64,000 nt of DNA from a virus. This document shows positions 1-64,000 of this stretch, piece after piece. The position numbers were made by a program, and so were the translations under genes. Location of the stretch: the UHGV virus genome UHGV-1383976; one strand, given 5' to 3'. Numbering within the stretch: the first letter of the stretch is position 1; every line of letters begins with the position of its first letter. The notes under the pieces are model-generated. The model worked only from the letters and a program-made list of their open reading frames with translations. It did not search any database and had not been told where the DNA came from.

Positions 1-338
1 AGCTATTTCATCTCCAATCTTATTTTTCTTTTTTAATTATAACAAAAATTGAGGAAGAAATCAAATTTCTTCCTCTAAATTCATTTTGTCGATTTGTCTT
101 TTATCTCTTGGTGAATGGTCAACGGCTGCACCATAGGCCCCTTTATGTCGATATGATGCGTGACCATTTTTGGCTTTAGTTTTCTTTGATTTTCCTGCTG
201 TTATGTATTTACTTATTTCACCGCTATTGGCAAAATAGCCGTCCTTTACATCGACAGCGCGCCCAGCATGATCAAGATGAGATAACAAATGGCGGCGGCG
301 TTCAATTTTTCTTTTTGCGAGCTTTGCGCATTTCTTCT

Positions 339-755
339 TTAGTTCGACTCATTTCCTATTTCAACTCTCATTAGTTCATTATTCCCAAAAGGAATTCCAC
401 TAAAAGAAATATTTGTTGTCAATCCTTTTTCAAATGTCTCTCTTAGTATTGTCAAATTACCTCGTCCTCCAGTAATATCATTTGTCGAATAAGACTGTTC
501 AATTGTTGTTAATTTTGGTTTTACAAATTGTGTAATATAGCAATTAAAACCTTTATATTTTGTCTTTATCTTTAAATAAAAAGGCTTTTCGTTTTCAAAA
601 TCAATACAGCTCATATCAAAATAAGTAGTTCCGCAATATGGGCATTTATTTAGTTCGGGTTCGATTGGAGCCGCGCAATTAGGACAGTTTATTTTCAAGG
701 CTTTTCTTCCTCCCAATTTGGTGGAACAAAATTTGTTGCAAAATCCCAAACCCAC
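339..755 (-). CDS. zinc-ribbon (CxxC...CxxC) protein, hypothetical
   Basis: ORF with CPNC...CPYC motif; the true start may be internal. Confidence 0.4.
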   Translation of the reverse strand: MGLGFCNKFCSTKLGGRKALKINCPNCAAPIEPELNKCPYCGTTYFDMSCIDFENEKPFYLKIKTKYKGFNCYITQFVKPKLTTIEQSYSTNDITGGRGNLTILRETFEKGLTTNISFSGIPFGNNELMRVEIGNESN

Positions 756-974
756 TTACCACGCCATACAAGAAAAAAGGTAGTGCCGCACGTATTATCA
801 ACATAAGTATCCAAAATGGGTTCAATTTTTTGTGTTTTTATATTCTTTGCTTTGAACATTCATTCCACCACCTTTTATTTTATTATATTATATCAAAATT
901 TCTTTTCAAAATCAAATTTGTAGAGTTTCGGTTATATTAGCCTACTTATATAAGTCAAAGGAGGGATGATATCT

Positions 975-1151
975 ATGGCTGATACCAAAAAAGCCCATGA
1001 ATGCCGTAATAGAATTATGGCATATGTTGCAAATAAACGCATTAATTATCGTGTATTAGAAACTCTGTTGGACAATCTCGAAGCGGCTATTATTACTGAT
1101 AATAAAACCGAAGAAACACCGATTCAACCGGAAGGCCCTTCAGAGGGATAA
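975..1151 (+). CDS. small hypothetical protein
   Basis: RBS aaggaggg upstream; internal ATG at 975 is better spaced than 966; followed by a terminator. Confidence 0.4.
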   Translation: MADTKKAHECRNRIMAYVANKRINYRVLETLLDNLEAAIITDNKTEETPIQPEGPSEG

Positions 1152-1156
1152 ATTAT

Positions 1157-1189
1157 GCGCCAGTCTTTTAATAAGACTGGCGTTTTTTA
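1157..1189. terminator. bidirectional rho-independent terminator
   Basis: hairpin gcgccagtctt/aagactggcgc followed by a T-run; sits between convergent genes. Confidence 0.55.
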
Positions 1190-1483
1190 TTTATCTTCAG
1201 AACTCCATTTGTTAAGAGTTTTTTGATCAACTCGCAAAATGTATAAATCATCATCCTCTCCATTTTTCTGAATGAGAAGTGTATTGATGCCAAATCTATT
1301 TAAATGCGGCATAAACAAATATAGTCCTTCCAAAGTAGTGCCACAGAAGTTCATATTACGCAGATTATGATAAATAAACTGGCGTGTTGTTTCGTTTTCT
1401 CTTTCCCAATCTATTCTTTCTATCATTCCCAACTCCTGAATTTTTGTTCTTGTTCTTTCTTGACGCGACGGCGTTTTACCCAT
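1187..1483 (-). CDS. hypothetical protein
   Basis: ORF only; overlaps the helicase 3' end. Confidence 0.3.
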   Translation of the reverse strand: MGKTPSRQERTRTKIQELGMIERIDWERENETTRQFIYHNLRNMNFCGTTLEGLYLFMPHLNRFGINTLLIQKNGEDDDLYILRVDQKTLNKWSSEDK

Positions 1484-2532
1484 AAAAGAAAGTCCTGAGC
1501 ACGTGTAATAGCAACATAAGCAAGACGTCCTTCTTCGACCATACCAAGCGGCGCTCTGTGAGTATAATAGTTCGGCTCAGGAATTGTTGCGCCTATTACA
1601 ACGACTTTCTTTTGTTGAAGTCCTTTTGAAGAATGTATTGTGAGGACTTTAACGGTATTCTGTTTCATTTTTTCTTGGAGTTGCCCAAGATTTACTTCCT
1701 TTTGCTTGAAAGTATCGCAAAAAATGCCGCGGCTTTCAAGATAAGATTTGACAGTTTCAAGCTGTGCATTAGTGCGAGTCAATACAAACCATTCACCAAA
1801 TTTACCATCTTGAAGTATATAATTTGCAACCGTTTCCAAATTGTAAAGAATTGTAATCTTTTTCCCCATTTCATCTCGCATTAGAGTAGAATTGTCATAA
1901 TAGCCACAATTCATCCGCTCAATAGCCCATTTTCCAAATTCGTGAATAACGCGCGCATTGCGGAAATTTTCAGATAGCTTATAAGTTGCTACTCCATCAG
2001 TTTGGCTCAAATTTACAATAAGGTCAGGATTACTGCCTGCAAATGCATATATCGTTTGCTTCTCGTCCCCTAATATTGTAAATCGTTTTGGATTTACCAT
2101 TTCCAGAATAAATTCAAACTGATGGTTATTACTATCCTGCGCCTCGTCAAGCAGCAAATGATCAACAGGAAAATTACTTACACAGCGCGGGTTTTGTTTT
2201 ACTAAATTGAATAGTTCATCAAAATCCTCACTTTCAATCGTCTCTCTGGTTGCAATTTGTTCAGTATGAAGTAAAAAGTTTGCAAATGAATGAACAGTGC
2301 CGCAAAATCCAATTTGTAAAGGTTCAAGGCGATTTATAATTTCTTGCGCCGCATTATTTGTAAATGTAATAGCCACAATATGTGAGGGCAATGTTCCCTG
2401 AGATACAAGCCACTTTATGCGTTCAATAAGACAAAAAGTCTTTGAAGTACCCGCGCTAGACATTACGACAACCTTGTCTTCTGGTGCGGTTATTATTCTA
2501 CGCTGTTGTTCTGTTATTTTTATTTCATTCAT
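1423..2532 (-). CDS. SF1 UvrD/Rep-like DNA helicase (short form)
   Basis: N-terminal UvrD-like ATP-binding region (AGTSKTF); C-terminal VLTIHSSKGLQ(x)VVVIGA motif. Confidence 0.7.
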   Translation of the reverse strand: MNEIKITEQQRRIITAPEDKVVVMSSAGTSKTFCLIERIKWLVSQGTLPSHIVAITFTNNAAQEIINRLEPLQIGFCGTVHSFANFLLHTEQIATRETIESEDFDELFNLVKQNPRCVSNFPVDHLLLDEAQDSNNHQFEFILEMVNPKRFTILGDEKQTIYAFAGSNPDLIVNLSQTDGVATYKLSENFRNARVIHEFGKWAIERMNCGYYDNSTLMRDEMGKKITILYNLETVANYILQDGKFGEWFVLTRTNAQLETVKSYLESRGIFCDTFKQKEVNLGQLQEKMKQNTVKVLTIHSSKGLQQKKVVVIGATIPEPNYYTHRAPLGMVEEGRLAYVAITRAQDFLLWVKRRRVKKEQEQKFRSWE

Positions 2533-3344
2533 TATCCTACTCTCTCATTCAATCCAAATTTTTTTGTATCATAAAATTCAGTCCAATATTTTTCGCGTTC
2601 AGTTAGCTTATCTTTTGAAACTTTTTCCAGCAATTCAAAAGTAAAGTTTTCAATCCCATCTTCCTCCATTATGGTATGAAGGCGCGAATGACTGATGGTG
2701 CCACAATGATAGGCAGACTTAGCGTGTTGAACCCAACGGTCGCGCACATTTGTGGATTTGCCTATATAAATTTCGCCTGTTTTTTCACGTGTGATTTTAT
2801 AGATGCCACTTGGTTGTTCTCCGTTTAAGACACGGCGTGTCATTTCAAGGACAGGTTTAGCACAATAAGTATCATAAATCATCTTGTCAATATCAATTCG
2901 ACGATTGAGCCGTGGAGCAATTTCTCGCAAAACTTGTATATCACTTAACGCTTCAGGAGACAAATTGATTTTGAAGAAGGTTTGTTCTTCGATTTTCTTT
3001 TTTTCACGACGTATATCTTCATTTAGAACTTCGCGGCGTTCACGCAAAGCGTCAAGAGTCTTTTGGACAATATCACATTGATATTGCGCGTCTTGCGTTT
3101 CTTGACTTATTTGTTCCATTCGAGCGTTATGTTGAAGTTCAACCTCATCAAGCTCTTGTCGATATTTTTCTCTTACTTCTAAGACATTGCGCGCTGCTTC
3201 GTCTATAATTTCTTTTTCTTTTCGTAAAACTAAATTTCTTTTATAATAGTGAATGTATATAAAGTTAACAATTATCAGAGCAGCTATTATGAATATGGCC
3301 ATCACAATTCCTCCTATATTTCTTACTATATATAAGTATAACAT
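2532..3344 (-). CDS. GIY-YIG nuclease fused to N-terminal TM helix and coiled coil
   Basis: C-terminal GIYKIT...EIYIGKS...RW..H...E...N GIY-YIG motif; hydrophobic N-terminus; long charged coiled-coil segment. Confidence 0.65.
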   Translation of the reverse strand: MLYLYIVRNIGGIVMAIFIIAALIIVNFIYIHYYKRNLVLRKEKEIIDEAARNVLEVREKYRQELDEVELQHNARMEQISQETQDAQYQCDIVQKTLDALRERREVLNEDIRREKKKIEEQTFFKINLSPEALSDIQVLREIAPRLNRRIDIDKMIYDTYCAKPVLEMTRRVLNGEQPSGIYKITREKTGEIYIGKSTNVRDRWVQHAKSAYHCGTISHSRLHTIMEEDGIENFTFELLEKVSKDKLTEREKYWTEFYDTKKFGLNERVG

Positions 3345-3350
3345 AAAAAA

Positions 3351-3388
3351 GGCTGGAAGTCAAATTTTTGACTTCCAGCTTATATTTT
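3351..3388. terminator. rho-independent terminator
   Basis: ggctggaagtcaaa/tttgacttccagc hairpin flanked by A/T runs. Confidence 0.55.
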
Positions 3389-3944
3389 ATGGGTTGGGTT
3401 CATCCTCTAATACTTGCCAACACGACATTCGTGTATAATATTTGTCTATATAACTATTACCTTTGAGCTTTTTATAGTCTTTATAAAGAGTATCCAATTG
3501 TTCTTTTACAGACATAGGAAAAATTCTTACATCTCGATAGGCATGATATATATCCATTATATTCGCGCGCAAGATATTCTTTTGGCTAATGGCTAGTAAA
3601 TTTATTTGTTCGCTTTGTCGAGTATTGGTTTCTTCAATTCTATCTAAGCGTTCATCAATCCCGTCAAGCCGAGTATCAATATTACCCAACTGTTTTTGTA
3701 TAGGGGCGAGTTTCTTTTCAATTTCTTTTCCGACTTCTCCTGCTCGTCTCTGTTTTATTTTACTCCAAAGACCTTGAAAGAAGCCAAATTTTTTACAAAT
3801 TTTTTCAAATCCATCGGCGACAAGGTAAATAGCTATAACTACGCCACCGATAAGTTCTGGTGAAAGTTCCATTCGCTCACCTCCTCGTCTTATAGAAGTA
3901 GCAATTAGAGCATTTATTATACAGAATTTTGATGCTCTCTCCAA
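3387..3944 (-). CDS. membrane-anchored coiled-coil protein, hypothetical
   Basis: TM segment then charged helical repeats. Confidence 0.4.
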   Translation of the reverse strand: MERASKFCIINALIATSIRRGGERMELSPELIGGVVIAIYLVADGFEKICKKFGFFQGLWSKIKQRRAGEVGKEIEKKLAPIQKQLGNIDTRLDGIDERLDRIEETNTRQSEQINLLAISQKNILRANIMDIYHAYRDVRIFPMSVKEQLDTLYKDYKKLKGNSYIDKYYTRMSCWQVLEDEPNP

Positions 3945-4324
3945 ACTTCATCATTATGCCAACGAGATTTCGCGCGATATTTATCCTGAAATAGTTCGTG
4001 CGCATTAGTAAGCGAATAAATATCCCAAAATGGGATGATATACAAGGGAATACAATTGGCTAGTGCATAACTGATTTTTCGGCGATCATGCTCTTGTTGT
4101 TTCAGTAAGCCACTACGACCGCCAAAGACTTCATAATAATGTTGTTGACCATTTACTTCGATAAGGCCGTGCGGCGTTGAAAAATCATAACGGAACCGAC
4201 CGCCGCGCAAATCCGTGTAAGATACTTCTTTTTGATAATCAATATGAGATTTTTGAAGTAAATCGCTTATAAAATTTTCATAATGGCTAGCCATTATATT
4301 TCCTCTATTTGACGCCACAAGCAC
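3917..4324 (-). CDS. possible Vsr/DUF559-like (PD-(D/E)XK) nuclease
   Basis: RYDFS...LIEVNGQQH motif, similar to the motif in ORF 14408..14839. Confidence 0.35.
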   Translation of the reverse strand: MLVASNRGNIMASHYENFISDLLQKSHIDYQKEVSYTDLRGGRFRYDFSTPHGLIEVNGQQHYYEVFGGRSGLLKQQEHDRRKISYALANCIPLYIIPFWDIYSLTNAHELFQDKYRAKSRWHNDEVWREHQNSV

Positions 4325-5403
4325 TCAGATTTGTCTTTGTCATCACGGAAGCGCACAAATTTAGGATGTCGCAACATTTTATCATCCGTTAGCTGCATTG
4401 CGCTTACTTCAATAACACGGCCAGCATAAGATTCGGGATGAGACTTTATTTCTTCAGTAAGGCCACTAAGAAAACCAATAGGATGAATCTTATCATTATT
4501 ATACACCGCGATTTCAAGACTGCCGGCCATTCCATAAAAGAATGATTTTGTGACAGGTTCATACTGCGCGCCTTTTGAAAATTCTTTATAAAAATTGCCT
4601 TTCTTGAACTCGTTAGTTTTAGTATCAAGCCAATACTCCCACGTTTCAATCTCTTTGCCAATATAAGTGCGGGTTGGCTTTGTATAGCGTCCAGTAAAGA
4701 AACAATCAATTGTGTCTTCAAGTTCCTTCTTTATTTTGAGGGAAATCTTAGTTGAACGTTTGCCCGGCTGGTAGATACCATTCTCATTTAGAATAACACC
4801 ACCCTCACCGCCAGCCGCAAGAGTGTCAGCTATCATATTCCACAGTTCCTGTCCCCAATAAAACCTTGCGGCAGTTGCATAGAGATAATGATTATCTTTT
4901 ACTATATCATCAATATGCGCTAAATAAGACATACGAACTTTTGCTGGTTGATTCATAAGAGATATGCCATCCCAAGCCAGTATATCAAAAGCATAAAAAT
5001 GAAGCTTATCATTTTTCTGGCGTGCGATTGCCTTGTCGGTAAGAGCGCCCATTACTTTGGTGACTTCGCTAGATCCTTCGTGTGTTGGAAAATAAATTTC
5101 ACCAAGAATACAGGTTCCAATCGGCAAGGCATCAAAAAATGATTGAAGTTGTGGGACGTGGTCGAGTTTATCAGCAAAATCGCCACTTACACCACGAGAG
5201 CGACTAAGTAGCATCATATTGTTATCTTCATCTTTTACAAATTTAGAGAAGTAGCCATCCATCTTACGAGCACCCATCCATTCACCAGAAAAGACGCGCT
5301 TACGTGCCTCTTCTTTTGGATCACCTTTATAGGACTTTGGATGAGCGTAATAACGCATTGGTTCCATCTCTTTGAAATTAAATCCATCTATATAGCCAAG
5401 CAT
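4294..5403 (-). CDS. ATP-dependent DNA/RNA ligase (covalent nucleotidyltransferase superfamily)
   Basis: KMDG (KxDG motif I), EGGVILN (motif IV-like), KISLKIKK (motif V-like). Confidence 0.6.
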   Translation of the reverse strand: MLGYIDGFNFKEMEPMRYYAHPKSYKGDPKEEARKRVFSGEWMGARKMDGYFSKFVKDEDNNMMLLSRSRGVSGDFADKLDHVPQLQSFFDALPIGTCILGEIYFPTHEGSSEVTKVMGALTDKAIARQKNDKLHFYAFDILAWDGISLMNQPAKVRMSYLAHIDDIVKDNHYLYATAARFYWGQELWNMIADTLAAGGEGGVILNENGIYQPGKRSTKISLKIKKELEDTIDCFFTGRYTKPTRTYIGKEIETWEYWLDTKTNEFKKGNFYKEFSKGAQYEPVTKSFFYGMAGSLEIAVYNNDKIHPIGFLSGLTEEIKSHPESYAGRVIEVSAMQLTDDKMLRHPKFVRFRDDKDKSECLWRQIEEI

Positions 5404-5439
5404 TTTGTGGCCTCCTATCTTTTCTTTTTTAGAAACATT

Positions 5440-5560
5440 CTTTTTGTTTATTTTTCTTGAAGTAATTTTTTCTTTTCTTAACTTATAAGTATTACTTATA
5501 AGTAAGACACATACATATCTTACTTATAAGTACAACTTACATTTTATATTATATATTTAT
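5440..5560. repeat. ACTTATAAGT palindromic motif repeats (intergenic)
   Basis: cttataagta repeated 3–4 times; the same motif family recurs at 52.0–52.6 kb. Confidence 0.5.
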
Positions 5561-5573
5561 AATACGCTTTGGC

Positions 5574-6143
5574 TTACGTGTTTACTATACCAGAATTTTG
5601 GAAAGAAGTCAAATTTTTGATAAATCGCTTTGCTTCAACTTCTAAGTCCTCAAAAGTTTGATTGTTGTCTATTATATAGTCATATTCATAGTTAAGGACA
5701 TTTGCATCAGCATGATTTGATGCCTTTGAAGCCTCCGCTGAATCGCGCCGTATAAGTAAGGTCGTACCATTTGTGGCCTTCTTGAGCTTGTCAATTTCGG
5801 CAGGTTCGCGCACATCTACAAAAATAAAACCTTTTCGCGGATCGATTTGATAGGACAGCAATTCATCTTCAAACTCGCGCACGTATTTCATTATATCACG
5901 GAAAGGCGCATTGTTGTATGCACTCATTAGATCTTTTAAGTCTGACAGAAATTTACGATCACGTGGTTCTTTTACACCTTGCCAACCAACTTTCGCGGCA
6001 ACCTCTTTTACCAGATCTACGCTACTACGCGCCCTATAATATGGGCCGAGAATAAAGCTACACATTTGTTCAAACGTAGTTTTGCCACTACTGGGCGCAC
6101 CATTTACTATAACCACATTTACGTGATTTTCAGCTATTTCCAT
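5574..6143 (-). CDS. P-loop kinase (polynucleotide/dNMP kinase-like)
   Basis: Walker A GAPSSGKTT. Confidence 0.5.
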   Translation of the reverse strand: MEIAENHVNVVIVNGAPSSGKTTFEQMCSFILGPYYRARSSVDLVKEVAAKVGWQGVKEPRDRKFLSDLKDLMSAYNNAPFRDIMKYVREFEDELLSYQIDPRKGFIFVDVREPAEIDKLKKATNGTTLLIRRDSAEASKASNHADANVLNYEYDYIIDNNQTFEDLEVEAKRFIKNLTSFQNSGIVNT

Positions 6144-6621
6144 TTACCATTTCTCCTTCAATTTTTTTTCGAGCCTTGACGGCAAGCTTATCAACTCGCT
6201 CATTATAATCTATTCCTATGTGCCCGCGCACTTTTTTCCATTGAATGCGAGCGTTTTCAAAGTAAGGAATAAGTTCTAGCCAAAGGCCCTTATTTGCAAC
6301 AGGCTTTTTTTGTGAGTTCAACCAATTGTATCTCTGCCACGACTTGTACCATTTCTGTTCATAACAATTATGAATGTAGGCGCTGTCAGTAAATATCACA
6401 CATTCATCGAAGCCAGTAAAAGGCGTTTGTTCTGTTAGATATTTCAGCCCTTCAATAATGCCGCGCATCTCCATTTGGTTGTTGGTTGCGCCAACCTCAC
6501 CGCCGCTTTGTTCAGCGATTATTCCTTTGCCTTTCTGAATCAATACAAAGCCCCAACCGCCAATAGCGCCATCCTTGCCATTTTTACTACAAGCGCCATC
6601 AGCCCAAAGCTCATACGTCAT
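6130..6621 (-). CDS. rnhA: ribonuclease HI
   Basis: DGAC...GGWG...TNNQMEM...FTDS.Y...WKKVRGH...NE.VD.LA, which matches the RNase HI catalytic motifs; RBS before MTYELW. Confidence 0.75.
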   Translation of the reverse strand: MTYELWADGACSKNGKDGAIGGWGFVLIQKGKGIIAEQSGGEVGATNNQMEMRGIIEGLKYLTEQTPFTGFDECVIFTDSAYIHNCYEQKWYKSWQRYNWLNSQKKPVANKGLWLELIPYFENARIQWKKVRGHIGIDYNERVDKLAVKARKKIEGEMVNGNS

Positions 6622-7078
6622 AAATCGTTGCCCCTTTCGCAAAATATGTATCATAAATGTCACTAAAAATATTTACATTGCTTACTCGATTAGAGTGAAG
6701 TTCAAAAGCAATTAGATCAAGCGGGTCAATTTTGACATCACCGCGTGGTTTAGCAAATGCACCAGCATAGCGGAAGTAATGGAATGACTTAGGCCCAAAC
6801 TCCTTCCAAACAAATTTGACAAATGCAAACCAATTTTTTGCGGGCAAATAAATTTTGCTATCTTTTGAGAAGATTACAGTTTTAAGCGCAAGGTGTACTA
6901 TAGCTTTGTAATTATTGTCAGCCGTGTCTACATTTACAGTGAACTGTATGTCACCACCCTGTATGTAATGCGAAAAATTTAGATAAGTAATCTGACAAAG
7001 GTAATCATAATAGTTATACTTATCATTTATGTCAGCAAATTCATCAGAGCGATCTTCTCCTGTTTTGAAATCATACAT
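6611..7078 (-). CDS. hypothetical protein
   Basis: ORF; head of the minus-strand operon. Confidence 0.35.
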   Translation of the reverse strand: MYDFKTGEDRSDEFADINDKYNYYDYLCQITYLNFSHYIQGGDIQFTVNVDTADNNYKAIVHLALKTVIFSKDSKIYLPAKNWFAFVKFVWKEFGPKSFHYFRYAGAFAKPRGDVKIDPLDLIAFELHSNRVSNVNIFSDIYDTYFAKGATIYDV

Positions 7079-7228
7079 AATAGAAACCTCCTTTTCCTAT
7101 TTTACTATATATAGTATAGCATAAAACTGCTAAAATTTCAAGTTTCCCCTCTTTTTTGTAAAGTAAGTCTTATAAATTTACTTCTATATGAATAGAGATA
7201 TTCAAATAATTTTGGGAGGTTTGACATA

Positions 7229-7513
7229 ATGGATATGTTAGCTCTTCTGCTTGCCGTTTCTATGATTGAGTGGTATATTATCGACAGAGCCAAGTCCGCA
7301 ATTTGGGACCAGCTTTCTTTTGGTAAATACATCACTATGGCGGTCAGCCTGATTGCGTCCTTCTGCCTTGCCTTTGCTTTCAAGCTTGATGTGCTTGTTG
7401 CTGTTGGCCTTGTTGAGGAAGTTTCCAATGCGGGTATTATCCTGACTGGTTTTGCACTGTCTAGCGGTAGTTCTGCTATCGCTGAGATTGTTGGCGGAAT
7501 TAGCGGTAAGTGA
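7229..7513 (+). CDS. small two-TM membrane protein (holin-like)
   Basis: strong RBS gggagg; two hydrophobic helices in 94 aa; terminator follows. Confidence 0.4.
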   Translation: MDMLALLLAVSMIEWYIIDRAKSAIWDQLSFGKYITMAVSLIASFCLAFAFKLDVLVAVGLVEEVSNAGIILTGFALSSGSSAIAEIVGGISGK

Positions 7514-7523
7514 TATAACAAGT

Positions 7524-7554
7524 GGGAGTAGAATTTTTCTACTCCCAATTTTTT
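7524..7554 (+). terminator. rho-independent terminator
   Basis: gggagtagaa/ttctactccc hairpin followed by a T-run. Confidence 0.6.
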
Positions 7555-7675
7555 CTATCCACACCTTTTATTATAATTATATAAAATATTTTGGGTTACG
7601 CTTTTAGCATAATCCAATTTTTTTATTTTTTCAAGTTTTTGAAATTGCTTATCCATTGGATTTTATGAAAAAAAT

Positions 7676-7704
7676 TTGATTTTTCAAAAAAATGATGATA
7701 TAAT
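7676..7704 (+). promoter_or_regulatory. family-A phage promoter (TTGATT-N17-TATAAT)
   Basis: member of a 15-copy conserved promoter family. Confidence 0.55.
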
Positions 7705-7735
7705 AAATATATAAAATGAGAAAGGAGATATGTCA

Positions 7736-9088
7736 ATGGTCAAAGTAGGATTGCGTTTTCTTGATAAAAATAATGACATTGGTAATAAAACATATTGGTA
7801 TATTGTAAAAGATAAAAAGGTTTGGGCAGACTTAAACAAAGCTGCAATGGTAAGCATTTCGACTCAAAATTCAACAGCATTTAAAATCACAAACGAGACT
7901 GGATATGGATATAGAGATGCTTGGGTTGTTTGGGTTGATATTGATACAGTAAAAGAGGGTGATGATAAAGAACTTGTTGTCATAAGCGAAATTAGAGGAT
8001 ATGATGACACAAGACCCAGAAAGAAGGTTTCTTTTCCTGTTTGGGGGATTTGTGGAATAAATAGGCCTGAGTGTTATGATAGTTATTTTTCCGAGCCTAT
8101 ATCGTATAACTTTGATGCTGGTTTGGATCTCACTGTAAACAATGGCGCATTTTATCTTAATACTTCTGACGGTTATAAGCCGCTCAAGGTTTCGTTTGAT
8201 GGTTCAATGTCTAATATGACGAACACTTGTGAGTCAGAGAATTCTAAACTTCAATCTCTTTTCGGTAGCTCTGAAAATATTACTCATACATTAACTGATA
8301 CTCTCACTACGTCTAATTTTGAAGACTTGAAAAATTTGATTTATGAAAAAAATTCATCTATAATAAATACACAAAATAAAAAGGAGAAAAATGAAATGAA
8401 TATGAAAATTTTTGACACTCAGTTCGGCAAAGTTGATGATGTAGCAATGTCTATCTATGGCGCGACTTTCAAGACCGTAGGTACTGATGGCCTTGCGCGC
8501 TCTATCGCATATGACCCTAATACTCAGGAGTATATCGACGTCCCCAATGAGATGATTATCGCAAAAGGCTCTTATTGTTATGCCATGCCTTGCACTGCCG
8601 ATAATCTTCATATTGGTGAGTATATTCGTCATAATGGAGCATGGGCACGTGTAATTGATGTTGATGATGCTGCGCGACTTGTAATTGAAAAGATATCGAC
8701 TCGTGAGGTAGCGACTATTCTGCCTGTACGTTCTATGTTTGGCTATTCTTTCTATACTAAGCTCATTACTCCATTCCAGAGTGGCTTTACGACTGCTGAT
8801 GCGGCTCATCCTTTTGGCGATATGCTTCCCTTCCTTATGATGGACGATGAAAAGATGGATGATATGCTTCCTCTTATATTGATGATGGGTCAGAACGGTG
8901 CGGCGCAGTTTGATATGTCAAATCCTATGATGCTTATGATGCTTATGAATGAAAAAGATGGCAAGGATTCTGATGTATTCAAAATGATGGCAATGATGTC
9001 TATGTTCAATCAGGCAAAGCCTGTTGTTAAGACCGATGCCCGCCACTGTGAGTGTGATTGTTGCGACACTGAAAGGAAGTCTTACTAA
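7736..9088 (+). CDS. hypothetical protein with Met-rich and Cys-cluster C-terminus
   Basis: ORF; C-terminus MMLMMLMN...MMAMMSMF...CECDCCD. Confidence 0.5.
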   Translation: MVKVGLRFLDKNNDIGNKTYWYIVKDKKVWADLNKAAMVSISTQNSTAFKITNETGYGYRDAWVVWVDIDTVKEGDDKELVVISEIRGYDDTRPRKKVSFPVWGICGINRPECYDSYFSEPISYNFDAGLDLTVNNGAFYLNTSDGYKPLKVSFDGSMSNMTNTCESENSKLQSLFGSSENITHTLTDTLTTSNFEDLKNLIYEKNSSIINTQNKKEKNEMNMKIFDTQFGKVDDVAMSIYGATFKTVGTDGLARSIAYDPNTQEYIDVPNEMIIAKGSYCYAMPCTADNLHIGEYIRHNGAWARVIDVDDAARLVIEKISTREVATILPVRSMFGYSFYTKLITPFQSGFTTADAAHPFGDMLPFLMMDDEKMDDMLPLILMMGQNGAAQFDMSNPMMLMMLMNEKDGKDSDVFKMMAMMSMFNQAKPVVKTDARHCECDCCDTERKSY

Positions 9089-9543
9089 TGGATAGTCGTA
9101 TTCAGTATTCGGTTGATTATGAAAATGGGGTTGTGCTGGCTTGGTTCAACCCCGACGAGATAATGAGCGACCTTATTGAGGAAACTATACATCTTGCTGA
9201 TAAGATGCAGAATTCAACTTTGCGTTGGGGCGTTGTGTTTGAGCAGTTTGAAAAGTTTAGAAAGCAGAATAAGACTGCTCTTGGCAATCTGTGCGGTAAG
9301 GCAAAGTGTAATATGGATGCGGGAGACAAGTTCGACGTTAAGATAGGTGAAGAGCTTGCCAAACGCCGTTTGCTTATAAAGGTAGCAAGCCTTCGCTCTC
9401 GTTGGTTTTGGAAGCTTGAGTTTATGGTGATGGATGATATGTTTCGTTTTATCGATCGGCAGTGTCATCATCAGAAGATCGCTTGTGATTATGATGAAGA
9501 ACTTATAAACTATGCCCCGTTTGGCAGTCAATCTTTACATTGA
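9088..9543 (+). CDS. hypothetical protein
   Basis: ORF start is coupled to the upstream stop. Confidence 0.45.
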   Translation: MDSRIQYSVDYENGVVLAWFNPDEIMSDLIEETIHLADKMQNSTLRWGVVFEQFEKFRKQNKTALGNLCGKAKCNMDAGDKFDVKIGEELAKRRLLIKVASLRSRWFWKLEFMVMDDMFRFIDRQCHHQKIACDYDEELINYAPFGSQSLH

Positions 9544-9552
9544 ATTGAAATT

Positions 9553-10110
9553 TTGAAAGGGGCGAGTGCTACGCGAATTGCAAAGAATTTAGATAACTAT
9601 GACTATACAAATCGGCTCAAAACCCGCAATCTTGATAATACTGATATGCTCGATTTCAACTGCGGTGGAGCCGCGCTAATGACGTTTGACGGATTTGTTC
9701 CTGACCATGAGCGTGATTCATATGAAGAAGGTATAGATGAAGATATCGAGGCCGGACTTGCGTCTTGGGAAATTATTGATAGGCTTCTTTGGCGTGATGT
9801 TGATGAGATGCTTCATCTATTTGCAGGACGTCTTCGATTGGCTGATGCGGGAGAACAACCACGAGAAAATGAACGTCTTATTGCGTATCGGGTAGCACTT
9901 TCTTATGAAAAAGATGGCGATACAGGCGCACCGTTTGATACCGACTTTCATTTCAAATATATGGATAGTGATGGGCAGTGGTATGAGAAAAGAGGGTTTT
10001 TCAATCCTATTGAGAAGTGCGATCTTTCTGCCGATTCAATTTGGGAATGTGGGCCTTTTTGCCCGCCTTATACATCAGATATTGTGTTTATGATGCTTAC
10101 GAAAATTTGA
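9553..10110 (+). CDS. hypothetical protein
   Basis: ORF; TTG start, weak RBS. Confidence 0.35.
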   Translation: MKGASATRIAKNLDNYDYTNRLKTRNLDNTDMLDFNCGGAALMTFDGFVPDHERDSYEEGIDEDIEAGLASWEIIDRLLWRDVDEMLHLFAGRLRLADAGEQPRENERLIAYRVALSYEKDGDTGAPFDTDFHFKYMDSDGQWYEKRGFFNPIEKCDLSADSIWECGPFCPPYTSDIVFMMLTKI

Positions 10111-10135
10111 TTTTCTTTCAGATTTTTTATATAAT
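10107..10135 (+). promoter_or_regulatory. family-A promoter
   Basis: TTGATT-17-TATAATATATATAGAAAG. Confidence 0.6.
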
Positions 10136-10168
10136 ATATATAGAAAGTTGAGAGAGAGGAGCTTGAAA

Positions 10169-10462
10169 ATGGCTAATCGTATAACCCCCGAACAGATAAA
10201 ACAAATCAATTTAGCTTATCTTTCGTGCCACACATATAGTGGTGCGGCAAAAGCAGCGGGTGTTAGCCCGTCAACAGCAAAGAAATATATCGATCCAAAT
10301 TTTCAAGCTCCGGATGCGAATATTGTAGCTAAAGTAGTAGAGCCGCTACCTATGAATACAATCAATCCGTTTGTGTGCGCGAGTGAAATTTTTGAAGCAA
10401 CTCAGTTATCTGACGCAGAAAAATCTGAAATGCCATTGTTTTGGAAGGAGATTTTGATATGA
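10169..10462 (+). CDS. hypothetical protein
   Basis: RBS gagagagga then ATG. Confidence 0.5.
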   Translation: MANRITPEQIKQINLAYLSCHTYSGAAKAAGVSPSTAKKYIDPNFQAPDANIVAKVVEPLPMNTINPFVCASEIFEATQLSDAEKSEMPLFWKEILI

Positions 10463-10740
10463 AAACTTGGTTTATGTATCGAGAGAATCCAGACGGGAAA
10501 TTTACAATAGTTCCTATTTATAAAAACTTTGGTGAAGATTGGAAAATAATGGGATCTTGGGCGGTGCTTCCCGCACGGCTGTTTGGATTGAGTTGGGCCG
10601 ACTATTTACGTTATTGTAGGCAGTGTGGCGCCGATGTGCGAGGTAAGACGCATCAGTATCCCATTATTGCGTGGAATGAAAAGAATAATGAATTTTTAAA
10701 TGAATTGAATAAACGCGCGAATCAGTTAATTAAAATTTGA
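10459..10740 (+). CDS. hypothetical protein
   Basis: RBS ggaaggag then ATG. Confidence 0.5.
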   Translation: MKTWFMYRENPDGKFTIVPIYKNFGEDWKIMGSWAVLPARLFGLSWADYLRYCRQCGADVRGKTHQYPIIAWNEKNNEFLNELNKRANQLIKI

Positions 10741-10765
10741 TTTTTCTAAAAAATTTGTATATAAT
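10737..10765 (+). promoter_or_regulatory. family-A promoter
   Basis: TTGATT-17-TATAAT. Confidence 0.6.
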
Positions 10766-10785
10766 ATATATACAAAATAAGAAAT

Positions 10786-10871
10786 GCGGGTGTGTCGGAA
10801 TGGGTAGACGATATGGACTTAAAATCCATTGGCGGGATGCTGTACGGGTTCGAGTCCCGTCACCCGTACCA
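10786..10871 (+). tRNA. tRNA-Leu(TAA), type II
   Basis: manual fold: anticodon arm atgga-cttaaaa-tccat; T-arm acggg-ttcgagt-cccgt; long variable arm; CCA encoded. Confidence 0.7.
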
Positions 10872-11054
10872 AATGATAATAAGTAGTGCAGTGAATTCTT
10901 CCTAAGCCAATGTGTATGGTAGGCCAATCAAGATAATTAGGGTTAAGTATTCATGGGTCATGCACGGCTCTGCTTATTATCATTACCAACTGTCGTTCTC
11001 AATAGCGACTTAGAAGCAATTCTCAAAAAGTATCAAAAAGAAAGGAGAAAAGGG

Positions 11055-11957
11055 ATGTCATTTTTCGTAAGGACAGCAACTGATCGGTATGGGGATACAA
11101 ATAGTTATCCTCGTTGGGGCAGAATAGTGGGATGCGCTATAGGAGCACTACTTGTTCTGATTATAATTCTCTCTTGTTTCACCAAAGTTCCTACTGGTAA
11201 TACTGGTATCGTCACTACATTTGGTAAGGTTGAGAATTATACGCTGGATTCAGGTTTTCATCTAAAGGCTCCATGGCAGAAGATAGTTAAGATGGATAAT
11301 CGCGTTCAGAAGCAGAGTATTGATTTGATGTGTTTTTCTTCTGATATTCAGGAAGTATCTATGACTTATACAATTAACTTCCAGATTAGTAAGAGTGATG
11401 CAATGACGATTTATTCTACCATCGGAACTCATTATTATGAAACCGTTATTATGCCTTGTATTACTGAGTCAGTTAAGACAGTTTGCGCACGATATACCGC
11501 TGAAGAGTTAGTGGGCATGAGAAGTGAACTTGCTTCAGCAATAGAGGCAGATCTTTCTGAGAAGCTAATTAATTACAACATAGAGCTTGTTTCTACCTCT
11601 GTTGAGAACATGGATTTTACTGATGTCTTTACTGATGCTGTTGAAGCAAAGCAGGTTGCAGCACAGAATAAGCTCACTGCACAGACTCGTGCCGAGCAGG
11701 AAGTTATTGAAGCCGAAGCGGCGGCTAAGGTTCAGGTAATTCAGGCACAGGCTGATGCAGATGCCATGGTTGCTAAGGCCCAAGCCGAGGCAGAAGCAAC
11801 TCGGATTCGTGCAGAAGCTGAAGCAGAAGCCAATGCAAAGGTCGCAGCGTCTCTAACAAATGCACTAATTGATTATACTTATGCGCAGCATTGGGATGGT
11901 AAGTATCCTACCTATTATGGTGGTAACGGTACAACTCCTGTTATCGATCTTAGATAA
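11055..11957 (+). CDS. SPFH/band-7 (prohibitin/HflK-like) membrane protein
   Basis: N-terminal TM, SPFH core, C-terminal Ala/Glu/Gln-rich coiled coil. Confidence 0.7.
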   Translation: MSFFVRTATDRYGDTNSYPRWGRIVGCAIGALLVLIIILSCFTKVPTGNTGIVTTFGKVENYTLDSGFHLKAPWQKIVKMDNRVQKQSIDLMCFSSDIQEVSMTYTINFQISKSDAMTIYSTIGTHYYETVIMPCITESVKTVCARYTAEELVGMRSELASAIEADLSEKLINYNIELVSTSVENMDFTDVFTDAVEAKQVAAQNKLTAQTRAEQEVIEAEAAAKVQVIQAQADADAMVAKAQAEAEATRIRAEAEAEANAKVAASLTNALIDYTYAQHWDGKYPTYYGGNGTTPVIDLR

Positions 11958-11995
11958 ATAAATGAGCTGGCATCTCAATAAACTGCCATTAATAT

Positions 11996-12071
11996 GCCCA
12001 GATAGCTCAGCAGGTAGAGCAGAGGATTGAAGATCCCCGTGTCGCTAGTTCGATTCTGGCTCTGGGCACCA
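11996..12071 (+). tRNA. tRNA-Phe(GAA)
   Basis: manual fold: acceptor gcccaga/tctgggc; anticodon loop ttGAAga; CCA. Confidence 0.65.
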
Positions 12072-12242
12072 TTTGGGATTGTTTACTGTTTCTTGTTCCC
12101 TTAATTGCAAAAGTGCATGAGTAGCAATTAAAAAACATCTAAGCGGCGTGTATCGTTGGTCATTCGAGGGCTATGTCAAGGCTTAAAAGACCACAGTCGA
12201 TTGGGGTTGGTAAACCTCCTGCGGGGAAGCTTCCATTATTAT

Positions 12243-12325
12243 GGGCGAGTGGTGGAACTGGTAGACACAGTAGCCTTAGGAGCTACCACTTCAGTGTAGG
12301 GGTTCGAGTCCCCTCCCGCCCACCA
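12243..12325 (+). tRNA. tRNA-Leu(TAG), type II
   Basis: anticodon arm gtagc-cttagga-gctac; T-arm agggg-ttcgagt-cccct. Confidence 0.65.
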
Positions 12326-12445
12326 TAAGTCTCCAAGAGGATGGATTCCGGCTAAACTACCACCGGCGCACAATGTGTGATATGTGGCTTTGTCATTTGT
12401 GGAGACTATAATAAATAAAAACGAAAGTAAGCCGTTTTGAAATAT

Positions 12446-12530
12446 GGGGGATTGGTGAAATAGGTAGACACGTGGCACTCAAAATGCTATGGCGAGAGCC
12501 GTATCAGTTCAAATCTGATATCCCCTACCA
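12446..12530 (+). tRNA. tRNA-Leu(CAA), type II
   Basis: anticodon arm tggca-ctcaaaa-tgcta; variable hairpin ggcgagagcc; T-arm atcag-ttcaaat-ctgat. Confidence 0.6.
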
Positions 12531-12553
12531 TTTACACAATAAAAGGAGATAAA

Positions 12554-13138
12554 ATGTCAAAGAATTTTTACATTAGTGACACCCATTTTGGACACGCTAA
12601 CATTCTGAGATTTGATAGACGCCCATTCAATTCTGTTGAAGAAATGAACGCCGCGCTCATCAAGAATTGGAATGACGCAGTTGACCCGAATGACAATATT
12701 TACATACTGGGCGATTTTTGCTGGGGCAAGTCTGATGAATGGATTGATATTTTGTCTCAGCTCCAAGGCAACAAATATCTTATTGCAGGCAACCATGACT
12801 TGCGTAATCCTCCTTCTACTGTGCGGCGGTTCTTTCAGGATTGGCGCGACTACAAAGAAATTTCTAACAACGATCGTAAGGTTATAATGTGTCATTATCC
12901 GATTCCATTTTACAAGTCAGATTACAACTCAAACACTTATATGTTATTTGGTCATTTGCATACAACATTTGAGAATGAATATCTGGAAAATTTGCGATAT
13001 CAAATAGAAAATGATCCTTATGAGCGGCCAGCCAAAAATCTTTGTCAGTTTTATAACGTCGGCTGTATGATGCCGTGGATGGACTATACACCGCGCACAT
13101 TGGATGAAATTGTAGATGGATTTGCTAAGTTCCATTGA
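12554..13138 (+). CDS. calcineurin-like metallophosphoesterase
   Basis: DTHFGH, GDF, GNHD motifs. Confidence 0.65.
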   Translation: MSKNFYISDTHFGHANILRFDRRPFNSVEEMNAALIKNWNDAVDPNDNIYILGDFCWGKSDEWIDILSQLQGNKYLIAGNHDLRNPPSTVRRFFQDWRDYKEISNNDRKVIMCHYPIPFYKSDYNSNTYMLFGHLHTTFENEYLENLRYQIENDPYERPAKNLCQFYNVGCMMPWMDYTPRTLDEIVDGFAKFH

Positions 13139-13150
13139 AGGGGAATAGGC

Positions 13151-13702
13151 ATGGCAGTAAATAAAGGATATTTAACAGCAAAAACAGATAAAGAGTCTGA
13201 TGAAGTATATACACCAGCATATGCTGTTCGACCTTTGGTTAAGTATTTGCGATTTTTTGAAAAAATAAAGGGGCATCCAATAAAAATTTGGTGTCCTTTT
13301 GATACGCAAAGCTCGCAATATGTTCAAGTGTTTAGAGAAGCTGGTTTTGAGGTTATTCACTCTCATATTGAGGAAGGGAAAAATTTCTTTTTCTACGAAC
13401 CCGATGAACGGTATGATATTATTATTTCGAATCCACCTTTTTCACAAAAGGACAATGTTTTGAAACGTTTGTTTGAGTTAAACAAGCCATATGCGATGTT
13501 ATTGCCAATTCCAGCCTTGCAAGGGCAAAAGCGTTTCCCTTATATAAAAGATGGACTACAATATCTTGGTTTTGATAAGAGAATTAATTATTATACTAAT
13601 GCAGATTTTTCTCAAGTGCAAAAAGGGGTTTCTTTTGGTTCTTGTTATTTGTGTAAGCAATTTCTTCCAAGAGATTTAATTCTTGAAGAGTTGGAAGCGT
13701 AA
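13151..13702 (+). CDS. phage Dam-like N6-adenine DNA methyltransferase
   Basis: DEVYTP and IIISNPPFSQ motifs. Confidence 0.6.
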   Translation: MAVNKGYLTAKTDKESDEVYTPAYAVRPLVKYLRFFEKIKGHPIKIWCPFDTQSSQYVQVFREAGFEVIHSHIEEGKNFFFYEPDERYDIIISNPPFSQKDNVLKRLFELNKPYAMLLPIPALQGQKRFPYIKDGLQYLGFDKRINYYTNADFSQVQKGVSFGSCYLCKQFLPRDLILEELEA

Positions 13703-13707
13703 AAAAT

Positions 13708-13795
13708 GCGGGATGAACTCAGACGGCTCTGAAACCGGTCTTGAAAACCGTGGGCAGGCAAAACCTGTGGGGATCGACACCTCCGTCCCGCGCCA
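13708..13795 (+). tRNA. tRNA-Ser(TGA)-like, type II
   Basis: acceptor gcgggat/gtcccgc; anticodon cggt-cttgaaa-accg; non-canonical T-arm (tgggg-atcgaca-cctcc). Confidence 0.5.
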
Positions 13796-13799
13796 ATAT

Positions 13800-13885
13800 G
13801 CGGAGTAAATTTAGAAGGTCTAAAGCTCCCCTGCTAAGGGATGCGTGGTGAAAACCATGGGGTTCGCGTCCTCTGCTCCGCGCCA
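13800..13885 (+). tRNA. tRNA-Ser(GCT)-like, type II
   Basis: acceptor gcggagt/gctccgc; anticodon tccc-ctgctaa-ggga; T-loop lacks A58. Confidence 0.45.
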
Positions 13886-13973
13886 GCCCCATCTTCAGTT
13901 CTATAGCTGGTGAAGATGGATAGGCGATGAAGTATAGCAATAATATGGCATGAGAACTATGATAGTGTTTCAT

Positions 13974-14061
13974 GAGAGCGTAACTCAGTCGGTAGAGTTT
14001 TATAGCGTGAAGGGATATGCTATTGAATGCCCTTAGTCGCCAGTTCGAATCTGGCCGCTCT
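13974..14061 (+). ncRNA. tRNA-like element with aberrant anticodon region
   Basis: good acceptor (gagagcg/cgctctc), D-arm (tagagtt), and T-arm (gccag-ttcgaat-ctggc); ~17 extra nt where the anticodon arm should be. Confidence 0.4.
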
Positions 14062-14091
14062 CATTAAAAATATATATGAAGAGGAATAGTT

Positions 14092-14346
14092 ATGGCAATT
14101 AATATCATTAGTAAAGGAATAGATTTAAATAATCCTACCTATGAAACACAGTGTCCTCATTGTAAATGTGTGTTTACCTATCAAGATTCTGATACTACTC
14201 AAAAACCTACTGGTAGATATTATAAAGATTTTGAGGAGTATTTCATTAAGATGGATGATTGCAATAGGAAAGAAATTGCTGTGTATATTGATTGCCCTTG
14301 GTGCCATGAAAGAAACCATGTGAAAGATAAATATGTAAAAATATAA
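14092..14346 (+). CDS. small zinc-finger protein
   Basis: CPHCKC...CPWCHE. Confidence 0.5.
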   Translation: MAINIISKGIDLNNPTYETQCPHCKCVFTYQDSDTTQKPTGRYYKDFEEYFIKMDDCNRKEIAVYIDCPWCHERNHVKDKYVKI

Positions 14347-14385
14347 TAAATGGCTCAGTAGCTCAGAGGCAGAGCGTGCGGCTGT

Positions 14386-14852
14386 TTACTTGACCTTATC
14401 ATTCTTTATGAAAAAGATAATGAATAGTAAGCAAAAAGGAAACATTACAGAACTTGAAACAATGTTAGCATTTCTAAAACTTGGTTATAATGTTTTAACT
14501 CCATATGGAGATTGTGAGAGATATGACTTTGTTGTAGATGTTAATGGAAAATTTATTCGAGTTCAAGCTAAAACATCAAATACTGAAGATGATGGTGCAT
14601 CATTTAAATTTTCTTGTAGAAGTTGCAATAGAAAAGATGGTAAAATTGTGCATCATATATATTTAAGCGAAGAAATTGATTACTTCGTAACTACTTTTAA
14701 TGGAAAATGTTATTTAATTCCAGTTGAAGAGTGCGGAGCTGATAAAAGACTTCGTATTCTTCCAACAAAAAATGGACAGGTAAGAGGTATTACTTGGGCA
14801 AAAGATTATGAATTGGAGGAAGTAGTAAAGAATTGGTAAGCTGATGTGTAAG
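14386..14852 (+). mobile_element. insertion (candidate intron or homing-endonuclease cassette) in the tRNA anticodon loop
   Basis: flanked by a U (5') and a G (3') if the anticodon is GTC; ORF fills almost the entire insert. Confidence 0.45.
14408..14839 (+). CDS. Vsr/DUF559-like PD-(D/E)XK nuclease (putative homing endonuclease)
   Basis: ERYDFVVDVNGKFIRVQAK motif; located inside the tRNA; ATG preceded by an AT-rich leader. Confidence 0.5.
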   Translation: MKKIMNSKQKGNITELETMLAFLKLGYNVLTPYGDCERYDFVVDVNGKFIRVQAKTSNTEDDGASFKFSCRSCNRKDGKIVHHIYLSEEIDYFVTTFNGKCYLIPVEECGADKRLRILPTKNGQVRGITWAKDYELEEVVKNW

Positions 14853-14899
14853 CAACCGCAAGGTCGAGATATCGTAATTCTCCTGAGCCTCCATATTAT

Positions 14900-14975
14900 G
14901 CGCCATTAGCTCAGTTGGTAGAGCATGGCACTTTTAATGCTGGGGTCTGCGGTTCAAGTCCGCAATGGCGCACCA
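14900..14975 (+). tRNA. tRNA-Lys(TTT)
   Basis: acceptor gcgccat/atggcgc; anticodon loop ctTTTaa; T-arm tgcgg-ttcaagt-ccgca; CCA. Confidence 0.7.
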
Positions 14976-14995
14976 TAAATTTTGGAGGAAGTAAA

Positions 14996-15256
14996 ATGAA
15001 GCTGACAGAGAAAGGGACAATTGTATTTGCCGCTGCGTTAGAGCATTGTCCCAATGAACCTTTTACAGCGGCCAGTTTATCAACAAAGTGTGGCCTTCCT
15101 ATTTCTGCAGCTACACTCAATGGTATCACCAATCAGGGACTTATGACTCGACTTGGCGGTTCGCCCGTTAAGTTTGAGTTAGTTTCTAACGCGAAAGACT
15201 TGTATAACAAGGCGCGCGAAGGCAAATCGGCGAATGAAAATTTAAATAAAGCGTAG
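14996..15256 (+). CDS. hypothetical protein
   Basis: RBS ggagg + ATG; ends with TAG, in frame with the downstream Dam-like ORF. Confidence 0.45.
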   Translation: MKLTEKGTIVFAAALEHCPNEPFTAASLSTKCGLPISAATLNGITNQGLMTRLGGSPVKFELVSNAKDLYNKAREGKSANENLNKA

Positions 15257-15322
15257 GTTGCGAAAAATGATGAGTTTTATACTCAATATCAAGACATTGA
15301 AAAAGAGATTCTGCAGTATGAC

Positions 15323-16099
15323 TTGCGTGGTAAAAAGGTTTTATGTAATTGTAATGATGGTTTGACAAGTGAGTTCTTAAATTATTTTGTCAATAATTTT
15401 GATTGTCTTGAACTTGATGAACTTGTTTGTTTGACTTATAATAAAGATGGAAAGGCATATAAGTATACCAAGCGTCCTAAAGTTGACCTTATGGTTGAAC
15501 CACTCATCGGTTCTGGTGCATTTGATTCACAGGAAGGCCGAGATGCTCTTGCCGCTTGTGATATTGTTATAACAAATCCTCCCTTTAGTCAATTTCGAGA
15601 TTTTGTCAATTTGATTTTGTCTTACAAAAAAGATTTTTTGATAATTGGCAGTAAAAATGCTATTACCTACAAAGAATTTTTTCCACTTTTAATGAGTGGT
15701 AAAGTTCATATTGGCAATTTCAATGTTTCTACTTTTAAACAGCCAGATGGTACTGATAAAAAATTTGGTAATATCGGTTGGTTTACGACTCTTTCTGTTG
15801 TAAAAGCGGCACAACCAATTCCTTTAACAGCAACCTATGATCCGCAAAATTATCCTACTTATGATAACTTCCGTGCAATTGAAGTAAGTCGCACAGCTAA
15901 TATTCCTAAGGACTATGATGGCGTAATGGGGGTTCCTATTTCATTTCTGGACAAATTTTGTCCTACTCAATTTAAAATTGTTGGATGGAGTCGTCATAAT
16001 GACGAAGGAATGGATGGCGGATACTGGACGGGTGGTTGTGCTGATGCTACTATAAATGGTAAGCAAGTTTATCGCAGAATTTTGATTCAGAAAATTTGA
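15323..16099 (+). CDS. Dam-like N6-adenine MTase paralog (start uncertain)
   Basis: IVITNPPFSQ motif; the homologous DEFYTQ motif lies upstream (15269–15286) in frame, right after the TAG. Confidence 0.5.
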   Translation: MRGKKVLCNCNDGLTSEFLNYFVNNFDCLELDELVCLTYNKDGKAYKYTKRPKVDLMVEPLIGSGAFDSQEGRDALAACDIVITNPPFSQFRDFVNLILSYKKDFLIIGSKNAITYKEFFPLLMSGKVHIGNFNVSTFKQPDGTDKKFGNIGWFTTLSVVKAAQPIPLTATYDPQNYPTYDNFRAIEVSRTANIPKDYDGVMGVPISFLDKFCPTQFKIVGWSRHNDEGMDGGYWTGGCADATINGKQVYRRILIQKI

Positions 16100-16124
16100 T
16101 TTTTATTAAAATTTTCGATATAAT
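16096..16124 (+). promoter_or_regulatory. family-A promoter
   Basis: TTGATT-17-TATAATATATATAGAAAG. Confidence 0.6.
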
Positions 16125-16339
16125 ATATATAGAAAGTTGAGAGAGAAACTTCCAGAGGTTGCGAATTAGCTATTCAATACAAAATCTCTCAAAATGATAA
16201 GGTTTTCGGTGTTTTACTTATCGGTTTTCTATGCAAAATGGTTCTAACAAGCCAGCGTGCGCGCGAGTAAAAGTTGTTAATAAGCGGTTGGCATACGTGA
16301 TAAGCCGTTGCCCCAGCGAGAAGATTTAATAAATCTTCT

Positions 16340-16699
16340 TTGTTGGTGGTGTTTAATAAAAATGCGTCAGTAGCAACCCAGTGGTATGATTTGATTATAG
16401 AAAAAGATGATAAATTTGAAACAGTACAATGTAAGTGTACTGGTTCTCAGAACAACGTCATTAGTCTAAAGTCTTGTGGCGGTACAAAAGGTGAAGCTTA
16501 TGACAATGTTCTTAATCATTCTGGGCTTGATAAATTATTTTGCGTGGATATAAATGGTAATATGTACGTGATCCCGATGTCAGAGGTTGTGGCATCTGGA
16601 AATACTAAGCAAATTACTTTACGTACTGAACCCACAGCAAATAATCAAGGTTTTCAAACTCATAAATTTCGAGTTCAATTCTCGTTTCAAGCGTCGTAA
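16340..16699 (+). CDS. hypothetical protein
   Basis: ORF with TTG/GTG starts only. Confidence 0.3.
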   Translation: MLVVFNKNASVATQWYDLIIEKDDKFETVQCKCTGSQNNVISLKSCGGTKGEAYDNVLNHSGLDKLFCVDINGNMYVIPMSEVVASGNTKQITLRTEPTANNQGFQTHKFRVQFSFQAS

Positions 16700-16750
16700 A
16701 CCCGTTTCCTTCGAGAGTAACTGGATCGACACCAGTCTGACGCACCATTT

Positions 16751-16824
16751 CGGGAATGTGGTGTAATGGTAGCACACTTGATTTGGGGTCAAGGAGAGTG
16801 GTTCGAATCCAACATTTCCGACCA
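16751..16824 (+). tRNA. tRNA-Pro(TGG)
   Basis: anticodon arm cttga-tttgggg-tcaag; T-loop ttcgaat; CCA. Confidence 0.6.
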
Positions 16825-16828
16825 AGAT

Positions 16829-16915
16829 GCTGAGTTCCCATAGTGGTCGATTGGAGCGGTCTTGTAAGCCGCAGACTTCGTGTCCGCATCAGTTCGAATC
16901 TGATACTCAGCTCCA
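16829..16915 (+). tRNA. tRNA (anticodon TGT, long variable arm; Thr-like/atypical)
   Basis: acceptor gctgagt/actcagc; anticodon gcggt-cttgtaa-gccgc; 15-nt variable arm; T-arm atcag-ttcgaat-ctgat. Confidence 0.5.
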
Positions 16916-16919
16916 CTAT

Positions 16920-16995
16920 AAGGGAGTAGCCCAATAGGTAAGGCAGCAGTCTCCAAAACTGAAGATTAAAGGTTCGAGTCCTTTCTCTCTTGCCA
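16920..16995 (+). tRNA. tRNA-Trp(CCA)
   Basis: anticodon loop ctCCAaa; T-arm aaagg-ttcgagt-ccttt; CCA. Confidence 0.6.
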
Positions 16996-17029
16996 ATAAT
17001 TTCATTTTTCAAATTTCCTTTCTTAAAAT

Positions 17030-17059
17030 TTGACTTTTTCAAAAAATCTTGATATAATA
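17030..17059 (+). promoter_or_regulatory. family-A promoter driving the noncoding region
   Basis: TTGACT-18-TATAAT; downstream transcript is ORF-free. Confidence 0.55.
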
Positions 17060-17079
17060 TATACATAAGATAAAGAAAA

Positions 17080-17805
17080 GAAAAAGTCAAAAGGAGGACA
17101 ATGCTAGTGCCACCTACACGTGGTGTCCTCTGTTTTCGCTAAGAGCGCTGGCATATATCCAATTAAATAATACTAACTCAGTGAAGACGGAATTCGATGT
17201 TCCGGCTGAGAAATTCCAGCTAGCACAGCAGAAACGAAACAAGGATACTTGTGGATACTGGACTGAGAGGCCATCGAGAGATGAGCCGAAGTAGAGCGGT
17301 CGCTCAAGTGGGAAGAAGAGCAGGAATTGTGCTGAGTGAATCGCAAGCAAACGCAGCCGTGGAGTGGCGAGCGCAATAGACAGCTTGGTGAATAGCCAAG
17401 CCGAACCCAAGTTAGGTCTTAGTTGGTGCCTGTGGCAATCCTTGGGAAAACCAATAAGCTCGTTCCGTTGAGACGACAGGGAATGTGAAATCTGTCTTTG
17501 ACACTCTACAGCATCCGAGTAGCGGAACACAACGGGGACTTATAGAAAAGATGGTCAGTAATAATAGAAATTGCTATTTTATCTTTCTGAACATCCCGTG
17601 AAAGGTAGAGGTAATCAACCCTCTGGCGGATTAGGCGACATTAGACACTTGGGCTATCCAAGAGTAACAAGTCAATGTTGTTGCTGGGGTAAGAAGTGTA
17701 TGGGCGACGGCCTGTATGCTCAGACTTATCTCCCGCGTGGCAGAATATGCTTGAAGGTTTATCGAGGTAGGGCGAAGGCCCAGTAATATTTAGTTGGATT
17801 TATAT
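17080..17805 (+). ncRNA. candidate large structured ncRNA (~700 nt, GC-rich, ORF-free)
   Basis: no credible ORF on either strand; GC content clearly above flanks; promoter upstream; tRNAs on both sides. Confidence 0.45.
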
Positions 17806-17806
17806 G

Positions 17807-17878
17807 GCAGGACGAGAAGGTTCTCCATTTGGCCTCATAAGCCAGATTTCGTGGGTTCGATTCCCACTCCTGCATCCA
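17807..17878 (+). tRNA. tRNA-Met(CAT)-like (short D-arm)
   Basis: anticodon ttggc-ctcataa-gccag; T-arm gtggg-ttcgatt-cccac; CCA; 4-nt D-loop. Confidence 0.45.
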
Positions 17879-17881
17879 TAT

Positions 17882-17956
17882 GTCGTATTGGTGTTAGTGG
17901 CAGCACGATAGCCTTCCAAGCTATATGGAGGAGTTCGAGTCTCCTATACGACTCCA
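17882..17956 (+). tRNA. tRNA-Gly(TCC)
   Basis: acceptor gtcgtat/atacgac; anticodon atagc-cttccaa-gctat; CCA. Confidence 0.65.
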
Positions 17957-18102
17957 TTTTAGAAATGTCTTGAACGACAGGAGGTTTTGCTTATGGATAT
18001 AACAAAATCTAATGAGGACTGCGGTCCAACGAACAGGACAAAGAGTTGGGCCTCTCTATAAAAAGGCCCTCGTAAGAAAATTTGGAAAGGAAGTAAAGTA
18101 AA

Positions 18103-18516
18103 ATGAAGTATTATAGTGATGTTCTTCATACGCTGTTTGATACTCAGGATGCGCTTGAGGAAGCCGAAGCGAAGAAAACCGCGGCAGATGCTGAGAAAGT
18201 ACATGCAAAAGAAACGGCTAGAAAACGTAGAGAAGAAGATAAAGAACGTTTCCTTGAGTTGAGAAAGAAGTTCAATAAGATCAGCACTGAGTATGACAAG
18301 ACATCTAAAGAGTATATGGACTATGCTGATAAGATGATGCAGGAGTATTCATTAGATGCTGTGCTGGATTGGCTTTCTGATGCTTTTCTTTATGATTGTG
18401 CCACAGCTAAGACGAAAGCAGATGCATCATCTACCACAACTGCTACCACGAAAACTGCGCGGGAGCCTGAAAACTTGGGAGAAATTCTTGCCCGTATTTT
18501 TGAGGATATGCGCTGA
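18103..18516 (+). CDS. hypothetical charged coiled-coil protein
   Basis: RBS + ATG; ORF. Confidence 0.5.
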   Translation: MKYYSDVLHTLFDTQDALEEAEAKKTAADAEKVHAKETARKRREEDKERFLELRKKFNKISTEYDKTSKEYMDYADKMMQEYSLDAVLDWLSDAFLYDCATAKTKADASSTTTATTKTAREPENLGEILARIFEDMR

Positions 18517-18519
18517 GAA

Positions 18520-19080
18520 TTTTGAATAAATTGGCGCGATTGATTATCAAATCGTCCCACGGAGTTGAAGCTAAAACGTTAGCGGTGAATATGGCCATTC
18601 CCGCAAGCTCGGCGGTTTGTTAGGCAACCGCGCGGATGTAAATTATTGATAGGAAACTTTGGTTTAATTTACTCACTGAAGTTCTCCAAAAGTCGAACTA
18701 GAGCCTAAACTGAGTTCGCAGTGCTGAGGCCGGCATACGCTCGGAGAGGATGCGTTATTGAGCTAATTGGATTAGTGTCAATGTGAGGCAACGGTGGCCA
18801 ACTCTTAGAGAGCCACGCGACAGAGTTATGCTAAAAGGCAATGCCCAGTATCGGTGCCACTAGGGTTGATAGACAAGTAGTAAAAGTCAGGTGAAGACAA
18901 TACCGGCTGACATAATTGGGACGTAGTCATAGGCGTAGGCCGTGCCAAAACTAAAAATCAAAGTGTGCGGCACACGAAACCCAAGTCAGATGCGGGCGAT
19001 TGAAACGGCGCCCTCAACCCATATAAGGTTTTACAAGAGATTTTCCTTGTGTTAGACTAAAAAATCTCTTTTTTGTATAA
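18520..19080 (+). ncRNA. candidate large structured ncRNA (~560 nt, GC-rich, ORF-free)
   Basis: no ORFs; GC-rich; immediately upstream of tRNA-Gln. Confidence 0.4.
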
Positions 19081-19084
19081 ATTT

Positions 19085-19159
19085 AGAGGTATAGTGTAAT
19101 TGGCAACACATCGGCCTTTGACGCCGTATTTATAGGTTCGAGTCCTGTTACCTCTGCCA
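19085..19159 (+). tRNA. tRNA-Gln(TTG)
   Basis: acceptor agaggta/tacctct; anticodon loop ctTTGac; CCA; terminator follows. Confidence 0.6.
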
Positions 19160-19266
19160 ACAGTTCCACATTAGAAAAACCTAATGTGGACTTTTTTATA
19201 TATATCAGCTACAAAAAATCTACTTAGAAATGCGGGCAACCGCAAAACACATCAAAGGAGGAGCCT

Positions 19267-19890
19267 ATGGAAGAATTAGGTCTGTTTTTGGGTTTGGGAG
19301 ATGATGCTAACTATCAGCTTGCTAATCCAAGCCTGTTAGCGTATTACAAAGAACTCAATGAGCGTCGTCTCTGGCTCGATTGCGAGGTAGATGATGAAGC
19401 GATAGGTGATATGTGCCGCCAGATTATTCGCTGGAATAAGGAGGATGACGCAATAGAACCTTCGAAGAGGAAAAAGATTATTATCTATTTTGTCAGCCCC
19501 GGTGGCAGTTTAGACAGCTATCTATGGCTCAAAGACGTAATAAATCTGAGTATTACTCCGATAGTTGGTATTATGATGAGCCGCACAGCTAGCGCGGCTG
19601 CTCTGATATATCTTCATTGCCACGAACGCTATGCTCTTGAGAGTTCAAAAATCTTGTTCCATTATGGTTCGATTTCTCTCGCACAAGACGCCGCAAATGC
19701 GATTGAGGCGGTAAAAAATTATGAGCAGGAAATCAAAAAGTTTGTTGACGTAATTCGTGAGCACTCTGACTTTTCAGATGATTATATTCGTGATAAGTTG
19801 GTCAAGGATTGGGAACTTACGGCTGACGAAGCTCTCGAACATGGCATTGTTCAAAAAATAATAAGCGATATCAGCGAACTCTGGAACTAA
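19267..19890 (+). CDS. ClpP-like (S14/crotonase-fold) serine protease
   Basis: YFVSPGGSLDSY...SRTASAAALIY resembles ClpP INSPGG...AASMGA. Confidence 0.55.
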   Translation: MEELGLFLGLGDDANYQLANPSLLAYYKELNERRLWLDCEVDDEAIGDMCRQIIRWNKEDDAIEPSKRKKIIIYFVSPGGSLDSYLWLKDVINLSITPIVGIMMSRTASAAALIYLHCHERYALESSKILFHYGSISLAQDAANAIEAVKNYEQEIKKFVDVIREHSDFSDDYIRDKLVKDWELTADEALEHGIVQKIISDISELWN

Positions 19891-19901
19891 GGAGGTTTGT
19901 T

Positions 19902-20222
19902 ATGGATAAATATACTGGCTATTATGAGTGGCATCCATCAGAACAAGGACTTGAGGATTTTTATTCTGGCCTTTTTACACCTGCAGGGATGGGCTTGGTT
20001 GAAAACCAGTATTTGATTATCTATGACTCCGAAGATAAGGTTATAGATAAATATTTTTGTAAGAACAATGAATTTGAAAAGGTTCATTATATGGCGCTTC
20101 AAAGCGATTACTGTGGGGTTATCAAACCACGCAATGTATATCAGGAATTGGCTATTCATTCCCTTATGGATAGACGTGTTCCCGTAAAAGTTTTGGGTGG
20201 CGTCTTTGGCTCGGGTAAATAA
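19902..20222 (+). CDS. phoH: PhoH-like ATPase, exon 1 (ends inside the Walker A GGVFGSGK)
   Basis: ORF stops immediately after GSGK; continuation found at 21150. Confidence 0.55.
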   Translation: MDKYTGYYEWHPSEQGLEDFYSGLFTPAGMGLVENQYLIIYDSEDKVIDKYFCKNNEFEKVHYMALQSDYCGVIKPRNVYQELAIHSLMDRRVPVKVLGGVFGSGK

Positions 20223-21149
20223 CTTGCCCCTTCTTAGGGCGACCTAAGAATGAAAATCGCGTGAATTGCTGGAAGCCTAAGCCGCAAGGTATGGTAATCA
20301 GCAGCCAAGCCGTTTTAGCAACGGAAGGTTCAACGACTATCCCGGCAGGGAGTAGGGAGCAATCCCGAAGCGCGCGACAACTTTTGTTTTGTTTTTATTT
20401 TAATAAAGGAGGTGAGGTTATAAATAAGTGGACAGATGAACAAAAAGCAGAAATTATTGATGATTATACCAAAAAAGGTATGACTTTGGCAGAGATTGGA
20501 AAAAAATTTCATTCTAAAGGAGATACAATTAGTAAATATCTAAAGTCTTGGGATATTCCCATCAATCGTAGAAAGAAAAATCGGCTTATGAATGAAAAGT
20601 TTTTTTCTATAATTGACTCAGCTGAAAAGAGTTATTTTCTGGGCTTGTTATTCGCTGATGGTTCAGTTGTTTTAAATAGCGAGCGGGCGCCATATGTTTC
20701 TTTAGAATTAGTAGAAAAGGACAAAGAAATATTAGAAATTTTCCGTTCATTATTAAATTGTCAAAATGACTTATACTACAATAAGCGAGATAATCGGAAG
20801 AATGGAACATATACTTTTGGAGTAAGAAGTCAATTACTAGCTGATGATTTAGCTAAATTTAATATCATTCCAAATAAAACTTATGAAACAACCCAAGTAA
20901 TTTTCCCAGAAAATTTTCTTATTGATTTTCTAAGAGGGTATATTGATGGCGATGGCTCTATTTATCAAAATGTTTATAAGGCCGTTTGGAATGGACAAGA
21001 TGCTAAACGAATTATAAACATTCTCTATTTAAAGAACGATGGCATTGCGCTCTCTCGAAAACGAGAACGAGCTAAGTTAGCTCAACAAAACAAAAGTTGA
21101 TGATATAGTCTAATCCCTTTTTAAAAATATCGGGAAACCGAGGGTATAA
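20223..21149 (+). mobile_element. putative group I intron with LAGLIDADG homing endonuclease
   Basis: interrupts PhoH between Walker A and downstream motifs; ~180-nt structured non-coding 5' part. Confidence 0.55.
20420..21100 (+). CDS. LAGLIDADG homing endonuclease (two motifs) with N-terminal HTH
   Basis: LGLLFADGS and LRGYIDGDGS; no canonical start after RBS aaaggaggtga; frame open from 20261 through intron RNA. Confidence 0.65.
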   Translation: MNKWTDEQKAEIIDDYTKKGMTLAEIGKKFHSKGDTISKYLKSWDIPINRRKKNRLMNEKFFSIIDSAEKSYFLGLLFADGSVVLNSERAPYVSLELVEKDKEILEIFRSLLNCQNDLYYNKRDNRKNGTYTFGVRSQLLADDLAKFNIIPNKTYETTQVIFPENFLIDFLRGYIDGDGSIYQNVYKAVWNGQDAKRIINILYLKNDGIALSRKRERAKLAQQNKS

Positions 21150-21683
21150 ATGAAGGATCTTCTAATGAGCGGGGCTTGTTTTAGCTTTATCGAAAAAGGT
21201 ATTTTTGAAAAACTTGTTTATATACGCCCCAATATCACGCTTGAAGGAGTGCCTGATATTGGCTACCTCAAAGGCGGAATGGACGAAAAGCTTGAATGGA
21301 CTTTAGCTCCATTATGGGATAAGTTCGGTGGCCGCGAAGCTACTCAAAATCTTGTTGCTTCTGGCAAGATTGAGCTTGTAGCCTTACCTTTTATCAAAGG
21401 TCGCAGTTTTGAAAACAGCATTATTTATGTCAGTGAAGGCCAGAACATTACTCGTAAAGTCGCTGGCAATATTATTAGTCGCGCTGGTGAGGGCACTGAA
21501 ATTTGGATAAATGGCGACTATCACAGTCAGACCGATCGCAGAATGTTTGAGGTTGATAATGGTATGCGTGCGATGGAGGAAACCCTGAAAGGCAATGCGC
21601 TCTATGAAACTATTTATCTTCCTATTACAGAGCGTTCTGCTGTAGCTCAACTTGCTGGAATTGTTTGTAACACTGAAAATTGA
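21150..21683 (+). CDS. phoH: PhoH-like ATPase, exon 2
   Basis: IIYVSEGQNIT and IWINGDYHSQTD match PhoH DEAQN / TGDxxQxD motifs. Confidence 0.55.
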   Translation: MKDLLMSGACFSFIEKGIFEKLVYIRPNITLEGVPDIGYLKGGMDEKLEWTLAPLWDKFGGREATQNLVASGKIELVALPFIKGRSFENSIIYVSEGQNITRKVAGNIISRAGEGTEIWINGDYHSQTDRRMFEVDNGMRAMEETLKGNALYETIYLPITERSAVAQLAGIVCNTEN

Positions 21684-21780
21684 GCAACTCTTTTTTAGAA
21701 TGAAGTTTCACTAAATCTACTTACTATTGCCACAGGTCAGTTAGTTCCGTAGTGGCAGCGGCATTGAAAGACTAACTGTT

Positions 21781-21815
21781 TATATATCGTGAGGGGCAAT
21801 CGCCCCTCTTTTTTT
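21781..21815 (+). terminator. rho-independent terminator
   Basis: gaggggcaatcgcccctc followed by a T-run. Confidence 0.6.
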
Positions 21816-21838
21816 ATATCTAAAAGGAGGGCTTGTAG

Positions 21839-23530
21839 ATGGGAACGGTTTATAATGATGTATTACATACTTATTCGCCTTACGGCCCGAATAATTATAT
21901 GCCGCGCACAGGTCGCTACAAATTTAACCAGCGGCACAATTATGAGAACAATATAAAAGCTTTGCGAGAAAAAGAGAATACTTTTTATAGCGCCATACTA
22001 GGGACAACGGTTTCTTCTTTTGGAGAATTTGTGCGGCAAGTCAAAGAAAAACTGTCAAAATTTCAGCAAGATACAAATGCTTTGCGGCAATTAGATAACG
22101 ATAGGCTTACTCAAGCGCTTTACCGTAAATATGGTTTTTCTACAAAAGGGCAATGGGATCAAGACGCTACTTTTTCTCGTCTTGTCGTTAAATTGGACGC
22201 TTCTGTTGCTGAGAACACCTTGAATACTTATATTAAAGAGATAGAAAAAACTGTTATTGCTGAACTCCAAAAGATAGGCCAAGTTGGGAAGGCTGATTTA
22301 AAGCTATCAGTTAGTGGCAATTTGAAGGCTGGCACACTTACTATAGATTTTGGTCTTGACAAGGGCGCAATTGAGAAAAAACTAGACGAAACTGGCTTGC
22401 TAAAAGGTGTTGTCAATGCCGCAATGGGTCGTAAGTTGAAAGTCGAAGCACAAAGTCTTGAATGGTTTAAAAACCAAATTTTGAATGATCCAAATTTGAT
22501 AAGCTTGACAACTAATAAAAAAGAATTTGTTTGGGAAGCTAATTCAAAACTTAGGACAAAAGATAGAGAAGGCAATGCGAATCCTTTTGCGATAAGTAAA
22601 AAAGGCTTAGCAAAAAAGAATATTAGTCAACAGCAACAAATTGAGGAAGAAATCAAATCTTTTATAATGGCTACAATTGGCTATGGTCAGACATCGCAAG
22701 ATTTTCAAAATGTTTTTCAAGAAGCTTGGCGCACACAAATCTCTAGCCGGAAATTAGGTATTGCAGGATATACTTGGAATGGTGCAATAGCTAATATAGT
22801 TGGCGCTTTTGGTGAGTTTCAAACTTATGTTTTATTCCAATACATCTCACATTTGTTTGGGGGAAAAGCGCAAGGTAAAATAGCTGACGCTTTTGCTAGT
22901 GGCGAACAAATGAAAGCCGATATCCAGTTTTTCCAAGGGTTTGGCATCCAAGTAAAAAATTATTCTGGCTATGGTTCTGAACTAAAGGAACTTAAATTTA
23001 ATATTCATCCAAATAAACTTATTCAATATCCGCAAATCAGCGAATGGATTGGTTCAAGTTTTTCAGAATATATTGCAAATTACTACTTCAATAAAGATAT
23101 CAATCGCACGCCATTTGCGAGCATTATTGATGGACTAAAGCGAGCTTTTGCTGAAATAGCTTCAATGGGAACAACAGATGATGTGCCTGACACCGTTTGT
23201 CTTTATAATTTAGGTGGTGGTTATCTAATTCCAGCGTCAGATTTACTTGAGCAAGTTTATTTACGGTCTTATCGCTTAGACGATACTCAAGTTGCGATTA
23301 CATCCGCTTTTGAAGGCTCTACAAATAAAGAGTTTCATAAAAAGAAAAAAGGAAAGGATGGAAAACAACAAGAGCCAACTTTTTTGAAATACTGGGAAAG
23401 AGATGGAGAAAGCTGGAAGCCAAAAGATGAAAACAGAAACCTCTACGCACAAATGCTCAATTCAAAAATTTCAATCCGCGCGGTAGTTCCTTATGAACAA
23501 TTTCTCCGTGAGGGTTATAAATTATGGTGA
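21839..23530 (+). CDS. hypothetical protein (563 aa)
   Basis: RBS aaaggaggg; long ORF. Confidence 0.55.
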   Translation: MGTVYNDVLHTYSPYGPNNYMPRTGRYKFNQRHNYENNIKALREKENTFYSAILGTTVSSFGEFVRQVKEKLSKFQQDTNALRQLDNDRLTQALYRKYGFSTKGQWDQDATFSRLVVKLDASVAENTLNTYIKEIEKTVIAELQKIGQVGKADLKLSVSGNLKAGTLTIDFGLDKGAIEKKLDETGLLKGVVNAAMGRKLKVEAQSLEWFKNQILNDPNLISLTTNKKEFVWEANSKLRTKDREGNANPFAISKKGLAKKNISQQQQIEEEIKSFIMATIGYGQTSQDFQNVFQEAWRTQISSRKLGIAGYTWNGAIANIVGAFGEFQTYVLFQYISHLFGGKAQGKIADAFASGEQMKADIQFFQGFGIQVKNYSGYGSELKELKFNIHPNKLIQYPQISEWIGSSFSEYIANYYFNKDINRTPFASIIDGLKRAFAEIASMGTTDDVPDTVCLYNLGGGYLIPASDLLEQVYLRSYRLDDTQVAITSAFEGSTNKEFHKKKKGKDGKQQEPTFLKYWERDGESWKPKDENRNLYAQMLNSKISIRAVVPYEQFLREGYKLW

Positions 23531-23536
23531 TTCAAA

Positions 23537-23791
23537 ATGCTCTATTTTGCGCAATGCGGCGACCCTATCAATTATGAATCCTTTATTGTCGATGCCGAAA
23601 GTCTTTCGGATGTTGTAGAATGGATAAAGGACTTTTCTTCAATTGATGAGGAGCCGCAAGACGAAGACCAAACATATGCTTCTGCTATATCTGGACATTT
23701 GTGGTATAACATTGAACAGTTTGACTCTCGTAATGAGGAACATTCTGATGTCTTATCACAAATGAATGGAATCCCACTCTGTATAGAGTAA
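23537..23791 (+). CDS. hypothetical acidic protein
   Basis: ORF. Confidence 0.4.
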   Translation: MLYFAQCGDPINYESFIVDAESLSDVVEWIKDFSSIDEEPQDEDQTYASAISGHLWYNIEQFDSRNEEHSDVLSQMNGIPLCIE

Positions 23792-23796
23792 AAACT

Positions 23797-23824
23797 TGAT
23801 TTTCGACGAAATTTTCGTTATAAT
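23797..23824 (+). promoter_or_regulatory. family-A-like promoter
   Basis: TTGATT-16-TATAAT. Confidence 0.45.
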
Positions 23825-23857
23825 AAATTGTAAAAAGTTTTACTGGGAGAGATACAT

Positions 23858-24184
23858 ATGGAAGCTAAAAAAGACATAAACGTTTCAATATCCAAAGAAG
23901 ACTTTATCGGCTTATTGATTTCAGCCGTTGAATATGACGATTGGATAGATATGTTGGATAAAAATGGAATTTCTTTCAACGCTCCTGCGCTCGATGGCGT
24001 AACTCGTAAGATAATAGACTTCTTCGAGAGAGTGCTGGATGACGATGAGGGGGTAATAAAATACTACCTTTGGGGTATTGCTGGTGGGCATTATAAATCT
24101 GAAAAGAGAATGATAACTCGCACAGGCAAACCCATACTTATTGAAAGTGCGGAAGATGTTTGGGACTATCTTACAAATAAATAA
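23858..24184 (+). CDS. hypothetical protein
   Basis: RBS gggagag; terminator follows. Confidence 0.5.
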   Translation: MEAKKDINVSISKEDFIGLLISAVEYDDWIDMLDKNGISFNAPALDGVTRKIIDFFERVLDDDEGVIKYYLWGIAGGHYKSEKRMITRTGKPILIESAEDVWDYLTNK

Positions 24185-24281
24185 GACATTTACAGTCGTG
24201 AGAAATCACGGCCTGTTTTTATTGGACTAAAGAACGGTTTTAGCTACTTTACAGAAGAGAAAATCTGTGAGGTGAGAAACA

Positions 24282-24611
24282 ATGGTTCGTGGTGGCACAC
24301 ACCGTCATAATTTCTATATTCCATTCGACGCGGCGCAAATTGAAAAAGTATTTGTGTCTTATTCTCAGAATGGAGAAGTAGTTTTAGAAAAATCAACAGA
24401 TGATTGCGTATTCAACTCTACCAAAAATTGCCTTCAAGTTGATTTATCTCAAGAGGATACTTTGTCTTTTGCCGCGCCCGGAATTATTACGACACCAGAA
24501 CGGAGCCTCGTGATTATTCAACTCAGAGTCTTATTGGCAAATGGACACAGTTATGTATCCGCACCAATCAAAGAGAGATTGTTTGATGTTCTGAAAGGAG
24601 GACAAATCTAA
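24282..24611 (+). CDS. hypothetical protein
   Basis: RBS gaggtgag. Confidence 0.5.
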   Translation: MVRGGTHRHNFYIPFDAAQIEKVFVSYSQNGEVVLEKSTDDCVFNSTKNCLQVDLSQEDTLSFAAPGIITTPERSLVIIQLRVLLANGHSYVSAPIKERLFDVLKGGQI

Positions 24612-24778
24612 TGCTTAGAACTATTGATGAAATAGAGCACATTAGTGAGGACTATCAAGTCAAGTTCTATGATTATGAGAAGACTTTCTATGGTTCAACC
24701 TCCAATCCTGATGAATCCGATGATAACGTCATTATATATGATGGCGGCGGCGTCTCTGGCTGGACGAAGGAGAAATGA
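24611..24778 (+). CDS. small hypothetical protein
   Basis: short ORF coupled to neighbours. Confidence 0.3.
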   Translation: MLRTIDEIEHISEDYQVKFYDYEKTFYGSTSNPDESDDNVIIYDGGGVSGWTKEK

Positions 24779-25158
24779 TGGCAAGAGTAATAAAAATCAC
24801 ATTTCAACTGCGCCGCGGCCTGCACGATAAATGGATTGAAGAGAATCCAATACTCAGTGAAGGAGAGCCGGCCTTTGAGACAGATACCTTCCGTCTGAAA
24901 ATTGGCGATGGCAAAACCGCGTATCAGGCTTTACCTTATATTGGTGGAGATGGGAGTGAGGATGACGCCCGCGTGGTAAATGCGGATACTCACTATGATT
25001 TTCCATCTATAGGCAAAGCCAATACGATATATAAGGCGGACAAAGAAAGAACTCTCTATCAATGGGACGAAGAAACATTGACTTATGTTTCACTAAATTC
25101 TTTTGAAAATGTAAAAATTATCCACGGAGGGAACGCTGATGGCTACGACTACATTTAA
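24775..25158 (+). CDS. tail-fibre N-terminal-domain protein (HylP-like motif)
   Basis: RRG..W..NPIL.EGEPAFETDT..LKIGDGKT.Y..LPY. Confidence 0.5.
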   Translation: MMARVIKITFQLRRGLHDKWIEENPILSEGEPAFETDTFRLKIGDGKTAYQALPYIGGDGSEDDARVVNADTHYDFPSIGKANTIYKADKERTLYQWDEETLTYVSLNSFENVKIIHGGNADGYDYI

Positions 25159-26392
25159 CACTCGCATAGTCCTGCGCAATGATAGCACAGCAAAATGGCT
25201 TGAGAACAAAGATCAAGTTTTACTCAAGGGCGAACTTGGTGTCGAATTCGAAGCTGATGGCGGTGTCAAGATAAAAATTGGCGACGGTGCAAAAACTTGG
25301 GAACAGCTCGAATATTTTGGTGGGGCAAGCGCCGCGCAAGTATTTCAGGCCGAGTCTGCAAACGCTGCAGGCGACCTTGCTGCTATTACTACCGCAGTAG
25401 GCAGTGCAAAACTTCAATCTGGCGATTTCGCTATTGTGAGCCATGATATTGATGGCACGCATAAATCTTATACAGCCTATGTTTATGATGGTGAAAGCTG
25501 GAAAGCAATGGACGGCAACTATGATGCGTCCAATGTTTATTTCGGCGATAACATTACAATGGCTGGTTCTTACAGCCAAATCGGTAATTTGACCAAAACT
25601 CAAAATGGTACAGCAACTTTTGCTGTCAAAGGTAAGTCTGTTGCTGAAGCTTTTACTCAAATCTTCTCTAAGAGACTTCAGCCCGGTGCTCCTACTCAGC
25701 CGTCTGTTAGCTTGACCTTTAGCCAAGCAAAAGCTTATGAAGTCGGTACTACTGTCACTCCGACTTGGAGCGCGACTTTGAGCACTGGTTCTTATACTTA
25801 CGGCCCTGCTACTGGTATTACTGCTATGGCTTGGGAAATTAGTGATACGGCTGGCAACACCGCTACCACAGCAAGCGGCTCTTTTGATGCTATTACTGTT
25901 GCTGATGGTACCAACTACAAGATAACTGCTAAAGCAACTCATGGAGCCGGCGCGGTTGCAAATGATAACCTTGGTAGCCCGTCTAGTCCAGAAGTCAAAA
26001 TTGCGGCTGGTTCTAAGAGTAAAACTTCTGATGCAATCACTGGCTACCGCAATACTTTCTATGGTACTAAAACTACAAAGGATGCACTTGATAGTGCGGC
26101 GATTCGTAGCTTGTCTAACAAATCCAATACTGCTTGGGCCAATGGCAAGTCTTTTACCGTGCAAATTCCTGTTGGTGCAGTTCGTGTTGTTTTTGCTTAT
26201 CCTGCGACGCTGCGTGATGTCAACTCCGTAAAGGATGTTAACGGTTTGAACGCGGAGATCAAGAGCGCATTTGCTAAATCCACTATTGCTGTTGAAGGTG
26301 CAAATGGTGCAACTGCAATTGACTATAAGGTTTATACGACTGATTTCGCTGAGCCTGTCGCAAAGGCAAACAGCTACACTATCACAATTTGA
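25139..26392 (+). CDS. tail fibre / receptor-binding protein paralog
   Basis: shared N-terminal motif; Thr/Ser-rich beta-rich body. Confidence 0.6.
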   Translation: MATTTFNTRIVLRNDSTAKWLENKDQVLLKGELGVEFEADGGVKIKIGDGAKTWEQLEYFGGASAAQVFQAESANAAGDLAAITTAVGSAKLQSGDFAIVSHDIDGTHKSYTAYVYDGESWKAMDGNYDASNVYFGDNITMAGSYSQIGNLTKTQNGTATFAVKGKSVAEAFTQIFSKRLQPGAPTQPSVSLTFSQAKAYEVGTTVTPTWSATLSTGSYTYGPATGITAMAWEISDTAGNTATTASGSFDAITVADGTNYKITAKATHGAGAVANDNLGSPSSPEVKIAAGSKSKTSDAITGYRNTFYGTKTTKDALDSAAIRSLSNKSNTAWANGKSFTVQIPVGAVRVVFAYPATLRDVNSVKDVNGLNAEIKSAFAKSTIAVEGANGATAIDYKVYTTDFAEPVAKANSYTITI

Positions 26393-26410
26393 TAAAGGAG
26401 GGAAAATATA

Positions 26411-27706
26411 ATGGCACTGACATTTGGTACTCTTGATTTTGCTGTTGCTTTTAGCCGTCAGACGGCATTCCCTCTGGACGCTAAAAGTTATTTTGAAAGT
26501 TTAGAACTTGCTCAAGCAGCCGCGGCAACTGCGCAAGAAGCGGGCAGTTCTGAAACCGTTTATTATTTCGGTCAAACTATCGCTGTTGTTGAGAACAGTG
26601 TTGCGACTCTTTATGTAATACAACCAGACAAAACCTTGAAAGAGGTTGGCGGTAATATTGCCATCAATGAGAATGTATTTGTCAAGAGCGACGACAAGCT
26701 CGATCTCGTTGGTTTTTCGAGTGCTGTCGCTGGCGCACAACTTGTCAAAGGTGCCGATGGTAGACTTAGTTGGGTAAAGCCTGATACTACTACTGTTGAA
26801 GGCCTTTCAACAAGCGTAACGGCCCTTGAACATACTGTCAATGGTTATACTGATGATGGTGGCGTTGTTCACGAGGGGCTTGGCTCTAAGGTTTCTACTT
26901 TGGAAACCAAGGTGGGCAATATCTATACAAAAGCCGAAGTCGATGCAAAAGTTTCCAGCGTTATGCGCTATAAGGGTAGTAAAGACACTTATGCAGAGCT
27001 GCCTTCTGAAGGAAATGAAATCGGCGATGTTTGGAACGTTGTAGGCGCTGATGCTGCAAATGGCGTGCGCGCCGGTGATAATTTTGCTTGGAATGGTACT
27101 GGCTGGGATAATCTTGGTGGCGCGGTTGTTCTTGATGGCTATGCAACCAAAGATGACCTCAATGGGAAAGTTGACAAGGTTGAAGGCTCTCGTTTGATGA
27201 CTTCAGCTGAGGGCGAAAAACTTGCTGGTATAGCGACCGGCGCGGAAGTCAATGTTGTAAAGTCTGTTGATGATGTAGAATTTACACTTGATGAGAACGG
27301 TAAGCTCAACATCAAGGCTCTTGGTCAAGACAAAATAACAGGTCTGGCTGATGCGCTCGCTGGTAAGGTTTCTACCGAAACTGGCAAAGGGTTGTCCTCT
27401 AATGACTATACCGATGCTGAAAAGGAAAAATTAGGGGCAATTGAGGCTGGCTCTCAAGCAAACATCCTTGAGGCTATTTCCATTGGCGGCACTGATGCTC
27501 CGATTAGCGAAAAGAAAGTCGATATTCCTGTTGCTACTGCTGAGAAACTTGGCGTTGTCAAGAGTTCTTCCGCGAAAGACCAAATTGCGGTTGGTGCAGA
27601 CGGCATTATGTCTATCAATACGGTAAGTCTTTCTAAGATAGTTCAAGCAGCTGATGAAACTCTCATCATAAATGGCGGTAATAGTGGCCTTACTATAGGG
27701 GAGTGA
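26411..27706 (+). CDS. tail fibre protein paralog
   Basis: GKGLSSNDYTDAEKEKL repeat motif. Confidence 0.6.
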   Translation: MALTFGTLDFAVAFSRQTAFPLDAKSYFESLELAQAAAATAQEAGSSETVYYFGQTIAVVENSVATLYVIQPDKTLKEVGGNIAINENVFVKSDDKLDLVGFSSAVAGAQLVKGADGRLSWVKPDTTTVEGLSTSVTALEHTVNGYTDDGGVVHEGLGSKVSTLETKVGNIYTKAEVDAKVSSVMRYKGSKDTYAELPSEGNEIGDVWNVVGADAANGVRAGDNFAWNGTGWDNLGGAVVLDGYATKDDLNGKVDKVEGSRLMTSAEGEKLAGIATGAEVNVVKSVDDVEFTLDENGKLNIKALGQDKITGLADALAGKVSTETGKGLSSNDYTDAEKEKLGAIEAGSQANILEAISIGGTDAPISEKKVDIPVATAEKLGVVKSSSAKDQIAVGADGIMSINTVSLSKIVQAADETLIINGGNSGLTIGE

Positions 27707-27711
27707 TATAA

Positions 27712-29187
27712 ATGGCAAACACTACATTCAATACAAGAATACAGAATAAAATAGACACTTTTGCAAATTGGCAAACCAACAACCCTAAGTTGTTGAATGG
27801 CGAAATTGCAATTGTTGTCGTCCCAGCAAAAGCTGGTGCCGTTGCCCAAGAGCCGGCCATTTTGTTCAAGGTTGGCGATGGCGTAAAGTTATTCAAAGAA
27901 TTGGGCTGGGCAAGCGGTATTGCGGCTGATGTTTATGATTGGGCGAAAGCCGCCAGTAAGCCATCCTATAGTGCGGACGAAATTGACGGTTTGGAAGGTT
28001 ATATTGCTGGCCAGATTCAGGACACTGACACTCAATATAAGATTGAGGTTGATGCGGATGATCCTCATAAGTATTACCTATACTCTAAGAGCAAAGGTGG
28101 TGCTTGGGGGACTACTCCTATAAGCACCATTACCATTCCTGCCGATAAGGTTTATACCCTTGTTGAAGGTACGGCTAACGGTACGGTAAAGTTCGATGGA
28201 ACCGATGTAAAAGTTCATGGCCTTGGCTCTGCAGCTTATACTGATTCTACAGCATATGACGCGAAAGGCGCGGCAGATACGGCATTAGAAGCTGCGAAAG
28301 AGTATGCTAATGGCAAAGACGTATCTATTGCTGAAGCTAAAGCGGCTGGTGATAATGCAAAAGCAGCTGTCGATGCTCTGAGCGAAAAAGTTGGTACTGT
28401 TCCTAGTGATAAGACTGTCGTTCAAATGATTGCAGATGCGAAAACTGCTGCAACTTATGATGACACTGCAATCAAAGCATCAATCAAGACAAATACTGAC
28501 GCCATTACTAAGTTAAATGGTGCGGATACTGTTGAAGGTTCTGTTGATAAGAAGATAAAAGATGCAATCAATAAGTTTGCAACTGATGTTAGCGATAATA
28601 GTACAATCGACACATTCAAAGAGCTGATTGATTATGCGGCTAGCCATCAAGGTGAGTATTCTACCCTGTCTGCTGAAGTTCAAAAGAACACGACCGCAAT
28701 AGCAACTTTGAATGGTGATGGCGCGGGTTCTGTCACTAAGGCCATCAGCGATGCAGTTGATGCTGCGAAAACTGAACTGCAGACCAGCATTGGCGGTAAG
28801 GTCGATAAGGAAGAAGGCAAAGGGCTTTCTACTAATGACTATACGACAACTGAGAAGACTAAGCTTTCTAAAATCGCTGAAGGCGCACAAGTCAATGTCA
28901 TTGAAGAAATTCAAGTCAATGGAACAAAAGTCGCTCCTTCTGGTAAGAAAGTCAATATTTCTGTCCCGACTGGCGCGCTGGCAAGTAAGAGTGAAGTGGC
29001 TAAAACGGACTTGGCCGCGGCTCTTAAAACTGAAATTGAAGGGAAGGTCAATTCAGCCGATTGTGGCGATATTATTTCTCATAACGCAAGTGAGTTTGCT
29101 GTCGCTAATCACAATCACAAAATTGAAGACTTAACTCAAACAGATTATATAATTTTTAACTGCGGTTCTTCTTCTACGGTAATATAA
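27712..29187 (+). CDS. tail fibre protein paralog
   Basis: N-terminal motif + GKGLSTNDYTTTEKTKL repeat. Confidence 0.6.
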   Translation: MANTTFNTRIQNKIDTFANWQTNNPKLLNGEIAIVVVPAKAGAVAQEPAILFKVGDGVKLFKELGWASGIAADVYDWAKAASKPSYSADEIDGLEGYIAGQIQDTDTQYKIEVDADDPHKYYLYSKSKGGAWGTTPISTITIPADKVYTLVEGTANGTVKFDGTDVKVHGLGSAAYTDSTAYDAKGAADTALEAAKEYANGKDVSIAEAKAAGDNAKAAVDALSEKVGTVPSDKTVVQMIADAKTAATYDDTAIKASIKTNTDAITKLNGADTVEGSVDKKIKDAINKFATDVSDNSTIDTFKELIDYAASHQGEYSTLSAEVQKNTTAIATLNGDGAGSVTKAISDAVDAAKTELQTSIGGKVDKEEGKGLSTNDYTTTEKTKLSKIAEGAQVNVIEEIQVNGTKVAPSGKKVNISVPTGALASKSEVAKTDLAAALKTEIEGKVNSADCGDIISHNASEFAVANHNHKIEDLTQTDYIIFNCGSSSTVI

Positions 29188-29191
29188 ATCT

Positions 29192-29236
29192 ATGAAAACC
29201 CGCCTCGTTTTTAAAACGAACGGGGCGGGTGTTTCT
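29192..29236 (+). terminator. rho-independent terminator
   Basis: aaaacccgcctcgtt/aacgaacggggcgggtg hairpin. Confidence 0.5.
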
Positions 29237-29254
29237 ATTTTAGGAGGTTTTTCA

Positions 29255-30139
29255 ATGGCTCGTGAATTTCTTTCAAGAATACAAAATAAACGAGACACTA
29301 GTGCAAACTGGACAAAAAATAATCCTGTAATTCTCAATGGCGAAATTATTCTGGTTGATACAGCGGAAGGCGAACTTCGCGCGAAAATTGGTGATGGGAC
29401 TAAAACTTATACACAGTTGCCGTTTTCTGACGAGGCATTGAAAAGCCTCATAAATACGGTAGCGCAAAATGTAGCGGATAATACAACGGCGAGGCATAGT
29501 CATAGTAATAAAGATGTGTTGGATAAAATTACAGGAATTGTTACGAAAGATAATGTTAACAAGCCCGCGCATACTAGTGATCTTGTTGACTATTCAGGGT
29601 TTCAAGCTGGAAGCCAGCAAATTATAAATCAGATTCCTACTAAAACAAGTGATATTACTAATGATAGTGGGTTTACAACTGAAACTTATGTAAACACCAA
29701 AGTAGCTGGTATTGTAAATTCCGCACCTGAAACTCTCGACACTCTAAACGAACTTGCGGAAGCCCTTGGTAATGACCCAAATTTTGCAACTACGATGGCA
29801 ACTGAGCTGGGCAAAAAGGTTAATGCTGAAACAGGCAAGGGCTTATCTACAAATGACCTAACTACGACCCTCAAATCACATTATGATACAGCTTACACGC
29901 ATAGCCAAACCGCGCACGCGCCTTCAAATGCGGAGCGTAACGTAATTGTCGGTATTCAGAAGAATGGAACAGATATTAGTGTAAATGCCTCTACTCGTAA
30001 GGTAAATATCACCGTTCCAACAAAGACATCTGAGCTAACTAATGACAGCAGTTTTATCAAAGGCCCTTTTCTAACAGAGGGTGAGATCGATACGATTTGC
30101 GGAACGGCTGTGGCAAATGCATCTAATTTGACTTACTAA
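29255..30139 (+). CDS. tail fibre protein paralog
   Basis: RBS taggagg; N-terminal motif; GKGLSTNDLT repeat. Confidence 0.6.
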   Translation: MAREFLSRIQNKRDTSANWTKNNPVILNGEIILVDTAEGELRAKIGDGTKTYTQLPFSDEALKSLINTVAQNVADNTTARHSHSNKDVLDKITGIVTKDNVNKPAHTSDLVDYSGFQAGSQQIINQIPTKTSDITNDSGFTTETYVNTKVAGIVNSAPETLDTLNELAEALGNDPNFATTMATELGKKVNAETGKGLSTNDLTTTLKSHYDTAYTHSQTAHAPSNAERNVIVGIQKNGTDISVNASTRKVNITVPTKTSELTNDSSFIKGPFLTEGEIDTICGTAVANASNLTY

Positions 30140-30161
30140 TTGGAGTAAAGGAGGAATATAA

Positions 30162-31025
30162 ATGGCACAAACTGAGAAACCTTTAGGCACGACAGGCGCA
30201 GCACGCCTATGGCATAATTTTATACAAAAATTAAATACTGTAAAAACTGAGCTTCAGGCAGATATTGACAATAAGGTTGATAAAGAAACTGGCAAAGGAT
30301 TGTCTTCTAATGATTATACGTCTGGAGAGAAATCCAAACTTGCTGGTATTGCCGCGAATGCAAACAATTATAGTCTGCCCAAAGCAGGGAGCTCTCTTGG
30401 TGGTGTTCAAAGTGGTGGTGACGTGTCTATTGCAAATGGCTTAATTTCTTATGAGTCTACAATGCCTATAGCAAAAGGCGGTACTGGAGCGACAAACGCT
30501 GCGCAAGCCTGTACGAATTTGGGGGCTTTACCTACGGCTGGTGGTACAATGACTGGCCCACTCAAGTTGACCAAAGATGTTCACTATGGTGCGACTGAAC
30601 CTTCTCATCCAACCACTGGTCAAATGTTCTTGAAAGAAGTCAATGTTGCACAGCTTGTCTATCCGGTTGGTGCGATTTATATGTCAACTGTTGCAACTAA
30701 TCCAAGTACGCTGTTTGGATTCGGCACGTGGGAGCAAATCAAGGACACATTTCTACTTGCGGCTGGTAACACCTATACAGGCGGTTCAACAGGCGGTGAA
30801 GCGGCGGTAACACTAACAACAAAGCAAATACCTTCACACAACCACGCAATCTTTTATCCTAATGCAGGCGCTGGAAATAATTATGCCCCGATTGGATACC
30901 CGAACGTAGGTAGTAAAAGTACCTTTTGGGCAGTCGGTTCCTATACAGGAGATGTTGGCGGTGGAGAAGCCCATAACAATATGCCTCCTTATTTGGCAGT
31001 TTATGTTTGGAAGAGAACGGCATAA
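30162..31025 (+). CDS. tail fibre protein (Phage_fiber_2-like GGTGA..A..NLG repeat)
   Basis: GKGLSSNDYTSGEKSKL + IAKGGTGATNAAQACTNLGAL. Confidence 0.6.
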   Translation: MAQTEKPLGTTGAARLWHNFIQKLNTVKTELQADIDNKVDKETGKGLSSNDYTSGEKSKLAGIAANANNYSLPKAGSSLGGVQSGGDVSIANGLISYESTMPIAKGGTGATNAAQACTNLGALPTAGGTMTGPLKLTKDVHYGATEPSHPTTGQMFLKEVNVAQLVYPVGAIYMSTVATNPSTLFGFGTWEQIKDTFLLAAGNTYTGGSTGGEAAVTLTTKQIPSHNHAIFYPNAGAGNNYAPIGYPNVGSKSTFWAVGSYTGDVGGGEAHNNMPPYLAVYVWKRTA

Positions 31026-31039
31026 GGTAGGTGTTCTAA

Positions 31040-32095
31040 ATGGCACAGATATCTTACCGTGTTGAAAATACGATTTATAGTTGGAGCACAACATCATATC
31101 TAAACTATACAACATCATATAATTCATTAACAAATCAAACTACAGTTACTTTTGAAAGTTGCGATCAGTCCTATTGGGGCACAGCGAACTATGGTACAAG
31201 TGTCACGACAAATATTACAGTCACAGCGGTTGATAATGCTTCTAGTGTGGAGACTTCTTATCTTAAAATTGATGGATATACAAACGGCGGTACGAAACAA
31301 TTTATTGGAACCCCATCTCCTGCTTCTGTCGTGGTGACGCACTCATCAGCAAGTGGTGCGAAACGGGTCAAGATTGATGTTTCTACAGCAATTTTCGTAG
31401 CAATGAGCGGCCGTATCCAGAAAACGGCAAATGGTTCTGGCACAGCAACCGTCACTTCTGGCACTCACTATCCTGAGCGAATTTTATCAATTAGTGCTGA
31501 AAATGCAACTGTAACTTGTCAACGTACAAGTTCGCCTGCCGGCGCAGGAACTGGCATATTAACAAATGGCGCAACGATTTATGACAGCGATGTTTTGAAA
31601 TTTACCTTTACGCCAGCAGCTAATTATACAATTAAGACACACACTGTAAATGGAGCTATATTTACATCTGGCCATTCGCATACTGTTAATGGCAATGTCA
31701 CTGTTGTAGTAGTTGCTGAACCGTCAATTTTTACATTATCTCTCAACCATGATAACGGTGTAAATTTAACGGTCAAACGAAATGGCACAGTCTTAGCAAA
31801 TGGAGCGGTATTGAATAAAGGAGAGGTTTTGACTGTTACTTATAGTTTAAAAGATGGTAACACGACCTCTATTCAAGAAGCGACCTTAAACGGTTCCCCA
31901 ATTTCGTCTGGTGCAACTCATACTGTCAATGGCAGTGTTGTTATTCGAGTTTATTCCCAAATGAAACAAACTCAATGTATGGTTTATCAGGCTGAAGTGT
32001 ATAATGGCTCAAACTGGGCAAATGTGGGTTTAGTTGAATTCTATGACTCGAAGTGGAAATATTATGGATACTTGGGTGCCGGGTCCGGTGTGTGA
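31040..32095 (+). CDS. Thr/Ser-rich adhesin-like tail protein
   Basis: ORF in the tail-fibre module. Confidence 0.45.
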   Translation: MAQISYRVENTIYSWSTTSYLNYTTSYNSLTNQTTVTFESCDQSYWGTANYGTSVTTNITVTAVDNASSVETSYLKIDGYTNGGTKQFIGTPSPASVVVTHSSASGAKRVKIDVSTAIFVAMSGRIQKTANGSGTATVTSGTHYPERILSISAENATVTCQRTSSPAGAGTGILTNGATIYDSDVLKFTFTPAANYTIKTHTVNGAIFTSGHSHTVNGNVTVVVVAEPSIFTLSLNHDNGVNLTVKRNGTVLANGAVLNKGEVLTVTYSLKDGNTTSIQEATLNGSPISSGATHTVNGSVVIRVYSQMKQTQCMVYQAEVYNGSNWANVGLVEFYDSKWKYYGYLGAGSGV

Positions 32096-32142
32096 ATAAA
32101 AATATAAGATAATTGAGATTTTACAAAAGGAGATCAATTCAA

Positions 32143-33138
32143 ATGATAGGCGTAGACCTAAATCAATATCGTAATCTACCTGATTACGCACAACTTAAAA
32201 AGGATGGTTATGAGTTCGCCATTATAAAACTGGCAACTGGTGTAACCTTTACTAACCCGCTTTTTCAAACCCAGTTTAGTGGTTGTAAGTCAGCCGGCCT
32301 AAACATCGGCGTTTATACTCGTGCCGACAAGCAACCTACAAGCGGCGCACAGGAAGCTGCCTATGCACTCAACATACTAGGTAATCGTCATGTAGATTTC
32401 CCCATCTACTATGACGTAGAGGGAGAAACACTAAATCTTTCAAAAGACAAGCTGACTCAGCTGGCTCTTGATTTTGGTAAAGCAATAAAACGCGCAGGAT
32501 ATCGCTGGGGTATTTATACATCCCGCGCACATTTCAAATGCTTTGACCTTGACAGGCTGAAAGAAGCTGGCGCATCTATATGGTGCGCCGCCTATGATAA
32601 TCAAGCTGGTATGGAGTGCGACATTTGGCAAAAGTCAGATAAAGGCTCTATTACAGGATATTCTGGACCAGTTGATGTAGATGTTTTATATAATGAAAGC
32701 ATAATACAGAAGGAGGAAAATAAAATGAGTTTGAATTTGATAAAATGTTTTCAAACACAAGGCGCGTGGTATAATCAAACCACAAATGGAACTCCTGTTG
32801 GGGTATGTTGGCACGATACCGGCGCTGGTAACCCAACATTGAAGCGCTATGTCCAGCCATCTACTAATGACCCCGATTATAATTATTTTATAAACCTTAT
32901 CGGCAAGAACAATAATGGCAATCACTGGAATCGTATGGCCGCAAATCAGGCAGGATTGAACGCTTGGATTGGTCAACTCGCGGATGGCAGTGTTGCTACT
33001 GTTCAGGCTGGCCCTTGGGAAAAGCGTCCTTGGGGTGTTGGCTCTGGCAGATACGGTTCACTTAATGGTGATAAGAATGTGCCTAATGATAAGTTTTGGA
33101 TCCAGTTTGAGATTACATCGTTGCTAGTCTCCGCGTAA
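32143..33138 (+). CDS. endolysin exon 1 (GH25 muramidase + N-terminal half of amidase_2)
   Basis: IGVDLNQY...GYEFAIIKAT (GH25); VCWHDTGAGN...GSLNGD (amidase_2 front half). Confidence 0.65.
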   Translation: MIGVDLNQYRNLPDYAQLKKDGYEFAIIKLATGVTFTNPLFQTQFSGCKSAGLNIGVYTRADKQPTSGAQEAAYALNILGNRHVDFPIYYDVEGETLNLSKDKLTQLALDFGKAIKRAGYRWGIYTSRAHFKCFDLDRLKEAGASIWCAAYDNQAGMECDIWQKSDKGSITGYSGPVDVDVLYNESIIQKEENKMSLNLIKCFQTQGAWYNQTTNGTPVGVCWHDTGAGNPTLKRYVQPSTNDPDYNYFINLIGKNNNGNHWNRMAANQAGLNAWIGQLADGSVATVQAGPWEKRPWGVGSGRYGSLNGDKNVPNDKFWIQFEITSLLVSA

Positions 33139-34182
33139 AGCGATTTGCGTGTAAAAATACATATCGAATTGCTGGAAAACCGTAAAGCTATTCTTGCTAC
33201 AACGTAAGGATGAAACAAGCCTAAGCGTGAAAGCCGCGAAAGCAGAAAGAAAAGAATAGATGGCGTATGGTTAAATCCTAAGCGCTATATAATTGGCAAT
33301 CAGCAGCTAAGCCTTGAATAAAGGAAAGTTCAACGACTAAGTGCCTTGCAAGCGATTGGCAAGGACAGTGGTATGCGGCTCATTGAGCCGAAGATATAGT
33401 CTGTGCTTCGAGAGAAATCCGAAGGAGCGAAAGCTCAGTGCGGGGTAGCGCCCAAAAAGTTTATTTTGAATGGAGAAAGAAATGACTTATAAAGAATTTA
33501 TTGACAATATTTTAGAAGAACGAGGACGTTTTTCGTGTGGAGAGGAATATCACGAGAGGCATCACATTCTTCCTAAGTGCAAAGGCGGCACAGATGATAA
33601 AGAAAATTTGATTGACTTATTTGCTAAAGAGCATTTTATTGCGCATAAATTGTTAGCTGAAGAAAATCCTGAAGATATAAGTTTGGTTAGGGCTTATCAA
33701 TGCATGACAATAGCTAGAAATCCAAAAACTGCACGATATATTGCTTCTTCTGAAGAGTATGAGGAAGCAAGAAAAATGTTTTCAGAAGCTCTCAAAGAAT
33801 TATATAAAGACAAAACAAAGCATCCAAGCTATGGCAAACATATTAGTGAAGAAAGAAAACAACGAATTAGTGAAGCCAATAAAGGAAATAAGTATTGCGT
33901 TGGCCGGAAAGTTTCAGAAGAAACACGCAAGAAAATAAGTGAAGCCAATTCGAACCCTTCCGCCGAAACGCGTGAAAAAATGAGTCAATCTCAAAAGAAG
34001 CTCGCACGGTGGGATGGAGCAAAGAATCCTAAAGCTCGAAAAGTTGTTCGTCTTTCTGATGGGAAAGTTTATGATTGTATTAAATATGCCGCCGAAGAAA
34101 ATAATATTCCTCTCTCCACTTTCAAAAGTAGATTACACAAAGGCAAAGGCGATTTTGTGTATTTCGAAGACTATCAAAATAA
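33139..34182 (+). mobile_element. putative group I intron carrying an HNH endonuclease
   Basis: 330-nt GC-rich ORF-free 5' segment + HNH ORF; splits the amidase_2 domain. Confidence 0.55.
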
Positions 34183-34192
34183 ACAGCACTAA
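33470..34192 (+). CDS. HNH homing endonuclease with NUMOD-like repeats
   Basis: HHILPKCKGGTDDKENL..HF.AH HNH motif; repeated ISEE/EANKG modules. Confidence 0.7.
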   Translation: MEKEMTYKEFIDNILEERGRFSCGEEYHERHHILPKCKGGTDDKENLIDLFAKEHFIAHKLLAEENPEDISLVRAYQCMTIARNPKTARYIASSEEYEEARKMFSEALKELYKDKTKHPSYGKHISEERKQRISEANKGNKYCVGRKVSEETRKKISEANSNPSAETREKMSQSQKKLARWDGAKNPKARKVVRLSDGKVYDCIKYAAEENNIPLSTFKSRLHKGKGDFVYFEDYQNKQH

Positions 34193-35265
34193 ACACAAAC
34201 AGATGTGACGATTACGCACACAACCAACCTTGTCGCAGATCTTATTTTGAACAAGCCTATCAGCAAGCTGTCGAATTTACTGCCTACATTTGCCAACTCT
34301 ATAACATAGACCCGTTTGGCACCGCCAATTACCGTGGCCACGATATTCCGACAATTTGTTGCCACTATGATAGCTATAAGTTTGGTTTTGGTTCCAATCA
34401 CAATGATGTCTATCAATGGTTCAATCGTTTTGGTAAAACTATGGATGATGTCAGACGCGATGTTGGCGCACTAATGGGTAAGGTTGTCGTTCCTGATACT
34501 CCCGACCCTGTCATTCCTTCTCAGCCATCTCGGCCTTCTAACCCTTATCCGACACTTAGGGTTAGCGCACATGGCGTTGCCGTCAAAACTGCGCAACAAC
34601 GTCTTATCGCACACGGTTATGATGTTGGTTCCGCTGGTGCTGATGGCTGGTTTGGTGAAGGTACTCTCAAGGCCGTCAAGAGGTTTCAGTCTGATAAGGG
34701 TCTTACTGTTGATGGCATAATTGGCTCTGCTACTTGGACAGCGCTAAACAAAGAGCCAGAGAAGAAAGAAGAACCAGTGCAGCCTGTGCAACCAAGTGAG
34801 CCAGCTAAGCCTATCCAACCATCCACTAATCGTCCGACAATCGGCGTTGGTGATAGTGGAGCTTACGTAAAAGAAGCCCAAACAATGCTGAAAAAGCTGG
34901 GCTATAACATTGGCTCCTATGGTGCGGATGGTGTGTTCGGCAACTCTACCAAAGGTGCAGTTCTCAATTTCCAAAAGAAGAGCAACCTCGATGCTGATGG
35001 CATTGTTGGCCCGAACACTTGGGCCAAACTCGATAAACAAATTGCCGCGCTATCTGATAATTCGACTAGCTCTAGTGGAGTTCCATTCCTTGTTCGAGTC
35101 AATTCAAATGCCCTTAACATTCGTAAAGGCCCCGGTACTAATTATGCTATTGCTCGTACTATAACCGACCGTGGCACCTACACAATAGTTGAAGTATCTG
35201 GTGATTGGGGCAAACTCAAGAGCGGCGCAGGCTGGATAAATCTGAATTATACTACCAGAGTTTGA
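34183..35265 (+). CDS. endolysin exon 2 (amidase_2 C-terminal half + 2×PG_binding_1 + SH3)
   Basis: frame open from 34183: RGHDIPTICCHYDS (amidase_2 Zn site); two PG-binding repeats; SH3b. Confidence 0.6.
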   Translation, partial: TALNTNRCDDYAHNQPCRRSYFEQAYQQAVEFTAYICQLYNIDPFGTANYRGHDIPTICCHYDSYKFGFGSNHNDVYQWFNRFGKTMDDVRRDVGALMGKVVVPDTPDPVIPSQPSRPSNPYPTLRVSAHGVAVKTAQQRLIAHGYDVGSAGADGWFGEGTLKAVKRFQSDKGLTVDGIIGSATWTALNKEPEKKEEPVQPVQPSEPAKPIQPSTNRPTIGVGDSGAYVKEAQTMLKKLGYNIGSYGADGVFGNSTKGAVLNFQKKSNLDADGIVGPNTWAKLDKQIAALSDNSTSSSGVPFLVRVNSNALNIRKGPGTNYAIARTITDRGTYTIVEVSGDWGKLKSGAGWINLNYTTRV

Positions 35266-35267
35266 TA

Positions 35268-35302
35268 CACGACACTCCTGTTTATCAGGAGTGTCTTTTT
35301 TT
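35268..35302 (+). terminator. rho-independent terminator
   Basis: acacgacactcctg/caggagtgtc followed by a T-run. Confidence 0.6.
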
Positions 35303-35311
35303 GAATGAAAT

Positions 35312-35340
35312 TTGATTTTTTTAAAATAGTATGCTATAAT
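35312..35340 (+). promoter_or_regulatory. family-A promoter
   Basis: TTGATT-17-TATAATATATATAGAAAATG. Confidence 0.6.
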
Positions 35341-35372
35341 ATATATAGAAAATGAGAAAAGGAGCTAATGAA

Positions 35373-35624
35373 ATGACTTCAAAAGAATTGGTAATAAAGG
35401 TGCTTGATAATCATGGCTGTCAGGATGTATATGCTATTGCGCGCGATGCCAAAAGATTATTCAAGGAAGACATAACTCCTTCTTCCGCTGGCGCGGCCCT
35501 CCGTTCGTTGGCAAAAGAAGGTGAGGTTGGCTCCTCACGAGATGGCAATGGCCGCACAATTTATTGGCTGGCCCGCACAAATAAGTACCATTGGGATGGG
35601 TATCTAAAGGGGGAGAATGAGTAA
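35373..35624 (+). CDS. hypothetical (winged-helix-like) protein
   Basis: RBS + ATG. Confidence 0.45.
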   Translation: MTSKELVIKVLDNHGCQDVYAIARDAKRLFKEDITPSSAGAALRSLAKEGEVGSSRDGNGRTIYWLARTNKYHWDGYLKGENE

Positions 35625-35996
35625 GTGAATTACAAGAATCGCGGTTATGATGTTTGGGAAAATGGCAAGATAATTTATAATGATGTTCAGATGGATTTTG
35701 TTGTTAAACTGATGCAGGAAAATGGTGCACCACTGGTAGTAACGCCGCACAGTGAACTGGTTGATCTTGGGACTGGACGATGGCCGCACAACCTATCGAA
35801 TGAAGAGCTGATTCAGGAAAATTCTTCTCTCCTTGATGATCTAATGAAGGCTCAAGACGATCTGGCTGATACTAACGCACAGTTAAGCGAAGCACAGGCC
35901 GCTCTTCATTATATGAGACACCTTTATGAGCAGCTAGAAAGTAAGTATGCGGAAGTCAAGCGTGTATATAAACAAATGGAGGAGGCACTAAAATGA
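35625..35996 (+). CDS. hypothetical protein (GTG start)
   Basis: RBS gggggag. Confidence 0.45.
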   Translation: MNYKNRGYDVWENGKIIYNDVQMDFVVKLMQENGAPLVVTPHSELVDLGTGRWPHNLSNEELIQENSSLLDDLMKAQDDLADTNAQLSEAQAALHYMRHLYEQLESKYAEVKRVYKQMEEALK

Positions 35997-36349
35997 GAAC
36001 GTTGAATCGCAAGAAGGCATTACGAAAAGTAAATAAAGTTGTGCGTGAACTCAATGAAGGAATGAGACGAGATAATCTGTGGCGTGGCCGCTTTTGGATT
36101 AGACAAAAAGAATTTTATGCTAAGCCTTATCCTGATAATTCTGGGCTTCAAGGCGTTGTTGTTCTTGAATTCCACGACCTCAAGACAGGATACGTTAGTG
36201 ATAAGATTTTTGACTTGATAAATTTTGAAGCCCCTTTTACGTGGCATATATGGCGCGATCTCAATACATTTATAACAGAAGAATGTGATGTATGGCGAAA
36301 GGAAGGTCGTGAAGCACTTTACTCTGATACGACTATATATAGAAAGTGA
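35993..36349 (+). CDS. hypothetical protein
   Basis: coupled ORF. Confidence 0.45.
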   Translation: MRTLNRKKALRKVNKVVRELNEGMRRDNLWRGRFWIRQKEFYAKPYPDNSGLQGVVVLEFHDLKTGYVSDKIFDLINFEAPFTWHIWRDLNTFITEECDVWRKEGREALYSDTTIYRK

Positions 36350-36358
36350 GAAGATGAA

Positions 36359-37564
36359 ATGCTTGATGTAAAAATTTTTGCACGTTGTATTGAACAGACC
36401 GCTGAAGAGCAAATATACGATTTAGCCGCCTCGTCGATAGGAGAAAACGCGCACATACGAATAATGCCGGATGCGCACGCTGGTAAGGGATGCGTAATTG
36501 GAACTACTATGTTAGTAAAAGATAAGATTTGCCCTAATATTGTTGGCGTTGACATTGGATGCGGAGTTACTGCTGCAAAAATTAACTGTCCTTTGATCAT
36601 GGATGAGTTAATGTTTTTGCGCGAACGCCTTGTAGATGGCGCAATACCATCAGGAAGCACTATATACAACGAATTTAGAGATTGGGATCCTTTTTTTGAA
36701 CTTGGCGCAACTATCCTTCGTAAGTTGAGATGTAAGGAAATTTACAATAAGTGTGAAATTGATTATTTTGCTAAGTCTATGGGAACACTCGGAGGCGGAA
36801 ATCATTTCATTGAAATAGACGAAGACTCCGATGGCAATCATTGGATTGTTGTACATACTGGCTCGCGCAATTTGGGCCTTCAGGTAGCAAAGTATTATCA
36901 AAACAGAGCAGAAATGCGAATTCTTGAAGAATATACTCACAAGCGTAATGCAGCTATCACTACGCTGAAAGAGGAAGGCCGCCAGCGTGAAATTTCAGAG
37001 GTATTAGCCTCTATCAAAAAAGATGCGCCATCTAAGTTTGATTATTTAGTAGATAATGACTATAATAACTATCTTCGCGATATGGCACTTTGTCAGAAGT
37101 GGGCAAAATATAACCGAGCAAATATTATTTATAACATTGCTGCAATTTTAAATCGCAAAGTTACAATGACAGTTGAGTCAGTTCATAACTATATAGATTT
37201 TTCAACTCAAACACCTATCCTCCGCAAGGGCGCAATTTCGGCTAAGTATGACGAGATTTGTCTTATTCCACTCAATATGCGGGATGGTACGCTACTGTGC
37301 CGTGGAAAAGGTAACTCTGATTGGAACTTATCAGCTCCACATGGAGCCGGACGACTTATGTCTCGCGCTCAGGCAAGAAAAGAATTATCTTTAGACGAGT
37401 TTGAAAAATCAATGGACGGCATTGTGTCAAACGTTTGTGCAGAAACCATTGATGAAGCACCTTTCGCTTACAAGAATTGGGAAGAGATTGAAGAAGCTGT
37501 GCGGCCTACCGTTGAAATTATTGACCACTGGAAGCCAATTTTCAATTTTAAGGCGATGTCTTAA
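36359..37564 (+). CDS. rtcB: RtcB RNA ligase (3'-phosphate/5'-OH)
   Basis: MPDAHAGKG, GVDIGCG, GGGNHF.E, HTGSR.LG, HNY, RKGA, SAPHGAGR motifs. Confidence 0.8.
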   Translation: MLDVKIFARCIEQTAEEQIYDLAASSIGENAHIRIMPDAHAGKGCVIGTTMLVKDKICPNIVGVDIGCGVTAAKINCPLIMDELMFLRERLVDGAIPSGSTIYNEFRDWDPFFELGATILRKLRCKEIYNKCEIDYFAKSMGTLGGGNHFIEIDEDSDGNHWIVVHTGSRNLGLQVAKYYQNRAEMRILEEYTHKRNAAITTLKEEGRQREISEVLASIKKDAPSKFDYLVDNDYNNYLRDMALCQKWAKYNRANIIYNIAAILNRKVTMTVESVHNYIDFSTQTPILRKGAISAKYDEICLIPLNMRDGTLLCRGKGNSDWNLSAPHGAGRLMSRAQARKELSLDEFEKSMDGIVSNVCAETIDEAPFAYKNWEEIEEAVRPTVEIIDHWKPIFNFKAMS

Positions 37565-37569
37565 AAAAT

Positions 37570-37598
37570 TTGATTTTTTATAAAAATTAAGCTATAAT
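37570..37598 (+). promoter_or_regulatory. family-A promoter
   Basis: TTGATT-17-TATAAT. Confidence 0.6.
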
Positions 37599-37629
37599 AT
37601 ATATAGAAAATGAAAGTGAGGGAAAGAAA

Positions 37630-37974
37630 ATGAAAAAAATTCTGATACTTACAGCCGAAGGCGCAACTCAGTATTTTATTCGTCAGAGTGCGACTGTGCG
37701 GCGGTGTGATAAAAGTGAGGTTCTTTCTCTTATGCTCAAGCCGCACTTGTTTAAAGTTGAAAGACGCCGCGTCAATGGAGGAGACTTGTGTGCGAATGTC
37801 TCACGTGATGTAGATAAATCATCTAAAAGACATTTCGATAAGACGTGGTATGCGGCATATGTATTGACTTGTTTCAATTGTTTGTTCCTTGGTTTCAACA
37901 ATTCGCTTCCCGACGAAGATTGTGAGCATTTTGATACGTTATGGGAGTATGCTAAAACAGGTAAAGTGTCATAA
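37630..37974 (+). CDS. hypothetical protein
   Basis: ORF. Confidence 0.45.
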   Translation: MKKILILTAEGATQYFIRQSATVRRCDKSEVLSLMLKPHLFKVERRRVNGGDLCANVSRDVDKSSKRHFDKTWYAAYVLTCFNCLFLGFNNSLPDEDCEHFDTLWEYAKTGKVS

Positions 37975-37988
37975 AGGAGGTATATCTA

Positions 37989-38231
37989 ATGAGTAAAAGT
38001 CCAGCACTTGTGCATCAAATATTACGCGACTGGCGCGAGGAAAGTAAAAGTCCTCCTTTTTCATATAGTTTTAATTGGGCAAAAGGTCAGATCGATATTT
38101 ACACAGCGCGGCCCGGCCTTTTGATTGGCAAGGGTGGTTCATTGGCTGAGAAGTATATTGGAAAAATGAAAGCCGCATACCCTTCTTTTAATATTCGACT
38201 TCATGAACTTGAATTGCATTATGTTAAATAA
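37989..38231 (+). CDS. hypothetical protein
   Basis: RBS aaggagg. Confidence 0.4.
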   Translation: MSKSPALVHQILRDWREESKSPPFSYSFNWAKGQIDIYTARPGLLIGKGGSLAEKYIGKMKAAYPSFNIRLHELELHYVK

Positions 38232-38246
38232 GAAAGGAGTATATCA

Positions 38247-39083
38247 ATGATAAATCCGCAGGAATATGTAAATAAGGCATATCAGCTTGGCGAAAAGGTT
38301 TATGGTAATCGTCTTATATTCGCCGCACATTACGGCTCTTTCAATTATGGCCTTGCCGATGAGGAAAGCGATTGTGATGTCGCTCTTATTGTAATGCCAT
38401 CAATGGAGGAAATTGTAAGGTGTGAAAGCTCCAACACTCCATTGAAGCACGTTCCTGAAGGCGACATTGATGTAATTGATGTTCGCACTTTTGTTAGACG
38501 ATTGGCTAACGCTGAGCTTAATTCTCTTCAGTATCTTTATGCGCCTTATCACAAGTGGAATGAATATTGGAATGATACTTTCGCGTCTCTTCACGGCAAG
38601 TTTCTTTGGGATATTGCTATGATAAATCCGTATGAACTTTTCTATAATATGCGGGGTGTAATAGCCCGCGCAAGTAAGCGAATGGATAATGTTAGTGAGA
38701 AAAATCCCTTTAGTCCATCTTGCTCTAAAGCTATTTATAATGCAATGCGAATGATCGACCTTGCGAACGCATTCGCTGATGATATTGAGGAAAATGGTCT
38801 TGGCACTTATAACGACATCAATATATTTTCTTGGGAGTATGGTGTTCATAGTAGGAAGGACTTGATGGCAATGAAACGCGGTTTATATTCATACACAACC
38901 GCCCGCGATTGTATTGATTCGTGTATGAAAGAAATTGATAAGTTCCATGATATATTTATCAATGAGGACAATGAAACCATAGCTTTGGATAATCGTGCGG
39001 TACAGCGTCTTGAGCGAATGATTGAAGGCGCTCTCATTAAACTTTACTTCAATGAAGCGGCTACACCAAAATTTTGGTCATAA
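38247..39083 (+). CDS. Pol-beta-superfamily nucleotidyltransferase
   Basis: GSFNYGLADEESDCDV (GS...DxD). Confidence 0.6.
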   Translation: MINPQEYVNKAYQLGEKVYGNRLIFAAHYGSFNYGLADEESDCDVALIVMPSMEEIVRCESSNTPLKHVPEGDIDVIDVRTFVRRLANAELNSLQYLYAPYHKWNEYWNDTFASLHGKFLWDIAMINPYELFYNMRGVIARASKRMDNVSEKNPFSPSCSKAIYNAMRMIDLANAFADDIEENGLGTYNDINIFSWEYGVHSRKDLMAMKRGLYSYTTARDCIDSCMKEIDKFHDIFINEDNETIALDNRAVQRLERMIEGALIKLYFNEAATPKFWS

Positions 39084-39087
39084 AAAT

Positions 39088-39116
39088 TTGATTTTTTCTC
39101 GAATTTTCGATATAAT
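39088..39116 (+). promoter_or_regulatory. family-A promoter
   Basis: TTGATT-17-TATAAT. Confidence 0.6.
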
Positions 39117-39143
39117 ATATATAGAAAGTGAGAGAGAAATATG

Positions 39144-39221
39144 GGCCGGATAACTCAGATGGTAGAGAACCAGTGCGGTTAGGCGCTGGAGGAGGCGGTG
39201 GTTCGAATCCACCTCGGCCCA
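39144..39221 (+). tRNA. atypical tRNA-like (7-bp anticodon stem, 6-nt loop GGTTAG)
   Basis: perfect acceptor ggccgga/tcggccc and T-arm ggtgg-ttcgaat-ccacc; non-canonical anticodon arm. Confidence 0.4.
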
Positions 39222-39224
39222 ATT

Positions 39225-40073
39225 AGATATGAAGGCGACATACAGTTATTATAGTCGCCGGACGTACTGCTCCGTCCATTACGAACAGAGCAGCCCCGCA
39301 AAACGAGGGTGAGAGTTGAGTTTGTTGGTTTTACTTGAAACCGCCGTCGGGGTAAGTGGCGTTACATCTTACCAAAAAAATCCGTCTGACTGCAGTAAGG
39401 GCGGTTGGTTTGTAGGTTTGCCAATAGGTATAAGTCTAGATACCAATAAAATACTTACCAAAGAGGAGTAATATGGCTGAAGTCCTCCAGCGTGGTTGAT
39501 ATGTTGAAATGCCTAGGCCACGCACATATGTCAGTTTAGTTTAACGAGGGAAAACAACGCCCGTCAAGGCGTAATTTCGGGTTCGAGTCCCGAAACTGTC
39601 CTTGGTTTGACAGGCCAAGAAATTTGTCAGGTGCGGCCCTTTGTCGCCGGTCGAGACTCCGTCCGGAAATGAGCTACGTCTAAGTAAGAAGCGTGAACTT
39701 AGCGCTGATGTGCGTGATGCATCGGTTGCGTGTCCAAAACACGACAGGTTTGGTTGAGTTTTCTACACAAAATTCAATTGGGTCAGGCCGCCCACAGGAT
39801 GGCCGCGGGTTCCACTCCCCGAACGAAAAACAATCGGGAAATCTCTTGTTTTTCTCAATTTTGTTAGTAGTTAGTCGCATTGATGAAATTGCTTTTTGGA
39901 GTAAAGTTGTGAGTAGCTAAAGAAATGACAATTCTTTTTCTACTCAAAAAGCCAAGTATCCGCCTCTGCTTGGACATCCGCGCGAGGTTGCGTGTTGATG
40001 AAAAGCGTGGAAGGCAGTTATATAATGGGGACTGCCGCATAGTTGGTTTAGGAGAGTTGCCAGCTACGGAAAT
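39225..40073 (+). ncRNA. candidate large structured ncRNA (~850 nt, GC-rich, ORF-free, with tRNA-like modules)
   Basis: no ORFs; embedded T-arm-like cgggttcgagtcccg; same transcription unit as the flanking tRNAs. Confidence 0.45.
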
Positions 40074-40150
40074 GGCGCATTGGACGAACTGGTAGAGTCA
40101 CCACCCTTTCAAGGTGGAACTTAGGGGTTCAAGCCCCCTATGCGTCACCA
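40074..40150 (+). tRNA. tRNA-Glu(TTC)
   Basis: anticodon ccacc-ctttcaa-ggtgg; T-arm agggg-ttcaagc-cccct; CCA. Confidence 0.65.
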
Positions 40151-40176
40151 ATAATTTTCATTTTTATATTCCCTTT

Positions 40177-40210
40177 TCTTAGAGTCCCGCGTAGATTAGC
40201 TACGCGGGAT
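40177..40210 (+). terminator. rho-independent terminator
   Basis: cccgcgtagattagctacgcggg followed by a T-run. Confidence 0.6.
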
Positions 40211-40239
40211 TTGATTTTTTAAGAATTTTTATTATAATA
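40211..40239 (+). promoter_or_regulatory. family-A promoter
   Basis: TTGATT-17-TATAAT. Confidence 0.6.
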
Positions 40240-40272
40240 TATATAGAAAGTGAAAAGAAAGGAATTTTAAAA

Positions 40273-40569
40273 ATGATAAAAGCAATTATTCTTGATGATG
40301 GTTATCATTCCAACGATGTGGTAATAAAGTTTGGGGAAAATTATAAGAGTGTTTCTCTTGTATATTTTTTGAATCTGCTCTGTAAGCGTCATGACTCTGA
40401 TTATGAAGTAAAAACCATTCATTTTGAGGATATTGGGGATGATGCCGTGGCGGAATGGTTTGAAATTCTAAATAATATGAGCTATTGTTCGTCTACTGTT
40501 CAGTCTTGCGAGGAGTTTGAGAAGCTTTGGGAGTCTGACGAGGTTGTAGATGGAATAGATGTGTATTGA
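40273..40569 (+). CDS. hypothetical acidic protein
   Basis: ORF. Confidence 0.45.
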   Translation: MIKAIILDDGYHSNDVVIKFGENYKSVSLVYFLNLLCKRHDSDYEVKTIHFEDIGDDAVAEWFEILNNMSYCSSTVQSCEEFEKLWESDEVVDGIDVY

Positions 40570-40584
40570 GAAAGGAGAACTCCA

Positions 40585-40902
40585 ATGAATCTTTGGGTTG
40601 ATGATATTAGAACTCCGCCCTTTGATAGCTATGTGTGGGCACGTTCTGTAAATGAAGCCATTACCGCTATCAAATCCTATGAGAGAAATTTCACTGGCGG
40701 CGACACTATTTTTATTAGTCTCGATCATGATGCTGGCGATTTTGCGAAAGATGGCGGAGATTATATTCATATTTTAAACTGGCTTGAGCGAGAAAAAATC
40801 GTAGACACTGGATATTTTTTTCATCTTCATACTATGAATCCTGTGGGAAGAGAAAATATGGAGAGAATTATTAGAAAAAATGGATGGAGGTTAGTGAAGT
40901 AA
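40585..40902 (+). CDS. hypothetical protein
   Basis: RBS aaggagaa. Confidence 0.45.
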   Translation: MNLWVDDIRTPPFDSYVWARSVNEAITAIKSYERNFTGGDTIFISLDHDAGDFAKDGGDYIHILNWLEREKIVDTGYFFHLHTMNPVGRENMERIIRKNGWRLVK

Positions 40903-41249
40903 TGGATGCTTTGGAATTTTTTCGTGAGAGAAGACGTATGTGTGTGTCTTTTGGCAACGTTTGCTCTAGTTGTCCTGCTAATGCAGAGGGTTATTGTATA
41001 GCCTTTGATGAGGATGAGGAAGCTGTCCCTATTGTTGAAAAGTGGTCTGCTGAACACCCACGCAAAACAAGACAAAGTGAGTTTTTAAAAATATATCCTC
41101 ACGTTTTGATAAATAAAATTGATGGATTTATAGAAATATGCCCAGCAGATTTGATACCTGATTATAGGGATGATACCGGACATTGCAATAGACGTAATAT
41201 TTATTGTATAGATTGTCGCCGCGAGTTTTGGCTACAGGAGATAGAGTGA
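40884..41249 (+). CDS. Cys-rich hypothetical protein
   Basis: ORF. Confidence 0.4.
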   Translation: MEVSEVMDALEFFRERRRMCVSFGNVCSSCPANAEGYCIAFDEDEEAVPIVEKWSAEHPRKTRQSEFLKIYPHVLINKIDGFIEICPADLIPDYRDDTGHCNRRNIYCIDCRREFWLQEIE

Positions 41250-41250
41250 T

Positions 41251-41775
41251 ATGGAAACAGTAAATTGTCTTCGCTGTGATTTTCGTCATAAGGATAATGG
41301 AAACTGTACTGCTGTCTGGGGATTTTGTACCGCGGTAGCGGCTGCACACTGCCCGATGTTGCGGAAATATTTAGATACGGGATTGACCCCAGAGCAGTGT
41401 GAAAGCGCAAAGGCTATCATTAAATCTGCCTTTAGCGATGATTCATCAAAGGAAGAGCGAATTCGTGAGCTACTAAAGGCCGACAAGGACGGGCGCATAG
41501 AGGTGCTGCCGTGCAAGGATTGGCTCAACATTGTTTTTGGGGATCAAGTTTTGTTTTGGGGAATTGATAAGGACTACATGAAGAACCCAATTCGTGAGAT
41601 TTCCGTATATGGCGCTGAACGCATCGGGTGGTATGACGGCTATGAAACCGTATATTTGAAAGGAACGGACGAAAACGGAGAAGCATGGGAGTTTTATCCA
41701 GAAGACATTGGAAAGACCGTATTCCTGACCTACAAGGACGCGAAGAAAGCATTGGAGGAGATGAAGGATGATTGA
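41251..41775 (+). CDS. hypothetical protein
   Basis: ORF. Confidence 0.45.
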   Translation: METVNCLRCDFRHKDNGNCTAVWGFCTAVAAAHCPMLRKYLDTGLTPEQCESAKAIIKSAFSDDSSKEERIRELLKADKDGRIEVLPCKDWLNIVFGDQVLFWGIDKDYMKNPIREISVYGAERIGWYDGYETVYLKGTDENGEAWEFYPEDIGKTVFLTYKDAKKALEEMKDD

Positions 41776-41959
41776 ATTAATACCTTGCCCGTTCTGCGGC
41801 GGTAAGGCAGAATGGGATAAGGGCAAAGCGCCTCAGTGTTCACAGTGTAAAGCGACAATACCATCTGCTGGGGGTGTATTTCGAAAATATTTTGATAAGA
41901 ATTATAGATACCGCCAATATATGGCTGGGCTTTGGAACAGGAGGGTTGACAATGGCTGA
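41768..41959 (+). CDS. zinc-ribbon protein
   Basis: CPFCGG...CSQCK. Confidence 0.35.
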   Translation: MIELIPCPFCGGKAEWDKGKAPQCSQCKATIPSAGGVFRKYFDKNYRYRQYMAGLWNRRVDNG

Positions 41960-42161
41960 CTATATTGAACGTGAAGTTGTTAAGGGGCTACTCAATATTA
42001 ACTATGGTGGCTATCTTGATGCCGTAGATCGTATCCCTGCTGCAGACGTTGCCCGGTGGTGCATGGGCGGTGGATTACGTGGGAGGCGGCAGGTAACGAC
42101 ATACCTTCGCCACACAGACATGAATGCTCGGTCTGCCACGACGCTGCGCAGGTGCTTATAA
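41952..42161 (+). CDS. hypothetical protein
   Basis: RBS ggaggg; GC-rich. Confidence 0.3.
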   Translation: MADYIEREVVKGLLNINYGGYLDAVDRIPAADVARWCMGGGLRGRRQVTTYLRHTDMNARSATTLRRCL

Positions 42162-42418
42162 ACGGTATTGAACTGCTCTCTGATTACTGCCCTAACTGCG
42201 GTGCGAAGATGGATGGTGACGCGAAATGATATGCCTTATAGTTTTTGCCGCACTTGCTTGTGCAGTAGGGGCGACACCACCAGCAACGGCCGCTGACATG
42301 ATGGCGATAGGCGTGTAGGTGCTGTGCGACATTGAATTGCTCAAGCTGATTTTTGGGAGAAGTTAATGGTGAGAGCCTAGTATGAATTCCCGGACATTAT
42401 GAAAGAAAGGATTAAAAT

Positions 42419-42688
42419 ATGATTATTTGTGCAGCGATTAAAGATACACGAACTGGTGCGATCTTTGGAGGAATTCGTCGTGGCAGCATTTATTCTGCGA
42501 TGCATGATGCAGGCATAATCCCTCCTCATGCAGCCGCAATTGAGGGATTCCTTGATGAGAGGGGAACTTTTTATGATAGATATGAAGCATATATTGTAGC
42601 TATGAATAATGGTCAAATGAGTGCTACGACTCGTCAGCACAAATGTGATAAAGGTGAGAAAGAATTATATTCGGAGGACTTATATTGA
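42419..42688 (+). CDS. hypothetical protein
   Basis: ORF. Confidence 0.4.
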   Translation: MIICAAIKDTRTGAIFGGIRRGSIYSAMHDAGIIPPHAAAIEGFLDERGTFYDRYEAYIVAMNNGQMSATTRQHKCDKGEKELYSEDLY

Positions 42689-42724
42689 TGGCAAGGATAG
42701 ATTTATGGGACTAAAGGGGACAAA

Positions 42725-43030
42725 ATGAGTAAATGTAATTGTTATCACGAAAGATCAGAGCGTAGATATATTTTTAATACTTTTACTGGGATGCCAGAAA
42801 CCTCATATCTTAGCACATATGGAGTCTGCTATGGCACAAAAGAATGTGATGTATGTGGTTGTGAGGGTGATGAAACTAGATGCAGTTTCTATCCCGAAAA
42901 GCGCGAAAAAGCCATTCAAGCCAATATTATGGCTTTTGAGAAACCAGCTTGTATTGACTGCCCATCTAATCCTAAGAATGGTGGAAATGGAATTTGCGCC
43001 TGCATCTTAGGGCAGGATGTAATTTATTGA
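42725..43030 (+). CDS. Cys-rich hypothetical protein
   Basis: ORF. Confidence 0.4.
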   Translation: MSKCNCYHERSERRYIFNTFTGMPETSYLSTYGVCYGTKECDVCGCEGDETRCSFYPEKREKAIQANIMAFEKPACIDCPSNPKNGGNGICACILGQDVIY

Positions 43031-43039
43031 GGTAAGAAT

Positions 43040-43240
43040 ATGAAACAAACAATTGAGTTAAATGCAAAAGATATCGAGCGGCTAATTGCAAAAGAGTTTG
43101 ACGTTAAAGAAGAACAAGTAATTGTCTCGCTCAGCAAAGTATATAGTGGATATGGAATTGGCGAGAATAAGGATTATGAGATCTGTGCTCTGATAAATAT
43201 GGGTGAAAATTATGACAGGAACAATAAATTGTATATATGA
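43040..43240 (+). CDS. hypothetical protein
   Basis: ORF. Confidence 0.35.
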   Translation: MKQTIELNAKDIERLIAKEFDVKEEQVIVSLSKVYSGYGIGENKDYEICALINMGENYDRNNKLYI

Positions 43241-43522
43241 AACCCCATGTGATGGTGTTCAAAGTGGGATAAGAAGTGTGATAAAAAGACGCCAGAGCGG
43301 GGACAAAGAGTTAAGTGCCATCCTATTGATGATGCGTTTACTAATAAAATGTGTCAATCAGAATCCGACCATGAGTGGGAATGTATTGGAATATCTACAA
43401 TAGGGACGGATTATATATGTAGAAAATGTTTTGCTCGAAAAAATGTCCCATATGAATCAATATAAAACTAAGGTTCCACGCATAATAAGTTGAATTTATC
43501 AATTGACTTAGAAGCGTGGAAC

Positions 43523-43551
43523 TTGTTTTTTTATAAAAATTGAGTTATAAT
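43523..43551 (+). promoter_or_regulatory. family-A promoter (TTGTTT -35 variant)
   Basis: preceded by a terminator hairpin; -10 TATAATATATATAGAAAATG. Confidence 0.55.
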
Positions 43552-43583
43552 ATATATAGAAAATGAGAAAAGGAGAATATAAA

Positions 43584-43940
43584 ATGAGAGAAAATTTGGA
43601 ATATATGATAAGTGCAATCAATGCAGCCACGATAAGTGCGGTTGCACATAGGTCCAATGGACTGATAGATAACAATTATGACCGTGCGCAAGAAATTAAG
43701 TTTCATCTTTGGTCTGTATGCGATCGTATAAATAGAGATGAGGGTGAAATAGTAGCTTGGGTTGGATTTGTTCCTGTTTATGAGATAACCTTTTTTTCTA
43801 TGCGGGATAGTTCTTTTGGTAATACATTAATACATAATCGTTCTAAGATTTATCTTGGAGAAGTTCCTCTTATCAGATTTGATAATGACGGTATCGAGAA
43901 ACCGACGACTATTTTTAGATATAAGGGAGAACTTATGTGA
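43584..43940 (+). CDS. hypothetical protein (paralog of 44933..45268)
   Basis: shared AHRSNG...F(F)xM.D.SFGNT...LIR..NDGI motifs. Confidence 0.5.
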   Translation: MRENLEYMISAINAATISAVAHRSNGLIDNNYDRAQEIKFHLWSVCDRINRDEGEIVAWVGFVPVYEITFFSMRDSSFGNTLIHNRSKIYLGEVPLIRFDNDGIEKPTTIFRYKGELM

Positions 43941-43970
43941 ATTTTAAAGCGGAGAATGGAGGAACAATAG

Positions 43971-44495
43971 ATGGCGGCTATAAAATTTGAGATTGATGGA
44001 AAGACTTATGATTTTACTTCGGAGAATTTTTGGGAGAAGTTTGTAATTGATAGCAATGGTAATATTATTCTGAAGCCAAAGGCGGAGATAAGAAATCCTT
44101 TTGAAAGAGTCGGAGAAGATAATAAAAAAGTCTTCTATGCTATGGATTGCTATGGTGGAGTTGCAAAACTTCGAGAGGGTGTTGCATGTATCGCGCCAGC
44201 CCTTTATGAAGTAGCTAATTATTGTACTGATGATAAACTTCTTCGACGGCGCGCTCTCTACGAAAAGCTTGAACGGTGTTTGTGGCGTTTTTCTATGGAG
44301 AATGGTGGAAGCGGAGATTATTATCCTGTTTTGAATAGAGAAACTCGTGAATGGTCTATTACTTATACGGAAATTCAAAGATTTGGGCCTTCTTTTAAGA
44401 CTTATGAGGTTTGTGGGCGTGCAATAGATGAAGTAATAAAACCGACATTAGATGGAATTGCCGAAGAGGAAATCTTTTCTTGGAAAGGGATATAA
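43971..44495 (+). CDS. hypothetical protein
   Basis: ORF. Confidence 0.5.
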   Translation: MAAIKFEIDGKTYDFTSENFWEKFVIDSNGNIILKPKAEIRNPFERVGEDNKKVFYAMDCYGGVAKLREGVACIAPALYEVANYCTDDKLLRRRALYEKLERCLWRFSMENGGSGDYYPVLNRETREWSITYTEIQRFGPSFKTYEVCGRAIDEVIKPTLDGIAEEEIFSWKGI

Positions 44496-44500
44496 TCTAT

Positions 44501-44767
44501 ATGTATCATTGTGAAGTATGTAGACATCATATCAACTTAGATTTAGATGCAGTGCCTACAAGGTGTGTTGACCCTGTAGCAAAATATTGTCAGGGTTGCA
44601 AATATGGCTGGATAAAATATCCAGATTGGGTTGAAACAAGAGAAGATCTCGATGGATGTTATTTCGATTCTAGCTGTATCTATGGGTTAGAAGGCACTCA
44701 GCCTACAGAAGAAGAGCTGGAAGAGTTCTATAGATGGTGGGATGAATGGAATGAGGCACAGCTATGA
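44501..44767 (+). CDS. hypothetical Cys/His-rich protein
   Basis: ORF. Confidence 0.4.
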   Translation: MYHCEVCRHHINLDLDAVPTRCVDPVAKYCQGCKYGWIKYPDWVETREDLDGCYFDSSCIYGLEGTQPTEEELEEFYRWWDEWNEAQL

Positions 44768-44928
44768 AAGTTAGAGAGCTAATTGAAAAATTAGAATCGT
44801 ATGCTAATAAATATGGAGATGATATTCCTGTTCGTACATTTGATTTAAATAGAGATATGTGCGATATAGATGAGGTTGAATTTAATCAGGGTTATGACTT
44901 AGAATATTATATTTATTTAGGAGCTTAA
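44764..44928 (+). CDS. small hypothetical protein
   Basis: coupled ORF. Confidence 0.3.
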   Translation: MKVRELIEKLESYANKYGDDIPVRTFDLNRDMCDIDEVEFNQGYDLEYYIYLGA

Positions 44929-44932
44929 AATT

Positions 44933-45268
44933 ATGAACGAACATTTGGAAAACATTATATATTCAATTAATCACGCAGTGGCTAAAGCGGCGATTCATCG
45001 GTCGAATGGAATATGGGATATAGAAAAAACTTACCATCGTGGGATAGATATCGCATTTGACCTTCGTTCAATATGCGAAATTATCAATAAAGATGTTGGC
45101 GAAGAACTTGTGGGAATAGAGACAACAAAGGTTTATGAGGTAGAATTTTTCGATATGCACGACGATTCTTTCGGTAATACAATTCAAGGCAATAAATCTA
45201 CTATTTGTATTGGAATGCTGCCACTTATTAGATATGAGAATGATGGAATACGTGGCGCGTGGGCATAA
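44933..45268 (+). CDS. hypothetical protein (paralog of 43584..43940)
   Basis: paralogy. Confidence 0.5.
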   Translation: MNEHLENIIYSINHAVAKAAIHRSNGIWDIEKTYHRGIDIAFDLRSICEIINKDVGEELVGIETTKVYEVEFFDMHDDSFGNTIQGNKSTICIGMLPLIRYENDGIRGAWA

Positions 45269-45923
45269 GCACGGGTATAAGTTTGATGACCTTTATAATA
45301 CTGATGAACAGCGTTATTTTTCGAAGCTCCGCAATTTTTTGACAAATTATAATCTCAAAACTGGCACGTATCCAACTGTCATAATTACAGGAGAGTGCGA
45401 TCCATCTCAGAATATGAGATGGGCAACTAAAGTAGCCAATGAGTGTAGTAATTTAGGTTGTAAAGTTGAGTTCCAGACGCACAATCTCTCCCTGAAAGAA
45501 TGCGATATACCGCGCGCGATTGATGTTTTGTCTTACTCCATAACGGATGCCCGTGAATATCTGTCGGCTTGGCGTTATGCAAAGCCCGGCTGGTGTCTCA
45601 ACCGTATGGTAATGATTCTGCGTGATGGCTTTGAATTTTTGAATAAGGATAACTTTTCTCCGATGGGCTTTGACCAGATTACGTTCAAAGCACTGAATTA
45701 CGGTGAGAGCGATGCTATCAATAAGTGGATTGATGAACACACCCCAGCATCTATTGATAATTTTTATGAGATAATGGAAAGCCGCAATGGTTCTACTCTT
45801 TCTGTGCGAGTTGATACTACCTGCCAGAAGGCTGAGGGGCGCTATTATGTCTTCCGTAGCGATGGCTATGTCTATGACAGTTGGGAAGCGACGATTCCTC
45901 TTGCGGATTGTAATATCCATTAA
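45239..45923 (+). CDS. hypothetical protein
   Basis: ORF; start uncertain. Confidence 0.4.
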
Positions 45924-45944
45924 AAGCAATAAGAACATTTAAAT

Positions 45945-45973
45945 TTGAAAATCCTCAAAATTTTTGCTATAAT
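45945..45973 (+). promoter_or_regulatory. family-A-like promoter
   Basis: TTGAAA-17-TATAAT. Confidence 0.5.
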
Positions 45974-46004
45974 TATTATAGAAAATAAGGAAAGGAAATA
46001 TAAA

Positions 46005-46244
46005 ATGGACAAGAATGATTGGATTCGATATCAAAAGGCGCAGCCGCTAAATGGAGAAAGAGTTTGGGTTTTACCTTATAGCCCCTATGTTCCGTGGCCA
46101 TATCTTGATCTGGTAGAGCTGTGTGAATATCAGTGGAACCAGTTGGTATGTGATTTTGAGTGGGTAGTTCTCCGTACTGGAGAGAGGTTGAAAACAAGTG
46201 AAATGGATTATTGGTGCACGGTTAGTGTGCCAGAAAGGTGGTAA
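46005..46244 (+). CDS. hypothetical protein
   Basis: RBS aaggaaagga. Confidence 0.45.
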   Translation: MDKNDWIRYQKAQPLNGERVWVLPYSPYVPWPYLDLVELCEYQWNQLVCDFEWVVLRTGERLKTSEMDYWCTVSVPERW

Positions 46245-46248
46245 AATA

Positions 46249-46497
46249 ATGCTGAGATTCAAGGCAACTTATTGGGATGAATTTATGGGTGAGAGTGGCG
46301 ATGAGCATACTGTCTGGGGCGTTTGCGAGGGGCCGTCTTTCTTTGAAGCAACAAAGCGCATTGAGGACGCGTTTGGCAAGGATCTCCTGAGTGTTGAGGT
46401 TATGGCTGGGGACGATTATGAAGATGAGATTTTTCTGATTGATTCTGACAATGAAGGCTGGCTCAGGGCGGCGCTTTCAAACATCCAAGAGAGATAA
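46249..46497 (+). CDS. hypothetical protein
   Basis: RBS aaaggtgg. Confidence 0.45.
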   Translation: MLRFKATYWDEFMGESGDEHTVWGVCEGPSFFEATKRIEDAFGKDLLSVEVMAGDDYEDEIFLIDSDNEGWLRAALSNIQER

Positions 46498-46537
46498 GTA
46501 AAACGAATACAAAACAAAATTGAAAGGAATTTGTAAG

Positions 46538-46990
46538 ATGAAGAAGATTATATCCACAATTTGTCTAATTCTTTTGTGTGCAGTTATGCTTGCACTGATG
46601 ACTGGTTGCGGTGCGACCGCCGCACAGACTATTGAAACGGAAAGCGCGGCAACGCCCGTTCCTATGACTCCAGAGCCGACGCCTTCTACCACGCTTAAAT
46701 CCATCAATGATCCTATTGCTGGCGATTGGATTATGTATCAGGCTGAGGTAAATGGTGTCGCTGTTGGCCCTGAAATAATTGTTGATTGGGGCTATACTTT
46801 GACAATTGATTCTGATGGTTATGCGGTTCTTATAACAAGTGATGATACCATTTATAGTGTTGCTGAATATACAAAGAGTGATGGCCAGTTTGATTGGTAT
46901 GATATTGGCGCGATGGCTATTATTTATGATACTAAGAATGATGTGCTTGCACTAACTAACTACTCTGATATATTTTATTACGCTAGATAA
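46538..46990 (+). CDS. lipoprotein
   Basis: signal peptide + lipobox LMTGC. Confidence 0.5.
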   Translation: MKKIISTICLILLCAVMLALMTGCGATAAQTIETESAATPVPMTPEPTPSTTLKSINDPIAGDWIMYQAEVNGVAVGPEIIVDWGYTLTIDSDGYAVLITSDDTIYSVAEYTKSDGQFDWYDIGAMAIIYDTKNDVLALTNYSDIFYYAR

Positions 46991-46993
46991 TTT

Positions 46994-47048
46994 CTTCATA
47001 TGGTTCCCGCACAAGTAAGTCTTTTCGTAAGACAGAAAGTGCGGGAAC
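46994..47048 (+). terminator. rho-independent terminator
   Basis: ggttcccgcac...gtgcgggaac followed by a T-run. Confidence 0.6.
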
Positions 47049-47077
47049 TTGTTTTTTTATAAAAATTGAGTTATAAT
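47049..47077 (+). promoter_or_regulatory. family-A promoter (TTGTTT variant)
   Basis: -10 TATAATATATATAGAAAATG. Confidence 0.55.
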
Positions 47078-47106
47078 ATATATAGAAAATGAGGAGGGAA
47101 AATAAA

Positions 47107-47334
47107 ATGAAATATAGAATGACAGTGTATGATAGGGAAGGCAAGTTCTATACATCTACTATCTTGCACCCTAATATTGGAACGCTTGGTCAGTATTATA
47201 CATTTAGAGAGCTGGTTGAGAACGAAACGATACGCACTATTTGCCCTAAGATGATGCGTGTTTTTACACCGATTAGTGATGAGGGATATGATAAGATTGA
47301 AGAATCGTTCGTGCTGATGCCAAAGGAGGATTGA
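47107..47334 (+). CDS. hypothetical protein
   Basis: RBS ggaggg. Confidence 0.45.
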   Translation: MKYRMTVYDREGKFYTSTILHPNIGTLGQYYTFRELVENETIRTICPKMMRVFTPISDEGYDKIEESFVLMPKED

Positions 47335-47335
47335 A

Positions 47336-47575
47336 ATGAAAGAAGGATGGATTTGCCCTAAGTGTGGGCACGTTTGGAGTCCTGATATATGGGGCTGTCA
47401 GGATTGTAATAAGGCGTCTGTTGGGCGGGTAAAAATATCGGCCTCGTGCAAACATCACTTTATATGGGATGGTCCGGATGGCGATGGTTGGACGTGTTCA
47501 ATATGTGGGGCGCATACAACTTATATACCTCTTACTTGTGAAGGGTGGGATGAACTTGAAAGAGAACTCTCCTAA
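47336..47575 (+). CDS. zinc-ribbon protein
   Basis: CPKCGH...CQDCN...CSICG. Confidence 0.45.
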   Translation: MKEGWICPKCGHVWSPDIWGCQDCNKASVGRVKISASCKHHFIWDGPDGDGWTCSICGAHTTYIPLTCEGWDELERELS

Positions 47576-47707
47576 GTCTGAAACAGCAATGCTGCACGAC
47601 CAGTTAGCTCAGTGGTGCGCGCTCCGTAAGAAATGCCAGAAATTCACAAACAAGAAAACTTACACGCGGAAAGAGAAACATCGTAAGCGAATTGAAGATA
47701 GCGAAGC

Positions 47708-47736
47708 TTGAAAAAATAAAAAAATCTTGATATAAT
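47708..47736 (+). promoter_or_regulatory. family-A promoter
   Basis: TTGAAA-17-TATAAT. Confidence 0.55.
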
Positions 47737-47760
47737 ATATATAGAAAGTGAGGGAAGAGA

Positions 47761-48315
47761 ATGAAACATTACAAGATTTACGGCGCGACTTGCTACAGCT
47801 TTGAAGCTCCAGTAGGCAAAGACCAGATTGTCAGAATTGAGTTTATGCCGGAGGAGGACGATACGGAGGACGTTTCGACTTTCTATATTGGACTGCTTGT
47901 TTATGATAAGCGTAAACGTAATCATGCTCTCAATCGCTGGATTGGCCTTGTCAATTTGGATGAGGATGGGTATGTGCGTGGTGATGAGTATCCAATAACT
48001 GGTAAGCATCAGCTTGAAACCTTTGCTATCGCGCGCAAGTTATTTCTTGAAGGGATTGAAGCCGTGCGGAGTGTGTATTGTTCTTCTTCTCTTACCTTTA
48101 TTGTTGAAGCAAGCGAGGAAAAGCGCGCACGAGTATATGATAGATTTTTGAGCCGTTATGGGTGGCGGGCGCATGGCGCCAATGATTACGCCGCTCAGAT
48201 TGGATGTAGTTTGAAATGGAGTAAGTATTATCTCCCCAAAGACTGGGACGAGCTTTTGGAACGTGAAAGCAGTTTTGCTAAAAAGGAGAATGAGTATGTC
48301 GAACTCGAATATTGA
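47761..48315 (+). CDS. hypothetical protein
   Basis: ORF. Confidence 0.5.
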   Translation: MKHYKIYGATCYSFEAPVGKDQIVRIEFMPEEDDTEDVSTFYIGLLVYDKRKRNHALNRWIGLVNLDEDGYVRGDEYPITGKHQLETFAIARKLFLEGIEAVRSVYCSSSLTFIVEASEEKRARVYDRFLSRYGWRAHGANDYAAQIGCSLKWSKYYLPKDWDELLERESSFAKKENEYVELEY

Positions 48316-48462
48316 TTGGTACATTAGTGTTAGTTCGCTCAAGGATGTATTGGATGAACTAGCCATTGATTACGCTATGTATGATGACGCTTTACAGGCA
48401 ATATGCGATCTTTCTGACCGGATAGACGCCATGCTTGAGTGAGATAAGATTGGAGTGGTAAG

Positions 48463-48783
48463 ATGATAAATGAGTCTGAAAGATGTTATACAGCGGCTGA
48501 AGTTGGTAATATGATTTCTACCGTTGAATATCATTATGGTGATGAGTGGGGACCGAATGGAATTACGGCACTGGAGGATATGCTAGGTATTGATCATTTT
48601 GGTGATGAAGTAGCCGAATGGGCACACACTGACCACTTGCCGCAAGGTTATATTAGTATCAGTGAATTGCTCAAAAAGATGATAGAAATTAAACAGCAAG
48701 ATTTGAATGTAAAAAACTTTGTAAAAATATTGACGACTTGGGTTCTAACAAACCAAAATAATACGGTGGTGATAATGAAATGA
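48463..48783 (+). CDS. hypothetical protein
   Basis: ORF. Confidence 0.45.
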   Translation: MINESERCYTAAEVGNMISTVEYHYGDEWGPNGITALEDMLGIDHFGDEVAEWAHTDHLPQGYISISELLKKMIEIKQQDLNVKNFVKILTTWVLTNQNNTVVIMK

Positions 48784-49238
48784 CAAAGGAAGTCCGGGAA
48801 GTCCTCGCGGAAGTCTTCGCAATCGCATCTGCATTATTGCTATTTTCTGCCCTTGCAGCTTGTCTAATACTGACAAGTTGCGGCGGGCAGCCTGAAGAAA
48901 AGAATTGGCTTGTTCAGTCGTGGGCGCAGATTCAGGGCGTTTGGGAAAGTGAATCTTACACTGACCAGAATGGTGAGATACATTCATTGGTTTATAGTGA
49001 AATGCATGAACTAATGATAAGCGGGGATTCAATTGTTTCAACTTATTGTGGCAGCTCAAACACTGGCCGCATTTGGCTATGGGCGATTGACGATGAAACA
49101 TATATTTATCACACGACTATTGGTTTGACGATTGGATTTACGGAAGACACTTTCGGCGCGACGCCTGATGGTAGGAATGTTGTATGGTATTGCCGCGCAA
49201 GTGAGTCAGAAACTGGATTCGAAATGTTTAATAAGTAA
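48780..49238 (+). CDS. lipoprotein
   Basis: signal peptide + LILTSCGG lipobox. Confidence 0.45.
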   Translation: MTKEVREVLAEVFAIASALLLFSALAACLILTSCGGQPEEKNWLVQSWAQIQGVWESESYTDQNGEIHSLVYSEMHELMISGDSIVSTYCGSSNTGRIWLWAIDDETYIYHTTIGLTIGFTEDTFGATPDGRNVVWYCRASESETGFEMFNK

Positions 49239-49279
49239 AGCGGGCCATGAATTCCAAGTAAAAATTATAAGTTGAAAAT

Positions 49280-49309
49280 TTGATTTTTCCTCAAATTTTC
49301 GCTATAATA
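49280..49309 (+). promoter_or_regulatory. family-A promoter
   Basis: TTGATT-18-TATAAT. Confidence 0.55.
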
Positions 49310-49385
49310 TATATGTAAGATAAAGAAAGAAACAAAACAAAATTAAATGGCGCGTGCGGCCATACCGACGAGAAGGAGAAAGAAA

Positions 49386-49760
49386 ATGACTACTAGAGAG
49401 CTTTATGTTGCAGTTATCAATGGTGAGATGAATGACGAGATGGTTGAGAAGGCTACCGCTCTTCTGGCTACTATGGACAAGGCAAAGGAAACCGCGAAGA
49501 ATAAGCCCAGCAAGGCCGCTCTTGCCAATGAGAAGTATCTGACCTATCTCAAGGCAAATGTGCTGACCAATGAGGGCAAGATTGGTTCCGAGCTGGCCGA
49601 TGCGCTTACCGCGGCTTTTGCAGAGGACTTCAGCGAGAAGCCCTGCTCCGCTACTAAGGTTGCGAGCATCCTCAAGGCCAGTGTCGCTGACGGCACTGTC
49701 GTCAAGGAGAAGACCAAGATCGACAAGAGCGAGCGCACCACTTACGCGCTGGCTGAGTAA
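49386..49760 (+). CDS. GC-rich winged-helix-like protein (paralog of 59395..59766)
   Basis: RBS aaggaga; aligns with the second GC-rich gene (TRELY/TAREFY...KDG..V.EK). Confidence 0.5.
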   Translation: MTTRELYVAVINGEMNDEMVEKATALLATMDKAKETAKNKPSKAALANEKYLTYLKANVLTNEGKIGSELADALTAAFAEDFSEKPCSATKVASILKASVADGTVVKEKTKIDKSERTTYALAE

Positions 49761-49802
49761 GACCAGTAGCACCTATAAGTGCAATTGCCTTAGAAAGTAA
49801 AT

Positions 49803-49845
49803 AGAATACGCGCTCTGTCAATTTGACAGGGCGCTTTTCTTATAG
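49803..49845 (+). terminator. rho-independent terminator
   Basis: cgcgctctgtcaa/ttgacagggcgc followed by a T-run. Confidence 0.6.
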
Positions 49846-49970
49846 GGGAAGGCAAGGCCGCACAAACTAGTGGACGCACGTATAGGTTCGAGAGGAGTCG
49901 TCGCTAGGAGCCACGAAAAATTTGAGAAAAACGTATGTGTGAAGAACTATATTCTAGGAGGGATTTTGAA

Positions 49971-50321
49971 ATGAATTTGATTACAATTAGTAAAGCTGGA
50001 GACAATGAAGAACTTTGGACAGATAACTTAGATACATTTGAAATGTTTTATGGATTGCATATTCCAAAAAATACAAATTGGATTGAAGCTGCAAATGAAC
50101 TGACTTATGATGCTTTCAAAGTCTGGATGTATTGCGCGGCTTATCCTTTTGATAAAGAATTGGATGAAGGAATTACAAAATGGTTGTTCAATATGGATAG
50201 AGAAGATTTTTGTGCGGCAATCAATGAGTTATCTTATAAAGGTTATTTGAGAATGGATATTGGTGGTTTTCAATTTAGCCGTGATGGAAGTTGGAAATTT
50301 GCTCAGGATTCTGAACATTGA
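49971..50321 (+). CDS. hypothetical protein
   Basis: RBS taggaggg. Confidence 0.45.
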   Translation: MNLITISKAGDNEELWTDNLDTFEMFYGLHIPKNTNWIEAANELTYDAFKVWMYCAAYPFDKELDEGITKWLFNMDREDFCAAINELSYKGYLRMDIGGFQFSRDGSWKFAQDSEH

Positions 50322-50419
50322 TATTTGTGTTCGGAAATCCGCACATGAAAGAAGGTGAAGCTTAGGGAACGTGTTTGTGCCAAGTGTAAAGTTTATAGTT
50401 TATAGTTTATGAGGTGTCT

Positions 50420-50629
50420 ATGAAAATGGATGATATAAAAGATAAGGTGAGGAGTAAGACTAAGTTATTCAAATGTTATAGTTCAGATTTAGCGGGGTAT
50501 TTATGTCTAAAAGGGTTCAAAATAATATCTACATCACCAAATAAAACAAAACCACAATATAATACTTTTTCTTTTTTTGATACACCTGAACTGCACTCAA
50601 CAATAGATGATTATATGAATAACAGATAA
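50420..50629 (+). CDS. hypothetical protein
   Basis: ORF. Confidence 0.4.
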   Translation: MKMDDIKDKVRSKTKLFKCYSSDLAGYLCLKGFKIISTSPNKTKPQYNTFSFFDTPELHSTIDDYMNNR

Positions 50630-50679
50630 ATGTTTTACTTTGTGCCAAGTACCAAGTACCAAGTGCAGGAGGTTTACCC

Positions 50680-51441
50680 TTGGAATATGATTTTGAAAGC
50701 CGCAAGAAAGATACGGCTATTGTGAATTTGACAGATGCTTTGAATGTAATAGATCTTTATGAGGATGGAGATTTAGAAAAAGCTCTTGAATTAGCTATTG
50801 GTTTATTAGCCCTAGGATTTGGGGCGTCATTTGAAACAGATGACAGAGAAATACAAAGGTTATTACGTAGTCGAGAATATACATCTGCGCGGGATAACCA
50901 AAAATATTTGAATGTAAAGAATACCAACGCCGCGCGTCAAAGAAATAAGCTTCAGGTTGATGAAATTCTTGATATGCTTAGTAATGGTGCGAAGCAATCA
51001 GTTATGGCTGATTCATTAGCTATACCTTTGGCTACTTTGAAGTATCGAATAAGAGTGATAAAGGAAAAATATCCCGAAGAATATAATGAAGCAATAGAAA
51101 AGTGTAAAAAGTATAAAAAGTATAATGAAGTATCAAAAGGTTGGCGGAATGATAAGGTAAATGATAATGATAAGGATAATGATAAGGTAAATGATAAAGA
51201 TAATGAAAAAGAAGAAGTAGTTGATTCTGGTTATTTTATCAATGGCGATGGTTATATAGAAAGTTTAGGTTTTTATCTTGGAGAAAAGTATAATAAACTT
51301 TGGACTGATTCAGAAAAAATTCGTACAGCTTATTTGAAAAGTCATTTTGATTTTACCGATGAGCAAATTGCTGACATAAATGAGATGGTTGAAGAAGAGA
51401 ATGAATATCAACGCAATGGGGCTGTTGATTTAGGATTGTAA
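50680..51441 (+). CDS. HTH-containing putative transcription regulator (TTG start)
   Basis: region resembling sigma region 4 / LuxR HTH (GAKQSVMADSLAIPLATLKYRIRVIK); KDNDKVNDK repeats. Confidence 0.45.
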   Translation: MEYDFESRKKDTAIVNLTDALNVIDLYEDGDLEKALELAIGLLALGFGASFETDDREIQRLLRSREYTSARDNQKYLNVKNTNAARQRNKLQVDEILDMLSNGAKQSVMADSLAIPLATLKYRIRVIKEKYPEEYNEAIEKCKKYKKYNEVSKGWRNDKVNDNDKDNDKVNDKDNEKEEVVDSGYFINGDGYIESLGFYLGEKYNKLWTDSEKIRTAYLKSHFDFTDEQIADINEMVEEENEYQRNGAVDLGL

Positions 51442-53460
51442 AAAAAGTATAAAAAGTATAAAAAAGATAGCTTTGTGATTTTTTAGTTTTTTTATATGCT
51501 TACTCAAAGGTGCGGCCGCTGTGTAAGTTGAATTTTCCAAAAATTTGGAATGGGTATAAGTCTAACTTACCGTGATGACCTTGCGCGATGGCAACGCTGC
51601 ACCTGTAAATAAGGCAATTGTGCAAGTCAAGTCAAATGTCAAGTCGCTTGTTTCATTTGACATTTGACTTGACACATTTGACATTTGACTTGACAGTGTT
51701 GTTTGGTTTTGATATTTACCTTACTTACAATCTTACCTACACGTGTGTCTTCACCAATTTTGGTAGGAACGCCGCCCTGTAAGTAAGGTAGGAATTTTGG
51801 GATGTTAGAATTTTCCAGAAATTCGGTAAGTGCGGCGTGTTAGAAAAATTCTAGAAATTTTGGGACGTTGAAATTTTCCAAAAATTTCACCGTTGATGGA
51901 GTAAGAAAAATTGTGAAAAATTTGTGAATTTTTCAATTGGACGAAATTTTTAGGACTGCGAATTTTAGGAGAGTAAGTAAGTCTCCTACACTTTATATTG
52001 TAAGTAAGGCAGATAAGTTAACTTATAAGTAAAATATATAAGTAAGACTTATAAGTAAGACTTATAAGTTAACTGTGTGTTCTACTTATAAGTTAATTGT
52101 ATGTCCTACTTATAAGTTAACTGACAGCCCAACCTATAAGTTAACCTAGCGACAAACGGACCCAAGTCCGCCTCGCGGGAGGGAGTACAAGCTCCACCTA
52201 TAAGTCAACTGAATTCCAAACCGCGCGCCCTACTTATAAGTTAACGGGAGGGCATTGTGTGCGGGAAAGCAACTGAGCCAGCGTGTGTGTGTTGTTGTAC
52301 TGTAGCTCTCAACTGCGTAGCCAACCTATAAGTTAGCGAACACGTAAGCGAACGCCCACTCCACAACGCTTGGAAACCTAATGGTCGAGGCCTTGTGCGG
52401 GGTATGGGGAGGCGTTTTTATGACAAAAAAGGGATGGTAGTGCAAACTTTTATACAAAATCAAGTTTTTGATTTCACTATCCCAACACAATATCTTGTGG
52501 TCGACGGTTAGACGGTCGAACAGTTAGCTAACCTATAAGTAATACTTATAAGTAGGGCCTACTTAACCTTTTCTCCAATTTTTGGGGAAATTTTTTTATG
52601 TCAAATTTTGGAAACAAAATGGCGCGGCACGATTGGTTCATCAAAAATATTCTTGCCAGAAATTACCCGTAATTCCACAATTCAACTTATTAATAGTCTT
52701 GTTCGCGCACGTGTTGCCAAAACTTTTCTAGAGTCCAATCCTTCTCTCAAAAAATTTTTCGTGGCTCAGAACGAATAAAATCAGTCGTGATGGTGCGGCA
52801 ACGTTCCAGATGGGGCTTACAGGCGCGCCTTGGAAAATTTTACCAGCCGTGGTAAATTTTGGGAAATTTGTAAAATTTTGGGAACAGCTGCTAGACTGGC
52901 CGGTCGCCGCGATTCGTATCTCGCGTCATCTTTGTGCGGCCAACTCAATGGTCAGAAAAGTTGCTTTTTTTTACAATGTAGCGTTTTGTGATTTGTCATA
53001 CAATAAAAACAGAAATCGCGTATGGAAAATTTTGGAAGCACCGCACAATTATTTCCAGCTTTTCGTTTTAGCTGTTGGGTATATGAAAAATTTGGCGGCC
53101 TCGGTTTTAGGCGGTCTGGCTTTTCCAGCTTTCTCCAGCTTCTTCCAAATTTCCAAAATTTTCCAGCTTATGGTTCAGCTTTTCCAGCCGCTACAGCTGC
53201 AGCTTTTTCAGCTTTTTGACGTCGGCCCTTACGTATCGCCACAGGTGCGGCCACACAAGTAGGTATGGCCTCGCCACGGGATTACGCGCGATTGGTAAAT
53301 TCTGTAAGAAATGGTAAAATTTGGAAGCCGTGGTACTTATTGGATGAATTGTCAAATTCTGGACGAATTGTCAAATTCTGGTAAAAGAATTACCAAATTT
53401 TGGTAAAAAGAATTGTCAAATTCTGGTAAAACTTGAAAATAAAAATTTAGACTACGTTAG
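51442..53460. repeat. 2-kb repeat-rich noncoding region (multiple repeat families)
   Basis: large palindrome GTCAAGTCAAATGTCAAGTC...GACTTGACATTTGAC (51628–51700); TTTTCCAAAAATTT family; ~12× (C)CTATAAGTTAAC (51995–52560); TTTTCCAGC tandem (53090–53225); 3× GAATTGTCAAATTCTGG (53320–53425). Confidence 0.7.
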
Positions 53461-53466
53461 TCTAAA
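53446..53466 (-). promoter_or_regulatory. palindrome TTTAGACTAcgTAGTCTAAA (copy 1)
   Basis: 20-copy inverted-repeat family. Confidence 0.6.
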
Positions 53467-53502
53467 ACAAAAAAACAAAAGGAAGATTTTTCAATCTCCC
53501 TT

Positions 53503-53694
53503 TCATTTCTCATATCTTTCATAACCTATAACTTGAATTTCTTCATCTTCACCATTCACGCGTTTTATATAATAAATATTATTTTCATATTTTACAAGCA
53601 TAATTCTTACATAATCAGCATCTTCGGCGCAAGTTGAAAAAAGTCTTTCATCTTTTATAATTTCACCGTATCTAATAATTTCGTGTGAATCCAT
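53503..53694 (-). CDS. small early protein
   Basis: RBS aaaaggaga; own promoter and terminator. Confidence 0.45.
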   Translation of the reverse strand: MDSHEIIRYGEIIKDERLFSTCAEDADYVRIMLVKYENNIYYIKRVNGEDEEIQVIGYERYEK

Positions 53695-53714
53695 TTTTAA
53701 ATTCTCCTTTTCAT

Positions 53715-53781
53715 TTAGTAATTGTATTATACACCAAAATTCTAAAATGTCAAGCATTATTTTAGACTAACATAGTCTAAA
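53715..53781 (-). promoter_or_regulatory. palindrome (53761–53781) + TTGACA-N-TATAAT promoter
   Basis: minus strand: palindrome, ~20 nt, TTGACA, 16–17 nt, TATAAT, RBS, ATG. Confidence 0.6.
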
Positions 53782-53801
53782 AACAAAAAAAGGAAGATTT
53801 T

Positions 53802-54161
53802 TCAATCTTCCTCGCTCTCGTCTTTCTTCTTTGCTTCACGCTCGGCGGCTTTCGCTTCACGGCGTGCCTTATCGCGTGCTATCTTCTTCTCTTTCTCCGC
53901 GGCTTTCGCGGCGGCCTTCTCCGTCTTTTCAGCAAGTTTGAGCGCGTAGCCCTCGCGCCGTGCGTAGCAGTCGTCTCCATCCTCATCCTTCGGAATTTTT
54001 ATGACTACCTGCACACAACCTTCTTCCCCATCATCGGCAACGACAGGGAAACTAAATACACTTGCCCCTTCAAGTCCTACATCTTCGCCCATTTTCTGCG
54101 CATAGCTCATAAAAAATTCTACAAACTTCGCACGAAGAACATTAGCATTTTTAACAGTCAT
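53802..54161 (-). CDS. early protein, family A copy 1 (acidic; KIPKDEDGDDCY)
   Basis: paralog of 55717..56058. Confidence 0.5.
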   Translation of the reverse strand: MTVKNANVLRAKFVEFFMSYAQKMGEDVGLEGASVFSFPVVADDGEEGCVQVVIKIPKDEDGDDCYARREGYALKLAEKTEKAAAKAAEKEKKIARDKARREAKAAEREAKKKDESEED

Positions 54162-54204
54162 TTTCAAATTCTCCTTTTCTTATTTTGTGAGTAAAGTATA
54201 TCAC

Positions 54205-54270
54205 CATTTTCTATAAAAGTCAATAGTTATTTTTTCAATAATGCCGCGCGATTAGACTACCGTAGTCTAA
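54205..54270 (-). promoter_or_regulatory. palindrome (54252–54270) + TTGACT-17-TATACT promoter
   Basis: as above. Confidence 0.6.
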
Positions 54271-54287
54271 CTTTTATAAAGCAGGAA

Positions 54288-54533
54288 TTACTCCTGCTCA
54301 GTCATTTCATCCTCGGCAGTATCTTCTCTCCAATAAGAGCATTCCCCATCGAATTCGGCTTCTTCAAGGATATAAACCAAACCATCTCTTGCTTCTCGAA
54401 AATCCTTTTCCCATTTGCCATCTTCCTGACTGTATGCATACAGATTATCAAGAATCTTTGCGGCGTGCTTCAAGGCTTCTTCTTCTTCCGAACTAAGAAC
54501 ATACTTCTTTGAAATGCAAGTGCGAACTATCAT
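54288..54533 (-). CDS. early protein, family B copy 1
   Basis: paralog of 56190..56420 (LDNLY...G.WE.DF.EA.D). Confidence 0.5.
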   Translation of the reverse strand: MIVRTCISKKYVLSSEEEEALKHAAKILDNLYAYSQEDGKWEKDFREARDGLVYILEEAEFDGECSYWREDTAEDEMTEQE

Positions 54534-54574
54534 TTTTAAAATCTCCTTTTCATAATTTCTGAATAAATTATAAC

Positions 54575-54632
54575 ACAAATTTTTTGAAAAGTCAAGTTTT
54601 ATTTCTTTTGATTTTAGACTAAGTTAGTCTAA
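54575..54632 (-). promoter_or_regulatory. palindrome (54613–54632) + promoter
   Basis: as above. Confidence 0.55.
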
Positions 54633-54674
54633 TTATGGGATTTTGTGAAAAATTTCACAAGTTGAGTCAAAAAA

Positions 54675-54696
54675 GGAAACGTTTTACAACGTTTCC
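54675..54696 (-). terminator. rho-independent terminator
   Basis: ggaaacgtt/aacgtttcc hairpin. Confidence 0.5.
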
Positions 54697-55556
54697 ATTT
54701 TATTCAAGAAGGCTTCAACTGTTCCAAGTTCGCGGAAGGGAAAATATATAATTCCTATTTCATATTTGCCTTTTGTCCGTTTGTGAATTTCCGCGAAAAT
54801 TTTGCTTTCAATTTCTGCGTCAGAAAGTGCGGTATGCTCTTCATCAAAATCAAAATTATTTTCCAAAAAGCGAAAAGATGTTTCTGCACTTGTCTTGAAA
54901 TATTTCCCGCTTGCCGTTATCCAATCATTATTGACACAAGCCTGCTTGTATTCATCATTATTGAGTAAGTGCCGCGCCGACAAGCCCCACAAATCAAACA
55001 AAGGATAGGCAACGCCATGAAAACGGAAAACTTCGCTTTCAAATTCTTTGCGGCTTTCGTATCTTCTGCCATTTGCGATATACTCACAAGTGCGCTCTTG
55101 CAGGGCAAGCCAAGAATGAAACTGCGCGGAATAAAGATTATTTATGTAAAGCTCTGTAAATGGAATTGCTTTCTTGAAGTCAAACATTGAATTATACGCG
55201 CCTACGGCGGAAACTTCGGACAAATCGCGCTCAAGAACTGATACCGCGCGCTTCCAGTCGGTTAGCTCAATTTCGTCGCGCTCCAGCCGTTCAAGATAAA
55301 TCGGGCGTTTGCTTGCATAGTATGCGGTATCAAAAACGGCAGGAACGCTGAAAATCTCACTTATCAGAAAACTGCGGCGGCGATATACATTTCCTTTTGC
55401 GTCAATTATCTGCCATCCTAAATCATAAATAAGCGGCTTCGCAATAGCAACTTTCTGCTTCGCGTCGGCGGGCAGGTCTGCGGCGCATGGTAGTGTAGCA
55501 GTTTCACAGTCAAGAATCATGTAGTATTTGCGGCGGCGGTCGAGTCTCTTTTCCAT
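54684..55556 (-). CDS. DEDDh 3'-5' exonuclease (DnaQ-like)
   Basis: Exo I LDCETATL, Exo II YNSMFDF, Exo III HTALSDAE. Confidence 0.65.
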   Translation of the reverse strand: MEKRLDRRRKYYMILDCETATLPCAADLPADAKQKVAIAKPLIYDLGWQIIDAKGNVYRRRSFLISEIFSVPAVFDTAYYASKRPIYLERLERDEIELTDWKRAVSVLERDLSEVSAVGAYNSMFDFKKAIPFTELYINNLYSAQFHSWLALQERTCEYIANGRRYESRKEFESEVFRFHGVAYPLFDLWGLSARHLLNNDEYKQACVNNDWITASGKYFKTSAETSFRFLENNFDFDEEHTALSDAEIESKIFAEIHKRTKGKYEIGIIYFPFRELGTVEAFLNKMETL

Positions 55557-55599
55557 TTTTTTCAATTCCTTTTCATATGTTGTCAAGGGTTCGTCTTCG

Positions 55600-55693
55600 C
55601 TCCCTTGCAAGTATTATTATAGCACCACCGCGCAAGAAAGTCAATCGTTAGTTTTTTCACAAGCCCCAATTTTTAGACTAACTTAGTCTAAAA
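55600..55693 (-). promoter_or_regulatory. palindrome (55672–55693) + promoter
   Basis: as above. Confidence 0.55.
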
Positions 55694-55716
55694 AATCCAT
55701 AAAAAAGGGAACTTTT

Positions 55717-56058
55717 TCAAGTCCCCTTTTCGGCCTTTTCGGCCTTCTTCGCTTCGCGGCGCGCTTCATCCTTGGCAATTTTCTTCGCCTTTTCGGCGGC
55801 CTTCTCTTTGGCCTTCTGTGCTTTCTTCTCCTGATTCATGGCGTACTCTTTACGGCGGCTGTAGCAGTCGTCTCCATCCTCATCCTTCGGAATTTTTATG
55901 ACTACCTGCACGCTTCCTTCCTCTCCGTCATCAGCGACAACGGGGAAGCTGAAAATATTTGTGGCTTCAAGGCCAACATCTTCACCGCTTTCCTGTGCAT
56001 ACTCCATAAAAAACTTTATAAACTTTGCCCGCATTGCATTAGCATTTTTTACAGTCAT
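55717..56058 (-). CDS. early protein, family A copy 2
   Basis: paralog of 53802..54161. Confidence 0.5.
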   Translation of the reverse strand: MTVKNANAMRAKFIKFFMEYAQESGEDVGLEATNIFSFPVVADDGEEGSVQVVIKIPKDEDGDDCYSRRKEYAMNQEKKAQKAKEKAAEKAKKIAKDEARREAKKAEKAEKGT

Positions 56059-56094
56059 TTTTCAAGTCTCCTTTTCATTTAGTAATTGTATTAT

Positions 56095-56156
56095 ATCAAA
56101 AGCCGCGCTAATTGTCAATAGTTTTTTTCTGTAAATTTAGACTAAGTTAGTCTAAA
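56095..56156 (-). promoter_or_regulatory. palindrome (56136–56156) + TTGACAAT promoter
   Basis: as above. Confidence 0.6.
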
Positions 56157-56166
56157 AAATATAAAA

Positions 56167-56181
56167 GCGGGATTCTCCCGC
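56167..56181 (-). terminator. rho-independent terminator
   Basis: gcggga ttc tcccgc with a T-run on the minus strand. Confidence 0.55.
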
Positions 56182-56189
56182 ACTTAGGG

Positions 56190-56420
56190 CTAGTTAATTG
56201 AAGTATAATTTTCTTCCCAGAAAGTTCCCATATCATTCTGCTTTAACTCGTTTATAAGATAGTGGATACTATCGTTCGCTTCCTGAAAGTCGCCTTCATA
56301 CTCTCCATGTTCTTCACTCTTATTATAAAGATTGTCAAGAAGCTCTGCGGCCTTGTGGAGTGTGTTTATATCTTCATCTGAAAGAAAATAGCGTTTAGTA
56401 GAGTAAGTCTTGATAATCAT
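56190..56420 (-). CDS. early protein, family B copy 2
   Basis: paralog of 54288..54533. Confidence 0.5.
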   Translation of the reverse strand: MIIKTYSTKRYFLSDEDINTLHKAAELLDNLYNKSEEHGEYEGDFQEANDSIHYLINELKQNDMGTFWEENYTSIN

Positions 56421-56459
56421 TTTCAAAATCCTCTTTTCTTATTTTGTAAGTAAAGTATA

Positions 56460-56521
56460 GCACAATTTTTTTAAAAAGTCAAGTTTCTTTTGCTTGTGGA
56501 TTTAGACTAACTTAGTCTAAA
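56460..56521 (-). promoter_or_regulatory. palindrome (56501–56521) + TTGACT-17-TATACT promoter
   Basis: as above. Confidence 0.6.
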
Positions 56522-56548
56522 CGCATATAAAAAGACTGACGTTTTCTG

Positions 56549-56776
56549 TCAGTCAATTTCAAATACTCCGTCAATGGGAATTACTTCATGAAGTTCATTG
56601 AATGTTGTAATATCTCCATCACAAAGGCGAACTGCGTTCCATTCATTATAGTCGCTATCTTCAATAGAACTTATTTTCATATAGATACTATCTATTTCAT
56701 CAGAAAGAGCGAAGCAATCTCCGCGATTAATCATTCTATATTCTACGGACTTATTGAACTTTCTACGAATTTCCAT
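56549..56776 (-). CDS. small early protein
   Basis: RBS aaagggga. Confidence 0.45.
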   Translation of the reverse strand: MEIRRKFNKSVEYRMINRGDCFALSDEIDSIYMKISSIEDSDYNEWNAVRLCDGDITTFNELHEVIPIDGVFEID

Positions 56777-56814
56777 TTTTATTTCCCCTTTCGTTTTGTA
56801 AATATATAATACCA

Positions 56815-56871
56815 TATGCCGCACGATTTGTCAACAAGTAATTCAATCTGTTTTAGACTACAGTAGTCTAA
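56815..56871 (-). promoter_or_regulatory. palindrome (56852–56871) + promoter
   Basis: as above. Confidence 0.55.
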
Positions 56872-56880
56872 CATTAAAAA

Positions 56881-56896
56881 GACGCCTTATGGCGTC
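56881..56896 (-). terminator. terminator hairpin gacgccttatggcgtc
   Basis: GC hairpin flanked by A/T. Confidence 0.5.
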
Positions 56897-57209
56897 ATCG
56901 CATTATTTGTTCAAAAGATTCAGTATGCCCACATTCATTACAAGTGTAATAATATGTTGTACTCATTGCTGACTTTGCCGCGGCTGTAAATTCATAAGTG
57001 CCGCCACATTCACAAATCCCTTCGTTCCATCGTTCTGCTTGTCCCTCGTTTTGATGACAAAGTGCAAGAGAGATTCCAAGAGCAAGCGCAAGAGCAAGAA
57101 TTATACTAAGAATTTTCCCTATAATAGTATTACAATTTAAAACCATAATTGGGGCAATACAAATAAAGAGAAGCCCCCAAAGAATATAAAAGTAGATACT
57201 TTGAAACAT
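56895..57209 (-). CDS. membrane protein with C-terminal zinc ribbon
   Basis: 2 TM + CECGG...CNECGH. Confidence 0.45.
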   Translation of the reverse strand: MFQSIYFYILWGLLFICIAPIMVLNCNTIIGKILSIILALALALGISLALCHQNEGQAERWNEGICECGGTYEFTAAAKSAMSTTYYYTCNECGHTESFEQIMR

Positions 57210-57244
57210 TGAATCAATTCCTTTCTTAATTTTGTAATTGGATT

Positions 57245-57299
57245 ATAACATAAAATTGCGCGCTTGTCAATCCCCCCCTTTAGACTACATTAGTCTAAA
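57245..57299 (-). promoter_or_regulatory. palindrome (57279–57299) + promoter
   Basis: as above. Confidence 0.55.
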
Positions 57300-57316
57300 A
57301 AGAAAAAGAGGAAGTT

Positions 57317-57520
57317 TTATTCTTCCTCGTCAAAAATACATTCAGCAATAATTTGATGGTAATACCTCATTTTGGATTGCCAAGTGAAATATAAATCACT
57401 AATGCGTTGAAGCTCTTTACTATCTTCTTCATCTAAAATATTTTTTCGTGCGCGGTGTAAATCAGCCGAAAGAGAAAGCAAATCATCTGCAATTTTTTCT
57501 ATGCGTTCAGAATATTTCAT
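57317..57520 (-). CDS. small early protein
   Basis: RBS aaaaggaag. Confidence 0.45.
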   Translation of the reverse strand: MKYSERIEKIADDLLSLSADLHRARKNILDEEDSKELQRISDLYFTWQSKMRYYHQIIAECIFDEEE

Positions 57521-57554
57521 TATTTTAATACTTCCTTTTCTTATTGTGCCTAAA

Positions 57555-57610
57555 GTATATCATAAATCAAAAAAAATGTCAAGTCTTATTTTAGACTAAC
57601 TTAGTCTAAA
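57555..57610 (-). promoter_or_regulatory. palindrome (57588–57610) + promoter
   Basis: as above. Confidence 0.55.
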
Positions 57611-57619
57611 ACCCGAAAC

Positions 57620-57641
57620 GGAAAAGTCAATTTGACTTTCC
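57620..57641 (-). terminator. terminator hairpin ggaaaagtcaa/ttgactttcc
   Basis: hairpin + T-run. Confidence 0.5.
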
Positions 57642-58094
57642 CAAAATTTTCAGAATTTCTAACATTTCCTTTTCACTGAATGAATTTTCTCCCCATTCTT
57701 CACGATTGCGCGCTTCATCATCGAAAAGAATTGCATTTTCGTCATAGAATGAACATACAGTTGACTTCGGTGTTCCATAAGGAACAACACAAATTTCATC
57801 AAAGTGAACACTTTTCAAATGGACAGAAAGCCATTTCTTTTTTGCCGTCTCAATTTCTGCAAGGTATGCCGCGCTTGCTGTCTTGCTTCCCCAAGAAACA
57901 ATACAAAGTTTATATCCCATCTTCTTCAATTTGTTCAACTGTCGCGCGAGTATGCGCATATTGCCGAGTGGGTCTGCGTGCAGATAAGGGCCGACTAATT
58001 TCATTTGCAAATTGTCAAGCCAATTAGGGAACGAATAAAAATCAACTATTGTACCATCCATATCGAAATAAAGTGCAGGCTTGCGATTATACAT
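57627..58094 (-). CDS. HAD-family 5'(3')-deoxyribonucleotidase (NT5C / T5 Dmp-like)
   Basis: N-terminal FDMDGTIVDF HAD motif I. Confidence 0.65.
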   Translation of the reverse strand: MYNRKPALYFDMDGTIVDFYSFPNWLDNLQMKLVGPYLHADPLGNMRILARQLNKLKKMGYKLCIVSWGSKTASAAYLAEIETAKKKWLSVHLKSVHFDEICVVPYGTPKSTVCSFYDENAILFDDEARNREEWGENSFSEKEMLEILKILGKSN

Positions 58095-58129
58095 AAAACA
58101 TAATTTCCTTTCTTATTTTGTAAAATAAG

Positions 58130-58195
58130 TATAACATAATTATGCGGTTTTGTCAAGTTGCTTTTGCTTGTGATTTTAGACTATCTTAGTCTAAA
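58130..58195 (-). promoter_or_regulatory. palindrome (58175–58195) + promoter
   Basis: as above. Confidence 0.55.
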
Positions 58196-58211
58196 TTTAT
58201 TCAAAAAAAAT

Positions 58212-58228
58212 GGGCGGATTCCCCGCCC
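58212..58228 (-). terminator. terminator gggcgg attcc ccgccc + T8
   Basis: hairpin + T-run on the minus strand. Confidence 0.6.
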
Positions 58229-58253
58229 GATTTTCATTTTTATTTTTCCTTTC

Positions 58254-58526
58254 TTAAATTTCTACAGAAACTTTTTCATATCCATCGGCGTCGAAATCAT
58301 CCCATGCGACGTCTTCCATTTCTTTCATAAAGTCAGCGCGAACGCCTTTCTTTTCGTCTTCACTCATGTAAAACAAGCAAAGATGAGAATAATTTTCAAA
58401 AAGCCAATCGCTAAAATTATCGTCGCTTACCGTGTTAGGGTAGTATTCATTTTCTATGGTTTCTTGCGCTTGCTTTTCATTGAGAATTATACCTTTCTCC
58501 CAATTCACATAAAGATTAGCTAACAT
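58254..58526 (-). CDS. small acidic early protein
   Basis: RBS + ATG. Confidence 0.45.
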   Translation of the reverse strand: MLANLYVNWEKGIILNEKQAQETIENEYYPNTVSDDNFSDWLFENYSHLCLFYMSEDEKKGVRADFMKEMEDVAWDDFDADGYEKVSVEI

Positions 58527-58564
58527 TTTATCAATTCCTTTCTTGTTTTCTGTGTCTATTATAC

Positions 58565-58623
58565 TATATGATTTTTAGTTTGTCAATAAGTTTTTCTTTC
58601 TGTTTTAGACTAAAGTAGTCTAA
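58565..58623 (-). promoter_or_regulatory. palindrome (58604–58623) + promoter
   Basis: as above. Confidence 0.55.
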
Positions 58624-58683
58624 TTTTATAAAAAATCTAAAAGGCGGGAGTCCGTCCTTTAGTTTTAAGTTTATTAAAATTTC

Positions 58684-58830
58684 TTAAATTCTTTTTAGCA
58701 AATGCCAAGAACCAATACGGAAAACTACGCGATAAATGCGGCGTCCAATGCGAACCCATTCGTTTCTTCGGAATTTATTGTTTAATGCTCCACCGAAATC
58801 CCAACCGCAGTAACCGAAAATTTCATTCAT
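58684..58830 (-). CDS. small basic early protein (48 aa; not in ORF track)
   Basis: hand-translated MNEIFGYCGWDFGG...; own promoter TTGACA-17-TATAAT + RBS aaaggaag. Confidence 0.35.
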   Translation of the reverse strand: MNEIFGYCGWDFGGALNNKFRRNEWVRIGRRIYRVVFRIGSWHLLKRI

Positions 58831-58864
58831 TGCGTTCACTTCCTTTTCTTGATTACATTATATC

Positions 58865-58920
58865 ACATTTTTAGAGAATGTCAATAATTATTTTTTGATA
58901 TATTAGACTAACTTAGTCTA
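58865..58920 (-). promoter_or_regulatory. palindrome (58902–58920) + promoter
   Basis: as above. Confidence 0.55.
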
Positions 58921-58944
58921 AATTTTTAAAAAAGGGAAGATTTT

Positions 58945-59250
58945 TTAATCTCCCCTTTTATCATAACGGAGCACAAGTTCAAAATCATCATAACTGTCTA
59001 TATAGTGTGCAGTTTGTGGTTCAATTCCAAAGTCCTCGCATACATCCACGGCGGGGGTATCTTCAAAATAATAACAGGTGTCGTGGAAGCTGCTAGTTAT
59101 ATCAATAACAGGAAGTTTATTATTCTCGCCAACTTGACTACCAACAATAAGAAATTTCGGCTCACCTGTTTCATTGCTTCCATGAATTGCATAAAGATTT
59201 TTTATTCCAGTCCGTCCATTTATTACTTTATTAACTTCAAATCTAACCAT
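58945..59250 (-). CDS. small early protein
   Basis: RBS aaaaggaga. Confidence 0.45.
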   Translation of the reverse strand: MVRFEVNKVINGRTGIKNLYAIHGSNETGEPKFLIVGSQVGENNKLPVIDITSSFHDTCYYFEDTPAVDVCEDFGIEPQTAHYIDSYDDFELVLRYDKRGD

Positions 59251-59284
59251 TTTCAAATCTCCTTTTCGTTTTGTGAGTATATAA

Positions 59285-59346
59285 TATCATATATTGTATA
59301 GTTTGTCAATAGAATTTTCAGAAATTTTTAGACTAACTTAGTCTAA
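59285..59346 (-). promoter_or_regulatory. palindrome (59327–59346) + promoter
   Basis: as above. Confidence 0.55.
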
Positions 59347-59364
59347 CTTTCCCCCTAAAAAAAG

Positions 59365-59385
59365 AAATGGGATTATCTCCCATTT
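59365..59385 (-). terminator. terminator aaatggga ttatc tcccattt
   Basis: 8-bp stem + T-run. Confidence 0.55.
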
Positions 59386-59394
59386 CTCTTCGGT

Positions 59395-59766
59395 TTACTT
59401 CTCAACGAAATAAACCTTGCGCTTGCCCACCTTCGGGAACTTGCGCTCTTCCACGCTGATAAGGCCGTCCTTCACAAGTCCACGCGCAATCGCGCCCGCC
59501 TTGTTGTGCGTGACTTCAAGAGCTTCGCCGAGTTCGGTTTCCGTCAGACCGTCACAGCCATCAGCCGACAGTGCTTCGATAATGCCCGCGCGGATAGGCG
59601 CGTTCTCAGTTGCGGACTTCTCGGCGGCCTTGCTCTTGCGCGTATCGTTCCGGCGGTCGAGACTTGCGAGAGCTTCCACGCAATATGCGTTCAGCTCGTC
59701 AGTCAGGTCGTACTTCTCCATCATGGTGGTGTAGAATTCGCGTGCAGTCATCTTCTTGTCGTTCAT
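59395..59766 (-). CDS. GC-rich winged-helix-like protein (paralog of 49386..49760)
   Basis: marked GC excess vs neighbours; aligns with 49386 protein. Confidence 0.5.
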   Translation of the reverse strand: MNDKKMTAREFYTTMMEKYDLTDELNAYCVEALASLDRRNDTRKSKAAEKSATENAPIRAGIIEALSADGCDGLTETELGEALEVTHNKAGAIARGLVKDGLISVEERKFPKVGKRKVYFVEK

Positions 59767-59839
59767 GGTATTTCCTTTCTTAATGGCGCTAAGGTCGCCG
59801 CCCTTATTAGTGAGGGACTTTATCTCCCCTTCACGATTA

Positions 59840-59907
59840 TTATTATATCACAATATCGCGGAAAGTCAACAATTATTTTTCTGGGATTTAGACTAACTTA
59901 GTCTAAA
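59840..59907 (-). promoter_or_regulatory. palindrome (59887–59907) + promoter
   Basis: as above. Confidence 0.55.
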
Positions 59908-59922
59908 TTTTATACAAAAAAG

Positions 59923-59938
59923 AGCGGGTTCCCCGCTC
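59923..59938 (-). terminator. terminator gagcggg ttcc ccgctc
   Basis: hairpin + T-run. Confidence 0.55.
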
Positions 59939-60158
59939 ATTCTTCGATTATAAGTTTATGTTTTACTTCGCAACATATTTCATTGTTATCGACAAAAAAC
60001 AGTTCTCCATTGTCAAGATACATAGCATTGCCTTCATCTGTTGTATCAGTTTTTATGAAAAATTCATTAGGATCGATTTTCTTTACAAGAACAGTCCCGC
60101 GCGGAAAGTAGTCAAATGTTTTATTCTTCTTTTCATTGCGCAAATCTTCAATTATCAT
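59937..60158 (-). CDS. small early protein
   Basis: RBS gaaggaga. Confidence 0.45.
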   Translation of the reverse strand: MIIEDLRNEKKNKTFDYFPRGTVLVKKIDPNEFFIKTDTTDEGNAMYLDNGELFFVDNNEICCEVKHKLIIEE

Positions 60159-60199
60159 TTTTTTATTCTCCTTCAAAAATTTATTTATTTTTTACTGTG

Positions 60200-60271
60200 C
60201 TTATATAATATCATATATAATGTAATTTGTCAATAAAATTTTCAGAAATTTTTAGACTAACTTAGTCTAAA
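60200..60271 (-). promoter_or_regulatory. palindrome (60251–60271) + promoter
   Basis: as above. Confidence 0.55.
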
Positions 60272-60297
60272 ATTCCAGAAAAACCAAAAGGTGGAAA

Positions 60298-60687
60298 TTA
60301 CTTTCCACCAATTGGGCACACGGTTAAGCCGTGTTCTTTAAGGTATTGAATTGCTTTTTCTCCGTCATGGTATTCAAGAATTTGTTGAATTGATGGATGT
60401 GCTTCATCATATTCATTAACTACTACAATATCAATTTCGGGATTTTTCTTTTCTGTTGCAATAGGAAGAAGGCTATCATAATAGCCAAAACGTCGAAGAC
60501 CTTTTCTATTAGTTTCTACCGCAACATCGTTTGTCAAACAGTTATGATGTGCCCATTCGAGCAAATCCCAACTACCGTATTTTATAGATTCTTCTGGAAT
60601 TTCATCGGCAAGTTGGAAATTCGTGCGGCGATTGCACAAAATTTCTTTATTGTAAAAGATAGTTATAAACCGGTAGAACGCTTTCAT
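60298..60687 (-). CDS. hypothetical early protein
   Basis: RBS ggaaaggaag; second gene of a two-gene unit. Confidence 0.45.
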   Translation of the reverse strand: MKAFYRFITIFYNKEILCNRRTNFQLADEIPEESIKYGSWDLLEWAHHNCLTNDVAVETNRKGLRRFGYYDSLLPIATEKKNPEIDIVVVNEYDEAHPSIQQILEYHDGEKAIQYLKEHGLTVCPIGGK

Positions 60688-60905
60688 TTCGTTGCTTCCT
60701 TTCCAATGCCAAATATAAGCTTTACAAGCCACAAAACAAGCCACATCAAAAATGCGGTTTTGGCGCTGAAGGCGAACGCGATAACGCCCAGCTTAGTGAG
60801 CGCCCACCACAGCACCCAAATAAGCCCCAAGGTGATACCTGCGCTAATTGCAGACAAAAGCGTAACAATGAGAATTCCAAGAATTACAGCAATCGTTTTA
60901 TTCAT
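60684..60905 (-). CDS. small membrane protein (2–3 TM)
   Basis: hydrophobic; RBS ggaaaggaa. Confidence 0.4.
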   Translation of the reverse strand: MNKTIAVILGILIVTLLSAISAGITLGLIWVLWWALTKLGVIAFAFSAKTAFLMWLVLWLVKLIFGIGKEATK

Positions 60906-60939
60906 TTTATTAATTCCTTTCCGGTTTTGTGAGTCAAGT

Positions 60940-61002
60940 ATAACACATAAATTTTGGTTTGTCAATAGATTTTGGAAGAAAGGTTAGACTAAGGTAGTCT
61001 AA
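60940..61002 (-). promoter_or_regulatory. palindrome (60984–61002) + promoter
   Basis: as above. Confidence 0.55.
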
Positions 61003-61020
61003 ATTTTGAGCGGGAACTTT

Positions 61021-61332
61021 TCAGTTCCCTTTGTTCCAATCTTCAGAAATGCGATCAAAGACTTCTTCAGACGTAAGCCAACCCTCAACAGAATCGCCAT
61101 TGCGAGTCAGGCCCATTATTTCGAGAAGCCCTTCTTCATGCCCATAACTGCCGCTATGGCAAACTGCGTCACAAATCAATTCATCTCCGTGGCCGTAATA
61201 CCGCACAGAGGGCATCCCCCAAATATATTCTATTCGATAGGGAATTTTTGCCTCTTGCAGAAACCACTCAAGCTTGCCCATTTCAATATATTCTATTTCA
61301 ATTCCATACGAGTCCTTCTTTATTAATTCCAT
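61021..61332 (-). CDS. small early protein (Cys/His-rich)
   Basis: RBS aaaaggaga. Confidence 0.45.
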   Translation of the reverse strand: MELIKKDSYGIEIEYIEMGKLEWFLQEAKIPYRIEYIWGMPSVRYYGHGDELICDAVCHSGSYGHEEGLLEIMGLTRNGDSVEGWLTSEEVFDRISEDWNKGN

Positions 61333-61374
61333 TTTTGAAAATCTCCTTTTCTTATTGTATTTATATAATATCAC

Positions 61375-61431
61375 AAAATTTTTCGTAAATCAACCCACAA
61401 AAATTTCCAATTTAGACTAAGATAGTCTAAA
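61375..61431 (-). promoter_or_regulatory. palindrome (61411–61431) + promoter
   Basis: as above. Confidence 0.55.
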
Positions 61432-61460
61432 AACTCTGAAAAAGTTTGAGCTTCATCGGC

Positions 61461-61640
61461 TCAAACAAATTCTGCAAAAGAGCGTTCCACAGCTCCTGCA
61501 TCTTCACGGCAGCACTCAATCCTTATCAGGTTATCGCCTAGGTGCTCTACAAAGCAGGGGATGTTAGCTTCCAGCAGATTCATTGCTCGAATAAATTCGG
61601 GCGCGTTCGCATCTTCAACATAAATTTCCTTTATATACAT
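61461..61640 (-). CDS. small early protein (59 aa; not in ORF track)
   Basis: hand-translated MYIKEIYVEDANAPEF...; RBS agaaaggaa; terminator gtttgagc/gctcaaac. Confidence 0.35.
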   Translation of the reverse strand: MYIKEIYVEDANAPEFIRAMNLLEANIPCFVEHLGDNLIRIECCREDAGAVERSFAEFV

Positions 61641-61679
61641 TTGGTAATCAATTCCTTTCTCTCAATTTCTGTATTCATT

Positions 61680-61744
61680 ATATCACAAATTTTCTATAAT
61701 GTCAAATCCATTTTCTTTCCAATTTAGACTATGATAGTCTAAAA
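61680..61744 (-). promoter_or_regulatory. palindrome (61723–61744) + promoter
   Basis: as above. Confidence 0.55.
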
Positions 61745-61783
61745 CAAAATTTTTGTAAAAAAATGAGCGGGAGTCAATCCCGC

Positions 61784-62065
61784 TCAATTCCAGCCGCGCA
61801 TTTTCCAGCACAGAGCATTGCCCGGCTGCCCGTAGCAGATGTTCGGATGCAGGATAACCTCGCCTTCGAGGATTCCGAGCTTTTCGTAGAATTCCTCAAT
61901 CAGCACATCGGTAGCCTCAATGCGCGCCTGCTCCAGCGTGTCGGCTGATGGAGCTTCCAGCTCTCCCCAGCTAATAAGGATACTATTCACAATCGGCGGC
62001 AGGCGGTGAGCGTTCGCGGCAACGTAGGCGCAGAGTTCGTTGTAGTTTATGGCGGTAGTAGTCAT
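61784..62065 (-). CDS. hypothetical protein (GC-rich)
   Basis: ORF; RBS. Confidence 0.45.
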   Translation of the reverse strand: MTTTAINYNELCAYVAANAHRLPPIVNSILISWGELEAPSADTLEQARIEATDVLIEEFYEKLGILEGEVILHPNICYGQPGNALCWKMRGWN

Positions 62066-62099
62066 TGGAAAATCCCCTTTTCAAGTATGCCTAATTCTA

Positions 62100-62160
62100 C
62101 CACACATTTGCGGAAAGGTCAATGGCAGAAAATTTCCAATTTAGACTATCATAGTCTAAA
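62100..62160 (-). promoter_or_regulatory. palindrome (62140–62160) + promoter (last copy)
   Basis: as above. Confidence 0.55.
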
Positions 62161-62209
62161 TCGCTAGTTTGTGAAATAACTAACGAACTTTTCCAAGAAA
62201 AAGGAACGG

Positions 62210-62542
62210 TCAAATGACCGCTCCGATTTTCCCCATTTTCTGCCATTTTGTAATTGTTTTCCAGTTTTCTGACGCTTGCCGCACAAGCGATAAAGGCGCG
62301 TTTTTGTCGTGCGCGCTGTATATGTCATTGATTTGTTTGACTGTCGCAGGATAGAACGTTATCAAAATACCGCGTTTCCCGCGCACAAACACTATTGCGC
62401 GGTCGGTAATGTCAACAGTTGCGCGGCGTTCGCTGTCATAGAATGATTCATACGTCTGCCCGATACCAAGTTCAGATATGAGAAGCGCGCGGTCGGCACG
62501 CTCTGAACTAACGTGCCGACTTGCGCGCCGTGCTTTATACAT
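62210..62542 (-). CDS. hypothetical protein (GC-rich)
   Basis: ORF; terminator hairpin 62203–62226. Confidence 0.4.
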   Translation of the reverse strand: MYKARRASRHVSSERADRALLISELGIGQTYESFYDSERRATVDITDRAIVFVRGKRGILITFYPATVKQINDIYSAHDKNAPLSLVRQASENWKTITKWQKMGKIGAVI

Positions 62543-62626
62543 TGTGCGTTTGGTCGTAGAGCATACCGCCTATTAAGCCGACAGCTCCAAGGAAGGCAAG
62601 GATAGCGAAACCAAGTGTAAAGTACA

Positions 62627-62902
62627 TCATTCGCCCTCCTTCAGCATTTGGAACTTGTCATACAAGTCCCAGCTTACATACACGACCAGTTCAGGCCAAC
62701 GGGGGCTATCATAGCTCAAGCGGGCGCTCAAGCTTGCGACTGTTGCCGTGTCCAGCTCATCTTCAGACCACCAGCGGCCATATACGCTGTATCCGTCCTG
62801 CCCGTTGTGAGTCGCGTTTTCTAGCCGATAACCAGTCGTTGCTTCATACACGCAGATATGGTTATCCTGCTGGTTCAGGCTTTTTAACTGTCCAAGTGTC
62901 AT
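62627..62902 (-). CDS. hypothetical protein (GC-rich)
   Basis: ORF. Confidence 0.4.
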   Translation of the reverse strand: MTLGQLKSLNQQDNHICVYEATTGYRLENATHNGQDGYSVYGRWWSEDELDTATVASLSARLSYDSPRWPELVVYVSWDLYDKFQMLKEGE

Positions 62903-62960
62903 TTTAATGTTCTCCTTTCTAAAATTGGGCGGCTGATTAGAGCCGCCCTTGTTCTTCTTG

Positions 62961-63662
62961 TCAAACCGTCTCCGGCAAAGTCATTCCGTCAAATTCGCGG
63001 ATATCGTAGACAGCTTCCGGATTGTAAACATAGCCATAGTTTTCAGCGTACCATGCAAGGAACTTGTGCCATCCTTTATTGCTGGTCTGAATGGAGCGTT
63101 CTTCTTTCGGTCTGCCATGCTTGTCGAAGCCCGTCAGCGTTCTAATCTTGCCGAACTTCTCAAGCCCTGCAAGGAAAAACCACACAGGCATGAGAAGCGC
63201 AGGTGTATGAACTTCCGGAGCTATTCCGGTGAGCTTGGACGGCTTGCCCGTCCAATCAAGACGATAAACCACGAAACGCGGCTTCCCGTCATTCTTCTGA
63301 TATTGCAGGCCACGGTAAAGGCTTTCAACACGTCCGCCGCAGGTTTTGCACTCAAGCGGGCAGAAAACCTTCTGTCCGTCAATCATTACCTGCACAGTGT
63401 TATCCACGTAGCCGTCAAGCGCTACATCCATTTTCTGACTGCGTTCGCGCGTCATTTCAAGCTCAAAAGCGCGGCCACGCGCGCCACAGTTCACGCCTTC
63501 AGCAGGCGCAAGCCCTTCCGACTCTTCCCAGCGCTGAAGATAATAGTTAAGGTTCTTCGCGCGTTCAATCTGGTATTTGTTCATATGCAACTTCCTTTCT
63601 AAATTTGTTGTTTGTTCCCGCTCTGCGGCGTCCACTCCGCGCGGGCGATGTTCAATTTTCAA
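62961..63662 (-). CDS. hypothetical protein (GC-rich, 233 aa)
   Basis: ORF; promoter TTGACT-17-TATAAT at ~63700–63740 with half-site TTTAGACT. Confidence 0.45.
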   Translation of the reverse strand: MKIEHRPRGVDAAEREQTTNLERKLHMNKYQIERAKNLNYYLQRWEESEGLAPAEGVNCGARGRAFELEMTRERSQKMDVALDGYVDNTVQVMIDGQKVFCPLECKTCGGRVESLYRGLQYQKNDGKPRFVVYRLDWTGKPSKLTGIAPEVHTPALLMPVWFFLAGLEKFGKIRTLTGFDKHGRPKEERSIQTSNKGWHKFLAWYAENYGYVYNPEAVYDIREFDGMTLPETV

Positions 63663-63934
63663 AGTTCAATCTTTGCTTTGGGGCTTGTCTCTTGCCCCTT
63701 TGCAATTATGATTATAGCACTTTCCGCGCGAAAGTCAAGGATTTTTAGACTGAAAAATCACACAAGAAAACACTTATTTTTCGGCCCGTTTTTGTTCAAA
63801 ATGACGGACAAACTATTACCAAACTTTTACTAGAACTTTCCTAAAATTTACAAATGACAAATTGTGAAATATTTAACAAGCTGGGGCGCCCATATTTTGG
63901 TAAATGGGCTTCCAGTTTCTTCCAGTGGGTCGGG

Positions 63935-64000
63935 GCCTCCAAACAAATTTGCAAAAATTTCAAAATTCAAATTTGCAAAAATTTCAAAATTCAAATTTGC
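63935..64000. repeat. tandem direct repeat CAAATTTGCAAAAATTTCAAAATT (≥2.5 copies, continues past the window end)
   Basis: exact 26-nt period. Confidence 0.6.

Follow-up and report, generated by a model that had tools for sequence, protein, structure and literature searches.

A promoter of about 50 bases is repeated 16 times on the + strand of the 64-kb window, by which we mean the whole stretch of DNA analysed here, taken from a gut phage genome of 129 kb. The copies are probably promoters for the housekeeping (sigma-A/sigma-70-type) RNA polymerase of the host, serving pre-late genes, tRNAs and noncoding RNAs and built for maximal output. The most likely role is capture of host RNA polymerase by the phage before its late genes switch on. 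This strategy is familiar from phage T5 and has not been described for this phage group. Note that functions are assigned to blocks by inference from E. coli and T5 biochemistry, and the timing class from gene content; position numbers presume initiation 7 nt past the -10 element, and both +1 and the term 'strong' are predictions.

All 15 sites listed in the preliminary description are present, although the one placed at 23797 begins at 23796. The N17 spacing claimed for them holds in 14 of the 15, where TTG lies exactly 23 nt 5' of TATAAT (17-bp spacer), but the copy at 40211 has 16 bp. The 17-mer TATAATATATATAGAAA has eight exact occurrences, and 12 when as many as two mismatches are allowed, against a shuffle expectation of 0.08, and TTG-N20-TATAAT has 16 + strand copies versus none in shuffled sequence. 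A weight matrix trained on the 15 listed sites, then run over the window, recovers them at 33 to 66 bits and adds a 16th + strand copy (8336-8382, within ORF 7730-9088). It also adds nine weaker copies (14 to 45 bits), all on the - strand and all within - strand gene blocks (1-7600 and 52800-64000). No matrix score above 7.2 bits was found in 30 Markov shuffles. Orientation is that of the local genes at 25 of 25 sites. The + strand copies are:

7671..7722, + strand: promoter copy 1 (62 bits), TTGATT-N17-TATAAT, -10 at 7699, variant discriminator AAATAT; drives ORF 7730/7736-9088
8331..8382, + strand: copy missing from the earlier list (46 bits), -10 at 8359, initial transcribed sequence (ITS) ACAAAATAAAAAGGAG then ATG; in frame within ORF 7730-9088
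10102..10153, + strand: promoter copy (58 bits), -10 at 10130, ITS AGAAAGTTGAGAGAGAGGAG, start codon at about +28
10732..10783, + strand: promoter copy (61 bits), -10 at 10760; drives tRNA-Leu (10786-10871) with a 14-nt leader
16091..16142, + strand: promoter copy (64 bits), -10 at 16119; drives about 210 nt of noncoding sequence with a 5' stem-loop, then an ORF and a tRNA-Pro/Thr/Trp cluster
17025..17076, + strand: promoter copy (58 bits), TTGACT, TGn, -10 at 17053, ITS ATAAGATAAAGAAA; ROOL RNA (17153-17800) lies 88 nt downstream
23791..23842, + strand: most divergent copy (34 bits), -10 at 23819, TTG from 23796; heads the tail-gene block
35307..35358, + strand: promoter copy (62 bits), -10 at 35335, directly 3' of terminator hairpin 35271-35295; crossover site for the cassette insertion found in relative L184
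37565..37616, + strand: promoter copy (66 bits), -10 at 37593, start codon at +26
39083..39134, + strand: promoter copy (66 bits), -10 at 39111; drives a tRNA at 39142 with a 19-nt leader
40205..40256, + strand: promoter copy, -10 at 40233, 16-bp spacer in this genome; terminator hairpin 40182-40212 overlaps the -35 element and T-run
43518..43569, + strand: promoter copy (63 bits), -10 at 43546, with a long hairpin 5' of it
45940..45991, + strand: promoter copy (49 bits), TTGAAA, TGn, -10 at 45968, discriminator TATTAT
47044..47095, + strand: promoter copy (63 bits), -10 at 47072; a 10-bp hairpin abuts the -35 (GGAAC, then TTGTTTTTTT), giving a composite terminator-promoter
47703..47754, + strand: promoter copy (51 bits), -10 at 47731, start codon at +19; ITS AGAAAGTGAGGGAAG is also the Shine-Dalgarno sequence
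49275..49326, + strand: promoter copy (60 bits), -10 at 49303, ITS GTAAGATAAAGAAAG; leader of about 71 nt ahead of the 124-aa form of gene 49386-49760

Promoters of a second flavour lie on the - strand:

7095..7146, - strand: 33 bits, TTGAAA-N17-TGCTATACT ATATATAGTAAA; divergent from copy 1
54549..54600, - strand: 45 bits, TTGACT-N17-TGTTATAAT..CAGAAATTATGAA
56436..56487, - strand: 43 bits, TTGACT-N17-TGCTATACT..ACAAAATAAGAA
61659..61710, - strand: 32 bits, TTGACA-N17-TGATATAAT..CAGAAATTGAGAG

The consensus is (A-tract)-TTGAtt-N17-(G)nTATAAT-ATATAT-A(+1)G(+2)AAA(A/G)TGAG, followed by a purine run. Conservation does extend beyond the hexamers, as had been claimed, to an A-tract at -41 to -37 and to AGAAA(A/G)TGAG at +1 to +10. 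Also conserved are a T-run and AAAA(T)TT in the spacer, G at -14, and ATATAT at -6 to -1. The T at +7 is near-invariant within an otherwise purine-only ITS and counts against the host-promoter explanation. The same is true of the contacts that RNA polymerase makes with DNA, which to our knowledge need no specific bases at +3 to +10. Fifteen of the 16 + strand copies lie between ORFs; that one copy (-10 at 8359) lies within an ORF is a further observation against promoters of this kind.

The genes behind the copies form clusters of small unknown genes, tRNAs and the ROOL RNA. No copy lies inside the tail/baseplate/endolysin block (23858-35265, 11.4 kb), versus 16 in the flanking 30 kb. Start codons of protein-coding copies, counted from the sequences, fall at +19 to +33, and Shine-Dalgarno-like purines begin at +8 to +17; the GAGA-rich ribosome-binding site reported within about 15 nt is seen for protein-coding copies. 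Transcripts described as almost leaderless are indeed short (leaders of 18 to 33 nt) but not leaderless. Two copies had been said to drive RNAs, an undercount, as at least four do so: 10737 and 39088 (tRNAs), 17030 (ROOL) and 16096 (noncoding). Seventeen distinct tRNA-driving promoters retain A(G/C/T)AA(A/G)(A/G)T(G/A)AG. Because tRNA-driving copies keep this start region, its role goes beyond ribosome binding.

Comparison with relatives points to purifying selection on the core. Across 14 orthologous comparisons with two relatives (93% identical; overall divergence 6 to 9%), our count is about 10 differences among 630 core positions (about 1.6%). The spacer accounts for eight (six substitutions and two 1-nt indels), and single changes fall at -13 and at +6; TTGA, TATAAT, the discriminator and +1 to +5 show zero changes in the 14 comparisons. 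Orthologous cores change some four to five times more slowly than their surroundings. At the 40211 copy, the orthologues of both relatives have a 17-bp spacer versus 16 bp in the window. The 39083..39134 copy precedes a different tRNA in L184, and content just past the 43518..43569 copy differs in the second relative, L183. L184 also carries a 1.26-kb cassette between two promoter copies, with junctions within TATAATATATATAGAAAATGAGAAA. The relatives show cassette insertion via crossover within the conserved core, as with the promoter-early stem-loop (PeSL) cassettes of T4. As a side effect, repeated identical cores of 25 to 50 nt may serve as recombination sites for the insertion, loss and swapping of cassettes.

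We read the motif as tuned at every known promoter position. Recruitment would be favoured by the UP-like A-tract, the TTGA -35, an exact 17-bp spacer with T-run and AAAATTT tracts, G(-14) or TG, and the consensus TATAAT. All positions from -12 to +1 are A/T, with TpA steps as dense as TATAAT permits, which should ease melting, and the bubble could open readily even on relaxed, freshly injected DNA. Against the host-promoter explanation, it is G-rich discriminators that stabilise open complexes in E. coli, and the melting role given here to the all-A/T one is a rationalisation. T(-1)A(+1), at the modal start distance and fitting the preference for pyrimidine(-1)/purine(+1), would fix the start site, and G(+2) matches the core-recognition-element position. 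The A-rich, nearly purine-only ITS AGAAA(A/G)TGAGAGAG would let a tightly bound polymerase clear quickly. At the mRNA level, its purine run may double as the Shine-Dalgarno sequence in leaders of 18 to 33 nt; in long-leader and RNA-gene transcripts it is often base-paired within a stem-loop close to the 5' end, which may be protected in this way.

The closest known analogues are T5 early promoters of the P_N25 type. In a BLAST search with the 63-nt consensus, T5-like phage promoters matched at 83 to 86% over about 50 nt, including an annotated one in Salmonella phage S114. N25 has TTGctt/17 bp/TATAAT, a UP element and a UP-like AT-rich spacer (PMC12464699), and purine-rich nontemplate ITSs favour escape whereas pyrimidine-rich ones impair it (PMC12464699, PMC5961368). 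Common to both are an upstream A/T UP element, a TTGnTT -35, a 17-bp spacer with AAAATTTT(T), TATAAT in its consensus form, a bubble rich in A/T and a start at A; the A/purine-rich ITS of both ends in TGAGAGAGGAG and contains the Shine-Dalgarno sequence. The phages are unrelated: T5 belongs to the Demerecviridae of Enterobacteria, whereas those considered here are uncultured and probably infect Clostridia. The discriminator is strictly ATATAT here versus AGATTC in P_N25, and the ITS is AGAAA(A/G)TGAG versus ATAAATTTGAG. The present consensus is far more uniform than that of T5, with identities of 22 to 30 nt across copies and phage lineages. Early promoters of lytic phages of low-GC Gram-positive bacteria (Lactococcus 949, skunaviruses and S. 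thermophilus phages) share TTGAC(T)-N17-TGnTATAAT, ATATAT and an A/G-rich leader with GGAG (TTGACTTTTGAATGATATTATGATATAATATATATTATAAAGTTAAGGAG in phage 949), but match only partly (77 to 90% over 30 to 57 nt). The early promoters of Bacillus phage SPO1 are of the same kind. Among the INPHARED matches listed, only Phass-1, with several matching places, has the exact AGAAA(A/G)TGAG start block. T4-type PeSL cassettes are likewise repeated, each with an early promoter of sigma-70-like type and AT-rich DNA upstream of it (PMC2839356, PMC4122927). They often have a terminator hairpin directly 5', are concentrated among small unknown genes, and act as crossover points for insertion, deletion and replacement between close relatives. 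Here, by contrast, a convincing upstream stem-loop accompanies only five or six of the 16 copies (in three, the promoter T-run is the terminator tail), and phage lineage and host phylum differ.

The search for the extended motif beyond this phage, suggested in the preliminary description, found the exact 22-mer in more than 119 IMG/VR stretches and in 60 genome stretches, mostly from Clostridia. In gut phage Phass-1, the - strand carries about 30 copies from 55 to 131 kb; the structural block, which is TAG-recoded, has zero on its coding strand. The Phass-1 version is the full TTGACA-N17-TGnTATAAT. The block from -12 to +10 is common to both lineages; each lineage has a spacer and three final -35 bases of its own (window TTGATTTTTT..AAAATT; Phass-1 TTGACATAAAAAAATTTTTATG). 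The window and Phass-1 contain identical 30-mers, though they have only about 10 distant protein families in common. This identity exceeds what a generic optimum predicts and could stem from horizontal spread or a shared factor. In cultured Clostridia genomes, the motif lies 5' of replication, primase-like and regulator genes of mobile-element character. The protein family most often near perfect copies has DEDDh exonuclease motifs.

As far as sequence can tell, the promoter reading is upheld by -35/17 bp/-10 geometry, co-orientation, intergenic siting, purifying selection and the T5-like best match. Of the two functions proposed for the conserved start region, simple optimisation of strong promoters is the better supported, and we prefer it because each conserved block is a known RNA polymerase-level determinant and the P_N25-type layout is the same. 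A tentative alternative is that the block after the -10 acts mainly in the RNA, the promoter proper ending at about +2: AGAAAG(U)GAGG/GAAAGGAG would be a ribosome-binding/STAB-SD-like element or the arm of a protective 5' stem-loop, stabilising transcripts against 5'-end-dependent decay and boosting translation. The transcript start resembles what we take to be an extended complement of the anti-Shine-Dalgarno, AGAAAGGAGG (Firmicute 16S rRNA 3' end), and leaders are minimal at 18 to 33 nt. Such mRNA stabilisers, STAB-SD or 5' stem-loop, exist in the Bacillus cryIIIA, aprE and ermC leaders. They too place a Shine-Dalgarno-like purine tract or hairpin a few nucleotides from the 5' end, even without a start codon after it, but the element here is fused to a promoter and repeated genome-wide, and its stabilising role is putative. 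A CUCUC(AC) further downstream pairs with the ITS as 5' arm in 69% of long-leader and RNA-gene transcripts, versus 51% of shuffled controls and 41% of short leaders, but this enrichment over shuffled controls is modest. Moreover, tRNA copies with leaders of 14 to 21 nt keep the ITS with neither room for a hairpin nor a need for translation, and the ITS also resembles that of T5 N25, whose effect on escape was measured in vitro. Action in the RNA and action on polymerase are compatible readings.

It is unlikely that history explains most of the similarity among copies, with an ordinary promoter(-terminator) cassette having been duplicated, made uniform through recombination or gene conversion and exchanged among phages, so that extended identity would tell little about function. 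Copies 43546 and 47072 are indeed identical over more than 50 nt, with a third copy of that subtype in L183; each genome has its own spacer flavour, and crossovers fall within the core. Yet copies vary in flanks and spacers but not at exactly those positions that have a known role for polymerase, orthologous cores change at the slow rate given above, and the -12 to +10 block is retained in lineages with almost no nucleotide similarity. Quite unlikely, too, is the other proposed function, that -6 to +10 serves a factor as its recognition or pause site, or is the operator of a phage DNA-binding protein. A(+3)...T(+7) forms a -10-like hexamer, (G/C/T)AA(A/G)(A/G)T, that could re-capture sigma and pause polymerase near the promoter, where a phage antiterminator, appropriator or repressor would act, as Q does at lambda PR'. 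GTGAG is present in the lac ITS too. Like the sigma-70 promoter-proximal pause elements of lambda PR'/Q and the lac ITS, the motif has a -10-like hexamer with a key A and T in the first 7 transcribed bases. Its T at +7 is the sole conserved ITS pyrimidine, kept in 16 of 17 tRNA promoters and reaching about 40% in non-seed promoters versus at most 10% at neighbouring positions; A at +3 is conserved too, and phages that are only distantly related have identical 30-mers. Escape is slower with a TG near +6/+7, which also resembles the pause consensus (PMC5961368). Against this, lambda has a single Q-dependent late promoter, whereas dozens of copies per genome here precede unrelated genes, with no Q-like gene, single late operon or conserved pause-site sequence at +16 to +25, and no terminator consistently downstream. 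A Pfam search of the 93 window ORFs found no sigma, RNA polymerase, Q-like or other transcription-factor family among the first 25 of 38 matched families, and the commonest neighbouring family has exonuclease motifs; in these tests of the 64-kb window, a phage factor gained no support. Very improbable is a motif recognised by a sigma factor or RNA polymerase that the phage itself encodes, and not by host holoenzyme. Transcription machinery is often encoded by large phages, and half of the 129-kb genome lies beyond the window. Nevertheless, the same first 25 of 38 Pfam families include neither a sigma nor an RNA polymerase domain. The motif follows the textbook sigma-70/sigma-A consensus, 17-bp spacing included (in full in Phass-1), and also precedes the mobile-element-type genes of cultured Clostridia.

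We find that all 15 promoter sites listed in a preliminary description of the window are present in its sequence, with two corrections of detail: the copy placed at 23797 begins at 23796, and the 40211 copy (copies are named here by the start of the −35 element) has a spacer of 16 bp. A weight matrix was built from these 15 seed sites, and the window was scanned with it, using 30 shuffles as control. The seeds score 33 to 66 bits, compared with a maximum of 7.2 bits among the shuffles, and the scan added a 16th plus-strand copy at 8336-8382. The 17-mer TATAATATATATAGAAA occurs eight times exactly and 12 times with up to two mismatches in the window, against 0.08 expected. All 16 plus-strand copies have TTG(A) and TATAAT, and the spacer is 17 bp in 15 of them (TTG 23 nt upstream of TATAAT). 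Conservation outside the hexamers covers an A-tract at −41 to −37, in the AT-rich upstream region; a T-run followed by AAAA(T)TT in the spacer, and a G at −14; and, downstream of the −10, ATATAT at −6 to −1 and AGAAA(A/G)TGAG at +1 to +10 (+1 being the predicted start, 7 nt after the −10), followed by further purines. The copies thus carry what is expected of sigma-70/sigma-A promoters, namely TTGACA-like and TATAAT-like hexamers at 17 ± 1 bp, placed upstream of and co-oriented with genes. Among the plus-strand copies, 15 of 16 are intergenic. Nine weaker matrix sites are all on the minus strand and all within two minus-strand gene blocks, and all 25 sites (16 plus, 9 minus) have the direction of the local coding strand.

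−10 positions 41, 892, 7118, 54200, 54572, 56459, 58133, 61370 and 61682; minus strand; promoters of a second flavour, found with the weight matrix

These minus-strand promoters read TTGAC(T/A)-N17-TGnTATA(A/C)T; their discriminator alternates less, their initial transcribed sequence (ITS) is ACAAAATAAGAA, and they may form a separate regulatory class. On the plus strand, a complete copy followed by a Shine-Dalgarno sequence and an ATG lies at 8331-8400, in frame within an ORF at 7730-9088 (452 aa) that has no database match. Either this is a nested C-terminal isoform (~230 aa) with its own promoter, or the ORF represents two genes without an intervening stop codon.

The window is part of a 129,281-bp contig (ENA metagenome assembly). 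It carries 15 tRNA genes, a ROOL RNA (RF03087; 17153-17800, 272 bits) and two group I introns, and encodes tail-fibre and baseplate proteins (25139-32095), a Gp10_C baseplate domain, RtcB, an SPFH protein, a DNA ligase and many small proteins without assigned function. The plus-strand copies fall into two groups, seven at 7.6-23.8 kb and nine at 35.3-49.3 kb, and the 11.4-kb tail/endolysin block that separates the groups contains none. The copies stand at the head of small-gene clusters and of RNA transcription units. Only two copies had been thought to drive RNAs, a count that proved too low, as there are at least four such units:

10786, plus strand, tRNA-Leu with a 14-nt leader from its promoter copy
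39142, plus strand, tRNA with a 19-nt leader from its promoter copy
17153-17800, plus strand, ROOL RNA, starting 88 nt downstream of the predicted start of the copy at 17025-17076
16131-16345, plus strand, non-coding stretch of ~210 nt after the 16096 copy

At the protein-coding copies, start codons lie at +19 to +33 and the Shine-Dalgarno-like purines have their first base at +8 to +17 (counted from the sequences), in agreement with the earlier description of a GAGA-rich ribosome-binding site close downstream. For ROOL, a promoter of the same family was found 120 to 340 nt upstream in seven of nine genes, sometimes with a tRNA between (the window gene and its homologues in motif-selected loci; ROOL set: window 17153-17800 and loci L028, L062, L049, L134, L013 and L100). 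ROOL and tRNAs thus seem to share transcripts that start at these promoters, and the same strong promoters probably account for the expression of both phage tRNA arrays and ROOL RNA, often in one transcript. The 16131-16345 stretch ends in a hairpin and T-run (GAAGATTTAATAAATCTTCTTTGTT), and its 5′ UUGAGAGAG pairs with CUCUCAA 40 nt downstream. It has no Rfam match and no homologue in the motif-carrying loci recovered, and may be a small RNA. The two group I introns (20207-20482 and 33075-33424; 67 and 71 bits) split plus-strand genes, and homing-endonuclease-type domains (GIY-YIG, LAGLIDADG and NUMOD3) occur in the Pfam summary of window ORFs, GIY-YIG in a minus-strand ORF at 2532-3344. The tRNA-like genes at 39142-39222 and 39530-39601 have irregular anticodon loops (ARAGORN 'tRNA-???', gtta and tc).

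A search for the extended motif beyond this phage, proposed in the preliminary description, showed that it recurs widely in IMG/VR and in GTDB genomes. The exact 22-mer TATAATATATATAGAAARTGAG is present in more than 119 stretches of IMG/VR contigs, most of them 60-190 kb in length, and in 60 GTDB genome stretches, mostly from Clostridia MAGs (Oscillospiraceae, Lachnospiraceae and Acutalibacteraceae). In nearly all instances TTGA precedes at the identical 17-bp spacing, the spacer has A/T tracts, and purines continue downstream. When the seed 22-mers are set aside, the remaining TTG-N20-TATAAT sites of the viral loci still alternate between A and T after the −10, start with A, carry AAA and peak in T at +7; the motif is thus the consensus of a promoter class, not of a handful of copies. 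Homologues of window proteins, one or more per locus, are encoded by 78 of the 119 viral loci listed, so that the carriers, though broad in range, are related. Judged by these sequences, the promoter family is found in a large clade of uncultured phages from the gut and rumen. The few isolates among the GTDB carriers belong to Hominicoprocola, Pseudoflavonifractor, Colidextribacter, Ihubacter and Faecalibacillus; the few isolate copies examined precede replication-initiator-like, primase-like and D5-like regulator genes, which look like genes of mobile elements. Carriers binned with implausible hosts (Methanobrevibacter, Alistipes and Saccharimonas) are probably mis-binned phage contigs. Motif contigs were seen in MAGs of Bacteroidota, Methanobrevibacter, Alistipes, Muribaculaceae, Saccharimonas and Melainabacteria (motif-carrying loci L123, L130, L132, L142, L154, L155 and L162). 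For contigs in such unlikely bins the motif points to a sigma-A-type (Bacillota/Clostridia) host, and it could be used to flag mis-binning.

A distant carrier is Phass-1, a siphovirus with TAG recoding whose host is predicted to be among the Clostridia (PMC10607447); it has only about ten distant protein families in common with the window. Its genome has about 30 copies of TTGAC(A/T)(T/C)AAAAAAATTTTT(A/G)TGnTATAAT-ATATATAGAAA(A/G)TGAG, all on the minus strand at 55-131 kb, and two further copies at 3.5 and 21.9 kb. No copy lies on the coding strand of its recoded structural block, which independently fits with recoding as a mark of late genes. Megablast of 10 kb of the window (35000-45000) against INPHARED recovered no phage relative, the sole match being 40 nt of one Phass-1 promoter. 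The Phass-1 paper (PMC10607447) does not mention promoters, and we found no relevant paper on the motif (TATAATATATATAG, TATAATATATAT) in the searchable literature.

We propose that the copies are probably a family of very strong host-polymerase promoters serving pre-late and RNA genes; the pre-late timing is drawn solely from the absence of the motif from the structural block and from the TAG-recoded block of Phass-1. The best reading is that the family is analogous to P_N25, the strong early promoter of phage T5, and in part to the promoter-early stem-loop (PeSL) cassettes of T4-type phages. Like P_N25, the copies combine an upstream A/T block, an AT-rich UP-like spacer and an A/purine-rich ITS with GAGAG; N25 itself has TTGctt, 17 bp and TATAAT, with UP and UP-like elements (PMC12464699). 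The consensus is 83-86% identical to promoters of T5-like phages over ~50 nt, one match being an annotated promoter of Salmonella phage S114 (TTGCTTTCTGCTAAAAATTTTGATATAATATATGTATAAATTGATGAGAGGAG); the resemblance to early-type promoters of Lactococcus and Streptococcus phages is looser. However, the PHROG and Pfam content of the window is not T5-like, and the 10-kb megablast gave no match to T5 (Demerecviridae). The genome is thus not T5-like, and the relation to P_N25 is one of analogy, not membership.

Every conserved block can be assigned to a determinant known from sigma-70-type initiation. In recruitment, the A-tract upstream and the AAAATTT-type spacer would act as N25-like UP and UP-like elements, and the stretch from −12 to +1, which is all A/T with the maximal possible number of TpA steps, should make opening easier. 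Start-site choice would be served by T(−1)A(+1) at the modal start distance and by G(+2), the position of the core recognition element (treated in PMC5961368). The nearly purine-only ITS would favor escape, which is efficient when the non-template ITS is purine-rich and impaired when it is pyrimidine-rich (PMC5961368, PMC12464699). Phass-1 promoters read TTGACA-N17-TGnTATAAT. Promoters at or near full consensus are expected to be escape-limited, and this offers a coherent reason for a non-G discriminator and an escape-friendly ITS alongside perfect hexamers. As natural near-full-consensus promoters with an all-A/T discriminator and a purine-rich start, the copies would make a good test of escape compensation in very tight promoters. 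Furthermore, the motif would provide a simple ~50-nt sequence marker for pre-late transcription units in a large, almost wholly uncultured group of 60-190-kb gut and rumen phages, and is a candidate strong, portable promoter/5′UTR part for genetically difficult gut Firmicutes.

The conserved start region invites other explanations. That it is solely a ribosome-binding site is ruled out, as 17 distinct tRNA-driving promoters keep A(G/C/T)AA(A/G)(A/G)T(G/A)AG. An AUG/GUG at +6 was also considered as a functional start and rejected, since it holds no consistent frame with the main ORF and the ACAAAATAAG and ATAAGATAAAG variants lack it. A role of the ITS at the RNA level, as a 5′ stabilizer or stem-loop, is possible and would partly overlap with the promoter reading. 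The tract resembles an extended Shine-Dalgarno complement, a Shine-Dalgarno-like tract or hairpin within ~5 nt of the 5′ end is also found in the tRNA and non-coding RNA copies, and 69% of long-leader or ORF-less transcripts have the ITS paired as a stem-loop's 5′ arm, compared with 51% of shuffled controls and 41% of short-leader mRNAs.

The −6 to +10 block (ATATAT-AGAAA(A/G)TGAG) is identical across distant gut phages and could, beyond a polymerase optimum, be a dedicated signal, either a sigma-A pause/retention element formed by A(+3) and T(+7) or a clade-wide factor site; we regard this as unlikely. Positions +2 to +7 read GAAAAT, GAAAGT, CAAAAT or TAAGAT, with three to four of six matches to TATAAT; A(+3) and T(+7) are conserved, and T(+7), the sole conserved pyrimidine in the ITS, makes a −10-like hexamer with A(+3). 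Identical 30-mers also occur in distantly related phages. Nevertheless, a factor or pause model for the start region is improbable: no sigma factor, RNA polymerase or antiterminator family was found in the window Pfam summary (93 ORFs; first 25 of 38 matched families), most copies directly precede a start codon or a tRNA rather than a terminator to be read through, and the commonest neighboring protein family has DEDDh exonuclease motifs. If there were such a signal, dozens of promoters could be switched on or off together, and promoter cassettes might move horizontally between lineages.

Comparison with relatives bears on how promoters of this family are maintained. Two relatives of the window phage (IMG/VR contigs of 132 and 126 kb, 91-94% nucleotide identity) gave 14 orthologous comparisons from the −35 TTG to +10. 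Approximately 10 changes in 630 positions (~1.6%) were observed in these cores, compared with 6-9% in surrounding DNA. Eight are in the spacer (six substitutions and two 1-nt indels), one is at −13 and one at +6; across the 14 comparisons none affects TTGA, TATAAT, the discriminator or +1 to +5. The orthologues of the 40211 copy have a 17-bp spacer in both relatives. Between the window and Phass-1, the spacer and the last three −35 bases differ, whereas the −12 to +10 block is identical. This pattern fits within-genome concerted evolution of neutral positions, together with functional constraint on a start region common to lineages.

The copies are also sites of rearrangement (copies are named in this paragraph by −10 position). 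One relative (L184) carries an inserted 1.26-kb cassette at the 35335 promoter, with a copy on either side: the upstream copy retains the ancestral upstream half and has gained a new leader and gene, and the downstream copy has a new upstream half and retains the ancestral leader. The cassette junctions fall within TATAATATATATAGAAAATGAGAAA, inside the promoter core. In the same relative, a tRNA-Phe replaces the 39142-39222 tRNA-like gene after the 39111 copy, behind the same promoter; compared with the other relative (L183), 1.3 kb of additional genes follow the 43546 copy in the window, among them a paralogue of the next gene. As with PeSLs (PMC2839356, PMC4122927), then, a sigma-70-like promoter with an AT-rich upstream region bounds indels and replacements among relatives. 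However, only five to six of 16 copies have a stem-loop, and some breakpoints (40919 and 45251) are not at promoters. The upstream stem-loop is strong at 35335, 40233, 43546 and 47072 (z −3.3 to −5.3); at 39111 and 23819 it is weaker, and the other ten copies lack it. At 40233, 43546 and 47072 a strong hairpin adjoins the copy and has the promoter's −35 T-run as its T-tail; the 35335 copy directly follows a terminator. With crossovers inside the core, the PeSL-type model of cassette shuffling would apply to phages other than the T4-like ones as well.

Two protein families accompany the promoters. The family most often near perfect copies is that of a minus-strand protein at 54684-55610 (~290 aa), which has more than 3000 homologues, the 120 best-scoring all at least 62% identical, and no Pfam domain. 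It was considered as a transcription factor and rejected, as invariant DxE, N..FD and H....D motifs indicate a DEDDh 3′-5′ exonuclease; the gene seems to be a hallmark of these phages. The region 49315-49834 was likewise considered as a large non-coding RNA, given long ORFs on both strands and an apparent lack of a Shine-Dalgarno sequence. This was rejected, since there is no Rfam match and tblastn shows protein-level conservation (30-40% identity with paralogues). Gene callers start 49386-49760 at an internal ATG after GAGGAGG; it is a protein gene of 124 aa with a leader of ~71 nt (49315-49385). PDB sequence searches with two neighboring proteins gave no match, and the 124-aa protein has no Pfam, PHROG or PDB match. 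Its family has several paralogues per genome in at least 21 motif-selected loci, and usually a perfect promoter copy immediately precedes the gene, whose long leader, A-rich or forming a hairpin, carries a conserved GGCG...CCGAC-GAGGAGG.

Follow-up and report, generated by a model that had tools for sequence, protein, structure and literature searches.

A full-length gene for ROOL RNA among the tRNA genes of an uncultivated tailed phage

What is encoded by several hundred nucleotides that lie among the tRNA genes of a phage and offer no convincing reading frame? The question is raised by a block in the virus genome UHGV-1383976, of which a stretch of 64,000 nt (the window) was analyzed. A preliminary description, made from the sequence by eye, had placed this block at 17080-17805, behind a promoter, and had proposed that it specifies a large structured noncoding RNA of the GOLLD or ROOL kind, or else of a new class.

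The block between the tRNA genes

The surroundings of the block are as had been described: tRNA-Trp lies upstream, tRNA(CAU) and tRNA-Gly lie downstream, and a promoter precedes it. The following features were assigned to this part of the window:

16751-16995: genes for tRNA-Pro, tRNA-Thr, and tRNA-Trp (ARAGORN)
17030-17058, + strand: putative sigma-70-type promoter, TTGACT-17 nt-TATAAT with an extended −10 TG (11/12 consensus matches)
17059-17152, + strand: leader of about 93 nt between promoter and ROOL, with a hairpin (17093-17131) followed by UUUU (17133-17136)
17153-17800, + strand: ROOL RNA, 648 nt, full length (Rfam RF03087, covariation)
17801-17878, + strand: tRNA-like gene (anticodon CAU) directly adjoining the ROOL 3′ end; cloverleaf proper at 17807-17873 (ARAGORN)
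17882-17956, + strand: gene for tRNA-Gly (UCC) (ARAGORN; Rfam tRNA, 53.3 bits)

When the region 16000-19500 was scanned for promoters, the site at 17030-17058 scored highest, and it is identical in the relatives L001 and L013 (see below). Promoter-like sites as such were not above chance in this region (7 found, 6.3 expected). The absence of a credible ORF over about 750 nt also stood up to scrutiny. Apart from shorter ones, the block contains two ORFs, 17114-17530 (− strand; 138 aa) and 17571-17786 (+ strand; 71 aa), and neither matched a Pfam family at E ≤ 0.01, which agrees with their having been called spurious. Two other statements had to be adjusted. The GC content, said to be clearly higher than that of the genome, is indeed higher (46.6% for 17153-17800 versus 39.8% for the window), but moderately so; only 7% of segments of 648 nt reach the same value. 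Likewise, the block as delimited exists, but the structured RNA proper comprises 17153-17800, and position 17805 is already inside the next tRNA-like gene.

The leader is conserved in L001 and L013 and absent from more distant ROOL loci. The stability of its hairpin is weak and unremarkable (−15 kcal/mol; z between −1.2 and −1.7); judged by its letters, it looks, together with the U4, like a weak terminator or like a stem that stabilizes the 5′ end. No Rfam family matched the leader at E ≤ 1 and, being conserved in the immediate clade only, it was rejected both as a known element and as a part of the ROOL. A possible protein-coding start within it, an SD-like AGGAGG plus ATG (13-codon ORF at 17101), was rejected as a gene as well; it lies in the stem of the leader hairpin and has a 3-nt spacer.

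Identity and fold of the RNA

ROOL was described in 2017 as an ornate RNA of ~581 nt that occurs in phages and prophages as well as in some bacterial replicons, often beside tRNAs (Weinberg et al, 2017, PMC5737381; see also Cousin et al, 2017, on ROOL, as cited there). The searches with the ROOL and GOLLD models (cmsearch) that had been suggested in the preliminary description gave opposite results. With the whole window as query against Rfam 15, the ROOL family (RF03087) matched with 271.8 bits (gathering score, 99.1; E = 4.4e-61) over the entire model (positions 1-574 of 574), and this was the sole large-RNA match. GOLLD (RF01998) matched neither at its gathering score nor, with permissive filters on 16990-18110, at E ≤ 1; the permissive rescan of this segment against Rfam at E ≤ 1 returned, besides ROOL, two tRNAs only. 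Of the highly conserved (upper-case) positions of the consensus, 149/190 are identical in the window, and the family motifs GUGAAGA, GGAUAC, CAAUAGAC, CCAAUAA, GAGUAGC, UUCUGAA, GUGAAAG, GUAAUCAA, AAGAAG, GCUCAGAC, and GGGCGAAGGCCC were all found.

The expectation of a large structured RNA was therefore correct, and the block is a typical copy of ROOL, a family already described, and not a new class. The prior of the preliminary description had included GOLLD and novelty, and length and tRNA context would suit GOLLD, too; the missing GOLLD match at E ≤ 1 together with the full-length match to ROOL rules out both, leaving them a probability close to nil. GOLLD is also a large ornate phage RNA encoded beside tRNAs, and also forms an RNA-only cage, but its sequence and fold are unrelated to those of the ROOL in the window. 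With the RF03087 family, the window copy shares the closing helix, the junctions, the conserved motifs, the variable linker, and the phage/tRNA-island context. It differs from the family in length (648 nt versus a mean of 581 nt), and in having its own consensus promoter, the 93-nt leader, a 45-nt extension of one helix, and a loop of 12 nt where the consensus has GAAA.

To place the RNA among its relatives, 61 loci retrieved by two motif scans of IMG/VR were used, 29 of which were run against Rfam. ROOL was present in 25 of these 29, full-length in 23 (244–400 bits) and cut by the locus end in two (125–134 bits). Because the window copy scores inside the range of the other full-length viral ROOLs, its score is ordinary for a viral ROOL. 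L017, L025, L045, and L047 were false positives of the motif scans, without Rfam match. Loci of the L017 type stem from the second scan (TTCTGAA..GTGAAA..GTAATCAA) and are not ROOL; the motif is antisense in a 372-aa ORF, without Rfam match. This chance occurrence of the ROOL core pattern, antisense in a conserved 372-aa ORF, was seen in L017 (9940-9974, − strand), L019, L022, L029, L030, L036, L040, L052, and L058.

Except for L054, all of the 25 other viral ROOL loci carry tRNA genes in the flanks that were fetched. A tmRNA gene was observed in the same tRNA island as the ROOL in L002 (1537-1961), L004 (5658-6081), and L007 (1076-1498), in each case a few hundred nucleotides downstream of the ROOL, and in L006 (1911-2226), there about 2.3 kb upstream.

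L001, L013, and L011 derive from one metagenome and are related to the window phage at ~96% identity. In the two complete copies (L001 and L013), the ROOL is 98.1–98.3% identical to that of the window, versus 88–97% for the flanks. Among these relatives, every interpretable substitution at Rfam-paired positions retains a standard pair (GC to GU, AU to GU, or GU to AU); the other substitutions mostly fall into 17542-17583, within the variable linker. The remaining ROOLs are 66–79% identical to the window copy, over short stretches only. A blastn search with 17000-17960 against 50,697 GenBank phage records yielded a single 53-nt match to a tRNA and none to ROOL, and megablast with 18001-43000 against GenBank phages returned nothing. 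The pattern of substitutions bears on the idea that the block is protein-coding after all, via the 138-aa or the 71-aa ORF or via an alternative genetic code. Both ORFs do exist, but they lack a Pfam match, the relatives vary in keeping with RNA pairing and chiefly within the linker, and the RNA model explains the whole block, so that a coding function has hardly any probability left.

The fold was addressed by threading the window sequence on the consensus structure of RF03087. In the window, 129/159 consensus pairs are canonical; of these, 61 are identical to those of the consensus, whereas one side differs in 11 and both sides differ in 57. For covariation, 20 distinct ROOLs (the window copy and 19 other viral ones) were aligned with plain MAFFT, and the Rfam structure was transferred via the window row. 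Standard pairs made up 68.7% of the cells, compared with 53.0% after shuffling, and in 118 of the 154 pairs, both sides varied. The covariation score was 0.424 versus 0.176 ± 0.007 for shuffled alignments, none of 500 of which scored as high. When the 3′ partners were slid by 1–3 columns as a control, the score went down to 0.10–0.21, and an alignment of 11 sequences gave the same picture. Covariation across homologous phage loci, an analysis proposed in the preliminary description, is strong in this alignment. The minimum free energy of the ROOL stretch was −210.3 kcal/mol (z = −3.98), and 0/20 shuffled sequences were equally good. The following parts of the architecture are referred to below or frame it:

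17159-17174, + strand: 5′ strand of the closing helix P1, partner 17782-17797 (Rfam threading)
17770-17781, + strand: conserved hairpin GGGC-GAAG-GCCC adjoining P1 (helix 30, 100% paired)
17530-17584, + strand: A/U-rich variable linker, a low-confidence loop region of the model and counterpart of the disordered internal linker of env-120 (Kretsch, 2025)

All 16 pairs of P1 have both-side changes among the 20 ROOLs, and the unconstrained MFE fold recovers P1, too. A long-range helix between ~17335-17356 and ~17738-17766 (helices 11–13) threads poorly in the Rfam register, with 32–47% of the cells paired; the MFE fold favors a shifted register, and the Rfam consensus is itself non-canonical there. 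This is a detail and no threat to the identification as ROOL. The RNA of the window folds into the P1-closed, multi-junction ROOL architecture.

Elements at the sites of cage contacts

ROOLs were shown by cryo-EM in 2025 to form hollow, protein-free cages via kissing loops and A-minor contacts; those of env-120 and E. faecalis are octamers, and that of L. salivarius is a hexamer (PMC12286853, PMC12990946, PMC12515178). The length of the apical hairpin (P7/P10) differs between hexamer- and octamer-forming ROOLs (PMC12990946). Long-range complementarities between loops, annotated as pseudoknots in 2017, were shown in 2025 to be the intermolecular bridges B1 and B4 (PMC5737381, PMC12286853). In env-120, B4 is formed by G307-A310 with U332-C335, B1 by AAUC of the L2 loop with GAUU following UCUGAAU, and B6 by G565:C566′ (PMC12286853). 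The contact residues were taken from Supplementary Table 2 of Kretsch (2025), and the bridges were mapped by local motifs, on the basis of 650 of the 659 nt of the env-120 sequence. The corresponding elements in the window are:

17188-17204, + strand: L2 hairpin, the loop GAUG (17196-17199) of which is complementary to CAUC at 17592-17595; equivalent of bridge B1
17383-17401, + strand: apical hairpin GCUUGG-UGAAUAG-CCAAGC, called P7 by Kretsch and P10 in the review of 2026
17423-17427, + strand: loop UUGGU with its complement ACCAA at 17450-17454; equivalent of bridge B4, a conserved kissing loop ("second circle")
17475-17496, + strand: hairpin with the 12-nt loop GGAAUGUGAAAU, which replaces the consensus GAAA tetraloop (A-minor donor, bridge B2)
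17607-17624, + strand: hairpin capped by the conserved loop GUAAUCAA, which in env-120 provides bridge B5 by adenosine stacking
17635-17684, + strand: clade-specific extension of a peripheral hairpin (45 nt versus 5 in the consensus) with an extended stem
17698-17717, + strand: L18 hairpin with a GACG tetraloop (17706-17709) versus a U(C/A)GCU pentaloop; site of the symmetric kissing loop B6 between half-shells

Compared with the env-120 octamer (PDB 9MDS; PMC12286853), the window RNA has, as far as its sequence tells, equivalents of B1, B4, and B5 as well as a self-complementary dinucleotide in L18. B1 covaries, being GAUG:CAUC in the window and AAUC:GAUU in env-120. Among 14 distinct pairs of loop and segment, complementarity was greater for a loop's own partner than for swapped partners (permutation p about 0.001); the automatic extraction used for this comparison had overly strict landmarks and mis-called some loops. 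The close relatives alter B1 to wobbles only, as in L001, where A17197 to G leaves a G.U pair; in one clade (L002/L004/L009), there is no clear match. In the alignment columns of B4, the UGGY:RCCA pairs are standard in 17–19 of 20 sequences, the Y:R position covaries (UA in 11, CG in five), and A17450 to G in L013 yields U.G.

At L18, the window has GACG (core CG) and env-120 has UUGCUAA (core GC). The GACG tetraloop leaves just a 2-nt self-complementary CG available for contact. It recurs in L054, L015/L061, L042/L031, and L038 on covarying stems, and because the same loop is thus found in several diverged clades, it represents a real subtype; the U(C/A)GCU type is that of L018, L020, L021, L039, and others. 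Both forms retain a self-complementary core (GC or AGCU versus CG), and this switch from GC to CG across viral ROOLs lends some small comparative support to the intermolecular contact at this site.

The interfaces reported for the ROOLs of E. faecalis and L. salivarius (PDB 9J3T and 9J6Y; PMC12990946), namely, L2-L13′, J11/9-L11′, L12-P3′, L14-P7″, and L15-L15″, correspond to elements of the window RNA as well. L15 of E. faecalis is a kissing loop of 4 bp, whereas 2 nt are self-complementary in the window. Those two ROOLs are chromosomal or megaplasmid copies of cultured bacteria; the window copy resides on a phage contig of the lytic type.

Altogether, three contact elements deviate from the consensus: L18 is GACG, the A-minor donor loop is enlarged, and the apical hairpin lacks its bulge. 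The enlarged 12-nt loop occurs in the window clade only. As the apical hairpin has no equivalent of the bulged C263 of env-120, bridge B3 is unmappable in the window ROOL. At the site of the extended peripheral hairpin, L004 and L054 have a shorter insertion. Such deviations, and a score of 272 bits, toward the low end of what viral ROOLs reach (244–400), are what a decaying, non-functional ROOL relic carried along in a tRNA island might look like. Yet the match is full-length, the RNA has changed less than its flanks among the relatives, its substitutions preserve pairing, the promoter is conserved, and the GACG loop recurs in diverged clades on covarying stems, all of which makes a relic very improbable.

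With the B1, B4, B5, and B6 elements in place, the window ROOL most likely forms a homo-oligomeric cage, by analogy to the ROOLs of known structure; the three deviating contact elements speak against it. A more specific notion is that the window clade together with L054, L015/L061, L042/L031, and L038 constitutes a distinct ROOL subtype marked by the GACG L18, to which the window clade alone adds the enlarged loop, the extended helix, and a tRNA-like module fused to the 3′ end; the geometry or stoichiometry of the cage may then differ, or tRNA-like arms may be displayed on it. This notion is tentative and, as a whole, rather doubtful.

The 3′ junction, the proposed transcript, and the phage

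The gene downstream of the ROOL is atypical. The tRNA(CAU) has a 6-bp acceptor stem and a 4-nt D loop, and its Rfam tRNA score of 29.1 bits is exactly at the threshold; in L013, the T loop is degenerate. In the window, 0–6 nt separate the gene from the 3′ end of the ROOL. A tRNA starts within 40 nt downstream of the ROOL in 8/15 loci (the window and L001-L014), which does not apply to most loci of the second batch. The next good terminator-like site is at 19165-19200, after tRNA-Gln.

These features suggest the following course of events. Transcription would start about 7 nt past the −10 box, near 17065, and the transcript would span the 93-nt leader, the 648-nt ROOL, the tRNA-like (CAU) element, and tRNA-Gly; cotranscription with the latter is probable because no terminator follows before about 19165-19200. 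Against this course speaks the leader hairpin with its U4, a weak terminator by appearance, which would be met ahead of the ROOL. Given the short spacer, cleavage by RNase P at the 5′ end of the tRNA-like element, as in tRNA processing in general, would set the 3′ end of the ROOL near 17800-17806. Copies of the RNA may then associate via loop–loop and A-minor contacts into a hollow homo-oligomeric cage, like other ROOLs do.

The same junction would also permit an action chiefly in cis, with the ROOL forming the 5′ portion of a joint precursor with the tRNA and no free RNA being released; the tRNA-like (CAU) element would stay attached, and the assembly would display or store tRNA-like modules. 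The minimal spacer is compatible with this, as is the proximity of a tRNA in about half of the 15 loci, and the atypical tRNA(CAU) may be a poor substrate for RNase P. Moreover, 3′ fusions, including a tRNA precursor, leave octamer formation by ROOL intact, as related in a commentary on Ling et al (PMC12515178). However, the nearest downstream tRNA is 80–1,300 nt away in many other ROOL loci, so that fusion is not a trait of the family, and in L013, the ROOL is intact despite the degenerate T loop of its tRNA-like element, which suggests that the ROOL is independent of the latter. Action in cis is therefore considered unlikely, and release of the ROOL by RNase P is the preferred course.

As to what the cages do, published ideas include the encapsulation or sequestration of macromolecules, for example, tRNAs or ribosomal particles. 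Following this speculation in the literature, the likeliest role of the ROOL would be that of a high-copy RNA assembly of the phage, which sequesters or organizes macromolecules of translation (tRNAs, ribosomal particles) during infection. Taken as a whole, including the proposed transcript and cage, the block is explained best, and with a high degree of confidence, as a ROOL gene (RF03087) that an uncultivated tailed phage carries in its tRNA island.

The window contains phage tail, protease, and RtcB genes and 15 tRNA genes. The host of the uncultivated phage is probably a Firmicute; this assignment to a Firmicute/gut phage is a loose one, as it is the homologues of endolysin and RtcB that point there. 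The phage region that harbors the tRNA island also has genes for an RtcB-type tRNA splicing/repair ligase (36359-37564, + strand; PHROG 1075, E = 7e-122) and an EcoRI-like adenine methyltransferase (15323-16099, + strand; Pfam, E = 2e-70). Two group I introns were observed on the + strand, at 20207-20482 and 33075-33424 (Rfam, 66.7 and 71.2 bits), each with an ORF for a homing endonuclease (LAGLIDADG, 20261-21100; HNH/NUMOD3, 33470-34192); the second intron starts within the 3′ end of an ORF for a GH25 lysozyme (32113-33138). ARAGORN further made some odd tRNA calls on the + strand, at 39142-39222, 39530-39601, and 13973-14064, among them one with a 4-base anticodon (GUUA), one with an undetermined anticodon, and one 92-nt "tRNA-Phe," which is without Rfam match.

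Little of this is new with regard to ROOL as such; the family, its fold, its assembly into cages, and its habit of residing in phage tRNA islands have all been published. The locus is a clean and complete specimen, both its promoter and its 3′ junction are well defined, and the phage, of the 130-kb class, carries RtcB, many tRNA genes, and self-splicing introns as well. As such, the locus could become a further case in which to test the role of ROOL cages in infection.

Follow-up and report, generated by a model that had tools for sequence, protein, structure and literature searches.

We found that an ORF-free block of a human-gut phage genome (UHGV-1383976), situated between an ORF and a tRNA gene, likely gives rise to a large structured non-coding RNA absent from the Rfam catalogue, predicted to be about 470–550 nt long, a candidate for a new class. 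The window, i.e. the whole stretch of DNA analyzed, is 64,000 nt long. We regard the block as a real large structured phage RNA that is probably new. The view that it represents a functional new class has good support short of proof, as all the evidence is from a single narrow clade of phages. The features of the locus are as follows.

17030–17058, + strand: near-consensus promoter (TTGACT-17-TATAAT with TG) upstream of ROOL
17153–17800, + strand: ROOL RNA (RF03087; 271.8 bits, gathering score 99.1)
18103–18516, + strand: ORF137, 137 aa (ORF list)
18517–18531, + strand: conserved spacer GAAUUUURAAUAAR from the ORF stop to the leader hairpin (alignments A4 and A7)
18532–18559, + strand: leader hairpin (folding of variants)
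18570–19034, + strand: core of the predicted RNA, 465 nt (RNAalifold model, pair counts)
18570–18581 / 19024–19034, + strand: H1, predicted long-range closing helix of the core (model)
18582–18719, + strand: 5′ domain with hairpins H2, H3, H4 and H5 (compensatory changes in H3–H5)
18720–18858, + strand: central domain, containing H8–H11 (covariation; covariance model R2, 168 bits)
18720–18727 / 18851–18858, + strand: H6, long-range closing helix of the central domain (closing-pair variation)
18732–18736 / 18841–18845, + strand: H7, long-range helix of the central domain (pair variation)
18863–19020, + strand: 3′ domain, predicted five-way junction with tRNA-like spacing (covariance model R1, 188 bits)
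19035–19074, + strand: A-U-rich stem-loop (AAGAGAUUUU / AAAAUCUCUU), then a U-run (folding)
19085–19159, + strand: tRNA-Gln (UUG) with encoded CCA (ARAGORN; Rfam tRNA, 63.4 bits)
19165–19197, + strand: intrinsic terminator ending the transcription unit (10-bp stem 19165–19190, then CTTTTTT)

The block extends from the stop codon of ORF137 to tRNA-Gln. It has no ORF longer than 40 aa (18517–19084; the longest are 37 aa on the + strand and 40 aa on the − strand). Its GC content is 44.7%, and that of the core (18569–19036) is 47.6%, a value matched by only 5% of 468-nt windows, vs 39.8% for the window; the enrichment is real but modest. The preliminary description of an ORF-free, GC-rich block ending directly at a tRNA and followed by a terminator thus holds, the GC part of it modestly; the block at 17080–17805, said to share this signature, contains the ROOL RNA. 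The block was present at the same position in every related contig recovered with enough sequence downstream of ORF137 (about 28 contigs counted, with 20 distinct sequences). It adjoins tRNA-Gln within a cluster of 12 tRNAs. The phage, of ∼130 kb, has at least 15 tRNA genes, and RtcB, a nucleotidyltransferase (38247–39083) and a phosphoesterase are among its other products; ROOL, encoded on the same strand, lies 770 nt upstream of the core. The tRNA content of the cluster turns over, as tRNA-Gly (17882–17956) is present or absent among relatives.

All six frames of the block have 7–16 stop codons each, with TAA, TAG and TGA mixed, and its variable positions, counted by position modulo 3, are distributed as 34/29/26 with no 3-base periodicity; in the ClpP-like gene next door the variable positions fall 10/5/62 at first, second and third codon positions. 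The block is non-coding. One could think of a protein gene in an alternative genetic code, as recoded stop codons occur in gut phages and odd tRNAs are present in the window at 39142 and 39530; however, at least two different stop types occur several times in each frame, so that no single stop reassignment would open a frame. The mixed stops along with the absence of codon periodicity rule out a protein-coding gene, standard or recoded. A DNA element (origin, packaging site or regulatory repeat array) is opposed by the absence of internal repeats or iterons from the block, and G-U-specific, strand-asymmetric pairing indicates RNA rather than DNA. The reading as an alternative-code gene or a DNA element is already refuted, with practically no probability left to it. 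We also rejected DNA repeats, or a template of the DGR type serving the hypervariable ORF137, since ORF and block have no repeat in common.

The RNAalifold model has 148 pairs in about 19 helices and three domains; across the 20 variants (84–99% identical), 98.7% of 2825 cells are standard pairs. Double-sided changes were seen at 14 pairs in nine helices (39 cells); controls with slid partners gave 2–4 pairs (2–6 cells), and shuffling gave 6.4 ± 1.7 double-changed pairs vs the 14 observed. The covariation score was 0.096 vs 0.021–0.041 in controls. One alignment served both to derive the main model and to test it, a circularity addressed by a blind test and an out-of-sample test. When the structure was predicted from the window sequence alone, 96.6% of cells were paired (36–39% in slid controls), with double changes at 10 pairs in 23 cells vs 0–3 pairs in 0–4 cells; 29 variable pairs were maintained vs 11 broken, i.e. 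about 72% keep pairing. By the base-pairing rules we estimate that neutral single substitutions should keep pairing in roughly 25–35% of cases. Furthermore, three sequences added after the model had been fixed brought new compensatory changes in H5, H17 and H18.

With 310 G-U cells in the model, the fraction of canonical pairs was 99.0% on the + strand vs 86.3% on the − strand, which fixes + as the functional strand. Compensatory and wobble changes on one strand only, the pattern by which structured non-coding RNAs are recognized, are therefore found in the block. Several traits also resemble those of an RNA family: an optional hairpin (H17), loop indels, a leader hairpin that is hypervariable yet always folded, and unpaired columns (21.6% variable) at least as conserved as paired ones (25%).

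Covariation is silent on some of the helices, as H1 is nearly invariant and H2, H12–H16 and H19 show no variation. Independent events are far fewer than cells, since, for example, all six compensatory pairs of H9 come from one lineage. The MFE z-score of the core relative to dinucleotide shuffles was −0.07 (for ROOL, −3.7); as a test, the whole-block z-score is uninformative or negative evidence. An all-against-all scan of column covariation gave no usable signal, being swamped by phylogenetic correlation. A pairing between the loops of H4 (UUUACU) and H13 (AGUAAA), perfect in the window, was rejected on inspection as it is lost in the L123/L130 lineage.

In the 5′ domain, compensatory changes occur in H4, in H3 (from A-U to G-C) and in H5 (from G-C to A-U, in L137), and the length of the H4 loop varies among variants. 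H2 is invariant, with the loop AUGGCC. For H1 there is an alternative, a local hairpin GCUAA/UUAGC. In the central domain, the closing pair of H6 is G-C in nine variants, A-U in six and G-U in two, while pairs of H7 occur as C-G, U-G and U-A; H9 (18751–18767 / 18771–18790) has six pairs with double changes, and in H10 a U-A pair is replaced by C-G. Within the RNA, variation is lowest and folding best (MFE z = −2.6) in the 3′ domain, whose predicted structure is the same from one sequence and from alignments. Its elements come in the following order: a 7-bp stem GGGUUGA/UCAACCC, UA, a 3-bp hairpin with 11-nt loop, A, a 4-bp hairpin with 7-nt loop, an 83-nt long arm, a GC-rich hairpin abutting the 3′ strand without spacer, and a single A. 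The tRNA-like spacing of this junction (7-bp stem, 2-nt and 1-nt connectors, coaxial abutment) is a prediction in which most of the helices are invariant; compensatory or wobble changes occur in H17 and H18. The L123/L130/L136 lineage carries a deletion of H17, and there is a 7-nt indel in the loop of H18.

Upstream of the core, the leader exists in five unrelated sequence types, all of which form a hairpin (−9.7 to −13.3 kcal/mol) with no U-run after it. The hairpin is dispensable in one variant, L118, where an 87-nt deletion fuses the ORF to the RNA core. ORF137 itself had no match in Pfam, PHROG, PADLOC or PDB. Its homologues (38 clusters, 48–100% identity) show substitutions of 54/45/90 by codon position, an excess at the third position, and nucleotide identity among relatives drops to 50–57% at 18302–18481, returning to about 94% inside the RNA. 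This hypervariable ORF is probably transcribed together with the RNA. Downstream, the stem-loop at 19035–19074 has −8.9 to −10.5 kcal/mol in three divergent variants, with the outer stem kept and the inner part replaced; its predicted fold would suit a weak terminator or, alternatively, a stem at the 3′ end of the RNA. With a loop of more than 8 nt, it was not called by the terminator scan. The terminator at 19165–19197 is strong (−14.2 kcal/mol, z = −4.8).

We saw no promoter of the RNA's own between ORF137 and tRNA-Gln and no strong + strand terminator between 17127 and 19165. As, in addition, L118 fuses the ORF to the core, the RNA would be transcribed by read-through, either from the ORF137 unit or within a whole ROOL-tRNA operon starting at the promoter at 17030. 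Its 3′ end could be set by the U-tailed stem-loop, by RNase P cleavage at the 5′ end of tRNA-Gln, or by both.

Searches for known families covered the interval 18400–19260 (861 nt, permissive filters). Rfam 15 gave no match at the target, neither at gathering thresholds nor at E ≤ 10; in the same window it detected ROOL, two group I introns (67–71 bits) and tRNAs. The ROOL covariance model (gathering score 99.1 bits) had no match to the interval at E ≤ 10, and comparison of the block with the window's own ROOL by blastn (word size 6) produced only chance matches of 8–18 nt, nhmmer likewise nothing. Since the first block is ROOL and the second has no detectable similarity to it, these are two different RNAs. 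The suggestion that the block is ROOL-like thus stands for size and context and fails for homology: like ROOL, the block is in a phage near tRNA genes, with no similarity by covariance model or sequence. On the other hand, the idea of a second large structured RNA distinct from the first gained support from the absence of coding, the strand-specific multi-helix fold and the compensatory changes.

The GOLLD model had no match at E ≤ 10 on the target, nor at E ≤ 0.1 in the whole window. Models of group I and group II introns were negative at the target, and no interrupted gene flanks the block; there was no match at the target to a T-box or riboswitch model either. The tRNA model, at E ≤ 10 on 18400–19260, detected tRNA-Gln only, and ARAGORN made no call in the 3′ domain at thresholds down to 60%, be it in native form or after the long arm had been taken out or trimmed. 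We therefore rejected the 3′ domain as a tRNA or pseudo-tRNA, while retaining the resemblance in topology. A tmRNA was considered because other ROOL loci carry tmRNAs (as the second large RNA in 9 of the 15 scanned). No tag-peptide frame (ending in -AA, then stop) was present in any + strand frame, and the termini GGGG…/…CCACCA and the T-loop GGUUCGAnUCC, present in all seven phage tmRNAs from ROOL loci, are absent from the target, which has no similarity to these seven sequences. ARAGORN -m was negative at the default and 80% thresholds, as was Rfam; a tmRNA call at the target required the 60% threshold, when the 70% threshold already makes 141 calls in the window. The tmRNA identity was rejected. 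No account of this RNA turned up in the literature searched, and there was no sequence match to it in the 200 of 408 files covered from the catalogue of PMC8040213.

The 20 distinct variants, always in the same position, all belong to one clade of ∼130-kb human-gut phages; loci of relatives were gained by synteny via ORF137 homologues. Conservation alone says little, because the sequences on either side are conserved to the same degree (about 97% for ROOL, about 97% for the ClpP-like gene). We saw no homologue of the RNA outside the clade in any of the following searches: blastn against INPHARED phages found none; exact and gapped motif scans of IMG/VR found only three relatives, other matches being chance by nhmmer; a metagenome scan gave five true matches, all from the same clade, along with nine chance matches; two scans of GTDB genomes gave 0 matches; and neither nhmmer nor the two domain covariance models (R1 and R2) detected anything in 41 ROOL-bearing IMG/VR loci. 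Synteny via the ClpP-like neighbor added no further loci because this gene has no homologues below 90% identity. In attempts at host assignment, the nearest RtcB relatives were at most 46% identical and came from unrelated phages, and a 563-aa ORF had no phage match.

ROOL is an ornate RNA of about 580 nt from phages and prophages with no known function; it and GOLLD are located near tRNA genes in phages (PMC5737381; PMC12286853). The target shares with ROOL the strand, the tRNA cluster and probably the operon, and both are apparently closed by a long-range helix and have multistem junctions. However, the order of helices differs, the core of the target has only 465 nt, the folding energy of ROOL is far below that of shuffles, unlike that of the target (z = −3.7 vs −0.07), and ROOL spans several phyla whereas the target is known from one phage clade. 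GOLLD often adjoins tRNAs and sometimes encloses one, its 3′ part being well conserved and its 5′ part more variable (PMC12286853). The target resembles it in that its 3′ domain varies least and folds best; unlike GOLLD (>800 nt), the target is about half that size, has no embedded tRNA and no match to the covariance model. A tmRNA has a tRNA-like domain on a 7-bp acceptor-like stem, and for the target's 3′ domain a 7-bp stem with tRNA-like spacing is likewise predicted, but this part is internal in the target rather than formed by the RNA termini, and GGGG…CCACCA, the T-loop consensus, a resume codon and a tag ORF ending in AA are lacking. With tRNAs and viral tRNA-like structures the predicted fold of the 3′ domain has in common the 7-bp stem, two nucleotides (U, A), a short hairpin, one nucleotide, a hairpin with 7-nt loop and an extra arm; it differs in that the extra arm is 83 nt long, the anticodon-like stem has 4 bp with no U33, the T-like loop is 10 nt or internally paired, and there is no CCA. 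Catalogues of candidate RNAs from microbiomes and viruses (PMC8040213; PMC10690425) resemble this work in the source (human gut phage intergenic regions) and in metagenomic covariation evidence; unlike the target, their entries are mostly short motifs.

Other explanations of the conserved fold have to be weighed against a new RNA. The element could act in cis, as a long structured 3′ UTR of ORF137 or as a leader or processing cassette controlling the yield of tRNA-Gln (by attenuation at 19035–19074 or by RNase P/Z entry), as suggested by the lack of a separate promoter for a block wedged in between ORF and tRNA, by the leader hairpin directly after the stop codon and by the weak terminator-like hairpin at the 3′ end, directly before the tRNA. 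We consider this unlikely: a 465-nt fold of three domains closed by long-range helices is far larger than known bacterial and phage attenuators, the RNA is conserved whereas ORF137 is the least conserved segment of the region, there is no T-box or riboswitch match, and other tRNAs of the cluster have no such leaders. Still more improbable is non-functional debris (a decayed tRNA or intron, or a dead gene) that appears conserved owing to recent divergence, with covariation arising from few lineages and model selection. The equal identity of flanking genes, the small number of independent lineages and a core MFE z of about 0 agree with debris; the tRNA-shaped 3′ domain could be a relic, and tRNA-Gly turns over in the cluster. 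Against it, pairing at variable positions is kept in the blind model well above the neutral estimate, out-of-sample sequences bring new compensatory changes, the RNA boundary stays sharp while the neighboring ORF falls to 48% amino-acid identity, and the sole large deletion seen, that of L118, ends precisely at the core boundary. The preliminary description had allowed for pseudo-tRNA debris without a conserved structure; as the tRNA model and ARAGORN are negative on the block and its structure is conserved, the block is not of that kind.

A very divergent member of ROOL, GOLLD or tmRNA, unrecognized by current models, would share the context, have a size similar to that of ROOL and explain the tRNA-shaped 3′ domain at a locus type where a tmRNA is frequently the second large RNA. 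This reading is already largely refuted, and we give it very little probability, since none of the three covariance models matched at E ≤ 10 with permissive filters, sequence similarity to the neighboring ROOL and to the seven phage tmRNAs is lacking, and the tmRNA termini and a tag-like frame are absent.

If the block encodes a new large RNA, as is likely, this RNA would act in trans as a folded RNA in a phage module for take-over of tRNAs and translation, in the manner of ROOL, GOLLD and tmRNA. Tentatively, it could be a third class of ornate tRNA-island RNA besides GOLLD and ROOL, made in one operon with ROOL and consisting of a tRNA-mimic 3′ domain and scaffold domains; it might serve as a partner of ROOL or as a decoy or adaptor for the tRNA machinery while the phage repairs tRNAs and takes over translation, possibly with an assembly of its own. 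As to mechanism, the likeliest one, though well short of even odds and proposed by analogy, is that the tRNA-shaped 3′ domain engages tRNA-handling machinery or tRNAs, with the other two domains making a scaffold and possibly a higher-order assembly.

To our knowledge, bacterial and phage non-coding RNAs longer than 400 nt with complex conserved folds are very few: rRNAs, RNase P RNA, tmRNA, group I and II introns, OLE, GOLLD, ROOL, HEARO and raiA, each of them biochemically unusual. A new large RNA that probably shares the transcription unit of ROOL is a fresh candidate for structural work and a possible new tRNA mimic; as a genetic neighbor, it may help to show the role of ROOL-type RNAs in tRNA islands. 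Even if it were only a clade-restricted curiosity, ROOL-containing tRNA islands would still hold large RNAs missed by current annotation. ROOL and GOLLD form homo-oligomeric RNA-only nanocages; what these two RNAs do is not yet known, and it is an open question whether further large RNAs in nature behave in this way (PMC12286853). In this respect the invariant GGCC-containing loop of H2 may hint at homo-oligomeric assembly; it is only a lead.

The block between the stop codon of ORF137 (a 137-aa ORF) and tRNA-Gln is best described as a new family within a known kind, the large structured RNAs of phage tRNA islands. Judging from comparison of related sequences, we consider it highly probable that its RNA is genuinely structured and functional; that the family is so far uncatalogued is probable. 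The preliminary description, of an ORF-free, GC-rich block that meets a tRNA and then a terminator, was borne out: the longest ORF in the block has no more than 40 aa, GC content is 44.7% (core 47.6%, window 39.8%; the core is within the top 5% of same-size windows), and the tRNA and terminator are in place.

Features of the locus (window coordinates; strand where assigned)
10.7–19.2 kb: tRNA cluster
12554–13138: (metallo)phosphoesterase
17030–17058: near-consensus promoter TTGACT-17-TATAAT, 5′ of ROOL
17153–17800 (+): ROOL RNA (RF03087, 271.8 bits; gathering score 99.1)
18103–18516 (+): 137-aa ORF (ORF137)
18517–19084 (+): block
19085–19159: tRNA-Gln
19165–19190 plus T-run: strong intrinsic terminator
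36359–37564: RtcB tRNA-splicing ligase (PHROG E = 7e-122)
38247–39083: nucleotidyltransferase

The order 3′ of ROOL is tRNA-Met, tRNA-Gly, the 137-aa ORF, the block, tRNA-Gln, the terminator, a ClpP-like gene and a split PhoH-like gene. The block is neither coding nor a DNA element. All six frames hold 7–16 stop codons each, with the stop types mixed, and reassigning any one type would leave every frame closed. Over the three phases, the core's 89 variable positions are distributed as 34/29/26, in comparison with 10/5/62 by codon position in the ClpP-like gene. No repeats were found within the block, or common to the block and the hypervariable upstream ORF.

A model of 148 pairs was derived with RNAalifold from 15 full-length variants.

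Predicted structure of the RNA (+ strand)
18570–18581 / 19024–19034: helix H1, closing the core
18582–18719: 5′ domain, helices H2–H5
18720–18858: central domain, closed by the long-range helices H6 and H7, with H8–H11 inside
18863–19020: 3′ domain, closed by H12 (GGGUUGA / UCAACCC), with H13–H19 inside

The + strand is the RNA strand, as fixed by 310 G-U cells: canonical cells make up 99.0% on + and 86.3% on −. In an alignment of 17 sequences, standard pairs made up 99.0% of cells. Changes on both sides of a pair occurred in 11 pairs (26 cells), compared with 1–3 pairs (2–4 cells) in controls with the 3′ partners slid by 1–3 columns, and none of 500 shuffles equalled the observed number. Since the model came from the alignment on which it was tested, two independent checks were made. 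The minimum free energy (MFE) structure of the window sequence alone, projected onto the alignment, was 96.6% paired, with double changes in 10 pairs (23 cells) versus 0–3 pairs (0–4 cells) in slid controls; its helices contradicted by other sequences were those replaced in the alignment model by H6 and H7, which covary. With three variants added after the model was made (L135, L136 and L137), pairing was 98.7% and double changes rose to 14 pairs and 39 cells, the independent events being much fewer than the cells because the sequences are close, the lineages few, and all six H9 double changes come from the single L123/L130/L136 lineage. New compensatory changes included, at the base of H5, G-C to A-U, and, in both H17 and H18, C-G to U-A. 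The double changes lie in nine helices (H3, H4, H5, H6, H7, H9, H10, H17 and H18).

Helices H1, H2, H12–H16 and H19 are invariant and stand as predicted helices; H1 has an alternative, the local hairpin GCUAA/UUAGC. Against dinucleotide shuffles the folding energy of the core was no better (z = −0.07), while the 3′ domain gave z = −2.6 and ROOL z = −3.7. One lineage lacks the small hairpin H17, indels occur in the H4 and H18 loops, L137 has a shortened H11 and has lost the tip of H10, and variable columns amount to 21.6% of unpaired and 25% of paired ones. The leader hairpin (18532–18559) exists in five unrelated sequence versions, each giving a hairpin with a folding energy between −9.7 and −13.3 kcal/mol. 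All this is what RNA families typically show.

The phage containing the window (∼129–133 kb) comes from human-gut metagenomes; its RNA region is 100% the same in ENA ERZ27261302 contig k119_164321 (129 281 bp), and relatives are present in IMG/VR and also in numerous gut assemblies from ENA and Logan. By exact-motif scanning, the block was confined to close relatives (three IMG/VR contigs, five metagenome contigs), with no occurrence of two different block motifs in 185 579 GTDB species genomes. A search of 5.8 billion proteins with the ClpP-like neighbour yielded no homologue of less than 90% identity. Further copies, obtained via contigs of ORF137 variants, brought the total to ∼28 contigs with 20 distinct RNA sequences of 84–99% identity, and wherever a contig extends far enough downstream, the block lies 3′ of the ORF and 5′ of tRNA-Gln and the ClpP-like gene. 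The RNA family is, for now, confined to one gut-phage clade.

Across five genomes nucleotide identity is ∼97% in ROOL, 50–57% in the 3′ half of the ORF and ∼94% from ∼18560 on; thus, the RNA boundary is sharp, with RNA conservation no higher than that of other well-kept parts of the genome. ORF137 is hypervariable (38 clusters, 48–100% amino-acid identity, local nucleotide identity down to 50%) in a genome otherwise 90–97% identical, a pattern suggestive of either diversifying selection or a hot spot of recombination; it had no match in Pfam, PHROGs, PADLOC or PDB. In one related contig, L118, an 87-nt deletion takes the end of the ORF, the leader hairpin and CGGAGUUGA (L118 2340–2390 corresponds to window 18482–18568), and the ORF continues into the first helix of the core, where its new stop is the UAG within GUUAGC. 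Therefore, the core begins at ∼18569, and a promoter between ORF and RNA is not required, which fits transcription from upstream; scanning 17127 to 19165 for terminators gave none on the + strand. At the 3′ side, divergent variants retain an A-U-rich stem (19035–19044 / 19061–19070) with a U-run and replace its interior; the stem is weak (−9 to −10.5 kcal/mol). In any event, RNase P would be expected to cleave at 19084/19085 when it processes tRNA-Gln.

With regard to known families, the block RNA resembles ROOL and GOLLD in context and size class, but no membership test places it in ROOL, GOLLD, tmRNA, tRNA or group I introns. The Rfam scan proposed in the preliminary description (cmscan, all 4227 Rfam 15 families, permissive filters, E ≤ 10) gave for 18400–19260 only tRNA-Gln and one chance match, hence no family for the block, and a whole-window scan at E ≤ 0.1 added nothing at the target. 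Comparison with ROOL, 770 nt upstream, revealed no sequence similarity, making the block a different RNA. There was no blastn match among 50 697 phage records, and searching the window and 0.86 Mb of other viral loci with covariance models (CMs) of two domains (18861–19022 and 18718–18861) brought up no additional copy. No description of the RNA was found in the literature, two large gut/viral-metagenome catalogues of candidate structured RNAs being outside sequence-level comparison.

The junction of the predicted 3′ domain is spaced like that of a class II tRNA: a 7-bp stem (third pair G-U in two lineages), U-A, a 3-bp hairpin whose loop has 11 nt, A, a 4-bp hairpin whose loop has 7 nt, an extra arm of 83 nt, a GC-rich hairpin directly abutting the 3′ strand, and a single A. 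The tRNA CM and ARAGORN reject it, even without the long arm and at thresholds lowered to 60%; this is resemblance, not membership. A tmRNA reading was considered because nine of 15 other ROOL-bearing IMG/VR loci carry a canonical phage tmRNA (316–427 nt) ∼40–1300 nt from ROOL within the tRNA island (L094 9400–10558, L098 2520–3676, L075, L096, L111, L081, L082, L080 and L092), so that ROOL, tmRNA and tRNAs seem to form a module that recurs. The window phage itself is without a tmRNA, and the block lacks a tag-like frame, GGGG...CCACCA termini and similarity to the tmRNAs of ROOL loci; ARAGORN called it only at a 60% threshold, with 141 such calls in the window at 70%. The tmRNA reading was rejected.

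ROOL and GOLLD occur near phage tRNA islands (PMC5737381; PMC12286853). For the block RNA, a trans-acting role in a tRNA supply/repair module would be most likely by analogy with ROOL, GOLLD and tmRNA; we regard the proposed mode of action itself as rather doubtful. RtcB, the nucleotidyltransferase and the metallophosphoesterase, with at least 15 tRNAs, look like a tRNA-repair toolkit, so the genome carrying the RNA puts much into supplying and repairing tRNAs. In H2, the loop AUGGCC never varies; it includes the palindrome GGCC, and its UGGC is complementary to the tRNA 3′ end GCCA; as a lead, it could make kissing-loop or tRNA-end contacts.

Other elements were seen at these loci. A terminator-like hairpin followed by CCTCTGTTTT (17107–17126), between the promoter at 17030–17058 and the ROOL start at 17153, possibly belongs to the ROOL leader. 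Two direct-repeat copies of 37 nt with 70% identity (18004–18040 and 19215–19251; core AAAATCTAnTnAGnAnTGCGG, then a small hairpin), the only ones in the window, lie in the 5′ UTRs of ORF137 and the ClpP-like gene and are kept in relatives; they thus bracket the ORF137–RNA–tRNA-Gln unit. A RAGATH-33 RNA (139 bits) is present in another ROOL-bearing phage tRNA island (L095 6879–6991).

The tRNA-Gly(UCC) gene (17882–17956) is present in the window and in one relative (L005), with a short hairpin instead in three others (L004, L006, L069); thus, tRNA content turns over inside the clade. Unusual tRNA-like genes (13707–13792, 13973–14064, 39142–39222 and 39530–39601) include a tRNA-Sec-like match (41.2 bits, below the gathering score of 47, uncalled by ARAGORN), a tRNA-Phe of 92 nt, and two with irregular anticodon loops, given by ARAGORN as '???'. 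The PhoH-like gene (19902–20219 plus 21150–21683) is interrupted by a group I intron (20207–20482 and 20919–21132) bearing a LAGLIDADG-type ORF; several relatives (L131, L133, L115, L116, L135) have an uninterrupted PhoH gene of 256–281 aa. A second group I intron (33075–33424) lies 3′ of an endolysin-like ORF and adjoins an HNH/homing-endonuclease ORF (33470–34192).
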